From a virus (lineage: Duplodnaviria > Caudoviricetes): a stretch of DNA of 64,000 nucleotides. The translations under genes and the position numbers were made by a program. Shown piece after piece: positions 1-64,000 of this stretch. Where the stretch lies: IMG/VR virus record IMGVR_UViG_3300049321_000004, positions 7,620-71,619 of that record; one strand, given 5' to 3'. Positions within the stretch are counted from its first letter, which is position 1, and every line of letters begins with the position of its first letter. The notes beneath the pieces are model-generated. The model was not told where the DNA came from, made no database searches, and worked only from the letters and a program-made list of their open reading frames with translations.

Positions 1-3
1 TTC

Positions 4-1251
4 GTGCCCACGCTGGAGATGAAGGATGCTCCTGAAGTGTCTCTGGCAGCAGAGCACATGAAGGATGTGTCTGATGATGTGAAGATTGTCCCGCTGAAGT
101 TCACTCCTGAAGGAGGCTGGCCCAAGGCTTGCAACCAGCACTTCAACGCCACTGTTCACATTGGTTCATCTACGGGATGCAACTGGTACTTCTGCGAACT
201 TGATACCACCCCCATGGTGGCAGATTGGCTGAACATCCTTGAGACGGATCTCAACATGTCAGGCAAGAACTACATGGGCTCTGTGGTTCCCACGAGGTTC
301 GAAGAAGGCATCAAGGGGGATCACATGGTGGGAAGTGCCATCTATGCCCACAACATGGGACAGACTGCTTCTCTCTGGAAGTTCTGTCACGCCCAGAGCA
401 AGACCCCGTTTGACATCTACCACCGTGATGAACTGCGCCCACGCTGGCATGCTTCCAAGTTCATGCAGCACATGTGGTCCACGGTGAACTACCGTGAGGT
501 GGACGGTAGGACCATTTGCGATCCCCATCCCGACAATCCCAAGGGCTCAGACCATTCTGGAGAAGTTCGTGATAACGCCGTAGTCGTTCATGGCTGCAAG
601 GACGGTTCACTGGCCCAACTTATCCTCTCCAAGCCACCCCGTGTTCTGGAAGGCGCGGCATCAGGTATCAAACCAGTTCAGAAGGTATTTTTCAGTGGAA
701 ATCCTGAAGTGTGGCGACTGGAGAAGCCAAAGGCAGAAGGACAGGACGAAACAGTAGTGACTCAAACTCCTGCTCCCGTGGCTTTTCAAGAGGAAGTGAC
801 GCCGGAAAAGCACTTCGAACGGCTTTGCGAAGCCCTTGGATTGTTCCACGAGGAACACTTGGACATCTACCAGTCCCTTCTCGACCGAATCAAGGCTCCC
901 ACAGAGGATTTGGCTGAGGAACCTGTGTCAGAGGTGGTAGAAGAGGTGAAAACCGCTCCAGAGGCCCCAGAATCGCAGGAAACGCCCGTTGAGATACCTG
1001 CTCCCATCGTGACTCCTCCTCCCGTGGTCCTTGAGGCCCCTGTTGAGGTAGCTTTCCCAACACTGGAAGACATCCTTGCTTCCAAGGGGAATGGATCCCT
1101 TCGCTTCTCCTTGGTGATGGCTCAATTTCAGATCCCGCCAGCGCAATCGGTGAAGTTCAAAGGTCACCTCAATGACCTTGGGTTCATCATCAACAAACTG
1201 GGCTGGATGACAGAGCCTGTTTCTGGGCAAGCGTCTTTTGCTACCGCTTGA
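4..1251 (+). CDS. Hypothetical protein, N-terminal glycosyltransferase-like domain plus Pro/Glu-rich linker (may be 5'-truncated)
   Basis: 415-aa ORF directly upstream of portal; WYFCELD resembles a GT-A acidic motif; low-complexity P/E/V C-terminal half. Confidence 0.45.
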   Translation: MPTLEMKDAPEVSLAAEHMKDVSDDVKIVPLKFTPEGGWPKACNQHFNATVHIGSSTGCNWYFCELDTTPMVADWLNILETDLNMSGKNYMGSVVPTRFEEGIKGDHMVGSAIYAHNMGQTASLWKFCHAQSKTPFDIYHRDELRPRWHASKFMQHMWSTVNYREVDGRTICDPHPDNPKGSDHSGEVRDNAVVVHGCKDGSLAQLILSKPPRVLEGAASGIKPVQKVFFSGNPEVWRLEKPKAEGQDETVVTQTPAPVAFQEEVTPEKHFERLCEALGLFHEEHLDIYQSLLDRIKAPTEDLAEEPVSEVVEEVKTAPEAPESQETPVEIPAPIVTPPPVVLEAPVEVAFPTLEDILASKGNGSLRFSLVMAQFQIPPAQSVKFKGHLNDLGFIINKLGWMTEPVSGQASFATA

Positions 1252-1276
1252 TTGACGGTCAGGTTATTATCCTGCC

Positions 1277-3598
1277 ATGGCCATTACTCCTCCCAACACT
1301 GTTACCACAGAAAACACCTCAGCGATCCCCGGTGTGTCGGAGGATGGCAAGACCATCACCAAGCAGGGGAGGATCAAGGATCCCCAGTCGGCCATCAATG
1401 TGTGTGAGACCATGCGGAGGGATGATCAACTTGCTGCCTTCAACCGCACCAAGGTTCAGGCCATGTTTGACGGCCTTCCCCCACGGTCTCAGGCTGAGAT
1501 GCAGCGACTTGGGCAGGGGAACTGCGCCAACGCCAACTGGGGTCAAGGGATTGAACTCTTGGAAGAAGCCAAAGCCCCCTATCCCGGCCTCATCCAGAAC
1601 ACGGAGATCCTATGCTCTCTCCCGTTGAAGAACGATTTCGGGGACGAGAACCTGCGAACCGACTGGCAGCCCATCATTGAGGAGGAGTTTACCGTCATGC
1701 TCAGGAAGTGGAGCGGGTTCTACCCCAACTTCCTCCAACTGGTGCATCAGGTGAAGGCTCACGGGGTGGGGGTCATGTATTGGGAAGACGCTCTGGATTG
1801 GCGATTCTCCGTGGATGGGCTTCAGCGCTTCAAGTTCCCCCGTAACGTCAAACCGGACGCGGACTTCATCGAGATGTGTGGCTGTGAGGTCTCCATGCTG
1901 CCGCACCAGCTCTATGCCCGTATCCGCAACCCGGAGATTGCAGAGAAACTGGGATGGAATGTTGAAGCCTGCCGCAAAGCACTGGTAGACGCTCAACCGA
2001 ATCTACCCCAATACACCGACTGGGAATGGTGGGAACAGCAGTTCAAGAACAACGACTACCTCATGTCCTTCAACGGACAAGGAGAGCAGCCCACAGTGAA
2101 CGGGTGGTACCTCTGGGCCAAGGAGGCTGATGGTACGGTCTCTCACTATTTTGTGAACCGGGACAATCCGGGACAGGACTTCCTCTTCAAGAAAGAGGGC
2201 AGGTTCTCCAGCATGGGAAGCCAGATGGTGCTCTTTACCGATGACGTGGGTTCCAATGGGACGCTCCATTCCATCCGTGGACTGGGGCAGGTCATCTTCT
2301 CCAAGGTCTTGGCTGACAATCAGATCTACAACCGCATGGTGGATCTGGCGGTCTTTACCTCCACGCCCATCTTTGAGCAGGCCGATGAGGATAGCCTGAT
2401 GACAGACGCCTTGATCCCCGTGGGGGCTTTCAATGTCCTTGGAAGTGGATGGAAGTTCCCTGATCGTCAGATGCCAGACTACAGCCGGTCCCTGATGCCC
2501 ATGATTGAGACCTTGCGGGATCGCATGCTCTCCGCCTCCTCACGCTACACCCAGACGGCCCCCACCCTCCAAGGACGCCAGCCTTCCACCAAGTACGGGG
2601 AACAGGTGCGCCAAAACAGCCTTGCCGCCCTGTCTGATGCGCAGATCAACCTCTTCATGGCCCCATGGGAACGTGGTATGAAGAACATCGTGCGTCGTGT
2701 CACCCGCAAGAACTACATGAATATGGAGCCGGGAGGACATGAGGTGGCGGAGTTCAAGCGCCGTTGCCTCATCCGGGGCGTTCCCACCGAGGCCATTGAA
2801 CACATTGATGTGGATTCAGTGCGCGTAGTCATCCCCCTTGGAGCAGGCTCACCAGCAGCCCGCACGATGATTCTGGAACAGTTGCTGCCCATCATGCCAT
2901 CCTACGACCAGACGGGTCAGGCGTACTTCCGCCGTGACTACACGGTGGCTGTGGCTGGGGTACAGGCAGCCAACCGCTACGCCCCTGCCAGTGGTATCAT
3001 GCGGACTCCCATGGATGTTCCTCTGGCCACCCTCCAGAACTCCAGCCTGCGTGAAGGATTCCCCCAGCCGGTGTACGACACGGACAACAACCTTGTCCAT
3101 GCCCAGACCCACCTTTCCGGGGAGAACGGCATCCAGAGCATTGTCATGCAGATGCAGCCGGAAGGACAGATGCCCATCACGGAGTCCATCCCCCAGCTTG
3201 AACCGCTCTATACGCACGGCATGGAGCACCTCCAACTGGCAGATCCCAACAATCCGCTCACCCGAGAACTCACCCAAGAGTACCAGCGGGTCAGTGGCAT
3301 CCTTCACAACGGGGCCTTGCAGCTTCAGAAGCTCGAAGAACAGGCTGCTCGTGACGCAGAAGGTGGCCTAGGATCGCAGAACGGCCAGATGACGGGCGAA
3401 GGTGGACCAGAGCAAGGAAAGGGCATGAAAATCATCCAGAGCGTGCTGGAGAGCCAAGCAAAGCTCAAGATCATCCGCGAGAAGGCTGAGTTGGAGAACC
3501 AGATCAAGCGGGAGAGAGCAAATCAGGATATGGCCATTCGTGATGCCCAAGCCGCCTATGACCTGAGGCGCAAGGCACTGATGGAGACAGCCGCATAA
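1277..3598 (+). CDS. Portal (head-tail connector) protein
   Basis: 773 aa, position between terminase end and scaffold/capsid, Q-rich helical C-terminus typical of podoviral portals. Confidence 0.75.
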   Translation: MAITPPNTVTTENTSAIPGVSEDGKTITKQGRIKDPQSAINVCETMRRDDQLAAFNRTKVQAMFDGLPPRSQAEMQRLGQGNCANANWGQGIELLEEAKAPYPGLIQNTEILCSLPLKNDFGDENLRTDWQPIIEEEFTVMLRKWSGFYPNFLQLVHQVKAHGVGVMYWEDALDWRFSVDGLQRFKFPRNVKPDADFIEMCGCEVSMLPHQLYARIRNPEIAEKLGWNVEACRKALVDAQPNLPQYTDWEWWEQQFKNNDYLMSFNGQGEQPTVNGWYLWAKEADGTVSHYFVNRDNPGQDFLFKKEGRFSSMGSQMVLFTDDVGSNGTLHSIRGLGQVIFSKVLADNQIYNRMVDLAVFTSTPIFEQADEDSLMTDALIPVGAFNVLGSGWKFPDRQMPDYSRSLMPMIETLRDRMLSASSRYTQTAPTLQGRQPSTKYGEQVRQNSLAALSDAQINLFMAPWERGMKNIVRRVTRKNYMNMEPGGHEVAEFKRRCLIRGVPTEAIEHIDVDSVRVVIPLGAGSPAARTMILEQLLPIMPSYDQTGQAYFRRDYTVAVAGVQAANRYAPASGIMRTPMDVPLATLQNSSLREGFPQPVYDTDNNLVHAQTHLSGENGIQSIVMQMQPEGQMPITESIPQLEPLYTHGMEHLQLADPNNPLTRELTQEYQRVSGILHNGALQLQKLEEQAARDAEGGLGSQNGQMTGEGGPEQGKGMKIIQSVLESQAKLKIIREKAELENQIKRERANQDMAIRDAQAAYDLRRKALMETAA

Positions 3599-3601
3599 TT
3601 C

Positions 3602-3922
3602 ATGACACCCAAAGAATTCAGAGAACGAGTACCGCTCAGGGATGCCCTGCAAGCCTTCCTGTCCACCCCGGCAGGAGTCGAGACCATCAACACCTTGGAG
3701 AGGATGCAGCGCCCTGCCCGCATCACCGTTCCGGGACTCTCTCCCAGCGAGTACACGACCCTGATGGGAACTGTGCAGATCTTCCAGACAGGGTGGAATG
3801 AGTGCCTCAATGCCATGAAACTCCTCACCAAGGCTCCCAGAACCGGAGAGCCAGAAGTTGTGGAGGAAGCCTACAACTACCTTCTGCCACCTGACGCCAC
3901 CAAGCCTGTTTCCAACACCTAA
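3602..3922 (+). CDS. Hypothetical protein
   Basis: 106-aa ORF tightly packed between portal and scaffold. Confidence 0.7.
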   Translation: MTPKEFRERVPLRDALQAFLSTPAGVETINTLERMQRPARITVPGLSPSEYTTLMGTVQIFQTGWNECLNAMKLLTKAPRTGEPEVVEEAYNYLLPPDATKPVSNT

Positions 3923-3934
3923 CCACCTACCTTT

Positions 3935-5320
3935 ATGCCTGACGCACCCGCTGCTGCTCCCATGGTTCCCAATGGACCCCCTCCCAATGCCGTGGACCCA
4001 CGGTCATCCCAACGTCCTGCATGGGCTGACAAGCAGGCCAATGATGTGGCTGCCGCCAAGGAACGCCTTGGACTAAGTGGTAACAGCAGCTTCCTGGATC
4101 GCGTGATGGCCAAGACCAGTCCTGATGCTGAACCGAAGAAGGATGCGCCACTGGACACCCGTGGCACCAAGGTTCTTGGGAAGGATCAGGTCAACCAGCC
4201 TGCCAAAAAGGTGGAAATCAAGGAGAACGCCCCTCCTGAGAAAGCCTCGTCTGCTGAAGCCATTGAAAGCCTGCTCAATGGGGAGATTGAAGCGGCTGAT
4301 CTGGCCAAGGAAAAGGGCAAGGAAGAGTTGAAGTCCAAGGATGAACCCAAGGACGATGAACTGGAGCCCAAGGCCAAGGATCCCGCCCAGCAGGACAAGG
4401 GTGAGGAGCGCAAGGCCTACAAGTGGGGCGAGCTGAAGAAAGCTGCCAATGAAAGAGACGAGCTTATTCCTCAAGTTGCTCAGTTGAAGGCCGAGAATGA
4501 GGAGTTGAAGAAAGTATCCAAACTCAAGGAATACGAAGAACTCTCTAAAAAATACGAGGAGACCAGCAGCAAGCTGGCCGCATTCGACGTGAAGGAGTCC
4601 CCGGAGTTTCGTGAGCATGTGATGCAGCCCATTGATGAACGCTACGGGCTGCTTGAAGGGCTGGCCAAGGAGTACAAGCTGGACATGGAAGCCATCGAGA
4701 AGGCTCTTGCGCTGCCTGAGAAGGTGGCAAGGAACCGTGCCATAGCCAAGATCCTTGCCGAGAGTGAGGATCCTATTGATTCGGTGTCACAGGCAGATGC
4801 CGCCCGTGCCGCCAGTGAGATCTTTGAACTCCGCCAGTACGGTACGGAACTCCAGAAGAACGCTAAGGCAGCGCTGGAGGCCATGAAGCTGGAGCGGGAG
4901 AAGAGTGATGGAGAGAAGACTGCCAAGCAGCAGAAGGAGTTTGCTGACACCGCAAAGATTACGTGGGATCGCCTCACCAAGGCTGTTCCCTACCTCAAGG
5001 AAAACCCTGCTGAAGCCAAGGCCATCTTTGAAGCACTCAAGCCCGAGGAGATGGGGAAGGCCCCTCCTGCCATCCAAGCCTACAATGCCTACGCCGGTCA
5101 GATCCTCACCCGACTGCTGCCCCAGCACAAGCAGGCCATTGCCGCCAAGGATGGTCGTATTGCAGAGTTGGAGAGTCGGATCTCAGAACTGACCAATGGT
5201 GGACCCTCCATCAACGGTGATCAGCCAAGAAGTGAGCAGAATGGTCACCAGAACCCGCTGATGAGGCCACAGGGTGTCTCCATGGCTGACTGGATTCTGG
5301 CGAAGAGTAACGGCAGGTAA
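3935..5320 (+). CDS. Capsid scaffolding protein (putative)
   Basis: K/E/A-rich coiled-coil protein upstream of the capsid gene with a short C-terminal helix (SMADWILAK). Confidence 0.65.
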   Translation: MPDAPAAAPMVPNGPPPNAVDPRSSQRPAWADKQANDVAAAKERLGLSGNSSFLDRVMAKTSPDAEPKKDAPLDTRGTKVLGKDQVNQPAKKVEIKENAPPEKASSAEAIESLLNGEIEAADLAKEKGKEELKSKDEPKDDELEPKAKDPAQQDKGEERKAYKWGELKKAANERDELIPQVAQLKAENEELKKVSKLKEYEELSKKYEETSSKLAAFDVKESPEFREHVMQPIDERYGLLEGLAKEYKLDMEAIEKALALPEKVARNRAIAKILAESEDPIDSVSQADAARAASEIFELRQYGTELQKNAKAALEAMKLEREKSDGEKTAKQQKEFADTAKITWDRLTKAVPYLKENPAEAKAIFEALKPEEMGKAPPAIQAYNAYAGQILTRLLPQHKQAIAAKDGRIAELESRISELTNGGPSINGDQPRSEQNGHQNPLMRPQGVSMADWILAKSNGR

Positions 5321-5329
5321 GTTACCAAC

Positions 5330-6064
5330 AGTTACCAGTATCTGAAGACTGCTTCTTTACTGGTGAACTTTGAGAACACGGCACAGTTCTCCCATTGCTG
5401 GGAGAGACCATGTAACTGAAAACGCTTCCCCACCGGAGCCACCCTGAGTTTCCGTCACACAAGGATTCAAGATCCTTGTCCGGGAGAGCGCCACGGTGCA
5501 GATGCATGCTAACGACGCTTGTGATTCTCCCGGCATGTTCCCCCTCAGTTTCCTGAGGCATCGCTTTTACCCAGCCTGCTTGTCTCAAATCCGGCTGGAA
5601 CCGTTACTGTGTAAATCCAGAGTCCAACGGGCAGGGCTTGATACCTGCTTGGCCAATTTTCTCCCGAACAGCGATCAACCTGTCCTTGTCAGGCTACCGG
5701 CTGGCACACGACCGCGACCGGCATGCTTCTGGGATTGGACTGTACTCTCGTGGCATTCCGCTTGGCTCGGAGCCTTGTCTCCGCGTGTCCTTCCACGCCG
5801 CCGCTGGACTCTGGATTTACTGAGAAGGCTGAAGTGGAGCGCCGCCGACTCGAACGGCAGTGGCTAGACCGTCACTCGCCCCATTTCAACCTTCTCTACA
5901 CCCTCTCCGGCCCGAGTTGCCCACGCAGGGACTCTACCAGAATGTCGCAGAGGGATTCTGCCAAACAAAAGAGCCGAGCAGGGGTGGAGTCCTAGCTCGG
6001 CTCAGTTGAGGGTTGCTCAAGTGGTCGAATCGCTTCGACTCCACCGAAGCAACCCTTTTGGTCT
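5330..6064 (-). ncRNA. Candidate large structured non-coding RNA, antisense to the virion operon
   Basis: No credible ORF; 20-bp helix 5611-5630/5801-5820; >10 hairpins; GNRA loops (GCGA, GAAA, GCAA) and G-U pairs favour the minus strand; upstream promoter. Confidence 0.65.
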
Positions 6065-6070
6065 GACAGA

Positions 6071-6099
6071 AGAATGGGGTAATCCGCCAATACCCGCAA
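6071..6099 (-). promoter_or_regulatory. Sigma70-like promoter for the antisense RNA
   Basis: Minus strand TTGCGG-17 nt-CATTCT. Confidence 0.5.
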
Positions 6100-6107
6100 C
6101 TATTTTC

Positions 6108-6136
6108 TGGACTTTTTACACACCTCCATTAATCAT
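6108..6136 (+). promoter_or_regulatory. Possible sigma70-like promoter for capsid transcript (divergent from the antisense promoter)
   Basis: TGGACT-16/17 nt-TAATCA(T) in an AT-rich island. Confidence 0.35.
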
Positions 6137-6142
6137 GTGTTC

Positions 6143-6372
6143 AGCGCGAGGTAATTAACCTCGAAAACCTCTCGGACTTAGCGCAGTTTGGGAACCCTAG
6201 AGCTTAAAGCACACGACGGCCTAGCTCGGCTTGTCACCCTGTTCTCCCTCGTTCGGCAGGCCCCATGATGGGCTCCGACTGCAACAGCAGTGCTTTGTCT
6301 CCTACCGGAGGCCCTTGTCCAGCGCGGGAATCACTCAACCGTTCCCAACCGATCCGCTGGATCATCCCCAAA
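6143..6372 (+). promoter_or_regulatory. Long structured 5' leader of the major capsid gene
   Basis: Hairpins CGAGGT/ACCTCG (6147-6163), CCCA-TGA-TGGG, and CCAGCG..GGGAA/TTCCC..CGCTGG ending 12 nt before ATG 6373. Confidence 0.45.
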
Positions 6373-7542
6373 ATGGCTAATCAAGACGACTTGTTCGCAA
6401 CAGAGGCACTCCGTATGGAGGGCGAAATCGCAGAAGTGGGACGCTATGTGTCCCCCTTCTCCACCGTGCTGGAAAAGGGAGTGGCTCCCGATGGCATGGG
6501 ATTTAACTTCCAATCCGTGGTGAATGAACGGTCCATCCCGACCTCCACCTACGACTGGCAGGAACTACAGGCCAACGACGGAACAGGCAACACCTGTGCC
6601 CCGAACGCCGACATCATCCGCCCCGCCCGCTCCATCAAGGACTGGGCACTGGAACAGCTTGCCTTCAACAGCAACCAGATCTGCGTGGAAGACATTCGCC
6701 GCAGCTACAACCGCGCCCAGCAGGCACAGGCAGACCGCGACAACTTCCGTGACAACATCATCGACACATGGGAGATCAAGGACCGCCGCGAATACACCAA
6801 GTGGGCACGCTGGAAGTACGTGGCGGCAGAAGGCATGCCCTACACGGATCAGAGCATCGAGTTCCCCCTTGTACCGGCCACCAGCCCGCTCACCGCAGGC
6901 ACCCTCCGCACAATCCGCAGCCGCATGATCCGAGACGGTGCAGGCCGTCGTGGCAGCTACGCCAAGTCCGATGGAGCACCGGTCTTCATCGTCTTCATGA
7001 GTTCCGAACAACAGGAAGGAATCCTGCTCCGGGACAACGAAGTGCGGCAGGACTACCGCTGGGCCGAACCCAAGGAGCTGCTGAAGCCCTTCGGCATGGA
7101 CCGCACCTATCAGGGCTGGTACCACACCATTGACGACAAGCTGCCCCGCTACGACTTCGAAGGCGGAGCATGGGTAGAACGCCCCTTCTATGTGAACACC
7201 CCGACCACCATCGGGGAGAGCGCCGAATTGAACCCAGCCTACGAGACGGCAGGGTACGAGGATGTCATCGTGTTCCACCCAGATGTGGTGACGAGGATGG
7301 TGCCTTCCAGCTTCACGAGTGGTGGAGGCGGGACCCAGTTCGACCCGATCAACTATGGGGGCGAGGTGCGCTGGGTGAATTTCCCATCGTACACCAGTGA
7401 GTACTACAACATCGACGGGAACACCGGGTTCTTCCGGGCGAGGTTGACTGCTGGGTATAGACCGCAAACTACCAGATACGGATATGTGTTGAGGGTCAAG
7501 CGGTGTGTCAACCAGACCTGGTCGCTAGTTGGCTGTTCCTGA
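6373..7542 (+). CDS. Major capsid protein
   Basis: 389 aa from ATG 6373 (MANQDDLF), follows scaffold, strongly biased codon use, followed by a terminator. Confidence 0.75.
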   Translation: MANQDDLFATEALRMEGEIAEVGRYVSPFSTVLEKGVAPDGMGFNFQSVVNERSIPTSTYDWQELQANDGTGNTCAPNADIIRPARSIKDWALEQLAFNSNQICVEDIRRSYNRAQQAQADRDNFRDNIIDTWEIKDRREYTKWARWKYVAAEGMPYTDQSIEFPLVPATSPLTAGTLRTIRSRMIRDGAGRRGSYAKSDGAPVFIVFMSSEQQEGILLRDNEVRQDYRWAEPKELLKPFGMDRTYQGWYHTIDDKLPRYDFEGGAWVERPFYVNTPTTIGESAELNPAYETAGYEDVIVFHPDVVTRMVPSSFTSGGGGTQFDPINYGGEVRWVNFPSYTSEYYNIDGNTGFFRARLTAGYRPQTTRYGYVLRVKRCVNQTWSLVGCS

Positions 7543-7559
7543 ACGAGTTATGAACCTTT

Positions 7560-7598
7560 TACTGCCCTACAGAACGTTCTGTAGGGCAGTATTTGTTT
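7560..7598 (+). terminator. Rho-independent terminator (perfect 32-bp palindrome plus T tract)
   Basis: TACTGCCCTACAGAAC/GTTCTGTAGGGCAGTA at 7560-7591 followed by TTTGTTT. Confidence 0.75.
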
Positions 7599-7699
7599 AC
7601 AGAATGTTCTTGCATCTTATAACCTTTTGCGCCATCATGGGCGCACCCCCAGCCGATGACAGTCGGAATGGAGGTGCTAACTCAACCCATGATCTTACC

Positions 7700-8341
7700 A
7701 TGAGCCAAGATGTAGATATTAACGTCGAAGAAACCGTTTCGTTCAACTTGTCCGAAAAAGACATTGAGAGGTTTCACTCAAAATATTCCAAACATGCTGC
7801 GCAGAACTGCTGGAACTGGAAGGCTGGCTGTTTCAGCACGGGCTATCCAGCATTCAAGGTTAACGGAAAGACTGTTCACGGAAATCGTGTGGCCTATTTT
7901 TTAGGAAATGGTCCCCTTGAAAAGGGAAAGGTTGTGCGTCATTCGTGCGACAACCCAAAGTGCGTGAATCCATTCCACCTCTTAATTGGATCGCATCAGG
8001 ATAATATGCGAGACATGGTTGAAAGAGGAAGGTCTGCGAAAGGAAATAAAAACGGAACTCGTCTCTACCCCGAGAGACTGAAGAGAGGTGAGGATCACCC
8101 CGGATTCAATAATCCCGGCATGTATCATCGCGGGGATGAGCATTGGACTCACAAGAAGCCCGAGCTACTTAAGCGCGGCTCAGACCATGGTTCCGCCAAA
8201 CTGAACGAGGAAAAGGTTCTTGCGATTCGTGCAAAATTCGCTGCTGGGGGAGTATCAAAAGCTGCCCTCGGAAGAGAATATGGTGTAAACGAGTGCATGA
8301 TCGGATTTATCATTCGCCGAGAAAAGTGGACCCACATCTAA
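7700..8341 (+). CDS. HNH homing endonuclease with C-terminal DNA-binding repeats/HTH
   Basis: CWNW..VRHSCDNPKCVNPFHL.IGSHQDN motif; G-x-x-H repeats then AKLNE; more AT-rich than its neighbours. Confidence 0.9.
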   Translation: MSQDVDINVEETVSFNLSEKDIERFHSKYSKHAAQNCWNWKAGCFSTGYPAFKVNGKTVHGNRVAYFLGNGPLEKGKVVRHSCDNPKCVNPFHLLIGSHQDNMRDMVERGRSAKGNKNGTRLYPERLKRGEDHPGFNNPGMYHRGDEHWTHKKPELLKRGSDHGSAKLNEEKVLAIRAKFAAGGVSKAALGREYGVNECMIGFIIRREKWTHI

Positions 8342-8353
8342 CTATCCCCTCCC

Positions 8354-8611
8354 ATGCCTGAAATGCCCGAAATCGATCTGCCGGACGGATTTGGTCCCCC
8401 ACAAGGGACTGAGCCCGGACAAGACTATGAAGCTGTGGTCGTTCTCAGGGAGAAGCCCAATGGCAAAACCTGCGTCGTGTCCTTGGATGGAAGCCGGTAC
8501 CAATCCGAGGATGACGACTACGACGAAGAGGAAGAAGTAGAAACCACCGAAGAAGTTGTGGAACAACCTGCTGGCCCTGATCTGGGGTTTGCCAACCGGC
8601 TCATGCAATGA
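8354..8611 (+). CDS. Small acidic hypothetical virion-region protein
   Basis: 85-aa ORF overlapping the next start (ATGA). Confidence 0.65.
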   Translation: MPEMPEIDLPDGFGPPQGTEPGQDYEAVVVLREKPNGKTCVVSLDGSRYQSEDDDYDEEEEVETTEEVVEQPAGPDLGFANRLMQ

Positions 8612-8817
8612 CCTTCGCCAACGGCCTCCAACCTCAACAGGGTGATTCCGACTGGATCCTCTGGGCCAAGATCACCCAGATGCTGGCCGAGGGTCATGCC
8701 ACGGAGAATCCACCCGGAAACTTCGCCAACGGCATCTACCCCCAAGGCGATGACACGGACCACCAGTTCTACGCCAAATCAGCGGCCCTGACCTACGCAT
8801 GGGACCAATCCTCCTAG
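8608..8817 (+). CDS. Small virion protein with two copies of the P-x-Q-x-D-x-D-x(2-3)-L/F-x(2)-K motif
   Basis: PQQGDSDWILWAKI and YPQGDDTDHQFYAK. Confidence 0.65.
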   Translation: MTFANGLQPQQGDSDWILWAKITQMLAEGHATENPPGNFANGIYPQGDDTDHQFYAKSAALTYAWDQSS

Positions 8818-8820
8818 ACT

Positions 8821-9042
8821 ATGGCCCTCGACTACTTCCCCTACGCTGAACCCTCACAGGGGGATACGGACCACGATCTCTTCCTGAAGATCGCCACAGC
8901 CCTGTACTTGGTCCAGCAGCAATCCCCGACACAAGGGGCGGCAGTGGCTAGTCTGGGTGGAGTAGGAGATCTGGCAGCAGTACGGGACAAGGTGGATGAA
9001 CTTCTGGTCTCCCTGCGAAACGCCCAAGTAATCGCTACCTAG
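8821..9042 (+). CDS. Small virion protein with the same N-terminal motif
   Basis: EPSQGDTDHDLFLKIATALY; C-terminal RDKVDELLVSLRNA helix. Confidence 0.65.
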   Translation: MALDYFPYAEPSQGDTDHDLFLKIATALYLVQQQSPTQGAAVASLGGVGDLAAVRDKVDELLVSLRNAQVIAT

Positions 9043-9048
9043 ACCTCC

Positions 9049-10077
9049 ATGGCCTTCCCCTATCCACCTCCCAGCCAGCAGGACAGCGATCACTTCCTTT
9101 TCCTCAAAATCGCGGCTGCCCTGTATGAGATCCAGTCAGGCGGCGGCGGTGGAGGCGGTGGCACAGTCACTTCTGTAGGCTTAGCCCTACCTGTTTCAGT
9201 ATTCTCCATCTCAGGAAGCCCTGTCACAACCACAGGAACTCTCACTGGTTCCTTCACCAACCAGACGGCCAATCGGGTCTTTGCAGGGCCTTCTACAGGC
9301 GCTCCTGCGGCCCCTACGTTCCGTGCTTTGGTGGCGGCCGACATGGTAGCGGCTGGATCTGCTGGGCAAGTCCAGTACAACAACGGTGGTCCTCTGGGAG
9401 CCGATGCTGGCCTGAGCTATTCAGCAGGAGGTTTGATGTTGGGCCAAGCAGGATCACAAGTTGGCCAACTGACACTCAATGCTTCAGGTGGGTCTGGTTC
9501 TTCCATTTTGCTCTTTCGACCGGGAGGATTTGTCACAGAACTGCTTCCCACTGCCACAGCCAACCAGTCTATTTCTTTGCCTGACGCATCGGGAACCGTA
9601 CTTCTCAAGGAAACCTTCCCCGCTATAGCCCAAGCGAAAAAGACGGATACCTCTACCACCACCTCAACTTCATGGGTGGAGATCCCCGGACTGGACGATG
9701 TGTCTGTTACCGTTACGACAGAGGGTGTTCTTGTCAGGGCAGTGCTACAAGTTGCACTGAGCACCAACAACGGAGAGTCCGTTTTTTTCCGCCTTACAAG
9801 GAACGGAACCGTTCTGGGTCAGGGTGACTCCGCAGGAGCCAGAGTCCAGTGCCATGCCATGATGAATGGAACGGTGACACAGTTTCAAACCCAGACGATT
9901 TGCATCGAATGGCTGGATGAGGCTCCCGGTGCTGGAACTCATTCCTATGCCGTGGAATGGATTACTTCCAATGTTGGAACCACAGTGACAGCATACATTA
10001 ACCGATCTTCCAATGATGGGAATGACGGCAGCGTAGGCCGTGCGGCTTCCACCCTTACTTGCAGCGTCCAACCGTAG
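9049..10077 (+). CDS. Tail/head fibre-like protein with the same N-terminal motif
   Basis: PPSQQDSDHFLFLKIAAALY, poly-Gly hinge, GTVTSV and S/T/G-rich fibre repeats. Confidence 0.6.
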   Translation: MAFPYPPPSQQDSDHFLFLKIAAALYEIQSGGGGGGGGTVTSVGLALPVSVFSISGSPVTTTGTLTGSFTNQTANRVFAGPSTGAPAAPTFRALVAADMVAAGSAGQVQYNNGGPLGADAGLSYSAGGLMLGQAGSQVGQLTLNASGGSGSSILLFRPGGFVTELLPTATANQSISLPDASGTVLLKETFPAIAQAKKTDTSTTTSTSWVEIPGLDDVSVTVTTEGVLVRAVLQVALSTNNGESVFFRLTRNGTVLGQGDSAGARVQCHAMMNGTVTQFQTQTICIEWLDEAPGAGTHSYAVEWITSNVGTTVTAYINRSSNDGNDGSVGRAASTLTCSVQP

Positions 10078-10082
10078 AGGTC

Positions 10083-10442
10083 ATGAAATTCGGCAAACTC
10101 ACCGGAGGCATTGTCACCAGCACGACAGGTAATGCTGCCGCTGGGTATGTGGAGATCCCCGATCAGGCGGATTGCGGCTGGCAACTCAACGGTCAGACGT
10201 GGGAGAAGAGTGCTGCCCTGATCGCATCAGAGGCCGCTGCCACCGCTCTGGCCACCAAGCGCTCCAACGTCACACAGGCCGTCTCCTCCCTGCGCACATG
10301 GGCAACGGAGGCCCAAAGTGCGTCAGGCAACTGGGGGACACGCACGCAGGTCCAGAAAGACGCCATCATGGTCACTACCTTCTCACGGTTGAGCACTCTC
10401 ATGGACCGGTTCGCTGATCTGGTGGAAGGCAACAGGCTTTGA
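10083..10442 (+). CDS. Hypothetical protein
   Basis: In-operon ORF after the fibre gene. Confidence 0.6.
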   Translation: MKFGKLTGGIVTSTTGNAAAGYVEIPDQADCGWQLNGQTWEKSAALIASEAAATALATKRSNVTQAVSSLRTWATEAQSASGNWGTRTQVQKDAIMVTTFSRLSTLMDRFADLVEGNRL

Positions 10443-10503
10443 AGCTTTGGTGCATTGAGTTTCCCATTGCGCATTGTGCGTAGTTGAGTTAAAACTCAAA
10501 CCC

Positions 10504-10710
10504 ATGGAAAACGCTCCATCCGACAAGGATAAATTCAGGCAGGCCCTAGAGGCGTATGCGGTGGCCCTAGGAACGGGAAACGGGATCCTAGTCCAGACCA
10601 GCGGAATGTTGGTGGAGCAGTACCTTTCCCGACTTCCTGACCAGTTTTCTGATCCCGAGCCAGCCAAGGCCGTGGAAGTAGCCAATACTGAACCCGGAGG
10701 TATGCCATGA
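10504..10710 (+). CDS. Hypothetical protein
   Basis: MENAPSDKDKF...; overlaps next start. Confidence 0.55.
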   Translation: MENAPSDKDKFRQALEAYAVALGTGNGILVQTSGMLVEQYLSRLPDQFSDPEPAKAVEVANTEPGGMP

Positions 10711-10844
10711 TGAAACTAATGTTGATCGCCATTCCACTTGTCCTGTCTGCCTGCCAGACCCAAAACACTCCAGCAGCACAAGCTGCCCGCGCTAATCACG
10801 CGGCCACTACTCAAATCCTGTTCTCCCGCCCCATCGACCGATGA
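10707..10844 (+). CDS. Small putative lipoprotein (45 aa, below track cut-off)
   Basis: MMKLMLIAIPLVLSAC lipobox; ATGA overlaps at both ends. Confidence 0.6.
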   Translation: MMKLMLIAIPLVLSACQTQNTPAAQAARANHAATTQILFSRPIDR

Positions 10845-11251
10845 ATCACAATCAAACTTCGGAAGCGCTTCCGTGGATAGGATTTGTGATCTTAATAACG
10901 ATCATTGCACTTCTGATGTGCTCCTGCACAGGAGGAGCCTCCGTGACAAGGACAGCCAAGGGTGGCTACCACGCCACTACTGGTTACGCGCTTCTGGCCA
11001 AGCGCGAGAACGTGGTAGCAGAGGTGAAGACCCATGAAGGTGACATCCTACGGTACTCAACAACATCCGAAGATGGAACTGAGGTTCCAATGTCGCTCAT
11101 TCGGTGGAAGTACAGCTTCAAGATGCTGAAGACGCAGCAGCCAGCGATTCTGAAGGGAACGGATGATCCTGACTTCATTCCCGATGATCCTGAGAAAATC
11201 CCGCTCGATCCAAATAAGATCCCGCTGGACCCCAATAAGCTGCCCCAGTGA
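10841..11251 (+). CDS. Putative lipoprotein with C-terminal 7-aa repeats
   Basis: Hydrophobic N-terminus ending LLMCSC; IPDDPEK-IPLDPNK-IPLDPNK. Confidence 0.6.
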   Translation: MNHNQTSEALPWIGFVILITIIALLMCSCTGGASVTRTAKGGYHATTGYALLAKRENVVAEVKTHEGDILRYSTTSEDGTEVPMSLIRWKYSFKMLKTQQPAILKGTDDPDFIPDDPEKIPLDPNKIPLDPNKLPQ

Positions 11252-11790
11252 CCTTATTTCGCACAGCGCTCATCGCTGCGGTGGCTTTGTCACTGGCAGC
11301 GTGTCAGACCCAGCCGGTCTCACAAAGGGCCACGGCGGGCTTCTCACAGCCTGTACTGCTGCCCATCAAATACGAGGGCAAAGAAAGGTACCAGTCTGTA
11401 CGGGATTGGACCTTTGAGACAGAGAAGGTTCCGTCTGGAATTGTAGTAGATGGGGCGAGTGTTCCAAGGATTGCGTGGATCTTCATGCCGCCTGATGGCC
11501 TTCAGAGGGCAGCGGCTTTGGGCCATGACTATTTTTATATTCACCGTGGTGTAATGCCAAGCGGACGTGTAGTCACCCGCGAAGAGGCAGACTTCTTCTT
11601 TCTGGAATACATGCTCAAGGGAGGGGTAAGCCCAAGACGGGCCTCCATCGCCTACAATGCCGTCCGTGGCTTTGGATGGAGGGAGTGGAACCGTCCTTAC
11701 AAGGGACCGGTGATCCTTCCCGTTCAGCAACCAGTCTTGGCCAAGAGAGTACAAAAGCCCACCTTCCTCACCAGACACCTCTATGAGTGA
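11248..11790 (+). CDS. DUF1353-family protein with lipoprotein signal
   Basis: LAAC lipobox; DGASVPR..AALGHDYFY..REEADFFF..AYNAVRGFG pattern. Confidence 0.75.
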   Translation: MTLFRTALIAAVALSLAACQTQPVSQRATAGFSQPVLLPIKYEGKERYQSVRDWTFETEKVPSGIVVDGASVPRIAWIFMPPDGLQRAAALGHDYFYIHRGVMPSGRVVTREEADFFFLEYMLKGGVSPRRASIAYNAVRGFGWREWNRPYKGPVILPVQQPVLAKRVQKPTFLTRHLYE

Positions 11791-12454
11791 ACGACGTTTC
11801 GGATTCCGTCAGATTCCCGATGTTCGGGATGCCCGGTACACCATGGCGCCACTTTTGGTGGGACTTCCTGATGACAATCGTGAGGTCGTCAGATGGGATA
11901 TTGGAAAAATCAGGGATCAGGGAGCCGAAGGTGCTTGTGTCGGGTTCGGATGCAAAGCACTGCTGGAAGCATCTCCCTTCCGTCAGACAGAGGGGCTTAC
12001 AGCCCGCGAGATCTACATGGAAGCTCGCTTGATTGACGAGTTTCCAGATGATTCCCTGAATGAAGGAACCAGCGTTCGGGCAGGGCTCAATGTTCTGAAG
12101 ACACATGGATACATCCAGTCCTATGTCTGGGCAACAGGAGTGGAGGATGTGCTGGATTTCCTCGCTAAAAAAGGACCTGTAGTCCTCGGCGTGACGTGGC
12201 ACGGCTACGAAACCGATAGTGACGGACGCATGCGCTTCGATGGACCTGCCGTTGGAGGACATTGCATCCTTGCAACAGGCCATGATCGTGTTCGCAAAAT
12301 CATCACCTTCCAGAACTCATGGGGTGTCTCCTTTGGTCATGCTGGAGAAGGATATATCACCGAGGCTGACCTGAAACGGGAACTGAACAGCCGTGGCGGA
12401 TGTGCCGCTGGAGTCACTGAAGGGTACAGAACCGGACTCATTCCATGCTCATGA
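11783..12454 (+). CDS. Papain-like (C1) cysteine peptidase
   Basis: DQGAEGACVGF (Cys), GGHCILATG (His), QNSWG (Asn) catalytic motifs. Confidence 0.9.
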   Translation: MSERRFGFRQIPDVRDARYTMAPLLVGLPDDNREVVRWDIGKIRDQGAEGACVGFGCKALLEASPFRQTEGLTAREIYMEARLIDEFPDDSLNEGTSVRAGLNVLKTHGYIQSYVWATGVEDVLDFLAKKGPVVLGVTWHGYETDSDGRMRFDGPAVGGHCILATGHDRVRKIITFQNSWGVSFGHAGEGYITEADLKRELNSRGGCAAGVTEGYRTGLIPCS

Positions 12455-12750
12455 AACACCACTTTGCATATCTGGCTCTTCTGAGCACGATTCTGTGCTC
12501 TTGCGGGACAATTCCTTCCCCAGACCCAAATCCGTCACCACAGCCCGTTCCTGAGCAAACAGAAGGCCCGTACATCGTGCGTGAACTGGACGAGAATGGG
12601 AAGGTGTTTCGGGAATGGAGCGCGTACTCCTACCGACATATCCTGTTCCCCAAGGGAATCATCTTTTCCACCGCCTCAGGCGCAGTTACTCTTCCCAACA
12701 AGGAAAGCCCTCCTCATAGTTCATTTGAGGTCCAACAAGCATCGCCATGA
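12445..12750 (+). CDS. Putative lipoprotein
   Basis: LALLSTILCSCG lipobox followed by a Pro-rich linker. Confidence 0.6.
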   Translation: MLMKHHFAYLALLSTILCSCGTIPSPDPNPSPQPVPEQTEGPYIVRELDENGKVFREWSAYSYRHILFPKGIIFSTASGAVTLPNKESPPHSSFEVQQASP

Positions 12751-12753
12751 TCC

Positions 12754-12951
12754 ATGTCCGCAGAGACCTCCATCTGTAACCAACCCTTCTGGAAATCCCA
12801 GAACATCCCTGAAAAAGAACCTTTTACCGGAGTGAAACGCAAACAAGCCCAATCCCCCTACAAGCCTGCTGAAGATGGAACGGTCCAACCGGGCCAGTGG
12901 ATAAATGTGGATGGGAAAATAATCTGGAAGAACTACCGCCCCTCGCGCTGA
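12754..12951 (+). CDS. Hypothetical protein
   Basis: 65-aa in-operon ORF. Confidence 0.45.
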   Translation: MSAETSICNQPFWKSQNIPEKEPFTGVKRKQAQSPYKPAEDGTVQPGQWINVDGKIIWKNYRPSR

Positions 12952-12990
12952 CCTGTACCGCAAGCGATTCTAGGATGAACCCATTCGAAC

Positions 12991-13569
12991 ATGATGAGAA
13001 CACCCGCCATACCTTTTGGACTGGACACGGCTCCCGAACAGCCTCGCAAAGAAATCAAACACGAGGCCGATAAGGCGCATGATCCAGTTCCTAGAGATCC
13101 CAACCAACACCATCCTCCCATGACCTCAGCGGGCCTCGGCTTCCTCGTTTCCGCCTTCACACTGGCTTTCACTGCCCATCTTGCCCAGAGCGTTCCCAAC
13201 GCGGTTGAGGTCCAGAAGATGAGCAAGGACATCTACCCTCTTATTGGGGGTGCCTTTGCCTGCTGCGGAGTGTTTGCCCTGTATGACCGGCGCAAGGAGA
13301 CCCCGTGGCACATCATTGGTCGGGTCATCTTTGGGATGATGGGCAGCTTCTTCGCCCCATGGATGCTCTCAGCCCTCCCTGTGACATGGTTTCACGTCGA
13401 GGACTACCGGGCTCTGGCATTCATTGGTACCTGTGGAGCGGTACTGGGATTTGTCCTGAGCAAGACCACCATTGAAAAATTGTTCAAGCGGGCTGATGCC
13501 ATTTCTGGCAAACTGGTGGACTATGGTGAAAACCAACTTGGCAAGAAACTCAAAGACGAAGACTCATGA
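12991..13569 (+). CDS. Multi-pass membrane protein, probable holin
   Basis: About four hydrophobic segments, charged C-tail, overlaps endolysin start. Confidence 0.55.
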   Translation: MMRTPAIPFGLDTAPEQPRKEIKHEADKAHDPVPRDPNQHHPPMTSAGLGFLVSAFTLAFTAHLAQSVPNAVEVQKMSKDIYPLIGGAFACCGVFALYDRRKETPWHIIGRVIFGMMGSFFAPWMLSALPVTWFHVEDYRALAFIGTCGAVLGFVLSKTTIEKLFKRADAISGKLVDYGENQLGKKLKDEDS

Positions 13570-14126
13570 ACAAGGACGAAATCAAAGCCATCCAGACCAA
13601 AATTGGCGTCGAAGCAGACGGAATCTGGGGAAGCCGTTCCATTGCCGCATCAGAGGCTCACCTGAGTGCTTTGATGCCTTCTCCACATCCTTGGCCTAAG
13701 AGTGACCAAGCCAGCCTACAGGCGTTCTACGGCTCTCCGGGAGATGAATCCAAACTCGTAAACCTCAACGTGGAGGGGCTAGGTCTGAAGTATGAGGGTT
13801 CCCCTGTGAAGACAGTTCGGTGCCACCAAAAGGTAGCATCTTCGCTTCGCAAGGTTCTTGAGGTTCTCTCAACCACCCATCCCGAGATTCTTGCAAAGTA
13901 CGCCGGTGTGTACAATAACCGTTCCATGCGGGGCGGGAGCACTCCAAGTTTGCACGCAAGAGGGGCTGCAATCGACCTCTGGCCTGAGGAGAATGGGAAC
14001 AACGAGCACTGGCCTAATGTTGCAAAGATGCCATTCGAGGTCATGGAAGCATTTGCGAGGGAGGGGTGGCTTCCAGCAGGAGCATTCTGGAATCGCGATG
14101 CCATGCATTCGCAGGCGACGCAGTGA
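13566..14126 (+). CDS. Endolysin: short peptidoglycan-binding N-terminus plus M15-family peptidase
   Basis: IQTKIGVEADGIWG; SLHARGAAID and DAMH zinc motifs. Confidence 0.85.
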   Translation: MNKDEIKAIQTKIGVEADGIWGSRSIAASEAHLSALMPSPHPWPKSDQASLQAFYGSPGDESKLVNLNVEGLGLKYEGSPVKTVRCHQKVASSLRKVLEVLSTTHPEILAKYAGVYNNRSMRGGSTPSLHARGAAIDLWPEENGNNEHWPNVAKMPFEVMEAFAREGWLPAGAFWNRDAMHSQATQ

Positions 14127-14138
14127 TTTTGAACGCCA

Positions 14139-14166
14139 TTGCATTCGGTGGCAGATCCCGTAGAAT
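14139..14166 (+). promoter_or_regulatory. Sigma70-like promoter
   Basis: TTGCAT-16 nt-TAGAAT 12 nt before ATG 14179. Confidence 0.55.
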
Positions 14167-14178
14167 CGCCTCACTATC

Positions 14179-15006
14179 ATGTCCGCTTGGCGTTTGGTTC
14201 CCACTCCGAATCCTTCAGAATTGTCTATAGTCATCACTGTGCCTCAGCAGCAGGTGTCACTACAGCCAGATGCTGTTCCAGTCATTGGAACCACCCTTAA
14301 CACGCTGGCATGGATTCCTGATGGGGATGTGGCCACAGATGACCGGTATGGTCTCTATGTGTTCATGCTTTCTGGAGTCCGAGCCGACCGTGAGGGAATT
14401 GTAGTGGATTTCTACTACGCCAAAAACAAGACTCCAGACGAGAGAAATACCCCATTCATCACCTACACTGTGACCGAAAAGGTGGTGTGGTATCCAGTCT
14501 TGGAGTGGATCCAGTTTGGACAGGAGACAGGATTCCCTCTTTCCCAGAACATCATCACTCCCAACCAGCAACAGGGTCTTGTCCTCGCTCCCCGGTGGCT
14601 GGTGAAACGTGGGTACAGGCCGGGGCTGACCCTGACTACCAAAGTCCAGATCAAAAAATTCCTCAGTGAGGTTCCTTGGCCAGATTGGGCTATGGAGTCA
14701 GATGAACCCCAGCCCACTGAAGTGTCTTGGGATCTGGTTGGGAGCCATGGGAACATGGGGCGCTGCCTTCATCCTTCAGTGCCAGTTCCTGGACAATCTT
14801 CAGGATACAAGGTCATCTCCCAAGCTGGGGATTTATATGCCTCCTCCAGTACGGACTCCAACGGCCAGCTTTACCCACGTACCAACCACATCCGGTGGCA
14901 GGACTACATTGTGAATGAAGTGGACCAAGTGGAGGGGCAGTACCTGCGGATTGAGAAGACCTACTTTGCCCCGATAGCCCCCAAAATCACCAAGGAGGCT
15001 TCCTGA
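14179..15006 (+). CDS. Putative virion (tail) protein
   Basis: 275-aa beta-rich ORF in the structural operon. Confidence 0.5.
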   Translation: MSAWRLVPTPNPSELSIVITVPQQQVSLQPDAVPVIGTTLNTLAWIPDGDVATDDRYGLYVFMLSGVRADREGIVVDFYYAKNKTPDERNTPFITYTVTEKVVWYPVLEWIQFGQETGFPLSQNIITPNQQQGLVLAPRWLVKRGYRPGLTLTTKVQIKKFLSEVPWPDWAMESDEPQPTEVSWDLVGSHGNMGRCLHPSVPVPGQSSGYKVISQAGDLYASSSTDSNGQLYPRTNHIRWQDYIVNEVDQVEGQYLRIEKTYFAPIAPKITKEAS

Positions 15007-15164
15007 TGAACTCTGAATTCGGAGACATTCCTCTGGACTCGCCTTGGCTGTCCAATCCTGAACTGTCTCCCGGAACAGGGCTCTTCCAATGGCAGCACAT
15101 CCCGCCCGGTGATTTTCCTATTACCATGAAGGAAGAGTACGTGTACACTCGCCAAGGACCTTAA
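15006..15164 (+). CDS. Small hypothetical protein (52 aa)
   Basis: TGATG overlap with upstream gene; fills the gap to 15177. Confidence 0.45.
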   Translation: MNSEFGDIPLDSPWLSNPELSPGTGLFQWQHIPPGDFPITMKEEYVYTRQGP

Positions 15165-15176
15165 CCTACTCTCGCC

Positions 15177-15692
15177 ATGCCATTTACGTACTATGTCACC
15201 ATGAAGAACGGTAAAACGTTCCAGTGCAACAACGTGACAGACATAACGATAGGAACTCCTCTGGTGGCAAACGGAACCTACCGGGACGAGCCATCCGTGG
15301 TCGTGGGCGGCGCAGCAGGGGCATTGGGCGCGGATGCGTCGGCCAGCGTGGCTGGTGGGGTAAATCCTTCCGTGACCCTGACGGCTGGCATTAGCGCAGA
15401 AGCCACTGCGGACTCCTCTGTTGTAGAGGCTGATTCGTACAAGCATGTGGAGCCCCGCTACATGTTTAGCCCTATTGCGTTGCTTTTCATTACAACAGAC
15501 GCTGGGATTGCCACAGCTCCAACGGGAGCAACTTTCCCTACAGACCCTCCCACGCTGACACCGCCTGATACATTCAATGTTGTAGAATGCGATTGCCTCT
15601 TCCCATTGGAAGAGGTTCTGGGCGTCTATAACGCAAGTCCGCAAGGATTCAGCCCGACAAGATCAATCATCACCAATTTTAACGAGCCCTAA
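15177..15692 (+). CDS. Putative virion protein, Thr/Ala/Gly-rich
   Basis: 171-aa ORF, composition and position. Confidence 0.5.
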   Translation: MPFTYYVTMKNGKTFQCNNVTDITIGTPLVANGTYRDEPSVVVGGAAGALGADASASVAGGVNPSVTLTAGISAEATADSSVVEADSYKHVEPRYMFSPIALLFITTDAGIATAPTGATFPTDPPTLTPPDTFNVVECDCLFPLEEVLGVYNASPQGFSPTRSIITNFNEP

Positions 15693-15701
15693 GCCTATCG
15701 C

Positions 15702-16415
15702 ATGTCGCCCATTGGAGTCTGCATCATCTCCCCTTCCTATGCCAAACTCGGAAAGGAAGCTGTAAAGCGATTCATCAAGTTCACGGGGCTAAAGGTCAAG
15801 ACTGTCCATTGCTTAGACGAAGATGGGTATTTTGCCAAGCTGTGCATGGACCAGCATGCAGGAAGACAGAAGGTAGTCTATTTCGATGCAGATCACTGGC
15901 TGCTTCGTCCACTGGACACCAGTCGGATGAACTTTGGAGTCCTGTCTGCCGCCCCAGATTGGGGAGTCTTCCATCCACACGCATTCCCCAAGGAAGACTG
16001 CGAACGTCTCAACATGAGGAAGGACCTGTACTTCAACAGCGGGTTCTTCTGTGCTGACTTCTCCAACCCTCTACACCGGAAGGTCTTTCAAGAAGCTCGT
16101 CGCCTCTGGAAACGTCACCAGAGGAGGAAGATGACCGGAGATCCCGGAGAGCAGACCATCCTCAACCTTGCGAGGCACAAGGTGGGCGCACCTATCCAGA
16201 TGCTTCCAACGGTGGTGAATTACTACCGCTTCAGCACGTCACAAGGGGTCTTCCAAGACATCCCGAGCGAGATCATAGGGCTTCATGCTGCTGGAGTTCC
16301 CCTGAAGAAGAAAATGCGACACCTGAAAACTGGGGCCGAGTGGCTCACCTACCCTCCTGTCACAGTCCAGAACGACGCCATGCGACTGGCTTGGGCCAAG
16401 AACCAACTCCGATGA
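15702..16415 (+). CDS. Glycosyltransferase, GT8-like
   Basis: VVYFDAD (DxD), YFNSGFF, EQTILN motifs. Confidence 0.8.
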   Translation: MSPIGVCIISPSYAKLGKEAVKRFIKFTGLKVKTVHCLDEDGYFAKLCMDQHAGRQKVVYFDADHWLLRPLDTSRMNFGVLSAAPDWGVFHPHAFPKEDCERLNMRKDLYFNSGFFCADFSNPLHRKVFQEARRLWKRHQRRKMTGDPGEQTILNLARHKVGAPIQMLPTVVNYYRFSTSQGVFQDIPSEIIGLHAAGVPLKKKMRHLKTGAEWLTYPPVTVQNDAMRLAWAKNQLR

Positions 16416-17092
16416 TCCACGGGTTCGAATACTTCTCCGTTGAAGAACATCCTCTGAAGGAGAGGTTGTGGAATGCTGCCCAGTGGCTCAGGAAGGAGAA
16501 CCAATCGGATCTTGAACCTCACACGCCATGGGTGGCGCTGACATGGCTGGGATACAGGACACTGGAGGGAAAGTTCCCCTTTGAGGAGTTTACGGTCCTC
16601 AAGAAATCAGCCCACCTCCCAGAACTGACCGACCAAGGCCAGAGGTGCCGCTGGGAATGCTCACTGGACACTGTTCTGGAGTACCTACGGGTCCTCCGAG
16701 GGTTGGATCATGAGCCCTGTCTTGAGCACGCCAGATGGGTCAGGATGTGGCCCAACTCCATCATCAATATCCTGCGACTACGGGCGCTCTGGGCAGCAGA
16801 GCGCTACACCACGGCGCTCATTCAAGCCTCAGACCTCAGCATCGCCACCATGCTGTGGAATGATGCTGCATCACGCATGGTTCCTGCCTTCCAAGAATGG
16901 CCCCACAACCTCTGTGAGCACCACAAGGCTGTAGACGCCCTGTCTGTCATCACTCAAGCCTGCTGGAAGGCCGCTGTGGTGAAGATCCAAACCTACCCGG
17001 CGATCCTGAAATACTGGTCCTCCTGCTGGGGGAATGAATGGCACCACAAAGCGTGGCGTAAAGCACTTGAACACTCAAACTGGCATCCATGA
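16412..17092 (+). CDS. Hypothetical helical protein within the glycan module
   Basis: ATGA-coupled to both neighbours. Confidence 0.65.
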   Translation: MIHGFEYFSVEEHPLKERLWNAAQWLRKENQSDLEPHTPWVALTWLGYRTLEGKFPFEEFTVLKKSAHLPELTDQGQRCRWECSLDTVLEYLRVLRGLDHEPCLEHARWVRMWPNSIINILRLRALWAAERYTTALIQASDLSIATMLWNDAASRMVPAFQEWPHNLCEHHKAVDALSVITQACWKAAVVKIQTYPAILKYWSSCWGNEWHHKAWRKALEHSNWHP

Positions 17093-17799
17093 ACCTAACC
17101 CCTGAACAACTGCAATTCTGGTGCATGGTCCGCGACCAAGGGGTGACTGCCATACCCTTCACCAGCGGCACAGACAACCTTGGAGACGACATTCAGAGTC
17201 TCTCTGGGCAGAAGTGGTTTGAAACCCGGCAATGGGTGAACCGGGAGCATCCTGAGAAATGGGGATCCCACAAAGTCTGCCTGAGCCACTTCTTTTGGGA
17301 CATGCCGCTGGAAATGGGCCAGAACGTGGTTGTGGCTGGCTTTTACGTCTGCCGCCACCATTTGCCGCGCCTCGTGCAAAACGGCCTGTGGGACCGCCTG
17401 AAACGTGCAGTAGACGCCCAAGGATTCCCCGCTGGGTGCAGAGACCTCAAAACCACAGAGCTTTTTGTGCAGAACGGCGTACCAGCCATGTGGTCCTCCT
17501 GCATCACGGGAACCCTTCGCAAGCGGGCCAATCCCGGAACAGAACTCCTCGCCGTGGACACGGGTGCTCCTGATGGAACGTGGAATACCCTCTCCCACAA
17601 GATTCCTGAGATGAAGAAATGGAATCCTGAGGAGCGAATGAAGTATGCCCAAGAGCGACTAGACAGGTATGCTCACGCCAAGGAGATTGTGACTGGAAGA
17701 CTTCATTGTTACCTGCCTTCCATGTCCATGGGGGTCAATGTTACTGTAAATACGGAGAAAAGTGAGATGAAGGACAGGTGGTCAGGGCATCTCCATTGA
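17089..17799 (+). CDS. Polysaccharide pyruvyl transferase family protein
   Basis: NLGDDIQ, GCRD..T..L...GV, IVTGRLH..LPSMSMG motifs. Confidence 0.8.
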   Translation: MNLTPEQLQFWCMVRDQGVTAIPFTSGTDNLGDDIQSLSGQKWFETRQWVNREHPEKWGSHKVCLSHFFWDMPLEMGQNVVVAGFYVCRHHLPRLVQNGLWDRLKRAVDAQGFPAGCRDLKTTELFVQNGVPAMWSSCITGTLRKRANPGTELLAVDTGAPDGTWNTLSHKIPEMKKWNPEERMKYAQERLDRYAHAKEIVTGRLHCYLPSMSMGVNVTVNTEKSEMKDRWSGHLH

Positions 17800-17824
17800 C
17801 GGCTCTACGCAAATAAACTACTCT
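17796..17824 (+). promoter_or_regulatory. Sigma70-like promoter
   Basis: TTGACG-17 nt-TACTCT just before ATG 17832. Confidence 0.6.
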
Positions 17825-17831
17825 CACGCCC

Positions 17832-18512
17832 ATGGCCAGCGCCTACCAGACCACCGCCACGGGTAGCGGACCCTATCCGATCCAACGGAGAATGGGCATC
17901 CCCGGACCTTCTTCTATAGGTTCACCGACAGGAGGAAGCTCCATCGGAGCCCCTCCCCGTCGCCGGACAGGGATGCAATACACCCAGCCGCAGGCACGGA
18001 CCTTCAAGAATGGTCGTGGCATCTCCGTAGGAGAAATCATGTCCCAACGGGAGGGCAACAAGAACATGTACTACACCCAGACGGGTGAGGCTGTTCCTCC
18101 CGGCATGCCTGTCATCAACCCAGGATTCAAAACCTCAGGAGTGGGTCCGGGAACCCGTGGATACATGGGATCAGGTGTGATTGGGTCTGCTGCTGGTGCT
18201 GTGGGTTCCTCGGGCGTTCCTACTTCCCAACGGGGCAAGCTGATGAAGTACGGTCAGGATGCCATGGATGAATATGGCCAGATCCGCACTACTGACGACC
18301 TGTCAGACCAGCTTCTGGAGAACAATGGGCTGTCCCAAAGCTGGCGGTATGGCGATATGGGGGCACCAGCTCCCCGGCGCTACACCAACACCAATCCTGT
18401 GCAAACCCAGTCCATCCGTGGACCGGGAAGCGGCGGGAATGTTGCCACCAACACTGCTTTTGGCCCCATGCGCCGTCTGGGTGACATGATCAACAAGTAC
18501 CTCTCCCGATAA
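17832..18512 (+). CDS. Gly/Ser-rich putative internal virion protein
   Basis: Low-complexity ORF heading the internal-protein block. Confidence 0.5.
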   Translation: MASAYQTTATGSGPYPIQRRMGIPGPSSIGSPTGGSSIGAPPRRRTGMQYTQPQARTFKNGRGISVGEIMSQREGNKNMYYTQTGEAVPPGMPVINPGFKTSGVGPGTRGYMGSGVIGSAAGAVGSSGVPTSQRGKLMKYGQDAMDEYGQIRTTDDLSDQLLENNGLSQSWRYGDMGAPAPRRYTNTNPVQTQSIRGPGSGGNVATNTAFGPMRRLGDMINKYLSR

Positions 18513-19315
18513 TGGCTACTTCCTATCCCCGCCGACCGTACATGGGAAACTCCCGTGGCCGGATGGATCCGAACTACCTCCAGCGCATCAACCGCATGAT
18601 TGCGGAGCAGATCGCCTCCCAACAGAGCCAACCGGTGGAAGAGGTGGCCTTTGATGAGACCTCGTACAACACGGACCCGGAGATGCCATACCTTGAGGAT
18701 CTCTCTCCCACGGCCCGCTATCGTGACATGCAGTTCCGTGACGCAGGAAGACGCTATGGCATCCTCCAGAACATGCGTGCTGCCATTGATGAGCAGAGAC
18801 AGGCCCAAGAACGGGGTGAACCCACCCTGCGTGAGGATGTAGCCATGGGAGTGACCCGCTCTCCCGGTGGACGAGTCCGAACTGAAGGAGGCGGTCTCAT
18901 CACCAAGACTCCCGCTGAAGTAATCAAAGGCATTCCCGGTGGGGAAGTGCGTCCCCAGATGCCGGGAATCACCCCAGCCAGCGCCATTGTGAACCGTGCC
19001 TTGGACATCCTCAGGCCAAAGACAGCACCCATTCCTGACCGTGTTGTAGCCCCAGCACGGGCTACCCTGACGTCTCCCTATGGGAAGGGAAGTTCTGTCA
19101 TGGAAGCGCCCAAGACTCCCGGAACATTCTCCTTCCAGAATGCTGAGGGGCAGACCATCTCGGCTCCTTTCTCCGCACTGAAGGATCCTCGCTTCATGAA
19201 ATTCATGTCCGAAGAAGAAACTGCTCGTGGTGTACGAGGAGGGCCAATTGATGAGGAGATTGCTGGTCCTTCCATCGAAGACATCCTAGCCCAACTCGCA
19301 GCCGCTGAAGCATGA
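18512..19315 (+). CDS. Putative internal virion protein
   Basis: TAATG-coupled ORF. Confidence 0.5.
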   Translation: MATSYPRRPYMGNSRGRMDPNYLQRINRMIAEQIASQQSQPVEEVAFDETSYNTDPEMPYLEDLSPTARYRDMQFRDAGRRYGILQNMRAAIDEQRQAQERGEPTLREDVAMGVTRSPGGRVRTEGGGLITKTPAEVIKGIPGGEVRPQMPGITPASAIVNRALDILRPKTAPIPDRVVAPARATLTSPYGKGSSVMEAPKTPGTFSFQNAEGQTISAPFSALKDPRFMKFMSEEETARGVRGGPIDEEIAGPSIEDILAQLAAAEA

Positions 19316-20274
19316 ATACTTCTACGACCGTGGCCCAAGCTAGAGAACTGCTTTTTCAGTTCTACACGCCTGCCGACCCAAATTCAGTCAACTTCCTGAG
19401 AGGCCTGAACAAGGTATCAGCTCGACTGATTAATGATGGAAAATGGAAAGGAAACGTGGTTCCCGGTGTTTTCGATTCTTCTACTGGGTACATCACCCTT
19501 CCTTACGAGGTCCAGTCCATCCTTTCTGTCCATGTGAACGGATGCCCTGAAGTGGTCTTCAACGAGTTTTTTGAATATGTCTCAGTGGGACCGGGAGAAC
19601 TCCGATCCGATCTCCACAACCAAGGGCTCCTTGTAGACATGGGAGATGGCTGGCCATGTCAGCGTGACATCGAAACGGCCAACTACCTCAAGTTCATTCT
19701 CAATGCTCCCGCCGACGCTGGGAAGACAGTCCGTATCTTCGGAACCTCTGGAGAAGCGGGTTCCTTGGGTGAGGATTTGTACGATTCCACCACAGGTGTT
19801 CGTGGCATGCCCGTGACTCTGGCTTACCCCTCTGTCACCACCAACTTCAAGGTCCAGAAAATCACCGGACTCCAGTTCCAGTCTGGTCGTGTGGGCCTCA
19901 CGGGTTTGTACGTAGTGACTAGTGGGGATGATTACTTCCTAAGCCGGTACTATCCCTTTGAAACCAACCCCACCTACAAGCGTTACAAGACCCAGACAAC
20001 CACTCAGCGCATTGGCTTGAAGTTCCGCCGTCGTTGGGTGCAGATGACCGCTGAGACAGACTGGGTGTACCCTGGAAATCTGGCAGCCCTCCAGCTAGGT
20101 CTACAGGCCCTCAAGCACGAGGAGACAGGCTACTTGGAAGAGGCCATGAACGAATGGGCTGCTGCCGTTAAATGGCTCAATGACGAACTTCGGGCCAATC
20201 ATGGGTCTGCCATCTTCCCCATCAACTGGGCTCCCTTTGGCCCCTACCGTACCACGGCACCCAACGCCTACTGA
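19312..20274 (+). CDS. Putative head-tail adaptor / tail tubular protein
   Basis: 320-aa globular ORF with helical termini and beta core, position in virion operon. Confidence 0.4.
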   Translation: MNTSTTVAQARELLFQFYTPADPNSVNFLRGLNKVSARLINDGKWKGNVVPGVFDSSTGYITLPYEVQSILSVHVNGCPEVVFNEFFEYVSVGPGELRSDLHNQGLLVDMGDGWPCQRDIETANYLKFILNAPADAGKTVRIFGTSGEAGSLGEDLYDSTTGVRGMPVTLAYPSVTTNFKVQKITGLQFQSGRVGLTGLYVVTSGDDYFLSRYYPFETNPTYKRYKTQTTTQRIGLKFRRRWVQMTAETDWVYPGNLAALQLGLQALKHEETGYLEEAMNEWAAAVKWLNDELRANHGSAIFPINWAPFGPYRTTAPNAY

Positions 20275-20277
20275 TTC

Positions 20278-21834
20278 ATGGCTTCTCCCTACGACTCCGC
20301 CATCGATATGTTCAACCTTCCCCGCTACGCCGGGTTGCAGGAGTCCTTTGTCTTTCCACGGAGGGAGAATCCAGCCGAAAACTCACGCCGCGCCTTCCTT
20401 GAAGGATCTTCTCCTGCCGCTCCAGAAGATGAAGACTGGAATCTGGCCATGCAATCCCCTGATCCCATGGGAGTCATGGAGGAGTTGAAGAAAGTCCGTG
20501 AAGAACGGGAGACAGAGGATCTTATTGCCTCCATTGCCGAACTGGACCCTGCGGCCAAGGACTACCTCACCAAGATCCGTGGCACCATGGCCCAGCAGCC
20601 CAAGGCCTTTGCTACTCCAGCAGTGGGACGCATCTTGGACTTCCAGCAGCGCATGATGCCTCCCAAGCGTCCTGCTCCCGCCTTCCAGTATCCCCAGTTC
20701 CAATCCCAGTACCAGAAACTCATTGCTGGCGGAACTGATCCCCAAGCCGCTGCCGATCAGGTGCAGATGGCAGAACAGCAATATGGTCTCCAGCGTCAAC
20801 TGGCAGCGTCAGGTCTTCCGTTTGATTCTCCTGAACTGATGACAGACAACCAGTTGGATGAGCTGAAGGTTCTCCAGACACTGGCCAAAGCCAAGAACGA
20901 GGCCAAACAGAAGACAGCCCAGTTCCGCGTTCCTTCCGAACTCAGCGAAGCCCTCCAAGATGCTGTGCTTCAAGGAGATCAGGAAGCCATAGGAGAAGCT
21001 ACAAGGGCCATTGAATCCTACCAGCAGGCTGTCTCCCGATTCATGCCCAGCAAGCCTGCTGCTCCGGTTCCTCAGGTTGCTCCAGCAGATCTGAAGCGTG
21101 TAGATGAAGCAGCTTCCTCACCATCCAAAGGCTTGCTGGAACAGGGAAACATCGATCTTACGACACGTCCAATCGTTAAGAACGCAGACGGAACTAGCAG
21201 TACAGTCAGATCCCTAAGTTTTGAGTCGAACGGAAAGGAAATACTTGTTCCAACAGTCTCTGATGATGGTCGGATCATGTCTGATGATGAAGCTGTGGAG
21301 AACTACCGGAAGACAGGGAAACACCTTGGAATCTTCCAGACTCCACAAGCTGCTACTGAATACGCCAAGAAGCTCCATGACGATTATGAGCAGGGGAGAA
21401 TTAAAATGAAATCTACGCCTCCTGCATCTACCCAAATTTCCACCCCAAAGCTTTCTGAGGAACAAATGAAGTCGCAAGCGTTGGCTGTAGCTCCGCAGAA
21501 ACTGTCAGTGGATGCACAAGCCGCGCTGAAGATCCTTGGTCCTGACAAACTCTTGGAATACTACATGACCAAGACCCCGGAAAACCCCACCAATCCGGGA
21601 GATGTGAAGACTGCAAATGAAGAGGGAACCCGTCTGGGAGAAGAGCTGCTCAAAGAGTGGGGCGTTAGCGCAGATCGCAGCGCGGCCCTTGATGAAGCCG
21701 CCAACATCCTCAATGACCTCATGGGTCCCTTCGGATACCAGACACGGATGGAAATGGACAAACAGCCCCGATTCGTGAATGCTCAGGGAAGTCAAGCCCC
21801 GGTCATCAAGGCCATCCGGCTTAAAACATCCTGA
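20278..21834 (+). CDS. Putative internal (ejection) virion protein
   Basis: Q/A/P-rich helical protein carrying a GNIDL..RP.VKN.DG..STVRS..GKHLGIF module. Confidence 0.55.
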   Translation: MASPYDSAIDMFNLPRYAGLQESFVFPRRENPAENSRRAFLEGSSPAAPEDEDWNLAMQSPDPMGVMEELKKVREERETEDLIASIAELDPAAKDYLTKIRGTMAQQPKAFATPAVGRILDFQQRMMPPKRPAPAFQYPQFQSQYQKLIAGGTDPQAAADQVQMAEQQYGLQRQLAASGLPFDSPELMTDNQLDELKVLQTLAKAKNEAKQKTAQFRVPSELSEALQDAVLQGDQEAIGEATRAIESYQQAVSRFMPSKPAAPVPQVAPADLKRVDEAASSPSKGLLEQGNIDLTTRPIVKNADGTSSTVRSLSFESNGKEILVPTVSDDGRIMSDDEAVENYRKTGKHLGIFQTPQAATEYAKKLHDDYEQGRIKMKSTPPASTQISTPKLSEEQMKSQALAVAPQKLSVDAQAALKILGPDKLLEYYMTKTPENPTNPGDVKTANEEGTRLGEELLKEWGVSADRSAALDEAANILNDLMGPFGYQTRMEMDKQPRFVNAQGSQAPVIKAIRLKTS

Positions 21835-21838
21835 TTCC

Positions 21839-24800
21839 ATGCCTACCTTCGATGTCGAACTTGAAGATGGACGTATTCTTGAGATCGACGCTGACAGAGA
21901 GCCGACTCAGGACGAAATCTATCAGTCCCTAGGATACACACTGGACACCAGGCAGTCCCTTGCTGGGTCCATGGGATCCTCGGCTGGACGTGGCCTTCTT
22001 GGAGTGCCTAAGGGAATGGTGGGAGGTCTGGGTGATATTGCCTCCTTAGTTCCCGGTCTGGAAGACAACCCACTTCAACGGGGAGCCGAGGCTTTTGAGT
22101 CTGCTTACTCCGAAGCCCTTCCCGTCAATCCAGCCAATGAGGGATTTTTCCCTGTCAAAGCCGCCAATGCCATTGGGCAGGCTGGTGGGATGCTGGCTAC
22201 TTCCGCAGGGTCTGTAGCTCTTAAGGCTACTCCTGCTGTTGCCCGTGCAGTAGCTCTCGGTACCGCAGGACTTTTGGGAGCGGAACAAGGGGGTGACATT
22301 GCTGACCAGTACGGCATGACTGATTGGACAGATCGCGCTGCCTCAATCGTAGGTGGTGGGGCTACTGAAGCAGCTACAGAATCCCTTGGCGGTATTGGCG
22401 GGGGTACATGGACTCGCAACTGGGTCAACCGGGCCAAGAGCGCCATGCAACCGGGTTCAGCACTGCTTCGATTCGGGAAAACGGCTGGCATTGAAGGCGT
22501 GGAAGAAATCATTGCCGGGGAAGCCCGTGACCAGCTTACTAAGGGGATTGTGGAGGAGGATCCTGAGCGCCCCGGATTCGCCCTCAACGGACAACCGCTT
22601 CCTGCGGACTTCCTGTCTATGGATACCCTGAAGAACCGCCTTGAAGAAGGGGCCTTGGGAGCCATTGGGGGATCTGTCTTTGCTGGAGTTGAGGCCCTCA
22701 ATGGTCGCACAGAAGTGGACGAGGCGCTGGGTTTGCGTCTGGAAGCGCAGAATGCCATCAAGGACCTGCAAAGCCGCTCAGAAACCCTTTCTGAGGCAGA
22801 ACAGACGGAACTAGCCCAACTCCAACAGGAGGATGAGAACCTCAGCGCATGGCTCAACCGCCAAGGCACCGAAAAGATCCGGCCCGTGGTGGATGCCCTC
22901 ATGGCTGAACCGGCTACCTTTGCTGAGTCACTGGCCAAATATGCGGAAGACGCAGGCCGCACGGAAGATGCTGCCCGCTGGCGCTCTCCTGAAGGCATTC
23001 AGGAAGCCTCAGAGGCTCTCACTGGCTATGCCACGGCCCTCCAGCAGAATCAGGAAGCACCCACTCCTGAAACACAGGAGGCAGTGGACAGCAATCCCCT
23101 GCATGACATTTTCAATCCCACCTCTCCCAATCGTCAGAGAACGGCGCTGGATCGTTCCTATGAGGAGAGGAAGGCCCAGTTGCAAGAACGTACCAAGGCC
23201 GCTCAACAGGCTGCTGGAGTATCCAAGGCTGATGCTGCCACGGTAGAGATTGCTGCCAACACGGCTGAAGCAGGAGCGCCCCAGACAGCAGAGGCCTTGG
23301 TTGAAGCCACTGCTTCCCTTCCAACAGAGACCAAGGCTGAAGAGTCGGAAGCTGCTCCTCAACCTTCCCCCGTGCGCTTCAACACCCGGTTCACAGGACA
23401 ATCCCAAGGCCCGTTGGAAACAAGGGAGATGGCGGATCCAGAGGCTGAGGTCTACAAACAAGGAACCATCCTTCCTGAAGGATACCAAGGTCCACAAATT
23501 GAACAGACTACTCCTGTAGAAAGGCAAACACGTCATCGCGTCTTTGAAGGTGGAAGTCCTATTTCCGTTCCATCTGGTCCCAATGTCCTTGATGCCCGCG
23601 ATGAAACCAATGCCTACCGTGTCACCACCCAACCCCAGATTGATGACATCCTTGCCACAGGTCAGGTCAGGTCCAAGGAAGGAAAAATCAAGGGTGGAAG
23701 AACAGGAGAAACCCAATGGAGTCGTGGTCATCCCTCTCTGGGGTATCGCAGTGATCAGGGTCGCTATGTCATCGTAGCCCCAGCCGAAGGTCTCCAAGAC
23801 CGGCAGGGAGGACTTCCTCTGTCTGAAGTATCCCGCATCTTCAAGGCCCAAGATGGTGGATGGGTGGATGTCACCGAAGAAATCAAATCCCAAAAACCTG
23901 CTTCATCTCCTCCTTCGCCGCTCCAAGTAGCCCAAGAGGTCCAGCGACAGGCCCAATCCCTCATTCCCCAATACACCGGAACCCAACGTCTGGTAGCCCA
24001 GAGGAATGCCGATGTCCTTACCAAGGCCATCCAGAAAGAGGCCCGTAAGTTTGCCGGGGTGAACTTTGCTGATACTCCCGGTGGAGCAAGGATGGAACTC
24101 GATGGAACCATCTCCATCTCGGTCCCCATTCTCCTTGATCGCATGTCCCATCGTACTGAGAGGGATGCCTCACGGTGGATAGAATCCGTTCTGGATGAGG
24201 AGTTTCGTCACCGTGTCAGCATTGAACTAGCGCAAAAAGACCCTGCTTTCCAAGCAGATCTGGAACTGCTCTATGACGCCCTTCCTGAGGAAGTGAAGGA
24301 AATGTCCCGTGCTGCCTACTTCGCCCAAGTAGACGCCCGACTTCCTGAAGGTGAACCTGTCAACCAGTTCTCCAATCCCTTCATCGCCCAGCATGAGTTC
24401 TTCCGGCAGTATTGGCAGAATGTAGATGTCCAGCGAGCCACGGAATCTGCTCTGGCCAGCAAGGGGCTGCTTGGAAAGCTACGCTCACTCATTGCCAAGT
24501 TCATCCGTGAACTCCGCCGCATCCAGAAGGGTCTGGTTGACCCCAACATCAAAGCCATGCTGGATCGCCTCATTGCACAGGCAGAATCCAAAGCCAAGGA
24601 ACTCCAATCCCTCGATGACACGACATCCACGCCGATACAGGAACTCGATCAGGTGCCGGGCCAGACGGTTTCTCCGCAAGCAACTCTTCCATCAGGTTCA
24701 CCCCAATTTGGGACTGAATTAAGCACAGCATCTGAAATCCCTCCTCGTCCTGAAGCCCCTGTTTCCTACGACGAACGAGGCACAGGAAACACCACAGACG

Positions 24801-27800
24801 AGGTGTTGGATAGCCTGTGGAGACCATTCTATGCAACATGGGAGGCTAATCGTACCGAGAACGGTCTTCCGCTGGATCAAGCCCAGCTTGCTGCGGACTG
24901 GCAGGATCACATCTCCGATTCAGACTACTTGTTCAACAAGGATCTGGAACTGATGATGGAGAAGAGGAATCGGGGGCGTGAGCCGGGATTGTACAGCCCT
25001 GAACCCACTCAAACACCATCCGAACTTTCTACAGCACCCTCTGGCACAGATCGACTTCAAGAGATTGCTGACCGATTCTCCTACGAACCCTCCACCACCC
25101 AACAGGAAGGTCAGACTCCTGCACAGGCTACCAAGGATCAGCGCACCTACTCTGATGGTACCCCCGTAGAGATGTACCGTGAAGGTGGGATCTCTGGACC
25201 CCTTGGCGAGAAATGGGCTGGAGAAGCCATCGACCTCCTCATCAACCAATCCCCCGATGGTCCTTCCATGGATTTCGGCAGGGAGTTAATGGGGTATATA
25301 CGGGGTACTTCCGATGAGTGGAATGGGCTCCGGGAGAGCAATACGGCCCTGAGGATGAACATGGCCCGTAGTCTGGTGAACGATGTTCAACAGCGTAATG
25401 TGTTAGGCATCCAGATTGGAGACCTGCGACTGGCCATGCAGAAGATGCTCACCACCTCAGGAAAGGTGCTGCAATCTGCCGCCAACTTCATCTACCAGCC
25501 GCTTCAAAAGATGGCGGAGAAAGCCAAGGAACTGGCTACCACCAAGGCTGACCAAGAACTTGGATCCTCGGACTTTGTGGGAATGGCCAAGGAAGCCAAT
25601 GAATCCTTCGTCAAGGACACCAAGGACAACTTCACAGAGAACCTGACAGACTCCGATGTGAAGGAAATGGTCATGGAAGAAGCCCAGAATGAGGTGGACG
25701 CCATGGACTACAGCTTTGCCTTGGAGGAACTGGGTCCAGAGAAAGCCCAAGCCTTCCAAGACCTCATTGCTGAGATCGCCTCCCTTGACGAGGAACTGCG
25801 TCAACTGGCTGAACTGGAATCCCTTTCCACTCCTCCCAGCACAGCAGCATCTGCCCGTGAACAGGTTCGCAGCAAGAAGCTGACGGTTGAGGAACTGCGC
25901 AAGAGCATTGAGGCCCGCAAGAAGACCATTGGAGACCTGATGGAGAAGATCCAAGGGGTCAAGACCACCGGTGATGTGGTGGAACAGGCCAGAACCAAGG
26001 TCCGTGCCGCCAAAAAGAAGAAGCAGGCGAAAGTCACCAACAACGCCTCCTTCCGTGATTGGGTGGGAGGTGCTGAGACAGCGGATTTGGCCAAGTTCAA
26101 TGACTTGATGAAGAAGTACATCCAAGCCTCTGGATTCAACCGTGAGGCGTTTACCACTCTTCTGACTAACAAGTTTCCCGAGGCAGATCCGGACTTTATC
26201 AACAAGGTTGTGTATGGGTTTGCCTCCGTTCTAGATGGAGCTGCCACGGAAGAGGGAGTGACAGAATCTGCTCCCGTGAACTACGACGCACGGGCCAAGC
26301 GTATTGTGGCCAAGTCTCTTTCCGAAGGCTCTACAGCTCCCAAGGTAGAACAAGTAGACCCGTTGAACGAACTCACCGGCAAGCGTCTCAAGGGAGAAAT
26401 CTCTGTAAAGCAATTTCAGGAGGAAGCCAAGAAGCTGGGAATTGGTGAAGATACTGTCTTCGCCCTACTCCAGAAGGTGGACTTGGATCGTGCCCGAATT
26501 GGGGACACCGCCGCCCAACGCCAGATGAATGCTGAGGCCAAGAAGGGTATGAAGCAGGCTCGCGAAGCTGCCGAGAGAGAGGCTCAGAAGTTTGAGAAGG
26601 AAGCGCTGCGTGAAATCCAGTCGGCGTCTGCTCAGTTTGTCGAAAACTCCCCCCAAAAGAAGCCTGCGGCCTCCGACCTGAAGCTGCTCAAGGACTCGTT
26701 CCTTGGGAAGAATGGACCTCCCATCCCTGAGTCGGAATTCCTCTCCAAAGCAGCCGAACTGAACATCAAGCCAGAAACGGCCCAGAAACTCGCTCAGTGG
26801 CTTTCCGCCTCTCGCAGGGCTGATGCCATGGAAAAGCTGCAAAAAGCTCTCCAGAGGGCCGCAAAAGCCAAACAGAAGGCCGTGGAGTCCATGGTGAAGA
26901 AGCTGAGCAAGGTCAAATCCCCCGATCCTCGTAAAGCACGCCAGCGTTCCCAGTTCGTCTCAGCCATCCTAGGAGCCATGGAGACCGGCATCCTTGAGGA
27001 GGATGCGGTTCGGGACAGCTTTGCCCATGCCTATGACCTCCATGGCCTGACCAACGAGCGCCTGAAAGAACTGGGGCAGATGCTTCAGGACATTGAGAAA
27101 CTCCCCGAGGGAATGGTCAAGGAGACGCTCTACAACGAGTTCTCCGTCCTTCTTAACGATCTGGCTCCCAGCGCCCAGTACAGCAAGTTCGCCCACGAAG
27201 CCCTCATGGGATACGTCCTTGGAGGTATCAACACCATGGTCATGCAGGTATCGGGCATCAACCGCTACCTCAACCCTCTGTCTGGAACGCTGAATGTCCT
27301 GTGGCGTCCTGAGGGCACCATTGGCCAGAAGATCGGAAGAACCCTTGGAGGCAAGTATGTCCCTATGGGGAACTTCTTCCGGGTCTACTTCCAAGGCATC
27401 AACCAGTTGATCCAGAGCCTTCCCCAGATTGCCAATGGCATTACTGGCATCATAGACTCCAAGCCAACAGGAATTGGAGCCATGCCAACTGGATTACAGA
27501 ACATCCGGGTCCATGACACCAGCATGTCCTACACCCCAGTGGGTCAAATCAGTAAGTTCCGGTTCGAGGCTCCAAAACTCTTTGAGAAGATGGGTCTATC
27601 AGGACTCGTCAACCTCACCAAATACCCAGCATGGATGGCCAGCCGATCCTTCCAAGTGATTCGGGCTGCGGAAGGTCTTGTGGGATCTGCCGACCGGAAC
27701 ATGCAGTGGAGGTCGCAGATGACCGAAGCCCTGATGAAGGGGGACAACCTTTCGTGGGCAGAGGCCTACAGTCGCGTTTCTGATGCCTTAGGGGACAAGA

Positions 27801-29341
27801 CAGCGGAACTCTGGAAAGATGCCAAAGCTCAAGCTAAGCTTGAATACGATTCAGGCCTATTGGGGGACAAGAAAGATGTGGTTAGCAAAACCATTCTCAA
27901 AGTAGCCTCAAAGGGAATTATGGCTTCCCGTGCCAATGAGATCGTGCAGCAGAAACTGGAGGAGCAATGGGGTAAGAAACTGGAGAACCGGGACCGGGAA
28001 CAAGCTGCCCTGCTGGGGTTCAAACAGGATCCTCTCACCCCTCTGGGGGCAGCCGCCTACAAGGGAGTGGCCCGTATCCTCAACCGGGACCAAGGTGCTC
28101 TCAAGTATGCCAAATTCTCCTTCCTGTTCGCCCGCTTCTTCGTCAACGCCATCGAAACGGCCTACTTCAACTCACCCCTTGGATTCACAGGAGGACTGAT
28201 GCTGCCCAAGTCCCTAAAGAAACCTGCTGATGAACGGGAGCAGAACATCGAGCGTATCTATGGGTCGGTGAAAGCCTACCGTGAAGCCCGTCTGGCTCAA
28301 GCTGTGTCAGGAACTGCTGTTCTTGGGGCTGTGGGAGCGTTAATGGTCGCTGCTTTTAGGGACTGGGATCCCGAGGATGAAGATCCGCCATGGTTTGCTG
28401 TAAGTGGAGATCCTCTGGGCGAGTTCCAGAAAAAGGGGATGATGGAAAGCACAGGCTGGTGGAAACCAAACACCCTGTACCTGGGCCCACTCCGTATCAA
28501 CTATGTGAACACCAGTCCTGAAATGGCCATGACGTTGAGTGTTGCAGGAAACCTTTCGGATAGGTTTATCTTCGACAAGCTTCTCAACTACCGGACCAAC
28601 CCCCAGACTGATGAGAAGGAGTTCAGTGCCCAACAGGCCATGGTGACTCCTGTTCTGGAGGCTACTATTGCCCCCATGACCCGCTCCACCTACCGGCATT
28701 GGGTGGACGCCATTGAACAGGCCTCCGATGGGAAGTGGGAGAAGGCTTCCAAGCTCATCACATCCCCTGTCACCGGAACAGCCACTGCTCTTTCTCCGCT
28801 TGGGCTCATTCCATCGGTAAAGTCTTTTGAGAAGCTGGAACGACAGGAATCACAGCCCAAGACCCCCAAATCCATCACCCAAGCAGCGGCAGGCAATGTC
28901 CCGTTTGCGGACAGCCTTGGTCTGGACCGTGGCAAACCTCTGGTGACTCCTTTCGGAGATCCCCTCACCCCCTTCTCCTACTTATCCATGTTCACCAATG
29001 AACAGGAGGTGGATCCTGAAGTAGGGAAGGCAGCCCGTACACTGGCCAATATGGGACTCTCCCCCATGGGGCCAGAAGTCACCTACCATGGTGGTGGAAT
29101 CGGGGAGATCTCCGTGGATGGGAAACGCTACCTCCTCAATGACGAAGAACGGGCTGTGGCTCTGCATGAAATCGGCATGAGGTTCGCCAAGGAGGTCAAC
29201 CGCAATGAGGATCGCCTGCGTCGTCTGGAAGCCAAGGAAGGGCGCAAAAAGGTGTCCGCCGAGGTCTCTGCGCTAGGAACCAAGGCCAAGACCGCTATCT
29301 TAAGGAAGTACAAGCCGGAGAGGAAGAAGCCCAATGAGTGA
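21839..29341 (+). CDS. Giant (~2,500 aa) internal virion / ejection protein
   Basis: Likely start MPTFDVELEDG at 21839; helical; hydrophobic patches near both ends; last large gene of virion operon. Confidence 0.7.
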   Translation: MPTFDVELEDGRILEIDADREPTQDEIYQSLGYTLDTRQSLAGSMGSSAGRGLLGVPKGMVGGLGDIASLVPGLEDNPLQRGAEAFESAYSEALPVNPANEGFFPVKAANAIGQAGGMLATSAGSVALKATPAVARAVALGTAGLLGAEQGGDIADQYGMTDWTDRAASIVGGGATEAATESLGGIGGGTWTRNWVNRAKSAMQPGSALLRFGKTAGIEGVEEIIAGEARDQLTKGIVEEDPERPGFALNGQPLPADFLSMDTLKNRLEEGALGAIGGSVFAGVEALNGRTEVDEALGLRLEAQNAIKDLQSRSETLSEAEQTELAQLQQEDENLSAWLNRQGTEKIRPVVDALMAEPATFAESLAKYAEDAGRTEDAARWRSPEGIQEASEALTGYATALQQNQEAPTPETQEAVDSNPLHDIFNPTSPNRQRTALDRSYEERKAQLQERTKAAQQAAGVSKADAATVEIAANTAEAGAPQTAEALVEATASLPTETKAEESEAAPQPSPVRFNTRFTGQSQGPLETREMADPEAEVYKQGTILPEGYQGPQIEQTTPVERQTRHRVFEGGSPISVPSGPNVLDARDETNAYRVTTQPQIDDILATGQVRSKEGKIKGGRTGETQWSRGHPSLGYRSDQGRYVIVAPAEGLQDRQGGLPLSEVSRIFKAQDGGWVDVTEEIKSQKPASSPPSPLQVAQEVQRQAQSLIPQYTGTQRLVAQRNADVLTKAIQKEARKFAGVNFADTPGGARMELDGTISISVPILLDRMSHRTERDASRWIESVLDEEFRHRVSIELAQKDPAFQADLELLYDALPEEVKEMSRAAYFAQVDARLPEGEPVNQFSNPFIAQHEFFRQYWQNVDVQRATESALASKGLLGKLRSLIAKFIRELRRIQKGLVDPNIKAMLDRLIAQAESKAKELQSLDDTTSTPIQELDQVPGQTVSPQATLPSGSPQFGTELSTASEIPPRPEAPVSYDERGTGNTTDEVLDSLWRPFYATWEANRTENGLPLDQAQLAADWQDHISDSDYLFNKDLELMMEKRNRGREPGLYSPEPTQTPSELSTAPSGTDRLQEIADRFSYEPSTTQQEGQTPAQATKDQRTYSDGTPVEMYREGGISGPLGEKWAGEAIDLLINQSPDGPSMDFGRELMGYIRGTSDEWNGLRESNTALRMNMARSLVNDVQQRNVLGIQIGDLRLAMQKMLTTSGKVLQSAANFIYQPLQKMAEKAKELATTKADQELGSSDFVGMAKEANESFVKDTKDNFTENLTDSDVKEMVMEEAQNEVDAMDYSFALEELGPEKAQAFQDLIAEIASLDEELRQLAELESLSTPPSTAASAREQVRSKKLTVEELRKSIEARKKTIGDLMEKIQGVKTTGDVVEQARTKVRAAKKKKQAKVTNNASFRDWVGGAETADLAKFNDLMKKYIQASGFNREAFTTLLTNKFPEADPDFINKVVYGFASVLDGAATEEGVTESAPVNYDARAKRIVAKSLSEGSTAPKVEQVDPLNELTGKRLKGEISVKQFQEEAKKLGIGEDTVFALLQKVDLDRARIGDTAAQRQMNAEAKKGMKQAREAAEREAQKFEKEALREIQSASAQFVENSPQKKPAASDLKLLKDSFLGKNGPPIPESEFLSKAAELNIKPETAQKLAQWLSASRRADAMEKLQKALQRAAKAKQKAVESMVKKLSKVKSPDPRKARQRSQFVSAILGAMETGILEEDAVRDSFAHAYDLHGLTNERLKELGQMLQDIEKLPEGMVKETLYNEFSVLLNDLAPSAQYSKFAHEALMGYVLGGINTMVMQVSGINRYLNPLSGTLNVLWRPEGTIGQKIGRTLGGKYVPMGNFFRVYFQGINQLIQSLPQIANGITGIIDSKPTGIGAMPTGLQNIRVHDTSMSYTPVGQISKFRFEAPKLFEKMGLSGLVNLTKYPAWMASRSFQVIRAAEGLVGSADRNMQWRSQMTEALMKGDNLSWAEAYSRVSDALGDKTAELWKDAKAQAKLEYDSGLLGDKKDVVSKTILKVASKGIMASRANEIVQQKLEEQWGKKLENRDREQAALLGFKQDPLTPLGAAAYKGVARILNRDQGALKYAKFSFLFARFFVNAIETAYFNSPLGFTGGLMLPKSLKKPADEREQNIERIYGSVKAYREARLAQAVSGTAVLGAVGALMVAAFRDWDPEDEDPPWFAVSGDPLGEFQKKGMMESTGWWKPNTLYLGPLRINYVNTSPEMAMTLSVAGNLSDRFIFDKLLNYRTNPQTDEKEFSAQQAMVTPVLEATIAPMTRSTYRHWVDAIEQASDGKWEKASKLITSPVTGTATALSPLGLIPSVKSFEKLERQESQPKTPKSITQAAAGNVPFADSLGLDRGKPLVTPFGDPLTPFSYLSMFTNEQEVDPEVGKAARTLANMGLSPMGPEVTYHGGGIGEISVDGKRYLLNDEERAVALHEIGMRFAKEVNRNEDRLRRLEAKEGRKKVSAEVSALGTKAKTAILRKYKPERKKPNE

Positions 29342-29960
29342 AGGACGCCTCTTAAGGCCGGTAAACATCCACGACACCCCATCAGGGGCACGGTGGACTT
29401 ACCTGCAACCCTCCACCCAGAAGCCATTCAGTTGCCCCTCCATGAAGCAACTGACCAAGGCGGTACAGGATCACCGGGATGCCATGATCTCTGTAGGAAG
29501 GACCGAGGAGGATCTGGATCTACGCCCCGGCTGGTACGAGAGACTGCTGAACGATGTGTGTGTCTACATGAACGGGAAGGCCCGTTGTGAGGAGTACACG
29601 ACTACCGATGGGAAGCCTACGAAGCGATTCATCAGCATCAAGGATGTGGCCCGGTTCTTGGGAGTAGTGAAGAATTGGGTGGTCGAGAAAGGACCAAAGT
29701 GGGTCTCAACGGAAGAGGCGAACAGAAGGGCTGAAATCTGCCTTACTTGCCCCAAGCACCAGTACATTGGGTGTTTTGGATGCCATGGGGTGCTTGAAGA
29801 GGTTTCCCAAGTCCTAGGTAAGCCAGCAACAGAGGTAGATACGAGACTTCAGGGATGTCAGGTATGCGGCTGTCAAATGTCCGTTAAGGTTTACCTTCCA
29901 AAAGAAGTCATGCAGGATGACTCGCTGGAATGGCCGGATCACTGTTGGATGAAAGGTTAG
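29334..29960 (+). CDS. Cys-rich hypothetical protein
   Basis: CLTCP, CFGC, CQVCGC, terminal CW. Confidence 0.7.
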   Translation: MSEGRLLRPVNIHDTPSGARWTYLQPSTQKPFSCPSMKQLTKAVQDHRDAMISVGRTEEDLDLRPGWYERLLNDVCVYMNGKARCEEYTTTDGKPTKRFISIKDVARFLGVVKNWVVEKGPKWVSTEEANRRAEICLTCPKHQYIGCFGCHGVLEEVSQVLGKPATEVDTRLQGCQVCGCQMSVKVYLPKEVMQDDSLEWPDHCWMKG

Positions 29961-29964
29961 AGGG

Positions 29965-30625
29965 CTAACCTAAAGAAGTTTTTGAGGTTTCCTTGGCTTT
30001 CAATAATCGCATTTGAGCCTCAGCTTCACCACGAGTCTTGTAATCAATTAGACAGTCCCACAGATCGTAGGCATTGCTCCAGAACGGCCACCACCAAAAC
30101 TTTCCCTGAACCCAATAACGGGAATACTCAGGATAGCCCTCAATATGCTTCTCTTTGATTCGGAATTTCATGGCTGTTTCTCTATTACGATTTTCTCCCA
30201 CTTCTGACCTTCCATCAGGCCCGCCGTGAAGGCCATCTTCCAGCCTTGGCTTGTCTGATCGACTGCGATGGATTGTCGCATGTGGATTGGCAGTTGTAGT
30301 TCAATACACTTCTCACCGAGAGGTAATACCTTGGTCTCACCGTTCTGGAAGTGGATGGTACAGGTGGCTGTCATGAGAACCGATCCTTGAGTGCAATCTT
30401 CTGGGCGATGGTGATGTCTTGCGGAGTGCGATCCTCCCAATCAGGGAAGATTGTTTGGGGATCGAAGTCCATAAGCTCCAGCAGTGGTGGCCACACGAAC
30501 TTAGAGACGTAGATAGGATCGTGCAGACACGGCCTAAACTGCGGCTTTGTGCCAAATTCAGGCACGACCGAAATTCCGAACAGTGCTCCTACAGCGGTCT
30601 TGGCGAATTCGCGACGTGTGCTCAT
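29965..30625 (-). CDS. Three small hypothetical genes (29965-30171, 30168-30374, 30371-30625)
   Basis: ATGA-coupled leftward ORFs; the last begins with a twin-arginine-like STRREFAK. Confidence 0.55.
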
Positions 30626-30882
30626 GGTGTTTGTATGGGTTTAAGCGCCAGCACACAGTAACCTTCCTCAACCCCAAACTGACCTCCTTGGAGGATATAG
30701 GTCACCTCAGAAACAACATCTCGCCCAGTGTAGGATTCAGACTGAGGATTCCACTCCCTTAAAACAAGAGTGTCCCCAACTTGGAAGTCTCGATCATCCT
30801 TCCTGACCTCGAAGGTCTTTCTTCCAAGCCAAAGCTCATTGAAGAACTCAGGCCGCGTCTTGAGGTTGTGCTCCATACTCAT
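30622..30882 (-). CDS. DUF3850 / ASCH-like protein
   Basis: HNLKTRPEFF..GRKTFEVRKDDRDFQVGDTLVLREW. Confidence 0.9.
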   Translation of the reverse strand: MSMEHNLKTRPEFFNELWLGRKTFEVRKDDRDFQVGDTLVLREWNPQSESYTGRDVVSEVTYILQGGQFGVEEGYCVLALKPIQTP

Positions 30883-31281
30883 AGTGTCTCCTTCTTCATC
30901 TGTTGATACTCCTCCACTGTCCAGATCCTGAACTGGCTCATGCCATACAGGAGAAATCCAGATAGGTTGCAGAGGTGGATGTTGCTGTGCTCCACTGGCT
31001 TACCTCCCTGTGTGTCTGTGAGGACGTACTTGGGCTTTGGCGGTGGGGCTGGTTGGGCGATTGCGTGCATGGAGTCAGGATTGTTCTACAACTTCAACGC
31101 TCCATTCCCAACCATGCATGTTCACCAGCGGCTTAACGACATTCTCCCATTCCTCAGGGGTGACAGCCATTGACCCATACGAGCAATGGCCCAATGCTCT
31201 GGCTGATGTCTTGCATTGCGGGTACATCAGCAGGCGAGGATCTCCTTCTCGACGTTCTTGTATGAGGTGGATTGTGTACAT
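30879..31281 (-). CDS. Two small hypothetical genes (30879-31070, 31075-31281)
   Basis: Packed leftward ORFs. Confidence 0.5.
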
Positions 31282-31308
31282 GAGGTGTATCAGGCTGTGG
31301 GTTGAGGC

Positions 31309-31719
31309 TTAGAGGAATGCCAAGGAGGCGTAGTTGATCGCCAGATGAAGAGTGTTGTCGGCGGCAATCATGAGCCACACGGAGAGCCACGCGGGAGAGT
31401 CCTTGTGGTAGCCCGTGCCTGCGCAATTCGCCCAATCGTGATTCCGCTTATCGAAGCGCGGGAACATTGGATCTTTGATCCAGCGAGGTGCAAGGAAGTT
31501 CTTCGCCCAGCACACATACCGAGCCAGCCGGAAGCGGTCGATCAGGAAGTGAGTGGACCAGATGACGAGCACTGCGGGGATGCTGCCGATGAACAGAAAC
31601 GGCAAGCTGTAGACTGTAGCGTGACAGAGAGCGGCCCATGAGGATGACGTCTTCTTCTGAGCCATCCAGTCACTTTGCGTCACGTAGTCCCCGAGGAGGT
31701 GGAGGATCAGTTGGATCAT
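31309..31719 (-). CDS. DUF3307-family membrane protein
   Basis: HLLGDYVTQSDWMA..H..YSLP..HFLIDR..DNTLH. Confidence 0.85.
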   Translation of the reverse strand: MIQLILHLLGDYVTQSDWMAQKKTSSSWAALCHATVYSLPFLFIGSIPAVLVIWSTHFLIDRFRLARYVCWAKNFLAPRWIKDPMFPRFDKRNHDWANCAGTGYHKDSPAWLSVWLMIAADNTLHLAINYASLAFL

Positions 31720-32392
31720 GCTGCCTCCTTCCATTCCTTAAGGTACTTCTGAATGGCGGTGTGCGCCTCAAGGCAGGAAATCTCACCAATGGCGTTCACG
31801 CAGGCTTGTGCGAACTCACGAGGGGTTCCGTGGGCTGTCTGTAGGATGCGCTGGGCTGCGCTGGTAGCCTCGTGTGGCATTTCTGCTACAAGGTCCGCAT
31901 TATCAGCCCGAGTTTCCTCAATGGCTTGTTGGATGATTTCTTCTTCGGTCATGCTTGTGGGTTCTACTGGTTGAGGGTGTCAGCGGGGGGCTTGCTCTTC
32001 AGGTGCATCTTCTTGATTGCCGCAATAGCTTCTGGCGAAGGTGCAAGTTTTCCCTTATTCTTCTCCGCTTTCAGAAGCCACTTCTTCAGCCATGTCTGCT
32101 TTGGAGGTGCGTTCTTTTTGTCCTGTTTGGACTGTTTCGCTGAAACCCTCTGCTGCAATTTTATCTGCCTCTGGCGCTCAGCTTCGATCTCTTTTTCCTT
32201 CTGAATTTCAGCCAATTTCACCTCGATCTCCTTGAGAATCTCTTCCTTGGACGGCCTCCGTGGGGTGTACTGGACTGGTTCTGGAGGAGGCATGTGAATC
32301 TCCTTGGCCTTGATGCAGATGAGTGCCGCCTGCTTGTTGCGAGGCTTGAACTTGCTCTCACGGTGCGTCCAGAGGGTGGGATGCTGTTTCAT
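31716..32392 (-). CDS. Two hypothetical genes (31716-31952; basic protein 31964-32392)
   Basis: Packed leftward ORFs; second begins immediately after the tRNA cluster. Confidence 0.55.
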
Positions 32393-32401
32393 ATCTGGAA
32401 A

Positions 32402-32474
32402 TCCTCCCGGTCAGCATCGAACTGACACTGTGCAGCGTTTAAGGCTGGGCCTCTGCCAATTGGGCTACGGGAGG
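32402..32474 (-). tRNA. Atypical tRNA with UAA (Leu) anticodon and short variable loop
   Basis: CCTCCCG/CGGGAGG acceptor, GCC..GGC D arm, CAGC-CTTAAAC-GCTG, GTCAG-TTCGATG-CTGAC T arm, A73, no adjacent encoded CCA. Confidence 0.7.
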
Positions 32475-32477
32475 AAA

Positions 32478-32552
32478 TGGTGTCCCCAGACTGATTCGAA
32501 CAGGCGACCATCGGCTTAGAATGCCGCTGCTCTTCCACTGAGCTATGGGGAC
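32478..32552 (-). tRNA. tRNA-Arg(UCU)
   Basis: GTCCCCA/TGGGGAC acceptor, GCTC/GAGC D stem, loop ATTCTAA, TTCGAAT T loop, encoded CCA. Confidence 0.9.
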
Positions 32553-32603
32553 ATGGGTTCATGTTCTTCAGGTCTGGGTTGATGGTGAATGGTGGAGACT
32601 GAG

Positions 32604-32700
32604 TGGGGTGGGCTGGATTCGCACCAGCAGTTCGGGCCTGAACTTTGTGTAAACGGGTGGTACCGCCCATCTAGCGTCTAACTAATTCCGCCACCACTCC
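32604..32700 (-). ncRNA. tRNA-like RNA: Leu-type body with non-canonical extended anticodon arm
   Basis: GGAGTGG/CCACCCC acceptor (6/7), GCGGAATTAGTTAGACGC D arm, GTTC/GAAC variable arm, GCTGG-TGCGAAT-CCAGC T arm, A73; 97 nt. Confidence 0.65.
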
Positions 32701-32718
32701 TCTCAATCTCCTCTGTGT

Positions 32719-32928
32719 TCATGAGTTTGGTTGTTCCATGTTCTTCATGCACCAGCGGATCAGATCGAACTCGCTTTTGATGCCAAGCTTGGCTTTGATG
32801 TTGTGCTTGTGGACCGCTACCGTCTTGGGGGACATCTTCAGCTTCTTGGCGATGGCGTCCGGCTTTGCTCCGGTGGAGTACAGGCGCAAGATGTCCTGCT
32901 GCCGTTCAGTGAGTCCGTTGGTGTCCAT
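32719..32928 (-). CDS. LuxR/GerE-type HTH regulator
   Basis: LTERQQDILRL..G..IAKKLKMSPKTVAVHKHNIKAKL. Confidence 0.9.
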   Translation of the reverse strand: MDTNGLTERQQDILRLYSTGAKPDAIAKKLKMSPKTVAVHKHNIKAKLGIKSEFDLIRWCMKNMEQPNS

Positions 32929-32935
32929 AAAGACG

Positions 32936-32963
32936 ATTTTACACTAAGCGGTGTTTTAGTCAA
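32936..32963 (-). promoter_or_regulatory. Sigma70-like promoter for luxR-tRNA unit
   Basis: Minus TTGACT-16 nt-(TG)TAAAAT. Confidence 0.65.
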
Positions 32964-32989
32964 CCTCCCCGCGCATCTTCCTCTCCATC

Positions 32990-33508
32990 TCACGGTCCAG
33001 CCTGTAGCGTCAACTTTTCATCGATCGTGGTACAAGCCAGCTTCAATAAGTCATTCACAGCCTTGGAATTTGGGTGTCCGAAGCCTCGTAGGTCGTGGGC
33101 CAGTTCTCGCATCTCGCCAGCGGTACCGTTGAAGGTGAGAATGGCTTTTGAATCATCTGGTATAAGCGTGGATATTTTTGTGTTCATCTTCAGTGTAGGG
33201 GTATGGCACGTTTCTGTTTCTGAGCACTACGGGGGTGATGCTCCTCATGACATGGGAGTAAGGAATCTCAACGGTACTTCTCTGAAGTCGAATCCTCCAG
33301 CGACCTGCTTTTCGACAAGCGCTCGTGGCTCATCGAACTCAACGTACTGCTTCTGACCTTCAGGTCCCTTGTAGGTTCCAAACAGAGGGTAGTAGGCAAT
33401 CTTCCACCCATTATCACCGACTTTCCCGGCGTTCTTCATGTGGTAGAGGTTGCCGATCTGGTGAGATTGCCACAGTGGATCAGAGAGAGCAGATTCGAGA
33501 TGCGTCAT
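32990..33508 (-). CDS. Two hypothetical genes (32990-33187, 33245-33508)
   Basis: Leftward ORFs with plausible start contexts. Confidence 0.55.
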
Positions 33509-33569
33509 CCTGGTGTCTTCCTTGTTTTGAGTATCTTCCTCGCCTCTTCAGCCATGGTGGGGCTGGTGG

Positions 33570-33707
33570 TCATGGCTTCTTTGGCCACCTTTTCTTTCTG
33601 GCCTTAGCTAGGCGCTTGGTGCGCGACTCAATCTCTTCCGGTGTGAGCGTCTTCGGCTTACCTTTGCCAAGTTTCCCTAGGGCTGAGGCGTTGAGGTTCT
33701 TTTTCAT
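33570..33707 (-). CDS. Small basic putative nucleic-acid-binding peptide (45 aa)
   Basis: MKKNLNASALGKLGKGKPKTLTPEE..RLAKARKKRW. Confidence 0.6.
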   Translation of the reverse strand: MKKNLNASALGKLGKGKPKTLTPEEIESRTKRLAKARKKRWPKKP

Positions 33708-34774
33708 GATTCAACGTCTGTTGGAAGCAAGTCCTCAAGCATGAAGCGTGTCTCAGCCACAACTTTATCAGCCTTCTCCCATGCTGAGCAATGAGGACAA
33801 TGACCTTCAGGATCAATGCCGCACCGGCACTCAGAATCAGACGCATCAGCGTACAAGCTCTGAATATCTTCCGAGTGCCCCCAAGCCTTCTTGATGCCGT
33901 CCAGCAGATGCTTTTCGTGGTCAACGGTCCATGTGACTGTTTCGGATAAAGATTGCATGTGATCGGCGCTGAACTGGAACATGCCCGCGAGTTCAGCTAC
34001 GGATTTACGATCAATGTCGATTCCAAACCCGTCATTGGCAGCCTGTTTGTATTGCTCTGCAATCTGGCAGAGGTGCTTGATGCAGCTTTCCAGTTCCATA
34101 GTGTTTACGGTGCGATGATTTTCATGTTCCTTCCGAACCGCTTCTGAAGATGTTCCCCGTGCTTTTTACATAGCCTTTTCCCATCCGTGGCATCTTCAAA
34201 CTCAACCTGCTCAAGACAGTATTGCTTCTGTCCAGCGTTCACAAGCCACTGGCATCGCCAATGGTTCTCGGCAGCCTCAAGAAGGTCGTCTAGGTTGTCA
34301 TGTAGAACCATGTCGTACACTGCATCGTGTGCGCATGTAACAGAGGAATTCAGAGGCACGGCATCCTCCTGCATGTCGCGAAGGTATTTCAGGTTGTCTA
34401 GTGTCATGGAAGTAGGCTGTTGAGTTTATCGTTGTCGTTCTCCACATGGTCTGGGACGATGCGGCAGTTGTAGAGATGCTCGTCGAGGAATACATTCATC
34501 ACGCGGGCTAGATCCGCCTCCGTGAGAGTGTTGAGGTGTTCTGCGATGAATTCACGTGCCTCATCTCGGCCTATGTCGATAGTGGAGTGGGCGCTCATGG
34601 CCATTCCCCCGTGTCAGCTATTTTAGCCGCTAGATCGGCCTTTGCTTTTTGAAAAACCATCTCCACTTCTTCCGCATTGCAAGTTGGGCACGGAAGCGGA
34701 CCTCCTTCTTCCCCATGCCCCATAGGAAGCGCTCCGCACCCGCCACACTCTGGGCATTGGTCGGCCTGATTCAT
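33704..34774 (-). CDS. Four hypothetical genes (33704-34099, 34105-34407, 34404-34598/34604, Zn-finger 34595-34774)
   Basis: ATGA-coupled leftward ORFs, several with CxxC pairs. Confidence 0.55.
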
Positions 34775-35040
34775 AGAGGCGAAGGAAGGAGATGATTGGT
34801 ACAGTCACCGCACTCACAGCCTTTGGAGTGGGTTTCGATCCTTGTGTGCTTACCAAGCACCTCAGAGCGGACGCCAACCACGTCATGGTACTCTTTCAGT
34901 TCCTTGCGCAGGATATACGAGCAGGAGTCATCGTACTGGATGATCTTGCTGGTGGATGTGACTGTGACGGACAGGAGAATGTGCTCCACGGTGAGGCCGT
35001 CGTTGAATTCTGGAGTGGTTGGCTGTGTGTCTGTTTCCAT
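34771..35040 (-). CDS. Hypothetical protein, paralog of 44943-45272
   Basis: EHILLSVTV..IIQYDDSCSY..KELKEY..GCECGDC. Confidence 0.75.
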   Translation of the reverse strand: METDTQPTTPEFNDGLTVEHILLSVTVTSTSKIIQYDDSCSYILRKELKEYHDVVGVRSEVLGKHTRIETHSKGCECGDCTNHLLPSPL

Positions 35041-35078
35041 GGTGTTGTTTGAGTTGAATTGTGCGGGCTTGTTTGTTG

Positions 35079-35138
35079 ATCTCGCTGAGGCTACCCCGCA
35101 TCCTCTCAGTTCATCCGGTAATTATCCGGCAGCGAGAT
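35079..35138 (-). promoter_or_regulatory. Compact three-way-junction structure in the 5' UTR of 34771-35040
   Basis: 9-bp closing stem ATCTCGCTG/CAGCGAGAT enclosing CCGG/CCGG and AGG..CCT hairpins. Confidence 0.4.
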
Positions 35139-35171
35139 ACAAATCTCACAAAAGCGGTTTCGTGTCGAGAA

Positions 35172-35357
35172 TTATTTTCTAACTATCGGAACATTCCTGT
35201 CATAAAGGACTTGTTTGGCAGCTAGCACCATGGCTGGGTTTCCTGATTTTTCGATGATGACCTTGAGGCTTTCATCGGACCATGTGTGCATTCCTACCTG
35301 CTTACATCCCAGTCCGGGTGTTGCTGGTGCATCTGGGTGACCTGGTTTCTGTTTCAT
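35172..35357 (-). CDS. Small hypothetical protein
   Basis: 61-aa ORF. Confidence 0.45.
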   Translation of the reverse strand: MKQKPGHPDAPATPGLGCKQVGMHTWSDESLKVIIEKSGNPAMVLAAKQVLYDRNVPIVRK

Positions 35358-35399
35358 CGGTTAGTTCCTTTCTACAGGCTCTACTCTCATAACCTACTC

Positions 35400-36010
35400 T
35401 TGGGTGGAGAGAGGGCGGATCTCGACGTGGAAGCATGTCCTGCTCATGGGGAGCTATTCATGCGTTCTTCCATAGTCTACTCTTGTAACGGAGCCGAGGT
35501 TCGGTGCTAGACAGTGTACTACTTCCGGTGTTGGTGCGTCATAAGCCAGACAGGGCAGGATGAGTGGGACGGAGAGGTAGTCAGTGAAGGGCTTGGCAGA
35601 TCGTCGCTGAGGCTTTCAGAAACGACTCGTGGGAGCAAACTCTGGCCCGGCACTCTGCACGGGCTTCCTAAGCTACCTTTGACCTTCGATGTCCGAGGGC
35701 AGAGCAACCGCACACCATTGCGGCATCTATCATCCCTACGCGTTATCCCACGATCCCGCCCAAGGCTCTCTGAAGCGGTTCTCCTGAAATGGTGCCCGTA
35801 GGCTCGCCGTGAGGAGTGTGTCCGGTGTGGCAATGTAGCCAATCCGACCGGAGGACGGGTGACAGACTCATTCAGTCACCACGTCTCCCCCACAAAAGGC
35901 CACCGCCTACGTTCTCAAGGAGTGAAACTTGCTGGGACGGCAGTTCCTTGAGATGTAGGCGGCGATTGTATGTGAGAAGACTCATGTCCCATTGCCGGTT
36001 TCACACGGCT
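35400..36010 (-). ncRNA. Candidate structured non-coding RNA / long leader
   Basis: Promoter TTGACA-16-CAGAAT (36044-36017); ~19-bp hairpin 35902-35963; further hairpins; long-range stem 35592-35604/35750-35764; no credible ORF. Confidence 0.5.
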
Positions 36011-36044
36011 ACGGTAATTCTGGCTCAACCTAGAACAGTGTCAA

Positions 36045-36230
36045 TCACCAACTTGGATCAAAAACTCTGCTGGGCACGTATTCCTCGTCCTCAGAGGGTC
36101 CATCCCAGATCCTGGCCGTAAGCTCGCGCATGATCTCCTGCCTCACCCAAGGAAAGGGGTGATCGCGCAATTGGGCCAGCAACTGGTCCCAGCTCATTTC
36201 GGGCAGCTTCACTTCTGTCTGTGTCATCAA
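36045..36230 (-). CDS. Small hypothetical protein
   Basis: 61-aa ORF. Confidence 0.5.
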   Translation of the reverse strand: MMTQTEVKLPEMSWDQLLAQLRDHPFPWVRQEIMRELTARIWDGPSEDEEYVPSRVFDPSW

Positions 36231-36295
36231 TGGTCATTCGAGGCAGGACTATGGAGTGGATTTACCTTATGGTCAATGCGGGGGTTTCCCTGATT

Positions 36296-36358
36296 GGGAG
36301 CCCAGAGGGCCTTCGGTACGCGTGGAAGCTAAAATCGCGCTGGAACTGACGATGACGC
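36296..36358 (+). repeat. Dispersed hairpin-spacer-CTGACG element, copy 1
   Basis: GGGA GCCC AGA GGGC C TTCG-30 nt-CTGACGATGACGC. Confidence 0.75.
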
Positions 36359-36393
36359 TTTACATGCTAAATGAAAGCATTATGCTTGCTCAT

Positions 36394-36684
36394 ATGACAA
36401 CCTTTGAAACGAAGATTCGTGATCCCTACACCGTTTGGTACGGTCCTCACCCCTGTGAATTCTGCAATCGCAAGATTGTACGGTCTTCTCTGGAATCGGG
36501 CGGACTATCTCTGGAAGCGTCCGACCATGACCACCACTACCCAAACTACCGTTGGATGGAGCATGTCTGCTCAAAGGCTCCACCGCCCCAAGCTGCTGGA
36601 GGGATCGCCCGTTCCAAGAAAATGACCAAGGAGAGAAAAGTGGAGGTAGCCAAGAAGGCCGCTGCCGCACGGTGGAAGAAATGA
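36394..36684 (+). CDS. Zn-binding protein with basic AA..RW tail
   Basis: CEFC, HDHH, HVC; AGGIARSKKMTKERKVEVAKKAAAARWKK. Confidence 0.6.
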   Translation: MTTFETKIRDPYTVWYGPHPCEFCNRKIVRSSLESGGLSLEASDHDHHYPNYRWMEHVCSKAPPPQAAGGIARSKKMTKERKVEVAKKAAAARWKK

Positions 36685-36789
36685 ACGGATCGGGTGTAAA
36701 TCCCAACGACCTGACGATTTCAGCCCTCTGGTGTAAAAGCAGCACAGCAGCTTTTGAAGCTGTTAGACCTCGGGCAGTACGAGGGAGGG

Positions 36790-37276
36790 CTATTTCAAGA
36801 ACTGGGAGACGGCCAGCAAGATGACCGCCACACAGACAAGGGCGTGTCCGTTCCAGCCGGGAACCAGTGCCGCCACGGCAAACAGGAGGCTGAGGATAAC
36901 GAGGATTGTGAAAGGAGTGATGGCCATACCCCTACAATCGCCACAGCGCGCCTCTGTGGCTGTTTTCAGCACCATCCACACCCCTGACAGGGGAAAGTCG
37001 CTGCTGGAGCGAACTGTGGTGGCAAAGGAGAGGCTATGGGCGCAGGAACGAGAAGCTGAACAGGGCATCTGACTCCACAACGATGGTCTCGGAGCCGTAA
37101 ACTCTGTTGGTATCCTTGATGCCAAGCCATTCCGTTGGCTCGCTGTCTTCGGGATCGCCAAGCTCACGGTTCCACAAGCGCCACATGGGACGGCTGATGA
37201 TGGTCCTGACCTCCGTTTCCACGGAGCCACGGGCGGATAATTGCACTTGGTGGATAAGCTCACAAACGGTCTTCAT
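36790..37276 (-). CDS. Small membrane peptide (36790-36927) and hypothetical protein (37034-37276)
   Basis: Two-helix hydrophobic 45-mer; 80-aa ORF. Confidence 0.5.
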
Positions 37277-37280
37277 AGCG

Positions 37281-37345
37281 GGTAAAACGTCAGTCCAAGC
37301 AAGGTGGAGCGCAAGCGGAAACGGGTGGACGAAGGCATAGCTTCC
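37281..37345 (-). repeat. Dispersed element, copy 2
   Basis: GGAAGCTATGC C TTCG-36 nt-CTGACGTTTTACC, 4 nt before ATG 37276. Confidence 0.75.
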
Positions 37346-37388
37346 AAAGAAAAAGAGGGAGCAGAGGAAAGATCCCCCACTCCCTCTT
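37346..37388 (-). terminator. Rho-independent terminator
   Basis: AAGAGGGAG/CTCCCTCTT stem followed by TTTCTTT on minus strand. Confidence 0.65.
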
Positions 37389-37462
37389 CACTATGAAACA
37401 AGAAGCCCTGACAGACACCTATCTCCAAGGCAAGCCGAGGCTAACAGAGGGGAACAGGTGAG

Positions 37463-38827
37463 TCAAGGGGCCGGTTTAGTGGAGTTCTGGCCAGCGAGGA
37501 AGGCGGCTTTCCAAGCCATCTCACAGGCTTCGTACTTATCTGGGAGGATTCTAACGCTCCACCACCAATCACTAAACTTCCTCTGCGCGTCCTCCACTAC
37601 AGGAGCCGTGGGAAGGGGAGACAGCCGTTGCCAGTGGGTTGAGCCTTTGATCGGCTGATCCCAAGCCCCAACTCCAACGGTCGGCCCCCAGTTATTATTG
37701 TAGCACCAGCGCACGCACTTCACTGGCTGGCTCCTGAATGCCACCACTGAAACAGCATCCTGCTCTGTCGGCATCCTTTCCTTGCACGGCACCCATGCAT
37801 AGAGAGCACGGAGGGAGGTGAGAGCCTTCTCGGATTCAGTCAGCTTGGTGTAAAGCTCGTTTCTGTTTTCAAGCATCTCATTGAACCGTTCCTCCCAGCG
37901 CTTTGCATCCACCTCCTCGTCCTCGCGCTCCTTCACAGTAAGGTGAAGCTGAGCATTCAGCTTCCGGCACTCCTCACGCAATTCCTCTACCCGCCTGTTC
38001 GCAGAGTCTCGTTCCGAGAAAGCACGGCGCAGGATTTCATCCGTCATTTTCTCCGAGTCCACCCTCGGGCCCTGCTTCTCTTCCACAGGCACTTGTGAGG
38101 CAGGGGACTCCACGGGGAGAGGCAATGGGCGTCGCGTGCGACGATGGAACTGGCTTGGAATTGATATTGGATAATCGAGTTTCTCTCCGTCAAACGACTT
38201 CCAGTATTCGCCACAAAAACGGTATTCATCATCATTTGTGACACTTTCATCGAGTAATAATGGTCTCCATCCAGAAGGGAGCCATTCTTTCGTCCATCCA
38301 TCCGAACGATGCCAATGATAGCCAGCAGGCGGTGCTGGCAGCTTCCACTCAGCGGGAGGAGTGGAGACCTTTCCGTCACCAGCGCACCTGTCACAGATCG
38401 CGTGTTTCATGTTCATGTCAGACAAGGATAGGCATCCTGTGCCCCCGCACTTGGGGCACTCTTTCACGGGTGGAGCGTCAGTCCCCTGAGGTGGACTCTC
38501 GCTCACAGCGAGCCGAACGCCCTCCGGGCTACCCAAAGCGGACTCTACTACTAAAGCAGCAGGGAGTGGCATCCAGTGGGTGGGAGTCATGGGCGCAAAG
38601 TTTCCGCACCACACTTTCTGGTCAGGCCAGAAAGAGGTGATTTCTACCTGTAGGCCGAACAGCCCCAAGATGCGCTGTCCATCCTTCGGCGCGGACTCAA
38701 TATCCCGCCACCCCATGGACTCCAGCAAGGAGATGGCTGTTTCTAAGGACTCTTTGAAGCAGGGGTTGATTTCAACCTTCTCAAGGAAGCGAAGATCTGC
38801 GATGACAGAGATTGGTTCTGTGCTCAT
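37463..38827 (-). CDS. Mosaic multi-module protein with two DUF551-like modules, Zn finger and coiled coil
   Basis: WRDIESAPKDG..THWMPLP; CPKCGG..CDRC; WVPCKERMP..THWQRL. Confidence 0.75.
   Translation of the reverse strand: MSTEPISVIADLRFLEKVEINPCFKESLETAISLLESMGWRDIESAPKDGQRILGLFGLQVEITSFWPDQKVWCGNFAPMTPTHWMPLPAALVVESALGSPEGVRLAVSESPPQGTDAPPVKECPKCGGTGCLSLSDMNMKHAICDRCAGDGKVSTPPAEWKLPAPPAGYHWHRSDGWTKEWLPSGWRPLLLDESVTNDDEYRFCGEYWKSFDGEKLDYPISIPSQFHRRTRRPLPLPVESPASQVPVEEKQGPRVDSEKMTDEILRRAFSERDSANRRVEELREECRKLNAQLHLTVKEREDEEVDAKRWEERFNEMLENRNELYTKLTESEKALTSLRALYAWVPCKERMPTEQDAVSVVAFRSQPVKCVRWCYNNNWGPTVGVGAWDQPIKGSTHWQRLSPLPTAPVVEDAQRKFSDWWWSVRILPDKYEACEMAWKAAFLAGQNSTKPAP
38469..38533 (-). 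repeat. Dispersed element, copy 3 (intragenic, domain junction)
   Basis: GGTA GCCC GGA GGGC G TTCG-32 nt-CTGACGCTCCACC. Confidence 0.85.
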
Positions 38828-39126
38828 AGTTTTGATGCGGTGGCGTTCAGTTTCACAATGACAGAAGTACCCAGCGGAGTAGTGGCAATCAGGATGCTCC
38901 GACGATCCCCCTCCTTGGGCTGGCGCTCGACATACCCCATGGAAACCAACCGGTCGATGGAGCCCGTCATGGCGGCAGTGCTGACACCACACAAGGCAGC
39001 CAAGTGGGACATGATGGGAGGTGAATCACTGGCGCAAGCAGACAGGATGACGGCCTGCTGGGGTGAGATGCCGTGAGCCATTAATGACTGGCAGGCCCGG
39101 TAGATGGATGGGTCGAGCTGTTTCAT
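38824..39126 (-). CDS. MarR-family winged-helix regulator
   Basis: LAALCGVSTAAMTGSIDRLVSMGYVER..DRRSILIATTPLG. Confidence 0.9.
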   Translation of the reverse strand: MKQLDPSIYRACQSLMAHGISPQQAVILSACASDSPPIMSHLAALCGVSTAAMTGSIDRLVSMGYVERQPKEGDRRSILIATTPLGTSVIVKLNATASKL

Positions 39127-39187
39127 AGTGTGTGGAGGAATGATGAGTGAGATTGAAGAAAAAGCAAGAATTTTCACTGAAAAAGCA

Positions 39188-39215
39188 TTGACACCAATTT
39201 CAGGTCATGTAATAT
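39188..39215 (+). promoter_or_regulatory. Sigma70-like rightward early promoter
   Basis: TTGACA-16 nt-(TG)TAATAT, divergent from the MarR gene. Confidence 0.7.
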
Positions 39216-39223
39216 CCTTCAAT

Positions 39224-39394
39224 ATGACCAAGCGAAAACCACTTGAACGAAGGAAGGGCTGGATTGAAAAAACGGTCTCTTTCAAAAAGGTCCAGTTCAC
39301 CAAGCTGGAAAAGATTGCCGCGAAGAATCAGGAGAGCTTCCCTGATGTGGTGCGCCGAGGAGCAGACAAGGTGATAGAGGAGGAGTCTGTATGA
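39224..39394 (+). CDS. Ribbon-helix-helix (CopG/Arc-like) regulator
   Basis: KTVSF..QFTKLEKIA..SFPDVVRRGADK. Confidence 0.6.
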   Translation: MTKRKPLERRKGWIEKTVSFKKVQFTKLEKIAAKNQESFPDVVRRGADKVIEEESV

Positions 39395-39870
39395 TTGATT
39401 TCGGGCGCAAAACCACTTATTTCGCTCAGAGGAAAAGCGACAAAGCGTGGAAAATAGGCTTCAGCAAAAATCCTCATGGGAGAGCGTTAAGCATCGGTCC
39501 ATGCGGGACCATAGTTATGAGGCTAATTCTTCCATTTGAGAAGTTTCCTGAAAAGGCCATGCACATGCTGTTCGCCGACCTTAGGATCAAAGGTGAATGG
39601 TTTCGGGATGATCCGAGGATTCTTTACTTCATAAAATGTTATGGAAAAGAGTCTCTTAAAGGGAGAGAGGCTCACACAACGGACATTAGGTTGACCCTTA
39701 ATAAGAAAGATGAGGAACTCGCCCGTGCAATCAGCAAAGCTCAGGGCTGTAGCGGAAGGGCCGCTGTATGGGGTGTGTTCGTAAGACATTCGCATTTGTA
39801 CTCGCGCAAACGTCTTGCTGGCTTCAGCACCACAAAGGCCGGTCGCCCAAAGAAAGGAACAAAACCATGA
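39391..39870 (+). CDS. GIY-YIG-like (T5orf172/MUG113-type) protein
   Basis: TYF..KIGFSKNP..R..EKAMH..F...RIKGEWF. Confidence 0.8.
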   Translation: MIDFGRKTTYFAQRKSDKAWKIGFSKNPHGRALSIGPCGTIVMRLILPFEKFPEKAMHMLFADLRIKGEWFRDDPRILYFIKCYGKESLKGREAHTTDIRLTLNKKDEELARAISKAQGCSGRAAVWGVFVRHSHLYSRKRLAGFSTTKAGRPKKGTKP

Positions 39871-40307
39871 CCTACATTGGAATCGACTGTGGGAAAAACG
39901 GCAGCATCTGCGCCATCACTCCAACCGGACCCGTGGCTCACAAGATGCCGGACACCGACAAGGATCTACTGGATCTCTTGAAGTCTGTGATGTTCTCCGA
40001 CGACGGGAAAGCTGTGGCGTGCCTTGAGGAGGTATCCTCATCCCCACAGATGGGAGTCGTGAGCGCCTTCACATTCGGACGCGGATACGGGAAGCTGGAG
40101 ATGGCTCTGCTCGCTGCCGAGATACCAACAGACAAGGTGAGGCCAGCGGTCTGGCAGAAGGCCCTGCGCTGCCTCAGCAAGGGCGACAAGAATGTGACCA
40201 AGGCCCGTGCTCAAGAACTCTTCCCTTCACTGAAATGCACGCATGCCACAAGCGACGGCCTACTCATCGCCACCTACTGCCAGCGCAAGCACACAGGAAC
40301 CCTCTAA
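39867..40307 (+). CDS. ruvC: RuvC-like Holliday junction resolvase
   Basis: YIGIDCG, CLEEV, SAFTFGRGYG, VRPAVWQK, SDGLLIA. Confidence 0.85.
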   Translation: MTYIGIDCGKNGSICAITPTGPVAHKMPDTDKDLLDLLKSVMFSDDGKAVACLEEVSSSPQMGVVSAFTFGRGYGKLEMALLAAEIPTDKVRPAVWQKALRCLSKGDKNVTKARAQELFPSLKCTHATSDGLLIATYCQRKHTGTL

Positions 40308-40321
40308 ACCCAGACACCGCT

Positions 40322-41312
40322 ATGACCTCAGAACAACTTGAAGGATGGCTTAAAGCCAGAATCGCAGCCACAGCCAAGGCCCGTAAGAAGTACATTGGGA
40401 CGCCAAGATGCATCTCCCTCGGCGGCAAACTCACGGCTCTAAAGTCTGTGCTGGATTTCATCCGTTCTCACTCATGAGATGGGCGATGTCACAGACTGAT
40501 GTTGAAGCCCGTGATGCCTACCGCATAGAGTGCGATATGCGGCACGAACAACGCTACGAGCAGAACCTACGGGTCTCCACACTTGAATCGACACCTATCA
40601 CCGGTCAACCGCCCTCCATGTCACAGTACCGCCAGAACAAGCTCAAACAGGGAGCGGCAGAGATCCTGCGAGTGCTGATGAATGATGATGATTTTATCCC
40701 CATGTGAACCACTATGAACCAAGAAGACGAACATATCTCTGTTGGTGACGGAAAGTACACCGTGATCCTTAAATCCAAAGGAGGGGTTGAATGTCTACGT
40801 CACGGAGAGCTTTGGAGGGACTGCACAGGAGATGGACTGATCTACAGTCTCGCCTGCGCGGTATCCGAAGCACGGGACAGGATTGAAGAACTTGAATCTC
40901 AAATCAGACTTGCCTCCTCATGAGCACCTTTGTCACCCTCCCATCTGGCCTCCGAGTCAACACATCCCACATCCTCCACTACCGGTACATCAAGGAGAAT
41001 GACTCCGTGGCATATACCCGAATTACCCTCTCTCATAATGGAGAGCCTGAGTCAGCCTTTGTATTCGACGAATCCATTGACTTGGAACAGATGGACGCCC
41101 TCCTCAACCCACAGCAGTCACCCATTGTGAGCCCAGTTCTGGAACTTCGCCTTCCAAGGCCCGGAGAGCCAGTGTGCTTTAAATGGGATGGACGTTGGAT
41201 TCATGGAATTGTCCAGTCACCTCAAGTTGAGGACGACAAGATCATCATCGTTTCGGATGGAGTGGAATACCAGTATGACCTTCCCTCCTCTTTCACGGTA
41301 AAACTTCAGTAA
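40322..41312 (+). CDS. Cluster of small hypothetical genes (incl. 40322-40477, 40714-40923, 40920-41312)
   Basis: Packed rightward ORFs. Confidence 0.5.
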
Positions 41313-41345
41313 CACAAAACATCAAATACCACACCAGACATCTAT

Positions 41346-42008
41346 ATGGCCATCATTGCATCTGCATCCAGCAACCGGGTACCAGCTCCTTCAGGAAGCC
41401 ACATGGCTCGTTGTTATGGAGTCGTGGACCTCGGAACTCATGACAACCCACAGTTCGGAACCACAGCCCGCAAGGTTCTGCTGATGTTTGAACTTCCCAC
41501 GGAACTTCACACATGGAAGGAAGAAGTTGGGCCAGAGCCTTTTGCTGTGTCCCGTGAGTTCACTCTTAGCTTGGGGAAGAAGTCCAATCTCCGCCCATTC
41601 CTTGAGGGCTGGCGTGGCCGACCTTTCACCGATGAGGAACTGGCAAAGTTCGACATCTCAGTGTTGGCCGGTCAACCGTGCCTCATGAACATCATCCATG
41701 AGGTGAAGGAGGGGAAAACATATGCGAACATCCAGTCGGTGATGAAACTTCCCAAGGCCATGGGCGATTGCCCTCCGGCCCACAACAAGGTGATTGCACT
41801 GTCTCTGGACTCAGACTTCAGCAAGCAGGATTTTGACCGACTTCCCGAGTGGATTCGCAAGAAGATTGAGGTGACAAAGGAATACAAAAGCGTCACCGGA
41901 GACCTGTCTGAAGGTGAACTTGCTTCAGGAGGAAGCTATCACTCCGGTATGGAAAGCGACGATGTGCCCTTCTCCCATCCCCACTACCTCACTGTCGGCG
42001 GATGGTGA
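41346..42008 (+). CDS. Conserved phage replication-region protein, putative ssDNA-binding
   Basis: ARCYGVVDLG..EFTLSL..KSNLRPFLEGWRG..GQPCLMNI..YANI; acidic C-tail ending DDVPF. Confidence 0.6.
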   Translation: MAIIASASSNRVPAPSGSHMARCYGVVDLGTHDNPQFGTTARKVLLMFELPTELHTWKEEVGPEPFAVSREFTLSLGKKSNLRPFLEGWRGRPFTDEELAKFDISVLAGQPCLMNIIHEVKEGKTYANIQSVMKLPKAMGDCPPAHNKVIALSLDSDFSKQDFDRLPEWIRKKIEVTKEYKSVTGDLSEGELASGGSYHSGMESDDVPFSHPHYLTVGGW

Positions 42009-42131
42009 ATACACCGGGAGATTCAAATTCCTCCATGAAAAGCGCAGGAGGACCCCTCCTCCTGCGCGAGAGGAAAAGGTTTACCCACAGCTTTCAAAGA
42101 AAGAAATAGAAGATTGGTGTGATTTACAATT

Positions 42132-42638
42132 TTGAATATGAAGGTGTGCAAGACATGTGGGCTTACTAAGCAAGAGTCCGAGTTCTATCATAGAGGGTCT
42201 CGGCCCTCCTTAATGAGGGAATGTAAGGATTGCAAAAAGGCGTACCAAAAATCCTACATTTCAAGAAAGTCCAAGGAAGATCCTGAGTGGCTCATCAGGA
42301 GGCTTGATCAAGCTAGGGAGTTTTCAAGAAAACATCTGGCCCTGAGGAGTCCCAAATCAAACAAGCGGCGTCCGAGAGACCCATTAAAAACAAAGGCTCA
42401 AGCAACGCTTAGAAAAGCTGTATTAAACGGATCGATTAAGCCGCTTCCTTGTGAAGTGTGCGGATCGTCTCAAAAAGTCCACGGACATCACGAGGATTAC
42501 AATAGACCTTTGGATGTGAATTGGTTGTGTCAAAAACATCACCACCTCCGTCATATGGATCTGAAGAGGGATTCAATACGAAAATTATCAACTTCCACAT
42601 ATGAGCACTCCTCGTTCATTCCACTTCCCACAGGCTGA
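42132..42638 (+). CDS. HNH endonuclease with N-terminal Zn ribbon
   Basis: KVCKTCG..CKDC; PCEVCG..HGHHEDYNRPLDVNWLCQKHH. Confidence 0.85.
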   Translation: MNMKVCKTCGLTKQESEFYHRGSRPSLMRECKDCKKAYQKSYISRKSKEDPEWLIRRLDQAREFSRKHLALRSPKSNKRRPRDPLKTKAQATLRKAVLNGSIKPLPCEVCGSSQKVHGHHEDYNRPLDVNWLCQKHHHLRHMDLKRDSIRKLSTSTYEHSSFIPLPTG

Positions 42639-43238
42639 AATACGCTCCATCTCCGCCACGGTGGATCGCGGCCTAAGGTTCTCGGTAGTGACCGGGGAGA
42701 TTCCAGACGAGCACCGTGGCACCTTTCTTGCCCTGCAAGGAATCAACTGTGAGGCGATCATCTCCCCACATGAAAGGCCGGAGGGTGATGAGCCGGTGTT
42801 TGTGGATTCAGACATCAAAAAGAAATCGCCCTCAAAAAGGCTTCACGATGTGCTCTACGTTTTCTTCCAGCAGCGCAAGCAAGCGGGGAAGTTCAAAGGC
42901 ACGTTCGATACTTTTTATTCAGAGCAAATCGAGGTTCTGATAGATCGTGTGAAGTCGAAACTTGACCCAAAGAAACCGTCATGAACCCACCCATCACCAT
43001 GCCCGTCAGTTCCTGTGACGGGATAACTATCGCGGCCTCCCGAGCCTGTAAACTCGCCTCTAGCAGATCTACAAGCGTCTCCTTCACTGTCGCAGGCATC
43101 TCACTGGTGGCCACTCCAGACTCAGAGAGTGACCAACTTGTCAGCGACTGGTTCAAGATATTTCAGCAACAGAAGAAAGACGTGGAAGCGCGAAGCGCCT
43201 TCGTCCCCGTGCCAGACATAAAGACCCGTATGGGCTGA
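42601..43238 (+). CDS. Two hypothetical genes (42601-42984, 42981-43238)
   Basis: Coupled rightward ORFs. Confidence 0.6.
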
Positions 43239-43247
43239 CGCTCCACT
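43184..43247 (+). repeat. Dispersed element, copy 4 (its TGA is the stop of 42981-43238)
   Basis: GGAA GCGC GAA GCGC C TTCG-31 nt-CTGACGCTCCACT. Confidence 0.8.
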
Positions 43248-43269
43248 TCAAAAGAAAGGAATACTACCT

Positions 43270-44282
43270 ATGGGAATGTTTGATAACATCTACTACAAAG
43301 GGGAGGCGTACCAGTCCAAGGACATGGAGTGCGAACTCACATCCTACTATATTGAGGACGGTAAACTTTTTCGCCATCAATGGAGTCATAATGGAGAAAA
43401 ATGGGTAGACGATGGCAAGAAGGAAACTCAATACCACGGGTATCTAAATTTCTACCGCAGAGGTCCTGAGAAGTGGGAGGAGTACAATGCCAAGTTTGAT
43501 GAAGGAAATCTTATCACGGTAGAGGAGTCTCAAGAAAACTGGATATGAGACCATTCTGCCAGACATGCGCATCCCGTGGGCTTTCTTTGTGGGAAAACTG
43601 CTGCGTGTGTTCAGGCCACGTAACGCTTCCCTTCACGGTTCCCACCCTACCACAAACACCCCAACACACCTTCCGTGGGGCAGTAGTGAAGACAGTGGAG
43701 AAAGATGAAGGACCGAAGATAGGCCGAAAAGAGCGCGAAAGACTGGCTAGAATCTTCAACACAGGAACCAAATGAAACTATGAAAGACAAGTCTAAAGAC
43801 AAGTGGACGGTTACTACGAAGGAAAGTGAGAAGCCACCCATACCGGGCCTCACTGCCCCAACTAAGGTATTCACTCACTCCCTGAAGTACGACGGCAAGA
43901 AAGTCCATAGTCTCACAGGCTACAACGGACTCACCATCCTGACCGACACGGCCCGAGAATTTAACGCCCAAGGATACACACCGATCTTCAACAGCACCGT
44001 TCTTCTTCATGAACTTTCCCGCGCTCAACGCAAGAAGCTGGACGACCTCTGCGCCAAGTCCGTCCCGGACCTGTTTCCCGTGGAAAGTGAGGTGAAGCTG
44101 TGAGTGACTTGGACATGGTCCGAGACCTTCAGATTGTGTTGGGGCACGCCATTCTCTGCGGCCACGAGAGGGCTGAGTTGGAGCGATGCTTGGAGAAGGG
44201 TGGAATGACTGAGTATAAGTATCACTGTATGCTCAAGAATCACATCACGGTTATTCAGGAGCACCAGAAAAAACCGGCATGA
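43270..44282 (+). CDS. Four hypothetical genes (43270-43548, 43545-43775, 43780-44103, 44100-44282)
   Basis: Coupled rightward ORFs. Confidence 0.55.
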
Positions 44283-44929
44283 CCCCCGTACTGTTCAAAT
44301 GCTCCAAGTGCCGTGAGCACAAACCATCCACCGGCTTCCACAAGGACCGGAGAAAGGCGAGAGGACTGGCCAGCGCCTGCATGGACTGCCGCCGTGAACA
44401 GCAACGCCAGAACTCCGCCAGACAGCACCAAAAGCAGCGGGAGCGGTACTCCGCCATGATCTCCCAGCCAAAACCAACCCAGACTACCCCAAAGCCTCAA
44501 AAACCTCTCAGAACGCCCCAGAATGCAAAGAAACGGCCAACCAGGAAGGCCCGGCTCAAACCAGTCAGCGACCAGAAGCGGGACTGGAATGTGCTCTACC
44601 GTGAGAAGATCGACCGGGACACCCTGTTTGGGGTCTACTTCGACCTTGGCGAGAAGGATGGTGAACCCGTGGTGGTGCGCAAGATTGGCAGCAGGCTGGG
44701 ATGTGAGCGCCATCACAGTCTTGGAAGAGAGGGTTGCAAGATCCTGTTCTACGCCTTCTGCACAGTTAAACTTCACACCTTCACCCATGATAACGGCAAG
44801 AAATCCAGACGGTTAGGTCTACTTTTACCGGAATTTGAGGGACGAGAATCCAAGGAAAATCAACTGGACCCACTTGGGCTACTTCCTGAGTACCAAGCCT
44901 ACCTGAAACATCACAACCTGAATAAATAG
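44279..44929 (+). CDS. Zn-ribbon protein with HNH-like C-terminus
   Basis: CSKC..ACMDC; ERHH..HTFTHDN. Confidence 0.55.
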   Translation: MTPVLFKCSKCREHKPSTGFHKDRRKARGLASACMDCRREQQRQNSARQHQKQRERYSAMISQPKPTQTTPKPQKPLRTPQNAKKRPTRKARLKPVSDQKRDWNVLYREKIDRDTLFGVYFDLGEKDGEPVVVRKIGSRLGCERHHSLGREGCKILFYAFCTVKLHTFTHDNGKKSRRLGLLLPEFEGRESKENQLDPLGLLPEYQAYLKHHNLNK

Positions 44930-44942
44930 AGCAACAAACATC

Positions 44943-45272
44943 ATGAAACCAGAACTTGAACTTACACCACCTCCTCACAACGGATTCCGCATTGAGCACA
45001 TCATGCTCTCTGTGACCGTCGTTCACACCAACGAGATCATGCAGTACGACGACTCCTGCGCCTTCCTCATTGGAAAGGGGCTGAAGGAATACAATGGCGT
45101 CGTGAGTGTGCAGGCGGAGACGCTCTATAAGCACGGGAAGACGGATACGCATCCCGAAGGTTGCGACTGCGGAGAGTGTACTTATCACACGCGCATGGCT
45201 GCTATTCAGGTGGACCCATTCACGGGACACCTCATCGCGTCATCGTCAGTTCCACAAGGTAGCCAAGCCTGA
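44943..45272 (+). CDS. Hypothetical protein, paralog of 34771-35040
   Basis: EHIMLSVTV..IMQYDDSCAF..KGLKEY..GCDCGEC. Confidence 0.75.
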   Translation: MKPELELTPPPHNGFRIEHIMLSVTVVHTNEIMQYDDSCAFLIGKGLKEYNGVVSVQAETLYKHGKTDTHPEGCDCGECTYHTRMAAIQVDPFTGHLIASSSVPQGSQA

Positions 45273-45301
45273 GCGTGCCAACGAAGGCCCTTTGGGCTTC
45301 C
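45237..45301 (-). repeat. Dispersed element, copy 5 (antisense, gene junction)
   Basis: GGAA GCCC AAA GGGC C TTCG-32 nt-CTGACGATGACGC. Confidence 0.8.
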
Positions 45302-45328
45302 CAAAACTCTACCCAAAAAGAAACACCT

Positions 45329-46036
45329 ATGAACACACCACCCGACCCTAAGCCCTCCTCTGTTGACTGGGAGAGGCTCAAAGAGCTAAACAACCAGGCT
45401 TCACCATCTCCTTGGCATGTTGAACCACTTTCCCAGTTCGTCTCCAAGCGAGATGCTGAACTTATCGTGGCAATGAGACATTCTCTCCCATCCATCCTCG
45501 CGCTATCCGATGAACTGGAGAACCTGAAGTTCAAACTCGCTGCTGCCGACCGAGGGTTAGAGCTTCAGCAAAGGGAACTTAATGCATCCATTTCTTCTGG
45601 GGAATATAACCATAGGCACATTGCCGCCATTGAGTCTTCCCTGTCCGACGCTCTTGCCTCCCTCACCTCGGAGAAGTCCAGAGCAGACACGGCGGAGGAT
45701 GCCTTGAAGTGTTTTCAAGCAGCGGAGGTTGAGGGCTATTTTAGCGAGGAGTCAACGTTGGAGCATAAAGCGGACGTTTTCCAGCGTCGTGTAGCCATTG
45801 GCCTTGCAAGAATGTCCAGCGTTTTCACCACTCCCTCAGCCCCAGCCACGAGTGGGGTGGAAGCGGAGGCGTCTTTCTTTGCCTTCTACGATAAGGAGAG
45901 TGATGAAATAGAGCTTTGTTACACTCCCAGTTCACCGGACGGGAATGGTGTCTATGCAACCCCATATTATGCTGGAAAGTCACCATACGAGCCAGCGCCC
46001 ACCCCAGCCGTCAGGGAGCCCCTTTCGGGAAGCTAG
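45329..46036 (+). CDS. Ead/Ea22-like coiled-coil protein
   Basis: LKELNNQASPSPW..DAELIVAMR..LALSDELE pattern. Confidence 0.6.
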   Translation: MNTPPDPKPSSVDWERLKELNNQASPSPWHVEPLSQFVSKRDAELIVAMRHSLPSILALSDELENLKFKLAAADRGLELQQRELNASISSGEYNHRHIAAIESSLSDALASLTSEKSRADTAEDALKCFQAAEVEGYFSEESTLEHKADVFQRRVAIGLARMSSVFTTPSAPATSGVEAEASFFAFYDKESDEIELCYTPSSPDGNGVYATPYYAGKSPYEPAPTPAVREPLSGS

Positions 46037-46091
46037 CGCCTTCGATTACCTCACCCGTGAATAGCAACCTGCACTGGACTGACGTTTTACC
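46028..46091 (+). repeat. Dispersed element, copy 6 (gene junction)
   Basis: GGAAGCTAGCGC C TTCG-34 nt-CTGACGTTTTACC; 17-nt exact match to copy 2. Confidence 0.8.
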
Positions 46092-46170
46092 TGCCGTGAA
46101 CCCTGACCCTGATCTCCCTCCACTGGAATTCCTAGACGCAGAACCTGACCGCTGAAACCACTACAACACT

Positions 46171-47006
46171 ATGAACACATTGACTGAAGAGACACTGAAG
46201 GAACTGGAGCGACTCCATGAGAGGTGTTCCAACGATGGAGCCGACTACGGAGATTCGCCAAATGATGTGGCGATGCTTCAAGCGCTACAGGACCATCTTC
46301 CAGCCCTCATCTCCTCTGCAAGAGAAGCCTTGAGGTTGAGGGAGGCACTGGAGAAGATAGCCAATCTTTCATGGGGTTATGATGGAGATTGTGGAGCAGT
46401 GGCAATTGCCGACGAAGCTCTTGAAAAACCCGGAGGGTCTTCGAATCCGCTTCCCGCGAGTAGTGCCGCGCCAGAGACTGACGCTCCACCCCCTGAGAGG
46501 GATCAGGAGTGTGCTCACGGAGTGCGCTTCGGCAGGCCCTGTGAGGAATGCCACCAAGAGGTGCTCCTTCGCAAGGGGTTGGACGATCACTCCTGCAACT
46601 CAACTGGATGGGAGAAGCCATGAACCTCACGCCCCAACAGCTCCACATCATCCAGCATTCGCTCGGTCTGGACCAATACGGTCGCGGCAGAGAGTATCGC
46701 AATCACTTCGTGACAGGTCCGGGAAGTTCAGACTTTGCCGACTGCGAGTCCCTCGTAGATGGAGCCTGCATGACTGTCCGGCGCAACCTTCCACTAGCTG
46801 GAGGTGATGGAAGCAACTGCTACACCGTCACCGACTGGGGCAGGATGAAGATGCATGAGCAGAGCCCTGAACCTCCCAAGGTCCCCAAGTCAAAACTGAG
46901 GTACAAGGCATGGTTGGAGGTCTCCGATTGCTACCCTGACTGGGGATTTGGCGACTGGCTGAAGGCAAACCAGAAGAGGAAACGGACTGGACATTCCGCC
47001 GCATGA
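46171..47006 (+). CDS. Two hypothetical genes (46171-46623 mosaic; 46620-47006)
   Basis: Coupled ORFs; first contains element copy 7 before a CAHG..CEEC module. Confidence 0.6.
46424..46490 (+). repeat. Dispersed element, copy 7 (intragenic, domain junction)
   Basis: AAAA ACCC GGA GGGT C TTCG-34 nt-CTGACGCTCCACC. Confidence 0.85.
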
Positions 47007-47194
47007 AGATCATCACGGAGGCGTCCATTCCAGTCACCATCATAGACTTGATCTGCTCATCATCCATTGTGGTGACGGTCATCATCTGCATCACAGTTCT
47101 CCTGCTGCACTGGACATGAAACCACCACCCACTCTCCCGTATTCCTCACCTGAGTTCGTGGGAGAGTAAGCCGGTCAACCAAGTCAACACTACT

Positions 47195-47473
47195 ATGAAG
47201 AAGCCAACAACACCTCCCACGCTCCCATTCGACACCGACCGTTTCCGTGAGGCATGGCAAACATGGGGAGAGTTTCGCAGGCTGGAACTCAAGAAGCCGC
47301 TCGGACCCATCTCCACCAAAGAGCAACTGAAGTTCTTGGGTGAGATGAGTGAGGACATGGCACTGGCCTGTATGTCACAGAGCATGCGGAATAGCTGGCA
47401 GGGGCTTTTCCCTGTAGCCAAGGCCATCACGACCGCCAAGATTGTCCACTTTGAACAGGGAGGTGGGTTTTGA
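47195..47473 (+). CDS. Stand-alone C-terminal domain of a phage replication initiator
   Basis: FREAWQTW..RRLELKKP..QSMRNSWQGLF motif, coupled to DnaC-like gene. Confidence 0.65.
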   Translation: MKKPTTPPTLPFDTDRFREAWQTWGEFRRLELKKPLGPISTKEQLKFLGEMSEDMALACMSQSMRNSWQGLFPVAKAITTAKIVHFEQGGGF

Positions 47474-48186
47474 GCGTCACAGCCAACCTCCGAATCGTGA
47501 GGGAATACACGACCCAAGCCACCTGCAAGACCTGCAACCAACCGTTCGAGACCGAGGTGGCCGAGTTTGCTAATGGCAAGTCCCTGCAAGCCAACGTGTG
47601 CACGCCCTGCTACGAACGGCGGGAAGCGGCACAACCCCAAGCCAACCGGGAGGAGAAGCGCAAGCAGGAATGGGACAGGATGGTGGGTGGCTACTACCAC
47701 ATCTTCGACCCCAATCGCATCCCCAAGGAAATCAGAGGACACCTCGAAACGGTCTTCAACTGGCATCCTGACAGCCCCCGTGGTATCGGCTTCATCGGCA
47801 AGAGTCGCACCGGAAAGTCCCGTGTCCTCTTCGAACTGGGCCGAAGGCTGTACGTCCGTGGACAGGATGTGTACCCTACCAGCGGGATCGAGTTCGCGGA
47901 GAAGGTGGCAGGTCAGGTGGGGCACCGTGAGGACTTCGACGCCTACATGCAGCGGGTGAAGAACTGCAAGATCCTGCTCCTCGACGATGGCGATAAGATG
48001 TCGTTCACGCCCGCTGTAGAGGCCGCATACTACGGGATGCTGGAATACCGCAGGCGATTCCAAAGACCGATCCTGGCCAGCGTAAACAGCAACGGCAAGG
48101 CCATGGCAGCAGCAGCCAGTGACAACCGTGGAGAGCCCATTGTGAACCGGCTGCGGGACCTTTGTGAAATCATTGAACTGAAGTAA
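47470..48186 (+). CDS. DnaC/IstB-like AAA+ helicase loader
   Basis: CKTC..CTPC Zn site; Walker A GKSRTGKS; Walker B ILLLDD; RLRD sensor. Confidence 0.85.
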   Translation: MSVTANLRIVREYTTQATCKTCNQPFETEVAEFANGKSLQANVCTPCYERREAAQPQANREEKRKQEWDRMVGGYYHIFDPNRIPKEIRGHLETVFNWHPDSPRGIGFIGKSRTGKSRVLFELGRRLYVRGQDVYPTSGIEFAEKVAGQVGHREDFDAYMQRVKNCKILLLDDGDKMSFTPAVEAAYYGMLEYRRRFQRPILASVNSNGKAMAAAASDNRGEPIVNRLRDLCEIIELK

Positions 48187-48190
48187 ACTT

Positions 48191-48820
48191 ATGAAAACTA
48201 AAGCATACGATACTGGGAAAGCGAAATGGGATCATGGCCAGATTGTTGAATGGTATCACGGGACACCATCTAGACGGTTGCTTGGCCCGTGCCCTGCCTG
48301 TGGCAGCGTAACGAGCACGTACGGAGGGGCATTCAGTTGCCATGACGATTACTGTCACAACTCCTCCAGCATGTTCGTGTGCTCCCCCGAGAAGACGCCC
48401 GACTGGTGGAATACAGACATTGACGTGAAACTGGACGGAGACGCTTGGTGCGCAACTGGTGCAGGATTCGTGAACCTTCAGGAGTCTCCAGCGGGTTTTG
48501 GAGCAACTCCTCGGGAGGCAGTGAAGGCTCTTCGTGAGGAATTGACCGCCGTTTCCTAACCCATGGCCCGCACCCGACAACTCCCTGAGTTCATCCAGGA
48601 ACTGATCCGCTGGAGGTGGTCCCAGAAACCCACCCTGAAGTCTCTAGCCGATGAGTATGGGGTCAGCCAGTCCTGCATCAGTGACATCCTGAATCCCAAG
48701 CTCCGGTTGCGGAGGAGGAGGAAGTACCATGATGATAAAAGGCCGGAGCAGGAGGTGGCGATTGAGGCGATCCCCGTCTGCTCGTACTCGGCTAGGAAGG
48801 TTTCGAGGAGGAAGGGGTAA
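48191..48820 (+). CDS. Hypothetical Cys protein (48191-48559) and HTH protein (48563-48820)
   Basis: CPACG/CHDDYCH; LKSLADEYGVSQSCISDIL. Confidence 0.65.
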
Positions 48821-48824
48821 GTCT

Positions 48825-49313
48825 CTACGGCTTGAACAGCCTCACGCCATTTACTGTGACAGCAGGAGGCTTATGTGGAGCACATCCACGCTTCCTCCGT
48901 TCCTTTACCCGCTCAATCTTCATCTTCGCCTGAAGCTTTCTCCATTGCTTTTTGGAGAGTGTCGTGGGTTTGGGTGGCCTTTTTGGCTTTCCCCGTGACT
49001 TCTTGGCCCGTTTTCTGGGGGCGGTCGTGACCTTTGGTGCCGGAAGATGCTCCTTGTCGTGACATGTGCGGCAGAGGATCTGAAGGTCGGTTACTTCAAC
49101 ATCATAGATACTGGAGTACCGAATGTGGTGAACATCAAGTTTACGGGTAGCGGGGCACTTGTGGCATTTCCTGCCGTGGTGTTCGAGGGCTCTGGACCGC
49201 AGTTCTCTCCAATGGCCCGACTTTAGATAGATGGTCCGGTACCAGTCACGCCGTGAGAGTCCGTGTTTCAGGAGTTCGGCATCAACAAGGGCTTCAGCTT
49301 CGCGTCTGGTCAT
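48825..49313 (-). CDS. HNH endonuclease with basic C-terminal tail
   Basis: YLKSGHWRELRSRAL..CHKC..LDVHH..Y..DLQILCRTCHDKEH. Confidence 0.9.
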   Translation of the reverse strand: MTRREAEALVDAELLKHGLSRRDWYRTIYLKSGHWRELRSRALEHHGRKCHKCPATRKLDVHHIRYSSIYDVEVTDLQILCRTCHDKEHLPAPKVTTAPRKRAKKSRGKPKRPPKPTTLSKKQWRKLQAKMKIERVKERRKRGCAPHKPPAVTVNGVRLFKP

Positions 49314-49319
49314 AAGGCG

Positions 49320-49765
49320 TGCTCACAGTCTACTCCCCGTATTCTCGGGGGATTCCCTCTGATGTTCAAAACCCCTCCCTCCTCCCCGCTGGAAAAACTC
49401 CAGACGTGGGGAGGTAGGCAAGAGCAACCCTTGGGCCTTTGTTTATCCTCGCTGCCCAACTGGAGAAGCCGTTACCAGCCGCCCCAGCCCCGAGCCGTCA
49501 CCGGCCAACGAGTCTCCTAGCTTGTTAAGCGCCGGACGCACTGGACATCCCTGCCCTGCACTATTGCGCTTTGTAACCTGCTGGCTTTTGGTGAGGCTGA
49601 TCCAGACAATAAGCAGCCCGCCTGCTCCACTTTCGTGGCTCCGTAGAGTTCGCAACAGGCGGGCAGTTCCCATGAGGTCCGAGCTTGCTTGCTCGGCTGG
49701 AAATGATTGTTCCGTGGTCCTCATGTGTTCTGACCTACCCGTTGCGAAACAGGCGCTTTGGTCAG
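49320..49765 (-). ncRNA. Candidate structured RNA directly upstream of the HNH gene
   Basis: Hairpins 49729-49766, 49671-49725, 49616-49664 (GAAA loop), 49335-49350; promoter-like TTGAAC-16-CATCAT at 49797-49770; no credible ORF. Confidence 0.5.
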
Positions 49766-49793
49766 ATGTATGATGCACGGAACCGAACAGTGT

Positions 49794-50197
49794 TCAAGCA
49801 GGAATTCTAGGGCGACTCAAAACCATGACGCGATACGCCAGCTTCTTCCGTCTCGCCTCCACCTCTCGGCACTGGTCGCATACCTTAAACTTGCCACGGG
49901 GTTTTCCGCAACGGTAGCAGTCACCCCGGCTGCGCCATTTGAGTCTTGATGCGTCTGTTCTCATGGGGTTTTCTTTGGCTTCGGTGGGAGCGGCATCCAG
50001 TGGGTAACGTACTCGCTTCTGAGCTGCTTTTCTCCATCTTGCCAATGCCACCAGCCACCATCCTTCTTGTAAGCCTCCGTGACTCGAAAAGAGTCAGAAA
50101 ACCCCATGGACATGGCGGAGGCGTAGATTTCAAGCCAGACATCCACTTTTCGGTGATCTCGGCCACGGTAAGATTTGATTGGTTTCCAAGGATTCAT
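49794..50197 (-). CDS. Zn-finger peptide (49794-49964) and DUF551-like protein (49961-50197)
   Basis: CYRCG..CDQC; WKPIKS..THWMPLPPKP. Confidence 0.65.
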
Positions 50198-50215
50198 AGG
50201 TGTACTTTCTTTTGA

Positions 50216-50281
50216 GGTGGAACGTCAGTCTCCTAACGCAGCTATTCTTCTATCGGGTGGACGAAGGCCCTCCGGGCCACC
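50216..50281 (-). repeat. Dispersed element, copy 8 (intergenic)
   Basis: GGTG GCCC GGA GGGC C TTCG-33 nt-CTGACGTTCCACC, 18 nt before ATG 50197. Confidence 0.85.
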
Positions 50282-50328
50282 CGATCACTTCCCGTGCAGG
50301 TTTCGAGAGATGGCGTGGTGGGTGGTGG

Positions 50329-52156
50329 TCATGGGGCGGTGAGTCTTCTTGTCTTTTCCAGAGTTTTTCTGTACTCAGCAGCATTACTCTCGGCCATTCG
50401 AAGTCTTTTCTCAAAACGTTCAATGAGACAAGCCTTGGCCTCCTCGAAGGTCGGGAAATAACTCACATCATCACTGGATCGGGCACAGCGTCGGGAGGAT
50501 TTTCCCGTCATCACAGTCACGGTCTTGTCCGAAAACGAGGCGACCTGAATAGGCTCAATAGAATCACCATACCCTCCCGCTTTGAACCAAGTGCCGACCG
50601 ACTCGGGGAAGTTATCCAAGGCGTGGACCTTGCAGTAGATGCCATCAGGCCCATGCCCCGGCGCTGACCCGCACTGAGTAGGCAATGAGCCGCGCCCTCC
50701 CGTCATAATGTGGCAGGCGCATCGCTTCGGGTCGTAGGGATTACCAGAAGGGAATCCAGCCCATTTCCCGTAACGATGGGTCTCGGCGTCTTCGAGAGAT
50801 GTGGGCTGGTAACTCATGATTGTGGAAATTTGGAATTAGCCCAGCACTTGGCCAGAATCAGGACGGTCATCACCCCAGAGGCCCAGATTGCCGCCGTAAA
50901 GCAGCCCTGCGAGGTTTTCAGATCACTCCCGGTACAACAGAGCACCGAGGACCAAACCCCGCTCAGAACGCCCAGAAACGCAAAGAACAGGGACACTGAG
51001 AGAATCCGGTGAATCCTCCCCGGCCAGTCCGTGAGGGTGCGATTCTTCAGCTTGCGGTGGTAGGCGATCAGATCCTCGGCTGATTTGAGGTGGTAGCAGC
51101 CGCCCGTGGATTGACTGCGGGTCAGCAGCTCGCGTGCAGGGGTCAAGAGATGGGAGCGTTTCATGCGGTGGAGTGGGTAGAGAACGGTGGGCATGGGGTT
51201 AGTATTGAGAGAGAAGGGATTTCACACGCTCTTGCTCTGCGGCCTCTTTTGCGGCCTTTTCGCTCTCACTCTGACTGGCTACGCGCTCCAGTTCATCACG
51301 GCGATCCTCAACCAGTCGGCGGAAGTCATCCTGCCACTTTCCGTTGTGAAGCCATCCGTAGGATTCGGTCCAGCCGGGATTTCCTCCAACTACCCCATAA
51401 ACCTCAACGCCCTCTTCCTTCGATGGGAAGCTGCCTTTTACCGTGACACCTTCCTTCAAGGCGTATATGTGGAAGGTGTAGCCTCGGGCATGGCTTGCAG
51501 AGTAGATGAACAACCGACCATATTGGCCAGTAGAAAACAAGGGTGCGAATTGTCGTGCTCCATTCATAGTCATTTCAGGTATTCGTAGTTTCAGTGAAGT
51601 TCCTCGGGCATTACTGGACGAAGGAGAGTTTGGAGAGGGGCGACTCGATCTTGTCCGATTGCTCGCGGTAAATCTGTCGGACTCCTTTGGATGGCTTCAT
51701 GGACGAGTCAGCAGCGGGCACGGAAACGGGCTTACAATGACCATCTTCATTTCCATGAGCGCAGCAATCATCGCAGGCGTATTCTTCTTGAGTGTCCCCC
51801 TCGTAAGCCCCAAAGCACGTAGCAGTCTGTCCGCAAGTGGCGCAAACGGGTGGAGCGTCAGTTCCTAAGGAATCCACTCGCTGAACGTGTAGGGGAAGGC
51901 CCTCCGGGCTAACCAAAACCTTCGGAATCCGGTCCAAGTAGTGATCGACAAGGAAGTCCCGGTCAGCCGAGGAAAGTGAGTCCCACACCGGAAACCCCAG
52001 TGATGGATTACGTTCTCTGAAGGAGTCATAGAAGGATTCAGTCTCCTCAAAGGGAGTACCGAGACCCAAAGAAGACTCCCTCCACGCCTTGAATTGCTTG
52101 GCGGCATGCTCGGTCAGCAGAGTAGTTATGGGTATAAAGTGGGATCTGGTGTCCAT
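50329..52156 (-). CDS. Four hypothetical genes (50329-50817, 50814-51194, 51199-51573, 51611-52156)
   Basis: Packed leftward ORFs; last is a two-module fusion joined at element copy 9. Confidence 0.55.
51849..51913 (-). repeat. Dispersed element, copy 9 (intragenic, domain junction)
   Basis: GTTA GCCC GGA GGGC C TTCC-32 nt-CTGACGCTCCACC. Confidence 0.85.
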
Positions 52157-52202
52157 GATGTTAAGTGGTGTTCGGGTGCAGGTTTCGAGTGAGGGTCAGC
52201 GG

Positions 52203-52887
52203 TCAGAATTTCACAGGCTCCTTTTTCCAATTCTGGTAGAAGTCGCCCTCAGTGAGGAAATGGCGCTTTCCCCTGTAGAGGAAGAAGTACCAGCTATCGC
52301 CACGGCTGGCACGAGTGCCCTTGTGGACATTGACAGGGCGTCCCGTGGCTGGGTTGACGTAGCGTCCAAGGATGTGGCATCGGGTAAGTTTCATAGTGAA
52401 AGGTCAGGTCGCGGGATCACTCAGAACGGAAGAACAGAGCACGCTACAGAAGCCAGCCAGTCAAAGAACCCGGCCAGGATCAGCCAAGGAAGGTGAAGGG
52501 CCAGAACAAGGGAGACAGGAACGAGGTAAGAGGACATTGGAGGCTCAGGATTGAGGGTCAGGATTGAGGGTCAGCCGCCGTCTCGGTGTAACCGGCAGAG
52601 AGGAGGGCCTTGTGGCATTCCCCAGCTAGTCCGCCAGAGGTCATGTTAAATTCACGTCCGAACGTCTCCAGCGCGTCCATTGCTCGGACTAGCGCCTCTG
52701 CCATGGCAGGAGCAGCCCCAAAGAATCGGAAGTTTGCGGCAGCCTCAGTGTCATCTTGCACATACCAATTCGTTTTCTGGTAGTATTTTCCCGTGCCCTT
52801 CACCGTCTCAACGGTCAAGAGTCCAACTCGCTCCGGTCCGGGCGTCCAATTCTTCGTAATGGGTGGTGGTGTCAGCGATGTTTTCAT
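52203..52887 (-). CDS. Small early genes (52203-52394, a 38-aa membrane peptide, 52558-52887)
   Basis: Leftward ORFs with A/C-rich start contexts. Confidence 0.5.
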
Positions 52888-52938
52888 AAATGAGAATGGT
52901 TAGAGATTCGTTTCTAGCAGTCGGTCAGCATCCCCGCT

Positions 52939-53038
52939 CCCCTGACCCTCCTAGAGCTAGAAAGCCTCTAGGAAGGGCCAGGATTGAGCAGCAGAGGGGA
53001 GCCAACCAGAGGTGACTGGCTCCCAGCGTGGTCAGGGG
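52939..53038 (-). promoter_or_regulatory. Intergenic three-way-junction structure
   Basis: Perfect stems 52939-52947/53030-53038, 52949-52956/52966-52973, 52997-53004/53017-53024. Confidence 0.5.
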
Positions 53039-54203
53039 TCAGCCGTTTGCTTTCACCCATTCCTTAGCGTCCTCCATGTCCTGAAACTTAGGAGTGTCCA
53101 CGTTCACAAGGTCAGTTCCCGTGAACTTGCGGAAGGTGACGCCCATCATGCGACTCTGGCCGTTGTCATTCCAGTAGGATGGGGCAGCGACATAGAAAGC
53201 GCCGGATTTTCCCTTCCAGACACGGAAGGAGGACATTCTCTGACCAAAGAAACGGAGCGTTTCCCGGCTGAAGAAATAGGGTGAGGATTCACGGGTGGCG
53301 AAGGAGATGTCTGAGATGTTCATAGTAGGTAAAAAGTAGGTGTTTGAATGAAGGGTGGAACGTCAGAGTGCTGACTTAGCTATGGTCTTGAGCGTGGAGG
53401 AATGGCCTTGGGCCTTCCCTAACTGGTTCAGGCAGATGGAAGGGAAAGAGCGGCGCGGGCAGCTTCAATGCGCGCTTCCTTAACTCGGATGGTGTCCCAA
53501 ACATCGCATTCACGAAAGTCACGGCGGAGAGCTTTCAAGTCTTCAATCGCCACAGGCAGAAGGCTTTCCAGCGCCTCTGTCAGTGCTTGGATCTTGGCAA
53601 GGTGGGCAGCGTGGGGAACCGCTTCCTGCTTTAGAAATGCCTCAGCCCTTTGCAGGGTGCCCACGGCGTCATTTGGCGCAACGCTATTGAGGTGCCCACC
53701 GTCCGCAATCATCTTGCCGAGCCACATCGCGCAGCGTTCCACCACCTTCACGGCGTCCAGCTTGTCTTTTGTGGATCTCTCAACGGGTGGAACGTCAGCC
53801 GATGACGAATCCAAGCCGGACGCGGGAATGCGAACGGCCTTCGGCCCATCCAAAGGGACAGACTCAGCAGGGGAAGGGGAGAGGGATAGTTTCGATTTCA
53901 TAGTAGGGTAGTGGGGTAGGTTTCTGAGGTGGTGGGAGATTAGGGAAGGATGGCAATACATTCACCCGTGAGCTTTTCGTGAAGCCTGTGCATCATGTAG
54001 AACTTGTGATCGTTCTTTCCTTGCCTGCACTCTTCAGCGTGGACGAGGCTTTTAGCTAGAAACTCGTCTTTCTCAGCCTCGGTGACGTGGGAGGCGTAAT
54101 GGTCGTCCTCGCGGATGCCGTGAGCGTTTTCAATGTAGTCAGCACACACGGCTTCGCGGGCGGCTTGCAATTCTTCAGCGGAGTATTCAGAGAGGCGTTT
54201 CAT
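53039..54203 (-). CDS. Three early hypothetical genes (53039-53323, 53428-53901, 53940-54203)
   Basis: Leftward ORFs with CTACTATG/ACCTATG starts. Confidence 0.6.
53354..53418 (-). repeat. Dispersed element, copy 10 (intergenic)
   Basis: GGAA GGCC CAA GGCC A TTCC-32 nt-CTGACGTTCCACC. Confidence 0.85.
53786..53850 (-). repeat. Dispersed element, copy 11 (intragenic)
   Basis: GATG GGCC GAA GGCC G TTCG-32 nt-CTGACGTTCCACC. Confidence 0.85.
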
Positions 54204-54355
54204 AGGTGAGTGAATTATTCCACAAGTCAGACTTAAGTAAAGAAGAAAGTGCAACTATTTTCAAGAAAGTTGATTTCTCCTACTGAAACACGGTGAATAG
54301 TCACCTCACTAAATAAGTCTTGCGTTACTTCTTTACTCAAGTACAATGCTTAATT
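54204..54355. promoter_or_regulatory. AT-rich divergent promoter region
   Basis: Plus TTGCGT-16-TACAAT; minus TTTACT..AATAAT; separates divergent operons. Confidence 0.55.
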
Positions 54356-54735
54356 ATGACAGCAACCAGCGAACCGAAACAGATGGGAAGACCCAGGAAG
54401 CACAAAGAGCCCTTAAAGAACTGCAACCTCAAGGTGCCTCAGTTACTTCTGGCCCGATTTGACATGATCGCAGCCCGTAAGGCGTGGAACCGCCCCCAGA
54501 CGCTTGAAGCTCTTGTGGACAAGTGGGAGGGAAAGGAATGAGCGCTCAAAGCCCATCTTGGACAGAGCTATTAAGTGTCATAGCGTTCATCATCGTCACA
54601 GTCATTAGTTTCATGGTCGCTAAGCAACGGGACGACCTGAAAGCGGAAGCGGTCCAGCGCGGTTTCGCTGAATGGGAGACTAATCCTCATGGCGTCTCTA
54701 CATGGAAGTGGAAAACGTCAGTCCCAAACGGCTAG
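54356..54735 (+). CDS. RHH/AT-hook-like regulator (54356-54541) and membrane peptide (54538-54735)
   Basis: MGRPRKHK..NLKVPQLLLARFD; one hydrophobic helix. Confidence 0.55.
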
Positions 54736-54776
54736 CTACCCGCACACTGCGCAATCGAAGGTCCTTCTGGACTATC
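54709..54776 (-). repeat. Dispersed element, copy 12 (antisense, gene 3' end)
   Basis: GATA GTCC AGAA GGAC C TTCG-34 nt-CTGACGTTTTCCA. Confidence 0.75.
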
Positions 54777-54810
54777 CGAAACAAGTCACAACCAACTCAA
54801 TAACAACACT

Positions 54811-55311
54811 ATGGATCAGACACCACCAGAGAAGATGATAGAGAAAGTGAAGGAATTGCGCGACTCCTTCCAAGCGAAGGCGGACGAAGCTAGAAATCTG
54901 TCTTACGATGCTGGAAGAGAGGGTAAATCGTACTGGATTCACCGGGAAGACGAGAAGAGAAACGAGGAAACCGCCGAAATGCTCCAAAGTGTCATCCTTC
55001 ATCTAGAAGGAGCACAAGCAGACAAGGGATGGCAACCAATCGAGACAGCCCCGAGGGATGGTGCGGAGATCCTCGGATGGCGTGAGGATTGTGGCACGCT
55101 TCTAATTCGGTGGACAAGTCCTGCGGAGTTCCTGACACAGGCTGAACTAGACAACTTTGAGGGTTCGGACGCACAGCAAGAAGACTGGTTCTGCGCTGAC
55201 TTCGTACATGGCAGCCGCTTGGAACGAGAAGAGGTTCCTACACACTGGAGATCCATTCCAGAACCACCAGACTCCGCCATGGCAGCACAAACAGAGGGAG
55301 AACGGCCATGA
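54811..55311 (+). CDS. DUF551-like protein
   Basis: WQPIETAPRDG..THWRSIPEPP. Confidence 0.75.
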   Translation: MDQTPPEKMIEKVKELRDSFQAKADEARNLSYDAGREGKSYWIHREDEKRNEETAEMLQSVILHLEGAQADKGWQPIETAPRDGAEILGWREDCGTLLIRWTSPAEFLTQAELDNFEGSDAQQEDWFCADFVHGSRLEREEVPTHWRSIPEPPDSAMAAQTEGERP

Positions 55312-56634
55312 GTGTGGAAGAGCTAAACAAGCTGTCAGACGAGGCGCTACGAGTTCTCTGCTCAGAGTTGTGTGGGTGGAGGATAAAAGAGATGCCCGCC
55401 GGGTCGCTTACTCCAAACGGCTGGTATGAACCGGGCGGTAAACTTGTCTGTCCAGAGCTTTACGGACCTAGTTTTCTCCCCAACTACTCCACAGACCTCA
55501 ACGCCATGCATGAGGCGGAGAAGACTCTTAGCGATGAGAATGAGAAGGGTGAAACAGAGCGGATGGAGTACCTCTACAATCTTGTCCGTGTAATTGCTGG
55601 ATATAAGCCAGGATCGTACATGCACTGGAGCGACCTTGGGGCGCATTCTGACTTTTCCATGGCAACCTCCCGCCAACGGTGCATCGCCTTCATTGCCACA
55701 AAGCAGGCGGAACGTCAGAGTGCAGACGAATCCACTCGCGGGCAAGGTAGGCGAAGGGCCTTCGGCCTACCCCAAGAAGTCAAACCAGAGCAAGCACCAT
55801 GAAGCCACACCATATTTCAAGACGCGACCTCAACCGACTGGAGACAGCTCTGGAAGACTGGCTGCACACCTACGCGACAGAGTTTTGCGACCGCCGGAGA
55901 GTCCACAGAGCTAGAAAGAGGATTTCGGACAATGGCAGCACCTTGGCCTACATCACAGACCACCTAGAACTAATCAGGCGCGTGAAGGCTTCTGGAACGG
56001 CTCCTATCACCCCTCAACCAGCAAAGACCTCCCAGAAGGGCTGAGAATGGCAGGAAACGGGGATTGGGAGCATCCTGTAACATTTCGACCGGACAAGCCT
56101 TCAAAACCCCAATAACACCTCTTTTTAACAGAAATAACCTTAGAATCGTCTTTCACCTCACAAACGGTCAATGTACCAGAAACAACCAAAGACCTCTGGA
56201 AACGGCCTTAAAACGCAAAAGAGCATATGAAGACACCCACGAACTTACAAGGCTACCAAGCAGCGGACAAGGTGGTGGAGGATCTCATGCGGTCCTCCCA
56301 TGAGGTGCGACCAAAGAAGCAGGGAAACCGAAAGAGCGCCGATTACCGCTCAGGATATGCAGACGGATTGCTTGCTGCACACTGTCTTCTCGTCATGGGT
56401 TCCCACCCCAAGCAGAATGAAAAGGAGATTTGGGAAATCCTGAAAGCCGACAACGCACAGAACAGCGCTGAGAGGGTGGACGAAGACCCTCCGGGTAAAC
56501 CAAAAGCCCTTGCCAGTCCCCAAGCTCTATGTCACCCTAAACGAAGCGACAGAGCCCAAAGCGTCAGTTCGGCGAAACGTTCCAAGTGCAAGTCAGGTAG
56601 ACGAAGGCGACAGCCAACCAGAAACTTCCCATAG
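55308..56634 (+). CDS. Hypothetical genes (55308-55802, 55799-56044, 56227-56634)
   Basis: 55308 has PNYSTDLNAMHEAEK..RQRCIAF pattern common in phage early genes. Confidence 0.6.
55706..55771 (-). repeat. Dispersed element, copy 13 (antisense, gene 3' end)
   Basis: GGTA GGCC GAA GGCC C TTCG-33 nt-CTGACGTTCCGCC. Confidence 0.85.
56474..56499 (-). repeat. Partial element (hairpin box only)
   Basis: ACCC GGA GGGT C TTCGTCCACCC, 21/22 nt identical to copy 8; no CTGACG box. Confidence 0.65.
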
Positions 56635-56666
56635 CAAGAACAGTAACACCTAAACAATACTGAATC

Positions 56667-57293
56667 ATGGTAGAGAGAAGTGAGGTTGGGATAAGTGAAG
56701 AGTCTAGCGAGACCTGTTCAGAGACAGGCTTTCAATCCCAAGAGTTGACTCTCCCTCGCGCGTGCGCCCGCGAAGGCGGTTGGTCACCCTCAGAAGCGAC
56801 TCTGCTCACTAACCCTGAGGCTATTGCATGGCCAGATGGACTTAAGAAGTGGCATCACAAGTTCCTTAACTCCCTCATGGTGAGGCCAGTCGTAGCATTT
56901 GCATGCAGATCCTGCAACATCTCAACGGCCATTGCCTTCCGGGACAAGGGAGAGAATGAAACCTTCGCAAAGTGTTGGGACCAAGCACTTAACGCAGGAT
57001 GGGAGAGAGTGGAAGAGGCTGCTCACGTCCGCGCTGTTGACGGCGTAGAGAAGGCTATCTTCGGCAAAGATGGGCAAGTCATTGGTACTGAGGTCAAATA
57101 CTCGGATGGACTGGCTGAACTGCTCCTGAAGGCCAACAAGCCAGAGAAGTACCGGGAGAACAGCGCCCCACAAGTGACTGTCAACGTGCTCAACTGGAGC
57201 AACGGTGGAGCAGAACTACCTCAGCCTGTGGAGGATAAGAGAGAAGTGATTGAGATGAGCAGTGAGGATTGTGAACTGTTGGGTGATGAGTGA
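56667..57293 (+). CDS. terS: Terminase small subunit
   Basis: FAKCWDQAL..VEEAAHVRAVDGVEK..KYSDGLAELLLKANKPEKYRE. Confidence 0.85.
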   Translation: MVERSEVGISEESSETCSETGFQSQELTLPRACAREGGWSPSEATLLTNPEAIAWPDGLKKWHHKFLNSLMVRPVVAFACRSCNISTAIAFRDKGENETFAKCWDQALNAGWERVEEAAHVRAVDGVEKAIFGKDGQVIGTEVKYSDGLAELLLKANKPEKYRENSAPQVTVNVLNWSNGGAELPQPVEDKREVIEMSSEDCELLGDE

Positions 57294-57809
57294 GTAGGGT
57301 ATAACTTGATACAATAGCCAAATCCTTAAATAGGATTCGTTCATCCTCAACCACTTACACCTAGATGGTGTATCACACCGCTCCAGTCTCAACAGCGGAG
57401 TCAGGCAAGGATCGCCCAATCCACACAGATGGCCTCCAAGGGTGGCATGCTGTAACTGGCTGTAGTACAGCGGAGTATCACCAAGACGCAGCAGCGTGGC
57501 TGTGTGTGCGTAGGAGAGGGTATGAGGTGATGTGAAGGGCAGATGGGACGGCACCGGTCCCCCGACCAACCCAAGCCGGGACCGCAGTGCTACCCAACAT
57601 GCTTGCCGAAATTTCTCTGTACTTCCCTCACTTTGAACTGCATTCTCATTATTAAGAGACGGTTTGCCTTTCCTTTTGCTCCAGAAATTTTCCTGTAGTT
57701 CTGGGACTTGCCTCTCCTTTGCCCTGTAGATGGCCTAGGAGACGTCTTACTTGTTGGTTGGGCTCTTACTGAACTCTTGAGTCCTTCTCTCTTCCTAGGG
57801 TGTTTCTGT
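57294..57809. other. Non-coding region after terS, candidate packaging-initiation/terminus region
   Basis: No ORF; G-rich tract then pyrimidine-rich tract; inverted repeat CGGTCCC/GGGACCG 57555-57584. Confidence 0.35.
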
Positions 57810-57810
57810 G

Positions 57811-57875
57811 GAAAACCCGGAGGGTCTTCGAATACCTCAGGGGTACTGGCTACGTGCAGGAACTGACGCTTGGCG
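57811..57875 (+). repeat. Dispersed element, copy 14 (intergenic)
   Basis: GAAA ACCC GGA GGGT C TTCG-32 nt-CTGACGCTTGGCG; 22-nt exact match to copy 7. Confidence 0.8.
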
Positions 57876-57888
57876 TGCTCAGGACCTG

Positions 57889-58110
57889 TTAAAGCCCTCG
57901 TTCTGAGCAGTTATGGAGATACTTCCACAGGCTGGTAAGGCTGTACGGGTCGAACTTTCCCCTCTCACGATCCTTCTGGCACGCCTCGGAAGACTTTCCA
58001 GCCGCAGCGGCGATGTCGTGAATAGAGTATCGGAAGGGTTTTTTCGGGGTTTTCCCGCCTTTCCGTCCACGTTGGCGTTGCTGTTCTCGTTCAAAATCCG
58101 TCATCGGCAT
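57889..58110 (-). CDS. Small HTH protein with KGG motif
   Basis: QRGRKGGK; YSIHDIAAAAGKS. Confidence 0.6.
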   Translation of the reverse strand: MPMTDFEREQQRQRGRKGGKTPKKPFRYSIHDIAAAAGKSSEACQKDRERGKFDPYSLTSLWKYLHNCSERGL

Positions 58111-58189
58111 GCCAAATCGTACCTATTTTGTCGGAGAAATCCAGCTTTATTGTTGACTTGTCGGGGATGGCCGATAGTATGGACGACAT

Positions 58190-59028
58190 ATGGAACAAGA
58201 AAAAGTCACCAAATGTGGAGGTTGTGGGAAGACAATACCGTACGAGCGGAATACAAAGCGCGCATGCTCTGTTCGTTGTCAGAAGCGTATTCAGAGAGGT
58301 CGGAAAGGACCTTCGGATGCTGTGGCCCAAAAACTACTGGACGACCTTGATCGCAGCCTCAAGGCCGCCACAGCTACCCCGCTGCTGGACATGATCCGTC
58401 GAGAGGTGGGTCACAAAACATTCGAACAGGCTACCTTGAAGCTGGGAACCTTCTGCATTGAGGACATCCGACGTTCCCAAAACCAAATTAAGTACCTAGA
58501 TGATATGGTGAGGAAAGCAACCTACTTGGTCGGCAAGACTATTACTCGGGTTACCGTAGACCACGCTGAACAGCCTGATCCCTTTGGTACCCTATACAAC
58601 ATCAACCTCCACTTTTCATGAAACCCAAACCCGTCTCCCACGTCACTGCCTTGAAGCAGAAGGTGATTGAGCGGATCAAAGCCAAGTCTGGGAAGGCCCA
58701 AGGCCATTCGACTACCTCCAGCGCGGGTAGTGACCTTCCTGTGCCTGACGTTCCGCCCGCTGGGTGGATCAGGAATCCTGAGTACGACAAACTTGGCCCC
58801 AGCGCTGATGTGAAGTTTGTCTTCCATCCCAAGGTCCTTCAGGTTGTGAAGGCTCCCGTCGAAAACCACGGTTCCGTAAACGACTTGGCCCGCTCTGTCA
58901 TCTTCTCACGGGTGAAGCAGCCTGTTTCCACCGATCTCTCGAAATCCCAACTTCACTCCAGCAAGGGTCATGAAGCTGAGCGGCAGGGAAAAGCAACTTC
59001 TCAGGATTCTGGCACGGGGCCTGAGTAA
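58190..59028 (+). CDS. Zn-finger protein (58190-58621) and hypothetical protein (58618-59028)
   Basis: CGGCG..CSVRC; promoter TTGACT-16-TAGTAT upstream. Confidence 0.6.
58691..58757 (+). repeat. Dispersed element, copy 15 (intragenic)
   Basis: GGAA GGCC CAA GGCC A TTCG-34 nt-CTGACGTTCCGCC; 20-nt exact match to copy 10. Confidence 0.85.
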
Positions 59029-59176
59029 TGCGCAGGCGGCTGCTACCATGGGCATCTCCCCTAAAACTGTCAGCGTCATGAAGGGCAATGTCCGCAGGAA
59101 GATTGACGGACCCTCTCCCATTAAAACCAGATTCCCAGAATGGCTAAAGAACAACAGATCCTCCTATGAACACTGA
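58970..59176 (+). CDS. LuxR/GerE-type HTH regulator
   Basis: LSGREKQLLRILARGLSNAQAAATMGISPKTV. Confidence 0.85.
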   Translation: MKLSGREKQLLRILARGLSNAQAAATMGISPKTVSVMKGNVRRKIDGPSPIKTRFPEWLKNNRSSYEH

Positions 59177-60830
59177 AAATCCACTCATCGTACACCTCGT
59201 CATGGACGCCCGCTCTGGAATCCTTGGCGTATTCCAGACAGAACCTGAAGCCGACGTAAGACTTCAGGAGGCCATCGACTCAGGAACCGACCTAGGCTAC
59301 TTCAAACGGGAACTTGGAATTCCGTTTTTGGAGGGACCTCTGTGAACTACCTTCTGATTTCCATCACCCTCATTGGATCTCTTTTTGTTCTTGCCGCTGC
59401 CGGACTGGCAATTTTCACAGGCATCGACATGATGCGAACGGCATGGGCCGGAGTCTTGATGCGGTGGATCATGGGTCCGCTGAACATTCTCATGGGCTTG
59501 CTTGCCATTCTTCTTTACGCAACCCTCTTCATGGTCGTTGCGTCTTCCAAATGAATCAAAAAACGACCGTATGAAAAAGCTCGCTCTAAAACTCCTTTCC
59601 CAATGGCTGGGACTGTCCTACCAGAAACCAGAGGTGTTTGTGGTAACTGAACGAAGTGGAATCGACTCCGTTTGGTTTAGCCGCCACAACGCCCAGAAGC
59701 ATGTGGATGAAATGACGACCAAGGCAAAGGTTGAGGGAGTTGACTTTGGATTCCGAATCGCCTCACCGAAAGACTGTGGGAACTACATTCTCGACGCCCA
59801 AGATGGGCTGTACCGACTCCCCGCCAAAGACACGCGTGGGCCGGTACAGGTGAAGCCCAAGACCCAGCCTGCCAAGGGGAAGGAGGGAGCATGAGATTCC
59901 TCTGGAAATCCATCGTGGTCACCTTTTTGTTTCTGGTCTGCGTCTGGCTCATTGGTTTCCTAGGTCCTCTTCCGAAGAGAGTTTTTGAGCATGGGTGGAA
60001 GACGTGGGAACAAAATCTCGGAGACGACACCACCTCCCACCCCAAGCAAGACCCGTCATGATCGCATACAGCACCATTCGCGACTTTCTTTTCCAAGAGC
60101 GTAGACGCATCAAGGGGCTAGGTGGAGACGACATTCCCGTGGGGAAGATCGATGACTTCATGTCACGGTACGATGATTGCGTGACAATGCGACGAGAGAA
60201 CGTGGAGGCTGTCATTCTCGACTTCCTGAACCCCTACGAACTCACGATTCCAGCCAAATGGGCTGAACACTGCAAGACCTTGAAGGCAGCACTTCTGAAG
60301 TCCTCCCGATTCACCCGTCTTCGTATGTCCCGTGGACTCCCCTTCAAATCACACCGCCAACCTGTATGAAAACTGATGACAAGATAGCCATTCTTGAGGG
60401 CACGATTACCCTCCAAGAGGAAGAGAACGCCAGATTGCGAGCACAATTGGACTGGTTCGCCCTGTCTCAGGACCAGTGGCGAACCAGATACCTTCTTGAA
60501 CACCCTGAGGCGGACAACTGGGAGTCTGTCTCAGACATGGAGCCTTGAAATTGTGCCGCCATGATCCTATCCCAACTAATCTCTGAACTACAGAAGCTAC
60601 AGGCCCGTCTCAAATCCGCGTGGGCTCAATTTCTCCGCCATCGCCGTGAGCAACAGTGCCTGAAAAAGTGTGGCAACGTCACATACTGCCCACGCTGCCG
60701 TGAGATCCTCACCGACAAAGGGCGAGTCCTTGATGACTCAGGCGGTGTGGTGACCATGCAGTGTCCGTGTGGATTGAACAGCCGTTGGCTCTTTGACGCG
60801 CCCTGCCCGATCCTTCTCCCTGAATCTTGA
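59166..60830 (+). CDS. Cluster of small hypothetical genes (59166-59345, 59342-59554 membrane, 59571-59894, 59995-60369, 60366-60548, 60561-60830)
   Basis: Packed, mostly ATGA-coupled rightward ORFs. Confidence 0.5.
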
Positions 60831-61129
60831 ACCTCACCCCAACCCTCTCCTGCGCCGACTGGCTGGCGCTGGGGAACCAACCGATACCCGAAACGATAAT
60901 GAAAGGAATTGAAAAAACCGAAGGCGTCTGCGGAGGATCTGCCTGCATCGAAGACACCCGTATTCCGGTCTACGTTATCTACGGTCTCGCAGTGCAGGGC
61001 GCGGACCTGCATCAGATCACCATGGCTTATCCTCACCTGACCATGATCCAGATTTCCACAGCGTGTCTGTACGCAATCCTCCACGAGGACGAAATGAAAC
61101 GTGAACTCAAGGAGAACGAACTACCATGA
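60827..61129 (+). CDS. DUF433-family protein (ATG 60899 possible)
   Basis: GVCGGSACIEDTRIPV..GAD..I..AYPHLT..QI..CL.YA. Confidence 0.85.
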   Translation: MNLTPTLSCADWLALGNQPIPETIMKGIEKTEGVCGGSACIEDTRIPVYVIYGLAVQGADLHQITMAYPHLTMIQISTACLYAILHEDEMKRELKENELP

Positions 61130-62421
61130 CCCCTGACACCACACCTGCACCTATGACGCTGGAAGAGACCAAGCTGGCGCTAGGCTTGTACATCCGAAAG
61201 CATGAACGCTCAGGGACCAAGGAGAGCGTGAGCATGAAGCGACTTCTTGACGCAGCCCTCCACCACCTAGAGACAGCAAAGCGGGACAGTGAGAGGAAGG
61301 TTAGACTGGCTAATCTCTCTACCCCGATGAAGGACTCTTTTCCCAAGATCTTCGAAGGGGAAGAGGTTGTGCTTGATGTCTGCGAAACTATGCCTCGGTG
61401 GGACTGCGTGGACGACAAATGGGTACAGCGAAAATTCGGAACTATGGAGTACGAAAAAGCGCTATTTGAGGACATCATCGTCTTCCATGACTTCGAGAGA
61501 AAAGATGGAGCGGTGATCCGCGTTCGAAGAACTGACGCCGCCATGTCCACAAAGAAGGAGGGAGGCTCGTGAAGGCCTACTGCGTCGATGCCAGCCCGTG
61601 TCCTCCTGATCGCATTAGTGAGCATGAACTGGTGGAGGGGGCGCTCTATAACATCGAGTACGTGGATCCTCCGCGCTGGCCCGGTGACGAATACGCAGTG
61701 CGTGTAACGGGCAACCGGACGTGGTGGATCAAATCCGGCAAGGAATCCCTCTGGAGAGCCAGCCGCTTCTGTCGTCCCAACCGGCAGCACGACATCTCCA
61801 TTGACCTCAGCAAACCCAAGCCAGAGCCGGTAGAGAGCGGCTTTGATGTCGTATGAGAAAACAAGACATGGCAGACGTATCCCGACGCCTCCGTGAACAA
61901 TCCAAGCGAACCATGAAAACACCTTCTATTCCACAGGCCCTAGATGCCCCTCCTTCCATGCACGAAGGACGACGCTGGAGATCCCGTCACCAGAAGAAGA
62001 ACCTGACATGGTGGATGGGCCTCTTCCTGTCCTTGGTCTGGCTCTACGGCGTCTACCGTGCTCTACGGGCCTTCCCACTGCTTCCTGACATCCACCACTC
62101 ACCAGAAGCCTTCTGGGAGGTCATCGGTTCAGGACTGGCGCTACTGATGGTGTCTGTGGCACTGATTGTATGGGCTGTGAAGAAACGGCAATGAACCAAT
62201 CCGAACCATTCCATCCACAACTGATGCGTCCATCCAGACAAGGGGAGCGGCCTCTGTTGTTTGGATTTGAGTGTGACCATTGCGGGACTGTCTGGATGCA
62301 GGAGATGAAAGATGGCATGTGTGTGGGAAGATGTCCCTCATGCAACAAGCCCATCACCTCCTTCACGGCCATGACCATCCTCAAGGAATGGCACTACGGA
62401 GAACTGATTGCTTACTCCTGA
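61126..62421 (+). CDS. Four hypothetical genes (61126-61572, 61569-61856, 61853-62194 membrane, 62191-62421)
   Basis: Coupled rightward ORFs. Confidence 0.55.
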
Positions 62422-62637
62422 CTACTTCCCCATCTTCGCCCGAAACGCCTTCCACTCCAGCCACCACAGGATAATGGGCTGGATCCACGGGTAAGGTTCA
62501 GACCTGTCCTGCTCCCAGTTCCTGAGGGTATTAACCGAGAACCCAGATGGGAACACTGCTGCCATCTCGTCCTGCGTAAGGTTGTGTTTCTTACGAATGG
62601 CGATGATTTTTGCAGCAAATGAGTCCTGTTCAGGCAC
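62422..62637 (-). CDS. XRE-family HTH protein
   Basis: IRKKHNLTQDEMA..SVNTLRNWEQDRSEP. Confidence 0.9.
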   Translation of the reverse strand: MPEQDSFAAKIIAIRKKHNLTQDEMAAVFPSGFSVNTLRNWEQDRSEPYPWIQPIILWWLEWKAFRAKMGK

Positions 62638-62704
62638 GGGCCATTCTCCGCATCATGCGTAGTTTTGCAAGACTGAAGTTGACCCATGGGGTAGGATTCA
62701 CCTC

Positions 62705-64000
62705 ATGTCAGGCAACAAGTGGACCAAGCAGAAGGAGAAGGGACTGCCGCCTCCCTACATCCAGCCACCCCAAGAATACTACGAACGCTACGGGGCCCGT
62801 CACAAGGTATATGCAGTTCCCAACGTAGAGTGGTGGCAGTACCTCGTGGTGGCCCAGATTGAGGCCATGTGCTTCCGGTGCGCCTGTGGCGACAAGGGTA
62901 CCCACAAGTGGAAAGGGCTAAAATCCCCCGCCTACCACTTCCGCCAGTTCTGCGAAGCCGTCTGGAACCACCCATGGAGCAAGAAGCGCTTCGAGTGGAA
63001 CCCCTACGCCATCAAAATGCTTCAGGCGATCATGAAGCATGACTACGTGGCCGTAGCTTCCCACACAGCAGCCGGAAAATCTCATGGTGCCGCAATCTTC
63101 GCGAATGCGCTGTTTCTGATGCGTCCTGACCAGACCACGGTACTGACAACCTCCACCAACCTCAAAGAAGCCCGTGGGCGCGTCTGGGGCAAGATTACCG
63201 ACTACTGGAACCAAGCCTGCGCCAGCTTTGGCGGTGAAGAGAATTTGCCCGGCAAGTTGGTGGACTCCCAAGGCTTCATCCGTTCCTACATGCTCTTTCC
63301 GGGTGAGACTGAGAAGCGAGCCTCCGACATTTCTGGCATCCGCATGATTGCCGGGGAGAAGAGTTCAGAGAAGGAATCTCTTGGAAAGCTCATCGGCTTC
63401 CACAACGAGTACGTCATCTTCATCGCAGATGAGCATCCTGACCTTTCTCCAGCCCTCCTTGTAGCGGCGGAGACCAACCTTTCTGCTGGCGCTCACTTCA
63501 AGATGCTCAGCCTCGGAAACCCCAAGAAGCGCTTTGATGCCTTTGGCGAGTTCTGTGAACCTGCTGAAGGATGGGACTGGCTGACACAAGAGAAGGAGGT
63601 GTGGAAGACGAAGCGGGGAGGGGTTTGCCTCAGGTTTGATGGAGCCAGATGCCCCAATGTGATTCACAAACAGGTGAAAGGTGAAGAGGATCTTGTGGGT
63701 CTCCTGACATGGGATGTGTACGACAAGGCTATGCGAGATCACGGAGAGTCCTCCGCCTTCTTCTACCGCATGATGCGCGGCATGTGGTCCCCAACTGGGG
63801 AAGCTGACTCCATCTACAACGAGGAGGACTTCATCAAGTACAACACCCTGAAGTCAGCCAAGGACATGCCATGGGAGGAGATCCCCATTCCTGTGGCAGC
63901 TTGTGACCCTTCCTACGAGCACGGAGGGGACAAGGCCATCGCATGGTTTGGCCTGTGCGGGTACATCAAACGTGAAGATGGGAAGAGACTGCGAATCCTA
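62705..64000 (+). CDS. terL: Terminase large subunit (3'-truncated by window end; absent from ORF track)
   Basis: Open frame from ATG 62705; Walker A ASHTAAGKS, Walker B VIFIADE, coupling motif LSLGNP. Confidence 0.9.
   Translation, partial: MSGNKWTKQKEKGLPPPYIQPPQEYYERYGARHKVYAVPNVEWWQYLVVAQIEAMCFRCACGDKGTHKWKGLKSPAYHFRQFCEAVWNHPWSKKRFEWNPYAIKMLQAIMKHDYVAVASHTAAGKSHGAAIFANALFLMRPDQTTVLTTSTNLKEARGRVWGKITDYWNQACASFGGEENLPGKLVDSQGFIRSYMLFPGETEKRASDISGIRMIAGEKSSEKESLGKLIGFHNEYVIFIADEHPDLSPALLVAAETNLSAGAHFKMLSLGNPKKRFDAFGEFCEPAEGWDWLTQEKEVWKTKRGGVCLRFDGARCPNVIHKQVKGEEDLVGLLTWDVYDKAMRDHGESSAFFYRMMRGMWSPTGEADSIYNEEDFIKYNTLKSAKDMPWEEIPIPVAACDPSYEHGGDKAIAWFGLCGYIKREDGKRLRIL

Follow-up and report, generated by a model that had tools for sequence, protein, structure and literature searches.

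What does a phage carry in a long stretch between two structural genes when that stretch encodes no credible protein, and on which strand is it to be read? The locus considered here lies between the scaffold-like and capsid-like genes of an uncultured soil phage, in a stretch of 64,000 nucleotides that we refer to as the window (bases 7620-71619 of a 71.6-kb IMG/VR virus record). A preliminary description of this sequence had proposed that the locus holds one ornate RNA of ~740 nt on the minus strand, similar in size and phage context to the GOLLD and ROOL classes but assigned to neither. In this study, we have compared the locus with its counterparts in related phages, and its parts with RNAs found elsewhere, to answer both questions.

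An optional antisense slot between the scaffold-like and capsid-like genes

The locus is laid out as follows (window coordinates):

Stop at 5320: scaffold-like gene, 461 aa
5326..6096, minus strand: the whole cargo cassette, between the scaffold-like stop (5320) and the conserved region upstream of the capsid gene
Start at 6373 (true start, ATG): capsid-like gene, whose homologues are of 389 aa

Both flanking genes have many metagenomic homologues, and neither protein contains a Pfam family. The 1052 nt between them (5321-6372) hold only short ORFs, none of them a credible gene and none with a Pfam match, so that the ORF-poor gap noted in the preliminary description is real. Searches of viral contigs with single proteins found no related loci, a metagenome scan returned capsid relatives at 35-41% identity only, all of them without cargo of the window type, and blastn of window 4000-8500 against cultured phages gave nothing meaningful. 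Our comparison set consists of contigs defined by their capsid proteins, which are 76-98% identical to that of the window.

In this set, the surroundings of the cassette are stable and its content is not. The flanks are 92-97% identical to those of L002, L010 and L011, and the flanks of L002, L010, L011, L012 and L013 align to the window at 70-97%; the interior of the gap is unrelated to that of the window in L002, L011, L012 and L013, L010 being the exception. For the cargo of L002, no similarity to that of the window was detected by tblastn, tblastx or short blastn. In L003 and L004-L009, the gap measures just 241-250 nt and has no insert. Sisters with a 94-98% identical capsid protein thus carry unrelated cargo at the same slot, and in more distant relatives the slot is empty. 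Its right boundary is sharp and follows immediately on a shared AAGTCCAGAAAATAGTTG (window 6097-6114, minus strand), and its left boundary lies a few bases past the scaffold stop codon. The cargo of the relatives is as follows:

L002, minus strand: a 182-aa ORF
L011, minus strand: a 441-aa Ro60/TROVE+vWA protein (TROVE E 2e-22, phrog_850 E 8e-55), with a tRNA-Pro before the gene
L012, minus strand: a 234-aa HTH-like protein and a 91-aa protein
L013, minus strand: a Clp_N protein

The cargo is thus swapped among relatives, and their cargo genes all share the minus-strand orientation, which makes 5326-6096 an accessory slot that is both optional and antisense; in this phage, its cargo comes without a gene.

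The cargo of L011 (661-2725, same slot) deserves a description of its own. The Ro60/TROVE+vWA gene lies at 811-2136 (minus strand) and is preceded by a tRNA-Pro(tgg) at 2455-2531. By eye, we also recognise a YrlA-like RNA, with a GCCGAAAG motif in a long stem and hairpins CUGGG-UGCAAAU-CCCAG (T-like) and CCGG-GAAA-CCGG. Taken together, these parts resemble a complete unit of Ro60 and Y RNA carried by a phage. A second variable position lies directly 3' of the capsid gene, where the window has an HNH endonuclease gene (7529-8341; HNH_3, E 1e-8); at the equivalent place, relatives have HNH genes of 184-270 aa. The gene of L010 there encodes 333 aa and matches DZR only faintly; that of L002 encodes 210 aa and lies on the minus strand.

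Folding of the cassette and its division into modules

For the minus strand of 5321-6100, the folding energy is -345.8 kcal/mol (z -6.55), a value equalled by 0 of 20 shuffled sequences; for the plus strand, it is -302.4 kcal/mol (z -4.24). All structural elements listed in the preliminary description were recovered. The helix 5611-5630/5801-5820 is 20 nt long and 95% complementary, its single mismatch being a G-U pair on the minus strand, and the second helix (5822-5841/5877-5896, 20 nt) is 85% complementary. The GNRA loops GCGA (6030-6033), GAAA (5549-5552) and GCAA (5395-5398) are all present on the minus strand, and the shorter stems appear in minimum-energy folds. In the order of a minus-strand transcript, the predicted modules are:

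5960..6064, minus strand: module A, leader of ~105 nt, hairpin 1 followed by a terminator-like hairpin
5897..5959, minus strand: module B, short linker, ~90% conserved with L010, one hairpin supported
5822..5896, minus strand: module C, stem-closed hairpin with a tRNA-elbow-like tip at 5835-5882
5611..5820, minus strand: module D, stem-closed RNA of 210 nt
5326..5610, minus strand: module E, multi-hairpin block of 285 nt with GAAA and GCAA tetraloops

The sole relative with cargo of this type is L010, a 4.9-kb groundwater contig. It keeps modules A, B and E and has exchanged the interiors of C and D, of which it nevertheless keeps the closing stems, with compensatory changes in that of D.

The leader and its candidate promoter

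The elements of the leader, with the promoter claimed upstream of it, are:

6071..6099, minus strand: claimed promoter TTGCGG-17-CATTCT, weak, candidate only
6009-6056, minus strand: hairpin 1, with a GCGA-capped tip
5971-6003, minus strand: terminator-like hairpin, 9-bp GC-rich stem and 15-nt loop
5961-5970, minus strand: U-tract, UUUUGUUU after the terminator hairpin

The promoter sequence is present as claimed, but it agrees with the sigma-70 consensus TTGACA-17-TATAAT (which may not be the consensus of the host) at 3+3 of 12 positions, and a promoter scan reports none. Its TTG sits in the conserved flank and the remainder inside the swappable cassette; the same position reads TTGCGG-17-GATTAT in L002 and TTGTCA in L010.

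The terminator fared better. The hairpin at 5971-6003 and the UUUUGUUU that follows it are both there, and L010 keeps them with compensatory changes and a U-rich tail. On the minus strand, this is the GC-rich hairpin plus U-tract of an intrinsic terminator, which a terminator scan misses because its loop exceeds 8 nt. Module A as a whole folds at -55 kcal/mol (z -7.5 against mononucleotide shuffles). The leader (6064-5960) is only ~65% identical to that of L010, its structure being kept by compensatory changes: the tip of hairpin 1 passes from GUCGA-AGCGAU-UCGAC to CUCAG-AGCGAU-CUGAG, and paired changes occur in the outer stem of hairpin 1 and in the terminator stem. Furthermore, the terminator loop (5983-5991) can pair with a segment of hairpin 1 (6037-6045), and the pair GGUGGAGUC (6045-6037) / loop GACUCCACC (5991-5983) becomes GGUGACUC/GAGUCACC in L010. 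A soil variant shows 5985T>C together with 6043A>G and 5989G>A together with 6039C>U, again compensatory for the loop-hairpin pairing, and in all, compensatory changes in the leader are seen in three variants. The inner part of hairpin 1 and this pairing compete, so that two conformations are possible. A leader that bears such a terminator, kept in L010, could give rise to short and read-through forms, as the preliminary description had suggested.

Leaders unrelated in sequence but of the same layout, a hairpin and then a terminator-like hairpin, are found in L002 (6351-6697) and in L012; there, the terminator loop or the 5' half is complementary to the upstream hairpin. The hairpin-then-terminator leader may be a shared regulatory design of the slot.

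Modules B, C and E

The supported hairpin of module B changes from GCAGA/UCUGC to GCGGA/UCCGC in L010, and the fold of this module taken alone is not significant (z -1.9). Module C folds at -40 kcal/mol (z -4.9). The tip of its 12-bp stem combines an acceptor-like stem that includes a G-U pair, a D-like loop containing GG, and a T arm whose loop is the canonical T loop UUCGAGU (5854-5848); an anticodon arm is absent. In L010, module C keeps the outer stem and has a different interior of ~110 nt. Neither the tRNA model nor ARAGORN reports a match at module C; the tRNA likeness that we propose for it, and for module D, is suggested by the order of the helices and the loop motifs.

Module E is very conserved among close relatives. 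It is 96% identical to L010 over a 302-nt match (5326-5626), and contigs from three soil runs carry it at 97.7-99.4% identity, with pieces of the flanking genes at 81-96%, which makes module E more conserved than those genes. Its predicted fold reaches -110.9 (z -4.2), and the hairpin CCUCAG-GAAA-CUGAGG shows one compensatory pair relative to L010. Outside this lineage, no homologue was detected by blastn against cultured phages or by two exact-pattern scans of viral contigs with the first hairpin of the module. Module E is lineage-specific, with near-identical relatives only, and because it has no divergent relatives and one L010 change breaks its predicted closing helix, we treat its fold as a prediction.

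Module D and a widespread RNA family

Module D is composed of the following parts:

5611-5630/5801-5820, minus strand: P1, followed by a CG spacer
5783-5798, minus strand: D-like hairpin GCGUG-GAAGGA-CACGC
5649-5782, minus strand: variable insert
5631-5648, minus strand: T-like hairpin GCAGG-UAUCAAGC-CCUGC

In contigs from soil runs, the arms of this module (~5611-5650 and 5783-5820) are commoner than the phage itself and flank other interiors. Exact copies of the 18-mer at 5631-5648 occur in at least 88 viral contigs and in 39 genome contigs of many phyla. The isolates among the latter belong to Xanthobacter, Ancylobacter, Labrys, Asticcacaulis, Alcaligenes, Comamonas, Sphingobacterium and Paludibaculum; the metagenome bins, which account for many of these contigs and may be mis-binned phage, are labelled Firmicutes, Actinobacteria, Planctomycetes, candidate phyla and Methanocorpusculum. 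The 19-mer at 5783-5801 is found in at least 119 viral contigs, mostly other than those of the 18-mer. An exact-pattern scan of viral contigs with the 5' flank of the closing stem (5601-5621) returned none.

A strict structural finder, which also picks up module D of the window, collected 145 distinct members (93-376 nt, including 10 flanking nt per side). Written as RNA, their layout is a closing helix, CG, a hairpin of the type GCGUG-GAAGGA-CACGC, an insert, A, a hairpin of the type GCAGG-UAUCAAGC-CCUGC, and the return strand. The two core hairpins hardly vary in sequence, the CG spacer is found in 136/145 members and the A before the T-like hairpin in 144/145. The insert varies from 36 to 320 nt, and the closing helix measures 6-27 bp (median 11) with a sequence that varies between contigs. 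This layout was already present in 72 of the 89 first-probe loci, and it, or a matching upstream arm, in 143 of the 153 second-probe places. Over 50 members, 94.4% of cells are paired, as compared to 69.7% after shuffling and 30-43% with slid partners; changes on both sides occur in 238 cells vs 66, and in 17 of the 20 pairs. As the finder itself demanded pairing, what these statistics show for the hairpins and the inner stem follows in part from the selection, and is to that extent inflated. A covariance model (R1) built on 50 other members, with the window excluded, matches the minus strand at 5810-5621 over its full length (60.5 bits, E 4e-12), and has no other match in the window or its relatives.

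Several observations bear on orientation and context. Where tRNA or tmRNA genes lie within 1 kb of a member, 32 of 33 are co-oriented with the minus-strand reading of the window, and members are found within or next to tRNA arrays, in the orientation of the array, the distance to a tRNA being 1-14 nt in some cases. The counts of G-U vs A-C pairs favour one strand (52 vs 34). Pfam searches of 122 flanking ORFs revealed no recurrent partner, no reverse transcriptase, no TROVE and no consistent integrase or recombinase. Neither an enrichment of CCA or another motif next to the closing stem nor a clear co-variation between D-loop and T-loop variants was seen. Rfam, the tRNA model and ARAGORN give no match at module D, and a compact member is likewise unrecognised. 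The genome contigs with members are labelled Proteobacteria, Bacteroidota, Acidobacteria, Firmicutes, Actinobacteria, candidate phyla and a methanogen. Full-length members also lie in unannotated gaps of two cultured phages, Caulobacter phage DMCA (PQ480021, at about 25551-25689; 65 bits; host Caulobacter vibrioides CB15) and Alcaligenes phage vB_Af_QDWS595 (OK149171, near 52890-53013; 62 bits; host Alcaligenes faecalis). Based on these results, module D belongs to a widespread, unnamed RNA family that is absent from Rfam. A 2023 survey of IMG/VR (PMC10690425) listed 8,495 candidate structured RNAs, some of them tRNA-like, and may contain this family.

In individual members, the neighbourhood or the insert shows further features. 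In L100 (6548-7557), a member shares a phage RNA array with a permuted tmRNA (RF04321, 82.9 bits) and four tRNAs, and every element of this array has the same orientation. In L085 (905-941) and L119 (2631-2668), abiF motifs (RF03085, 43-47 bits) are located 50-850 nt from members. The inserts of L136 and L121 contain a GGGUGCAAGUCCC hairpin that resembles the T-like hairpin of the putative Y RNA of L011.

The comparisons presented so far establish that the stretch is a cassette, that its modules are exchanged, that its strand is the minus strand and that module D is a member of a family with covariation. They also allow two alternative readings to be weighed. In the first, the long stems would be recombination handles or hairpin sites acting at the DNA level in cassette exchange, and RNA structure would be secondary. 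The exchange between the window and L010 does fall exactly inside the conserved closing stems CCAGAGUCCAG/CUGGACUCUGG and GAGAAGG.../...CCUUCUC, and the boundaries of the slot are sharp. However, the closing stems of the module D family differ nearly everywhere yet stay complementary, with all pair types, no integrase or recombinase is consistently nearby, the G-U vs A-C counts favour one strand, and members are co-oriented with tRNAs. We give this reading an outside chance.

In the second, the whole ~740 nt would fold globally as one large ornate RNA and form a new class comparable to GOLLD or ROOL. The great stability of the global fold, the several GNRA loops, the joint presence of A, B and E in both the window and L010, and the occurrence of GOLLD and ROOL in phages near tRNAs (PMC5737381, PMC12286853) would all suit it. 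Against it, no match to GOLLD, ROOL, OLE or raiA appears even at E 10, the interiors of C and D were exchanged while their neighbours stayed, each module closes on itself in the predicted fold, and D occurs alone, as units of ~80-360 nt, in hundreds of unrelated contigs. Moreover, the region is dispensable, being absent or replaced in sister phages. The single RNA of the preliminary description is therefore not upheld, and we hold such a reading to be unlikely: as there are several separately folding RNAs, one of them in a widespread family, the stretch is not one giant ornate RNA.

Strand and coding potential

The description of the stretch as structured, non-coding and read from the minus strand agrees with the U-tract of the terminator, with the G-U pair in the closing stem of module D, with the lower folding energy of this strand and with the lack of Pfam matches. 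In the predicted closing helix of module E, two G-U pairs on the minus strand would likewise be A-C mismatches on the plus strand. The U-tract, the G-U pairs and the orientation of the module D family argue against a structured plus-strand 5' UTR that would control capsid expression within the late transcript. The late operon must indeed be transcribed through the stretch, and the plus strand also folds well (z -4.24), but sisters with 94-98% identical capsids lack the stretch or have other cargo, and we find this reading very unlikely.

Module E contains an 88-aa minus-strand ORF with a TTG start that is retained in L010, where 4 of 6 substitutions are non-synonymous; no word-sharing homologue was found for it among 5.8 billion protein clusters. 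That the stretch is the decayed remnant of a protein-coding cargo gene, as the protein genes at this slot in other phages and the retention of this ORF might suggest, is scarcely credible in view of the lack of a protein-level homologue, the strong structure with compensatory changes, the covariance-model match and the conservation of module E above that of the neighbouring genes. Direct repeats of the ToxI type were not found in the stretch, and no minus-strand terminator was seen after module E.

Relation to known RNAs

Rfam searches over the window, its relatives and the family members (gathering score, and E<=10) returned only tRNAs, a permuted tmRNA and abiF, all elsewhere; in the window itself, tRNA and tmRNA detection (Rfam, ARAGORN) found only two tRNAs, at 32401-32552. 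That the locus matches no Rfam family is thus borne out at gathering score over the window and at E<=10 over 5200-6500. Membership in GOLLD, ROOL, OLE, raiA or HEARO was rejected, with no covariance-model match even at E 10 over 5200-6500. GOLLD and ROOL are large, GNRA-rich RNAs of unknown function, found in phages and often near tRNAs (PMC5737381, PMC12286853). The stretch resembles them in being phage-borne, large and GNRA-rich, but they have one conserved architecture, whereas it is a chain of exchangeable modules.

With tRNA, module D shares the order of the helices, the 2-nt spacer, a GG-bearing D-like loop and a T-like loop of the form U-N-U-C-R-A-R-Y. Unlike the 7-bp stem of tRNA, the closing stem of its family ranges from 6 to 27 bp; an insert of 36-320 nt replaces the anticodon arm, and there is no CCA and no anticodon. 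Module C can be compared to the tRNA-like domain of tmRNA, in which an acceptor-like stem with a G-U pair is likewise combined with a T arm and a D-like loop and the anticodon arm is lacking; in module C, however, the ends are not free but enclosed in a 12-bp extension, and a tag reading frame is absent. Neither ARAGORN nor Rfam finds a tmRNA there, and we rejected this identity.

YrlA is a stem-closed RNA with a tRNA-mimicking domain (PMC4201824), as in the modules of the window. Its order is permuted (stem, V, T, AS, D), while module D has the normal tRNA order and D precedes T in both C and D. YrlA has Ro60 (TROVE) within ~4 kb on the same strand; no TROVE gene was found in the 71.6-kb genome of the window phage, and Ro60 occurs only in the sister L011. 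The YrlA motif GNCGAAN0-1G, which in YrlA stands in the 5' strand of the long stem, occurs here once, in the leader, as GUCGAAG at the tip of hairpin 1, and becomes CUCAGAG in L010. With no TROVE gene, a motif lost in L010 and a different module order, membership in YrlA or Y RNAs was rejected. Nevertheless, in terms of function the Y RNAs come closest as a theme, since Ro60 occupies this slot in L011.

Two comparisons with well-known phage elements are also useful. Like phage morons, the cassette is a self-contained optional unit between essential genes, with the difference that morons carry protein and the cargo here is RNA. The oop RNA of lambda and the lambda 6S RNA from pR' are short terminated leader RNAs. 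In a comparable manner, the promoter-proximal terminator of the window would give an RNA of ~100 nt antisense to the main operon, or else a read-through form; here, the terminator loop pairs with the leader hairpin, which is supported by covariation.

A proposed role for the cassette

We think it probable, on balance, that 5326-6096 is a moron-like optional slot directed against the late operon and filled with a row of independently folding minus-strand RNAs that would be processed and act in trans. Leader A, through its terminator and the pairing of the terminator loop with the upstream hairpin, probably yields a short RNA, and read-through would yield a long form, along which the predicted modules follow one another as the leader A, the linker B, the tRNA-elbow module C, the tRNA-shaped module D and the multi-hairpin block E. 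Host tRNA-processing enzymes or RNase III would then cleave the read-through transcript at its tRNA-like and long-stem modules, and the cuts would release stable small RNAs acting in trans on the RNA machinery of the host. These might serve, for example, as decoys or scaffolds against tRNA-directed or RNA-quality-control factors.

More tentatively, and with considerable doubt, it is possible that the family of module D is a natural "tRNA scaffold": a tRNA-shaped frame, with two hairpins forming the elbow, that displays fast-changing inserts to a universal host partner, mimics like module C being traded as well. The strict conservation of the hairpins, the free insert and the lack of a linked protein gene together point to such a universal partner, which could be found among tRNA-processing enzymes or tRNA-targeting defence enzymes. 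Module E could then be a further lineage-specific large RNA from the same cassette.

Accessory slots in phages are known to hold protein genes with which the host is manipulated; here, such a slot carries cargo of RNA biology, on the antisense strand. At this one position, near-twin phages have either Ro60 with a tRNA and a likely Y RNA or a purely non-coding RNA array. The family of module D is a good candidate for an undescribed RNA function, and its presence in cultured Caulobacter and Alcaligenes phages makes it directly testable. If the scaffold reading is true, phages of many bacterial phyla would trade tRNA-shaped units as accessory genes at the level of RNA.

Follow-up and report, generated by a model that had tools for sequence, protein, structure and literature searches.

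Repeated elements among the small genes of an uncultured phage

The window analysed here is a 64,000-nucleotide stretch of an uncultured 72-kb phage in which an element of ~78 bases recurs ~17 times between non-structural genes, and the element is also present in close relatives. The phage lineage is almost unannotated, with few proteins matching Pfam or PHROGs; its TerL relatives are metagenomic contigs of 24-75 kb, with one distant relative in a Parabacteroides MAG.

Copy 1 (36287-36361, plus strand; 42.1 bits under the covariance model introduced below) has a variant box and heads a small rightward gene group. Copy 2 (37278-37354, minus strand, 47.3 bits) belongs to a short hairpin class and occupies the gap between an intrinsic-terminator-like hairpin directly upstream (37352-37389, minus strand; 17-pair stem and T-run) and the next ATG, which lies 4 nt past the box. 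Copy 3 (38466-38542, minus strand, 68 bits) is followed by a GTG start 1 nt past its box, and it is at this GTG that PHROG and Pfam matches start. An upstream ORF stops at a TGA inside the box of copy 4 (43175-43250, plus strand, 47.7 bits), and an upstream 253-aa ORF terminates within copy 6 (46019-46094, plus strand, 62.1 bits), which is again of the short hairpin class. Copy 5 (45234-45310, minus strand, 58.7 bits) sits at a gene junction and is antisense to the flanking plus-strand ORFs as judged by coding scores, while copies 7 (46415-46493, plus strand, 64.5 bits) and 15 (58682-58760, plus strand, 68.2 bits) lie within open frames.

Copies 8 (50213-50290, minus strand, 73.2 bits) and 10 (53351-53427, minus strand, 58 bits) are intergenic; the former has an orthologue at 2526-2603 of contig L126, and at the latter contig L137 keeps the flanks while the interior differs. 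Copy 9 (51846-51922, minus strand, 69.5 bits) lies within a 181-aa ORF, immediately 5' of a zinc-finger module lacking its own start codon. Pairwise alignment revealed a truncated remnant (approximately 52395-52425, minus strand), a box-like sequence just before the ATG at 52394, where L126 has a full copy. Copy 11 (53783-53859, minus strand, 59.7 bits) is followed by copy 12 (54706-54785, minus strand, 57.1 bits), which faces a leftward gene block from a divergent gap, and by copy 13 (55703-55780, minus strand, 72.7 bits), which is antisense in the 3' end of a plus-strand ORF. A 5' half-copy (56444-56509, minus strand, 19.2 bits) retains the hairpin and TTCG block without the box. Finally, copy 14 (57802-57878, plus strand, 59.1 bits) has a divergent box tail and follows a 510-nt gap without a called ORF.

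A covariance model built from the element (R1) was used for scans of the window, relatives and unrelated contigs. An earlier note on this DNA had listed 15 copies and one partial copy; all 15 were recovered on the strands claimed, at 42-73 bits, and the partial one is a degenerate copy (56552-56627, minus strand, 28.2 bits). Beyond the 15, the window holds this degenerate copy, the half copy and the truncated remnant, and five related contigs carry 21 further copies. Across 721 kb of unrelated viral contigs, chosen beforehand for carrying a TTCG...CTGACG-box, R1 scored at most 23.5 bits. R1 gave no match in window positions 1-36000, in line with the reported absence from the virion module, and the window copies are restricted to the small-gene, non-structural region.

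Searches elsewhere returned little. No Rfam family matches the element, hammerhead, twister, pistol, hatchet and tRNA-like families included; at E up to 1, cmscan over the entire window gave only two tRNAs and one chance miRNA match. Megablast against GenBank phages found no match, a loose pattern scan of IMG/VR gave only single chance matches and a stricter pattern none, and a strict pattern had two matches in JGI metagenome contigs, both by chance.

Architecture of the element and its hairpin

The element consists of a 5' GC mini-hairpin and three sequence boxes at fixed spacing over 78 bp. The first block combines TTCG with a YACC-like stretch, the second is T[A/G]G-N3-C-N-T and the third is the CTGACG box. 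Three parts never vary (TTC, CTGACG and a single T), and block spacing is constant within 1-2 nt. The middle had been described as variable in length, but its length is nearly fixed: TTC to CTGACG is mostly 36-38 nt, made up of 20-21 nt from TTC to T[A/G]G (18 of 23 copies) and 15-17 nt from there to CTGACG. The limits drawn earlier also proved too narrow, as conservation begins earlier, with a TTTGGG[T/A]AG block, and runs on to the box end ...ACCC. The ends resemble an inverted repeat (GGGT[A/G]G ... C[C/T]ACCC) and are 68% complementary, without covariation. Counted along the presumed transcript, conservation is strongest at +4 to +17, which is unusual for a promoter.

The covariation reported for the hairpin is real. 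Among 36 distinct copies, three pairs show changes on both sides (20 cells), none of 500 shuffles matched the observed covariation score or paired fraction, and the paired fraction was 81% at the hairpin compared with 19-50% in slid controls. The mini-hairpin is the only structured part of the element. With only four strong pairs and no T-run (U-tract), it does not have the form of a canonical terminator; the mean minimum free energy of the segment is about -6 kcal/mol.

A second hairpin that was said to pair with the box did not hold up, as the segment from the mid block to the box folds like its shuffles (mean z -0.24, p 0.33). The whole element folds no better than background either, with mean z of -0.4 in the sense and -0.5 in the antisense direction. 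Four long helices were considered and rejected (5' block with block 3, block 3 with mid block, mid block with box, and 5' block with box), which were 57-68% paired with no covariation. Counts of G-T versus A-C mismatches (8 vs 12) did not single out the sense strand as the one that folds.

Placement, orientation and reading frames

According to the gene tables, ~27 of 34 distinct copies (~80%) are co-oriented with their flanking genes; the other ~20%, among them one of the top scorers (copy 13), run antisense to the genes beside them. Upstream genes typically stop at the 5' block or immediately before it, and the element fills the intergenic space from there towards the next gene. That gene starts at a variable distance from the box, 1-57 nt in most copies and 300-450 nt in copies at the head of operons. 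The operon-head copies lie in divergent gaps and face into the operon, as seen for L125 4312-4389, L135 3454-3530, and copies 1 and 12 of the window, the latter with a counterpart at L137 1949-2026.

Frames are open through the element in 17-18 of 36 copies, compared with 16.4 +/- 2.9 expected from composition; the consensus has stops in all three frames, and the 5' half is read in different frames among copies. At least two copies, copy 9 and L125 10013-10089, must be translated through, since the downstream zinc-finger module has no start codon. Three further readings were tried and rejected: translational bypass of the T4 gene 60 type, for which a few copies have GGA-TAG plus a hairpin but the upstream frames do not fit; a mini-intron, for which no support was found; and a tRNA-like or T-loop structure, unsupported by ARAGORN or Rfam.

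Homology breakpoints in related contigs

L126 and L137 lose homology to the window at element edges (window 50277/50193, 53354/53414, 54703, 55778 and 56504; L126 713). L137 homology starts at the box end of copy 12 and resumes at 55778 by copy 13, and in L137 one gene cassette is inserted directly after a box. Orthologous sites have identical flanks but different element interiors, and a module of element plus zinc finger occurs in two distinct gene neighbourhoods. By a rough count, joints are enriched only about two-fold at element edges, and part of this is expected because the elements are conserved islands.

Other relatives lack the element: there was none in TerL relatives L129 (54% identity) and L130 (42%), none in the Parabacteroides MAG contig L131 apart from one weak 15-bit match, and none at the loci of TerS-like relatives. 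A search of IMG/VR for proteins like the DnaC-like protein found no relatives.

A candidate promoter and leader cassette

I consider it about an even bet that the element is a hairpin plus promoter/leader cassette, comparable to the promoter-early stem-loop (PeSL) cassettes of T4-like phages, which also serves as a crossover point. The short GC hairpin would be placed just past the end of the upstream gene and may act as an attenuator or as a 3'-end stabiliser of upstream transcripts, while the three blocks would form the promoter and early-transcribed leader of the downstream gene or gene group. They would be read by the RNA polymerase of a host that does not use Shine-Dalgarno sequences, possibly together with a phage factor. 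The fixed spacing and the invariant positions over 78 bp fit a signal that is read by protein and has approximately the size of an RNA polymerase footprint. At the head of an operon, facing into it, or between a terminator and the next ATG as for copy 2, only an initiation signal makes sense, and promoter activity is inferred.

The blocks do not resemble known promoters. A consensus scan found a sigma-70-type -35/-10 pair in no copy, the blocks being unlike TTGACA/TATAAT with spacings of 21 nt and 16 nt, and no Bacteroidota-type promoter motif was found in the element; the Bacteroidota -7 motif is rarer than expected in the window (8 vs 15). Also counting against the promoter reading are the antisense fifth of the copies, the copies that must be translated through, the peak of conservation within the presumed transcript and a hairpin unlike a canonical terminator.

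As the same 78 bp recurs many times in co-infecting relatives, the conserved blocks could act as short homology patches, through which recombination may add, remove or swap downstream gene cassettes. Recombination is the presumed cause of the joints at element edges. The earlier note had proposed that the elements are recombination joints with attC- or REP-like single-stranded logic: the outcome is supported by the edge breakpoints and by the two contexts of the zinc-finger module, but the mechanism is not, as the whole element does not fold and no integrase or RAYT was seen.

Should the promoter reading be right, the three fixed blocks would offer a first way into the transcription signals used by this phage group and by its host, and would readily mark where accessory-gene cassettes begin and end. 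It would also extend the PeSL principle, in which a regulatory cassette is at the same time a recombination linker, to an unrelated lineage with signals unlike sigma-70 promoters.

Alternative readings of the element

It is less likely, though worth weighing first among the alternatives, that a phage or host protein recognises the hairpin and box in the mRNA, so that a set of early genes is controlled post-transcriptionally, with the element serving as a translational operator, as a site of endonuclease processing or to set mRNA stability, much as proposed for the SAS/ESAS of Cluster K phages or for the targets of T4 RegA/RegB. The ~80% of copies in sense orientation, the 3' end near start codons and the compensatory changes that maintain hairpin pairing would all suit such a signal, as would the box tail, which resembles the C/A-rich CCACC/ACCTAC-like leaders before most starts in this Shine-Dalgarno-less phage. 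However, a box-to-start distance of 1 to >300 nt does not suit it, operon-head and antisense copies are poorly explained, and the sole structure is a hairpin of four pairs whose mismatch counts do not point to either strand.

An array of DNA operators, at which a phage-encoded regulator binds the blocks and silences or times early-region transcription in an orientation-dependent manner, is an unlikely reading. It would account for the invariant asymmetric box and the many dispersed copies in short intergenic spaces, and stoperators are defined by just such an orientation that tracks transcription (PMC9283540). Several small proteins of HTH type are encoded close by, although the matches are weak (LuxR/GerE-like relatives and a faint HTH_3). 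Against it, the unit is not a lone 13-mer but 78 bp of four blocks with a covarying hairpin, the covariation favours a folded single strand over a duplex site, and no cognate repressor or lysogeny module was identified. The polar regulatory site that the earlier note had proposed is viable, as ~80% of copies follow transcription, and a stoperator-like operator is possible, but the operon-head and post-terminator placement favours a promoter-type signal over a nut or put site.

Slightly less probable again is that the hairpin and invariant CTGACG box are the recognition site of a dedicated phage factor that drives cassette exchange between co-infecting genomes, with a nuclease or recombinase, or a protein that redirects RNA polymerase, as candidates. 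This would amount to an integron-like gene-cassette system in a lytic phage of an uncultured host without Shine-Dalgarno use; more generally, a phage factor reading the element would define a new type of regulon or of cassette-exchange system.

A mobile or site-specific recombination element, either MITE-like or an attC/REP-like folded single strand whose downstream cassette is moved by a dedicated recombinase or nuclease, appears improbable. The inverted-repeat-like ends, both orientations, half-copies, the truncated remnant and the edge joints are what such an element might leave, and the region contains several genes of HNH or GIY-YIG-like type. Recently spread MITEs would be uniform, though, while conservation here is block-wise with unrelated interiors; neither a target-site duplication nor a clean empty site was found, the end complementarity does not covary, the whole element does not fold, and integrase, transposase and RAYT were absent among the proteins scanned.

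Least credible is a translated inter-domain linker or a set of small guide RNAs with a variable targeting middle. In its favour, certain copies connect protein modules in frame, where they would encode peptides rich in Pro/Ser/Gly/Ala, and the middles differ among copies. Against it, the 5' frames are inconsistent, open frames are as frequent as composition predicts, every frame of the consensus contains stops, and the middles, which the earlier note had likened to guides, are fixed in length and unstructured, with complementary targets in the phage genome not above chance. A search for an anti-box RNA elsewhere in the window gave nothing convincing.

Comparison with known systems

The earlier note did not recognise the element as a described one, which is correct for the sequence family (Rfam negative) but not for the kind, given the PeSL cassettes (PMC2839356, PMC4122927) and SAS/ESAS (PMC3203893).

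The attC, REP and BIME repeats share with the element conserved ends around a variable interior, a position at cassette or gene boundaries and a GTAG-like tetranucleotide adjoining the hairpin. The element differs from them in having no overall imperfect palindrome, an interior of fixed length, and no integrase or RAYT found. The hairpin promoters of the N4 virion RNA polymerase are similar in their short GC stem, purine-rich 3-nt loop and GAAG/CTTC flanks, the P2 hairpin having been taken straight from the genome sequence of N4. However, the purine loop is on the template strand in N4 and on the coding strand in ~80% of element copies, so N4 logic would yield antisense transcripts. A virion RNA polymerase was not detectable: the giant virion protein of 2500 aa has neither a DxDGD motif nor a match in PDB or Pfam.

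In L5-type (Cluster A) mycobacteriophages, >20 stoperators, each an asymmetric 13-mer, occupy short intergenic spaces and are oriented according to the direction of transcription (PMC9283540); the element is likewise asymmetric and follows transcription (~27/34 copies). They are single 13-mers of temperate phages, bound by a known monomeric immunity repressor, whereas the element is 78 bp with a hairpin. In Cluster K mycobacteriophages, start-associated sequences (SAS, with an extended form, ESAS) are 13-nt asymmetric boxes upstream of a subset of genes, with 11-19 per genome (Pope et al., 2011, PMC3203893); they are often preceded by an inverted repeat and conserved across related phages before different gene families. 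The sequences are unrelated to the element, SAS keep a short and narrowly defined distance to the start codon and contain the ribosome-binding site while the element lies 1 to several hundred nt away, and ESAS repeats are 17 bp with a variable spacer, compared with a four-pair hairpin at fixed spacing.

PeSL cassettes, with their promoter and terminator activity and mini-circles, have experimental support from work on T4-like phages (Arbiol et al., 2010, PMC2839356; Comeau et al., 2014, PMC4122927). The element differs from them in lacking a sigma-70-like -35/-10 pair and a U-tract terminator, in its stem of four strong pairs, in its invariant CTGACG box and third conserved block, in copies that are antisense or inside ORFs, and in belonging to an unrelated phage lineage whose host does not use Shine-Dalgarno sequences. 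What the two share is a repeated composite intergenic unit among small accessory genes, spanning from the upstream stop to near the downstream start, a GC-rich stem-loop of GGGC/GCCC type, and cassette-bounded insertions, deletions and replacements between close relatives.

A repeated element confined to a narrow clade

The element family is real and is confined to a narrow clade. All 15 copies listed in the earlier note are present, with the positions and strands it gave, and scored 42-73 bits with R1, an element covariance model trained on these 15 window copies and six from relatives (alignment A3), while a strong copy in the related contig L125, which was outside the training set, reached 64 bits. 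What had been noted as a "partial" copy lies at 56552-56627 (-) and scored 28 bits with R1, and an extra 5' half-copy was found at 56444-56509 (-, 19 bits). The top R1 score in a control scan of 721 kb of unrelated IMG/VR contigs was 23.5 bits; these contigs were chosen as an unfavourable case, all of them carrying a TTCG...CTGACG-box. The virion module is indeed free of the element, with zero R1 matches in window 1-36000, and the Rfam check proposed in the note gave no match at E up to 1.

A protein search showed that the zinc-finger module in the ORF around copy 51846-51922 is common to the related contigs L125 and L126/L127, and three further relatives, L134, L135, and L137, were reached via a TerL (terminase large subunit) cluster at at least 90% identity. 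R1 matched five times in L125, twice each in L126/L127 and L134, six times in L135, and eight times in L137, the eighth match there being weak (16 bits). The resulting alignment A6 holds 38 copies, 36 of them distinct, at a cut-off of E 1e-5 or better. No element was found in the more distant TerL relatives L129 and L130 (54% and 42% TerL identity), or, beyond one weak 15-bit match, in L131, a Parabacteroides MAG contig (35%), and pattern scans, two of IMG/VR and one of JGI contigs, yielded no further copies; it is on these results that the restriction to a narrow clade rests. L131 (CAZHNZ010000149.1) is the sole GTDB genome match for the TerL family. Its 15-bit match (252-324) is element-like: a hairpin occurs there together with a CCACCC block and CTGACGTT. 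Either chance or distant kinship with the element may account for it.

Anatomy and hairpin covariation

The 78-nt consensus starts at its 5' end with a TTTGGG[T/A]AG block and a GC hairpin of four pairs around a purine-rich triloop, followed by a single additional base, an invariant TTC(G), a YACC-like block, and a T[A/G]G-N3-C-N-T block, and it finishes with an invariant CTGACG, an invariant T, and ...ACCC. The middle, previously described as variable, differs between copies in sequence and scarcely at all in length, because the spacing of its landmarks is nearly fixed: TTC and T[A/G]G are 20-21 nt apart in 18 of 23 copies, T[A/G]G and CTGACG 15-17 nt, and TTC and CTGACG mostly 36-38 nt.

Covariation of the mini-hairpin, which had been noticed by eye, held up: three pairs are altered on both sides (20 cells), none of 500 shuffles reached the score, and slid controls fell far below the hairpin. 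A second hairpin class retains only the outer GAAGC/GC-TTC pairs. Hairpin mismatches (8 G-T versus 12 A-C) do not indicate the folding strand. The element has no structure other than this hairpin: the fold z of the whole element is -0.4 in sense and -0.5 in antisense, the hairpin segment alone differs from shuffles (z -1.0, p 3e-6), and four candidate helices were 57-68% paired without covariation. The two segments 3' of the hairpin fold like shuffles (z -0.09 and -0.24), so that the second hairpin once proposed to pair with the box is no feature of the family.

Genomic setting

The 71,619-bp single contig is a tailed-phage genome with 54% G+C, of which the window covers 64 kb. Large rightward structural genes fill window 1-30 kb, including one for a 2500-aa protein (21839-29341, +) that is rich in Ala, Glu, and Lys and resembles an internal or ejection protein. 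It lacks a DxDGD polymerase motif and any sequence match in Pfam, PHROG, or PDB; in the relative L130, a ~2000-aa protein adjoins TerL. Very few of the phage proteins matched Pfam or PHROG, these being a DnaC-like loader (47470-48186), a TerS-like protein (56667-57293), endonuclease VII/HNH-like proteins (44279-44929 and 48825-49313), and a DUF551 plus zinc-finger protein; TerL starts at 62705. Adjacent tRNA genes for Leu(TAA) and Arg(TCT) lie at 32401-32552 (-); tRNAs reading A/T-ending codons are often phage-borne where host G+C is higher. The 510 nt that separate the TerS-like gene from element copy 14 (57293-57802) contain no convincing ORF, and further long non-coding stretches had been flagged at 35400-36044, 49313-49797, and 5330-6064.

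Shine-Dalgarno sequences are absent before start codons throughout the window (e.g., 3935, 15177, 17832, 31070, and 53323), and the leaders before ATG are G-poor and C/A-rich, with recurring CCACC/ACCTAC-like and CTGA[T/C]TCC motifs. Leaders of this kind suggest that the host initiates translation without Shine-Dalgarno sites. In the window, the Bacteroidota promoter -7 motif TAnnTTTG is under-represented (8 found versus 15 expected).

Placement and orientation

Most copies reach from the upstream stop codon, which is often inside or just ahead of the 5' block, to a point 1-57 nt short of the following start codon. By my count, ~27 of 34 distinct copies are co-oriented with neighbouring genes, and the others (window 45234-45310, 55703-55780, and two degenerate copies near 56500; L125 3209-3288; L135 4334-4408) are still located at gene junctions. 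In four independent cases a copy lies in a divergent gap, at the head of the gene block into which it points, where no upstream transcript is expected: L125 4312-4389, L135 3454-3530, window 54706-54785 (with L137 1949-2026), and window 36287-36361. Copy 37278-37354 occupies the gap from a 17-pair intrinsic-terminator-like hairpin to the next ATG. These placements fit an initiation signal; they do not suit a terminator, a processing site, or a device for translational coupling. An element acting at the RNA level, as an operator or processing site, is consequently unlikely given such head-of-operon copies, and its distance to start codons varies as well. I consider an operator array of the stoperator type to be rather improbable: it would share the orientation rule (PMC9283540), but the element is a 78-bp composite with a covarying hairpin.

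Mosaicism at element edges

Homology of L126 and L137 to the window is patchy in blastn comparisons, and its ends coincide with element edges (window 50277/50193, 53354/53414, 54703, 55778, and 56504; L126 713). At 50277/50193 the homology comprises the element and the leader up to the ATG, after which different genes follow. L137 carries an inserted 138-aa gene directly after a box, with a degenerate box-like remnant at the far side of the gene, and the orthologous element there differs in its interior while its flanks are 94-100% identical. The window has only a truncated remnant at ~52395-52425, where L126 has a full copy, and a unit of box plus zinc-finger module is 78% identical between window 51865-51722 and L125 10070-10213 in differing gene contexts. 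In a rough count, ~12 of 44 breakpoints lay no more than 25 nt from an element edge versus ~6 expected, an excess that is suggestive only, as the count is inflated because elements are also conserved islands. A MITE or an attC/REP-like recombination site has little to recommend it as a reading of the element: conservation is block-wise, there is no overall fold, and no recombinase was found among the proteins scanned.

The zinc-finger module itself is ~40 aa long (CxxC...CxxCC...H; window 51611-52156 (-), L125 10001-10747, L126 1316-1753) and sits in its gene together with an element copy, as a joint insertion; the L126 orthologue of this gene has a different middle and a nearly identical C-terminal tail. 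Separately, 33 nt at a stop/start overlap (window 60337-60369) are 100% identical in L134 and L135 amid diverged surrounding DNA, stand at the start of an extended match to L137 (99% identity), and are directly followed in L134 by an element copy (1034-1111). This stretch may be a second type of conserved junction.

Translation through the element

In several copies an open frame runs through the element, and its translation would give Pro/Ser/Gly-rich peptides; the frame in which the 5' half is read differs between copies. The consensus has one stop per frame, TAG, TAG, and TGA at positions 12-14, 47-49, and 64-66, the TGA being inside the box. Both TAGs are polymorphic (AAG/TGG), and about half of the copies are therefore open in each of two frames (18/36 and 17/36, versus 16.4 +/- 2.9 expected from composition). 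Mixed frames, consensus stops in all three frames, and open frames at the level of composition show that translation across the element is tolerated, not selected. It must nevertheless cross at least two copies (51846-51922; L125 10013-10089), because the zinc-finger module there lacks its own start codon. A translated linker or a set of guide RNAs can be practically discounted; no anti-box sequence was found in the window, and no targets for the middles exist in the phage. The interpretations in the earlier note are partly supported: module joints and polar regulatory sites stay viable, while an attC-like mechanism and guide RNAs are unsupported.

Comparison with known systems

The reading I favour, at about even confidence, is a regulatory cassette resembling the promoter-early stem-loops (PeSLs) of T4-like phages, that is, a putative promoter combined with a crossover site. 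The small hairpin would end or attenuate upstream transcripts, a fixed-geometry signal read by a protein would start transcription of the downstream cassette, with the box located at the start of the leader, and recombination between copies would shuffle cassettes. This proposal is weakened by the lack of any sigma-70-type or Bacteroidota-type promoter motif within the element, by a weak hairpin without a T-run, by conservation that is strongest in the box, and by the antisense orientation of some copies.

N4-type hairpin promoters look similar, the P2 hairpin as read from the N4 genome being GAAGC-GGA-GCTTC on the template strand. In most element copies, however, it is the coding strand that carries the purine loop, opposite to N4, and no virion polymerase was detectable in the phage.

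For PeSLs, in turn, experiments have demonstrated promoter, terminator, and crossover roles (PMC2839356, PMC4122927), and the hairpin, initiation signal, and cassette shuffling proposed for the PeSL-like cassette match that logic. The element would be of much greater interest should a dedicated phage factor prove to target its invariant box; as a sequence family it is undescribed, but the kind of element is already known.
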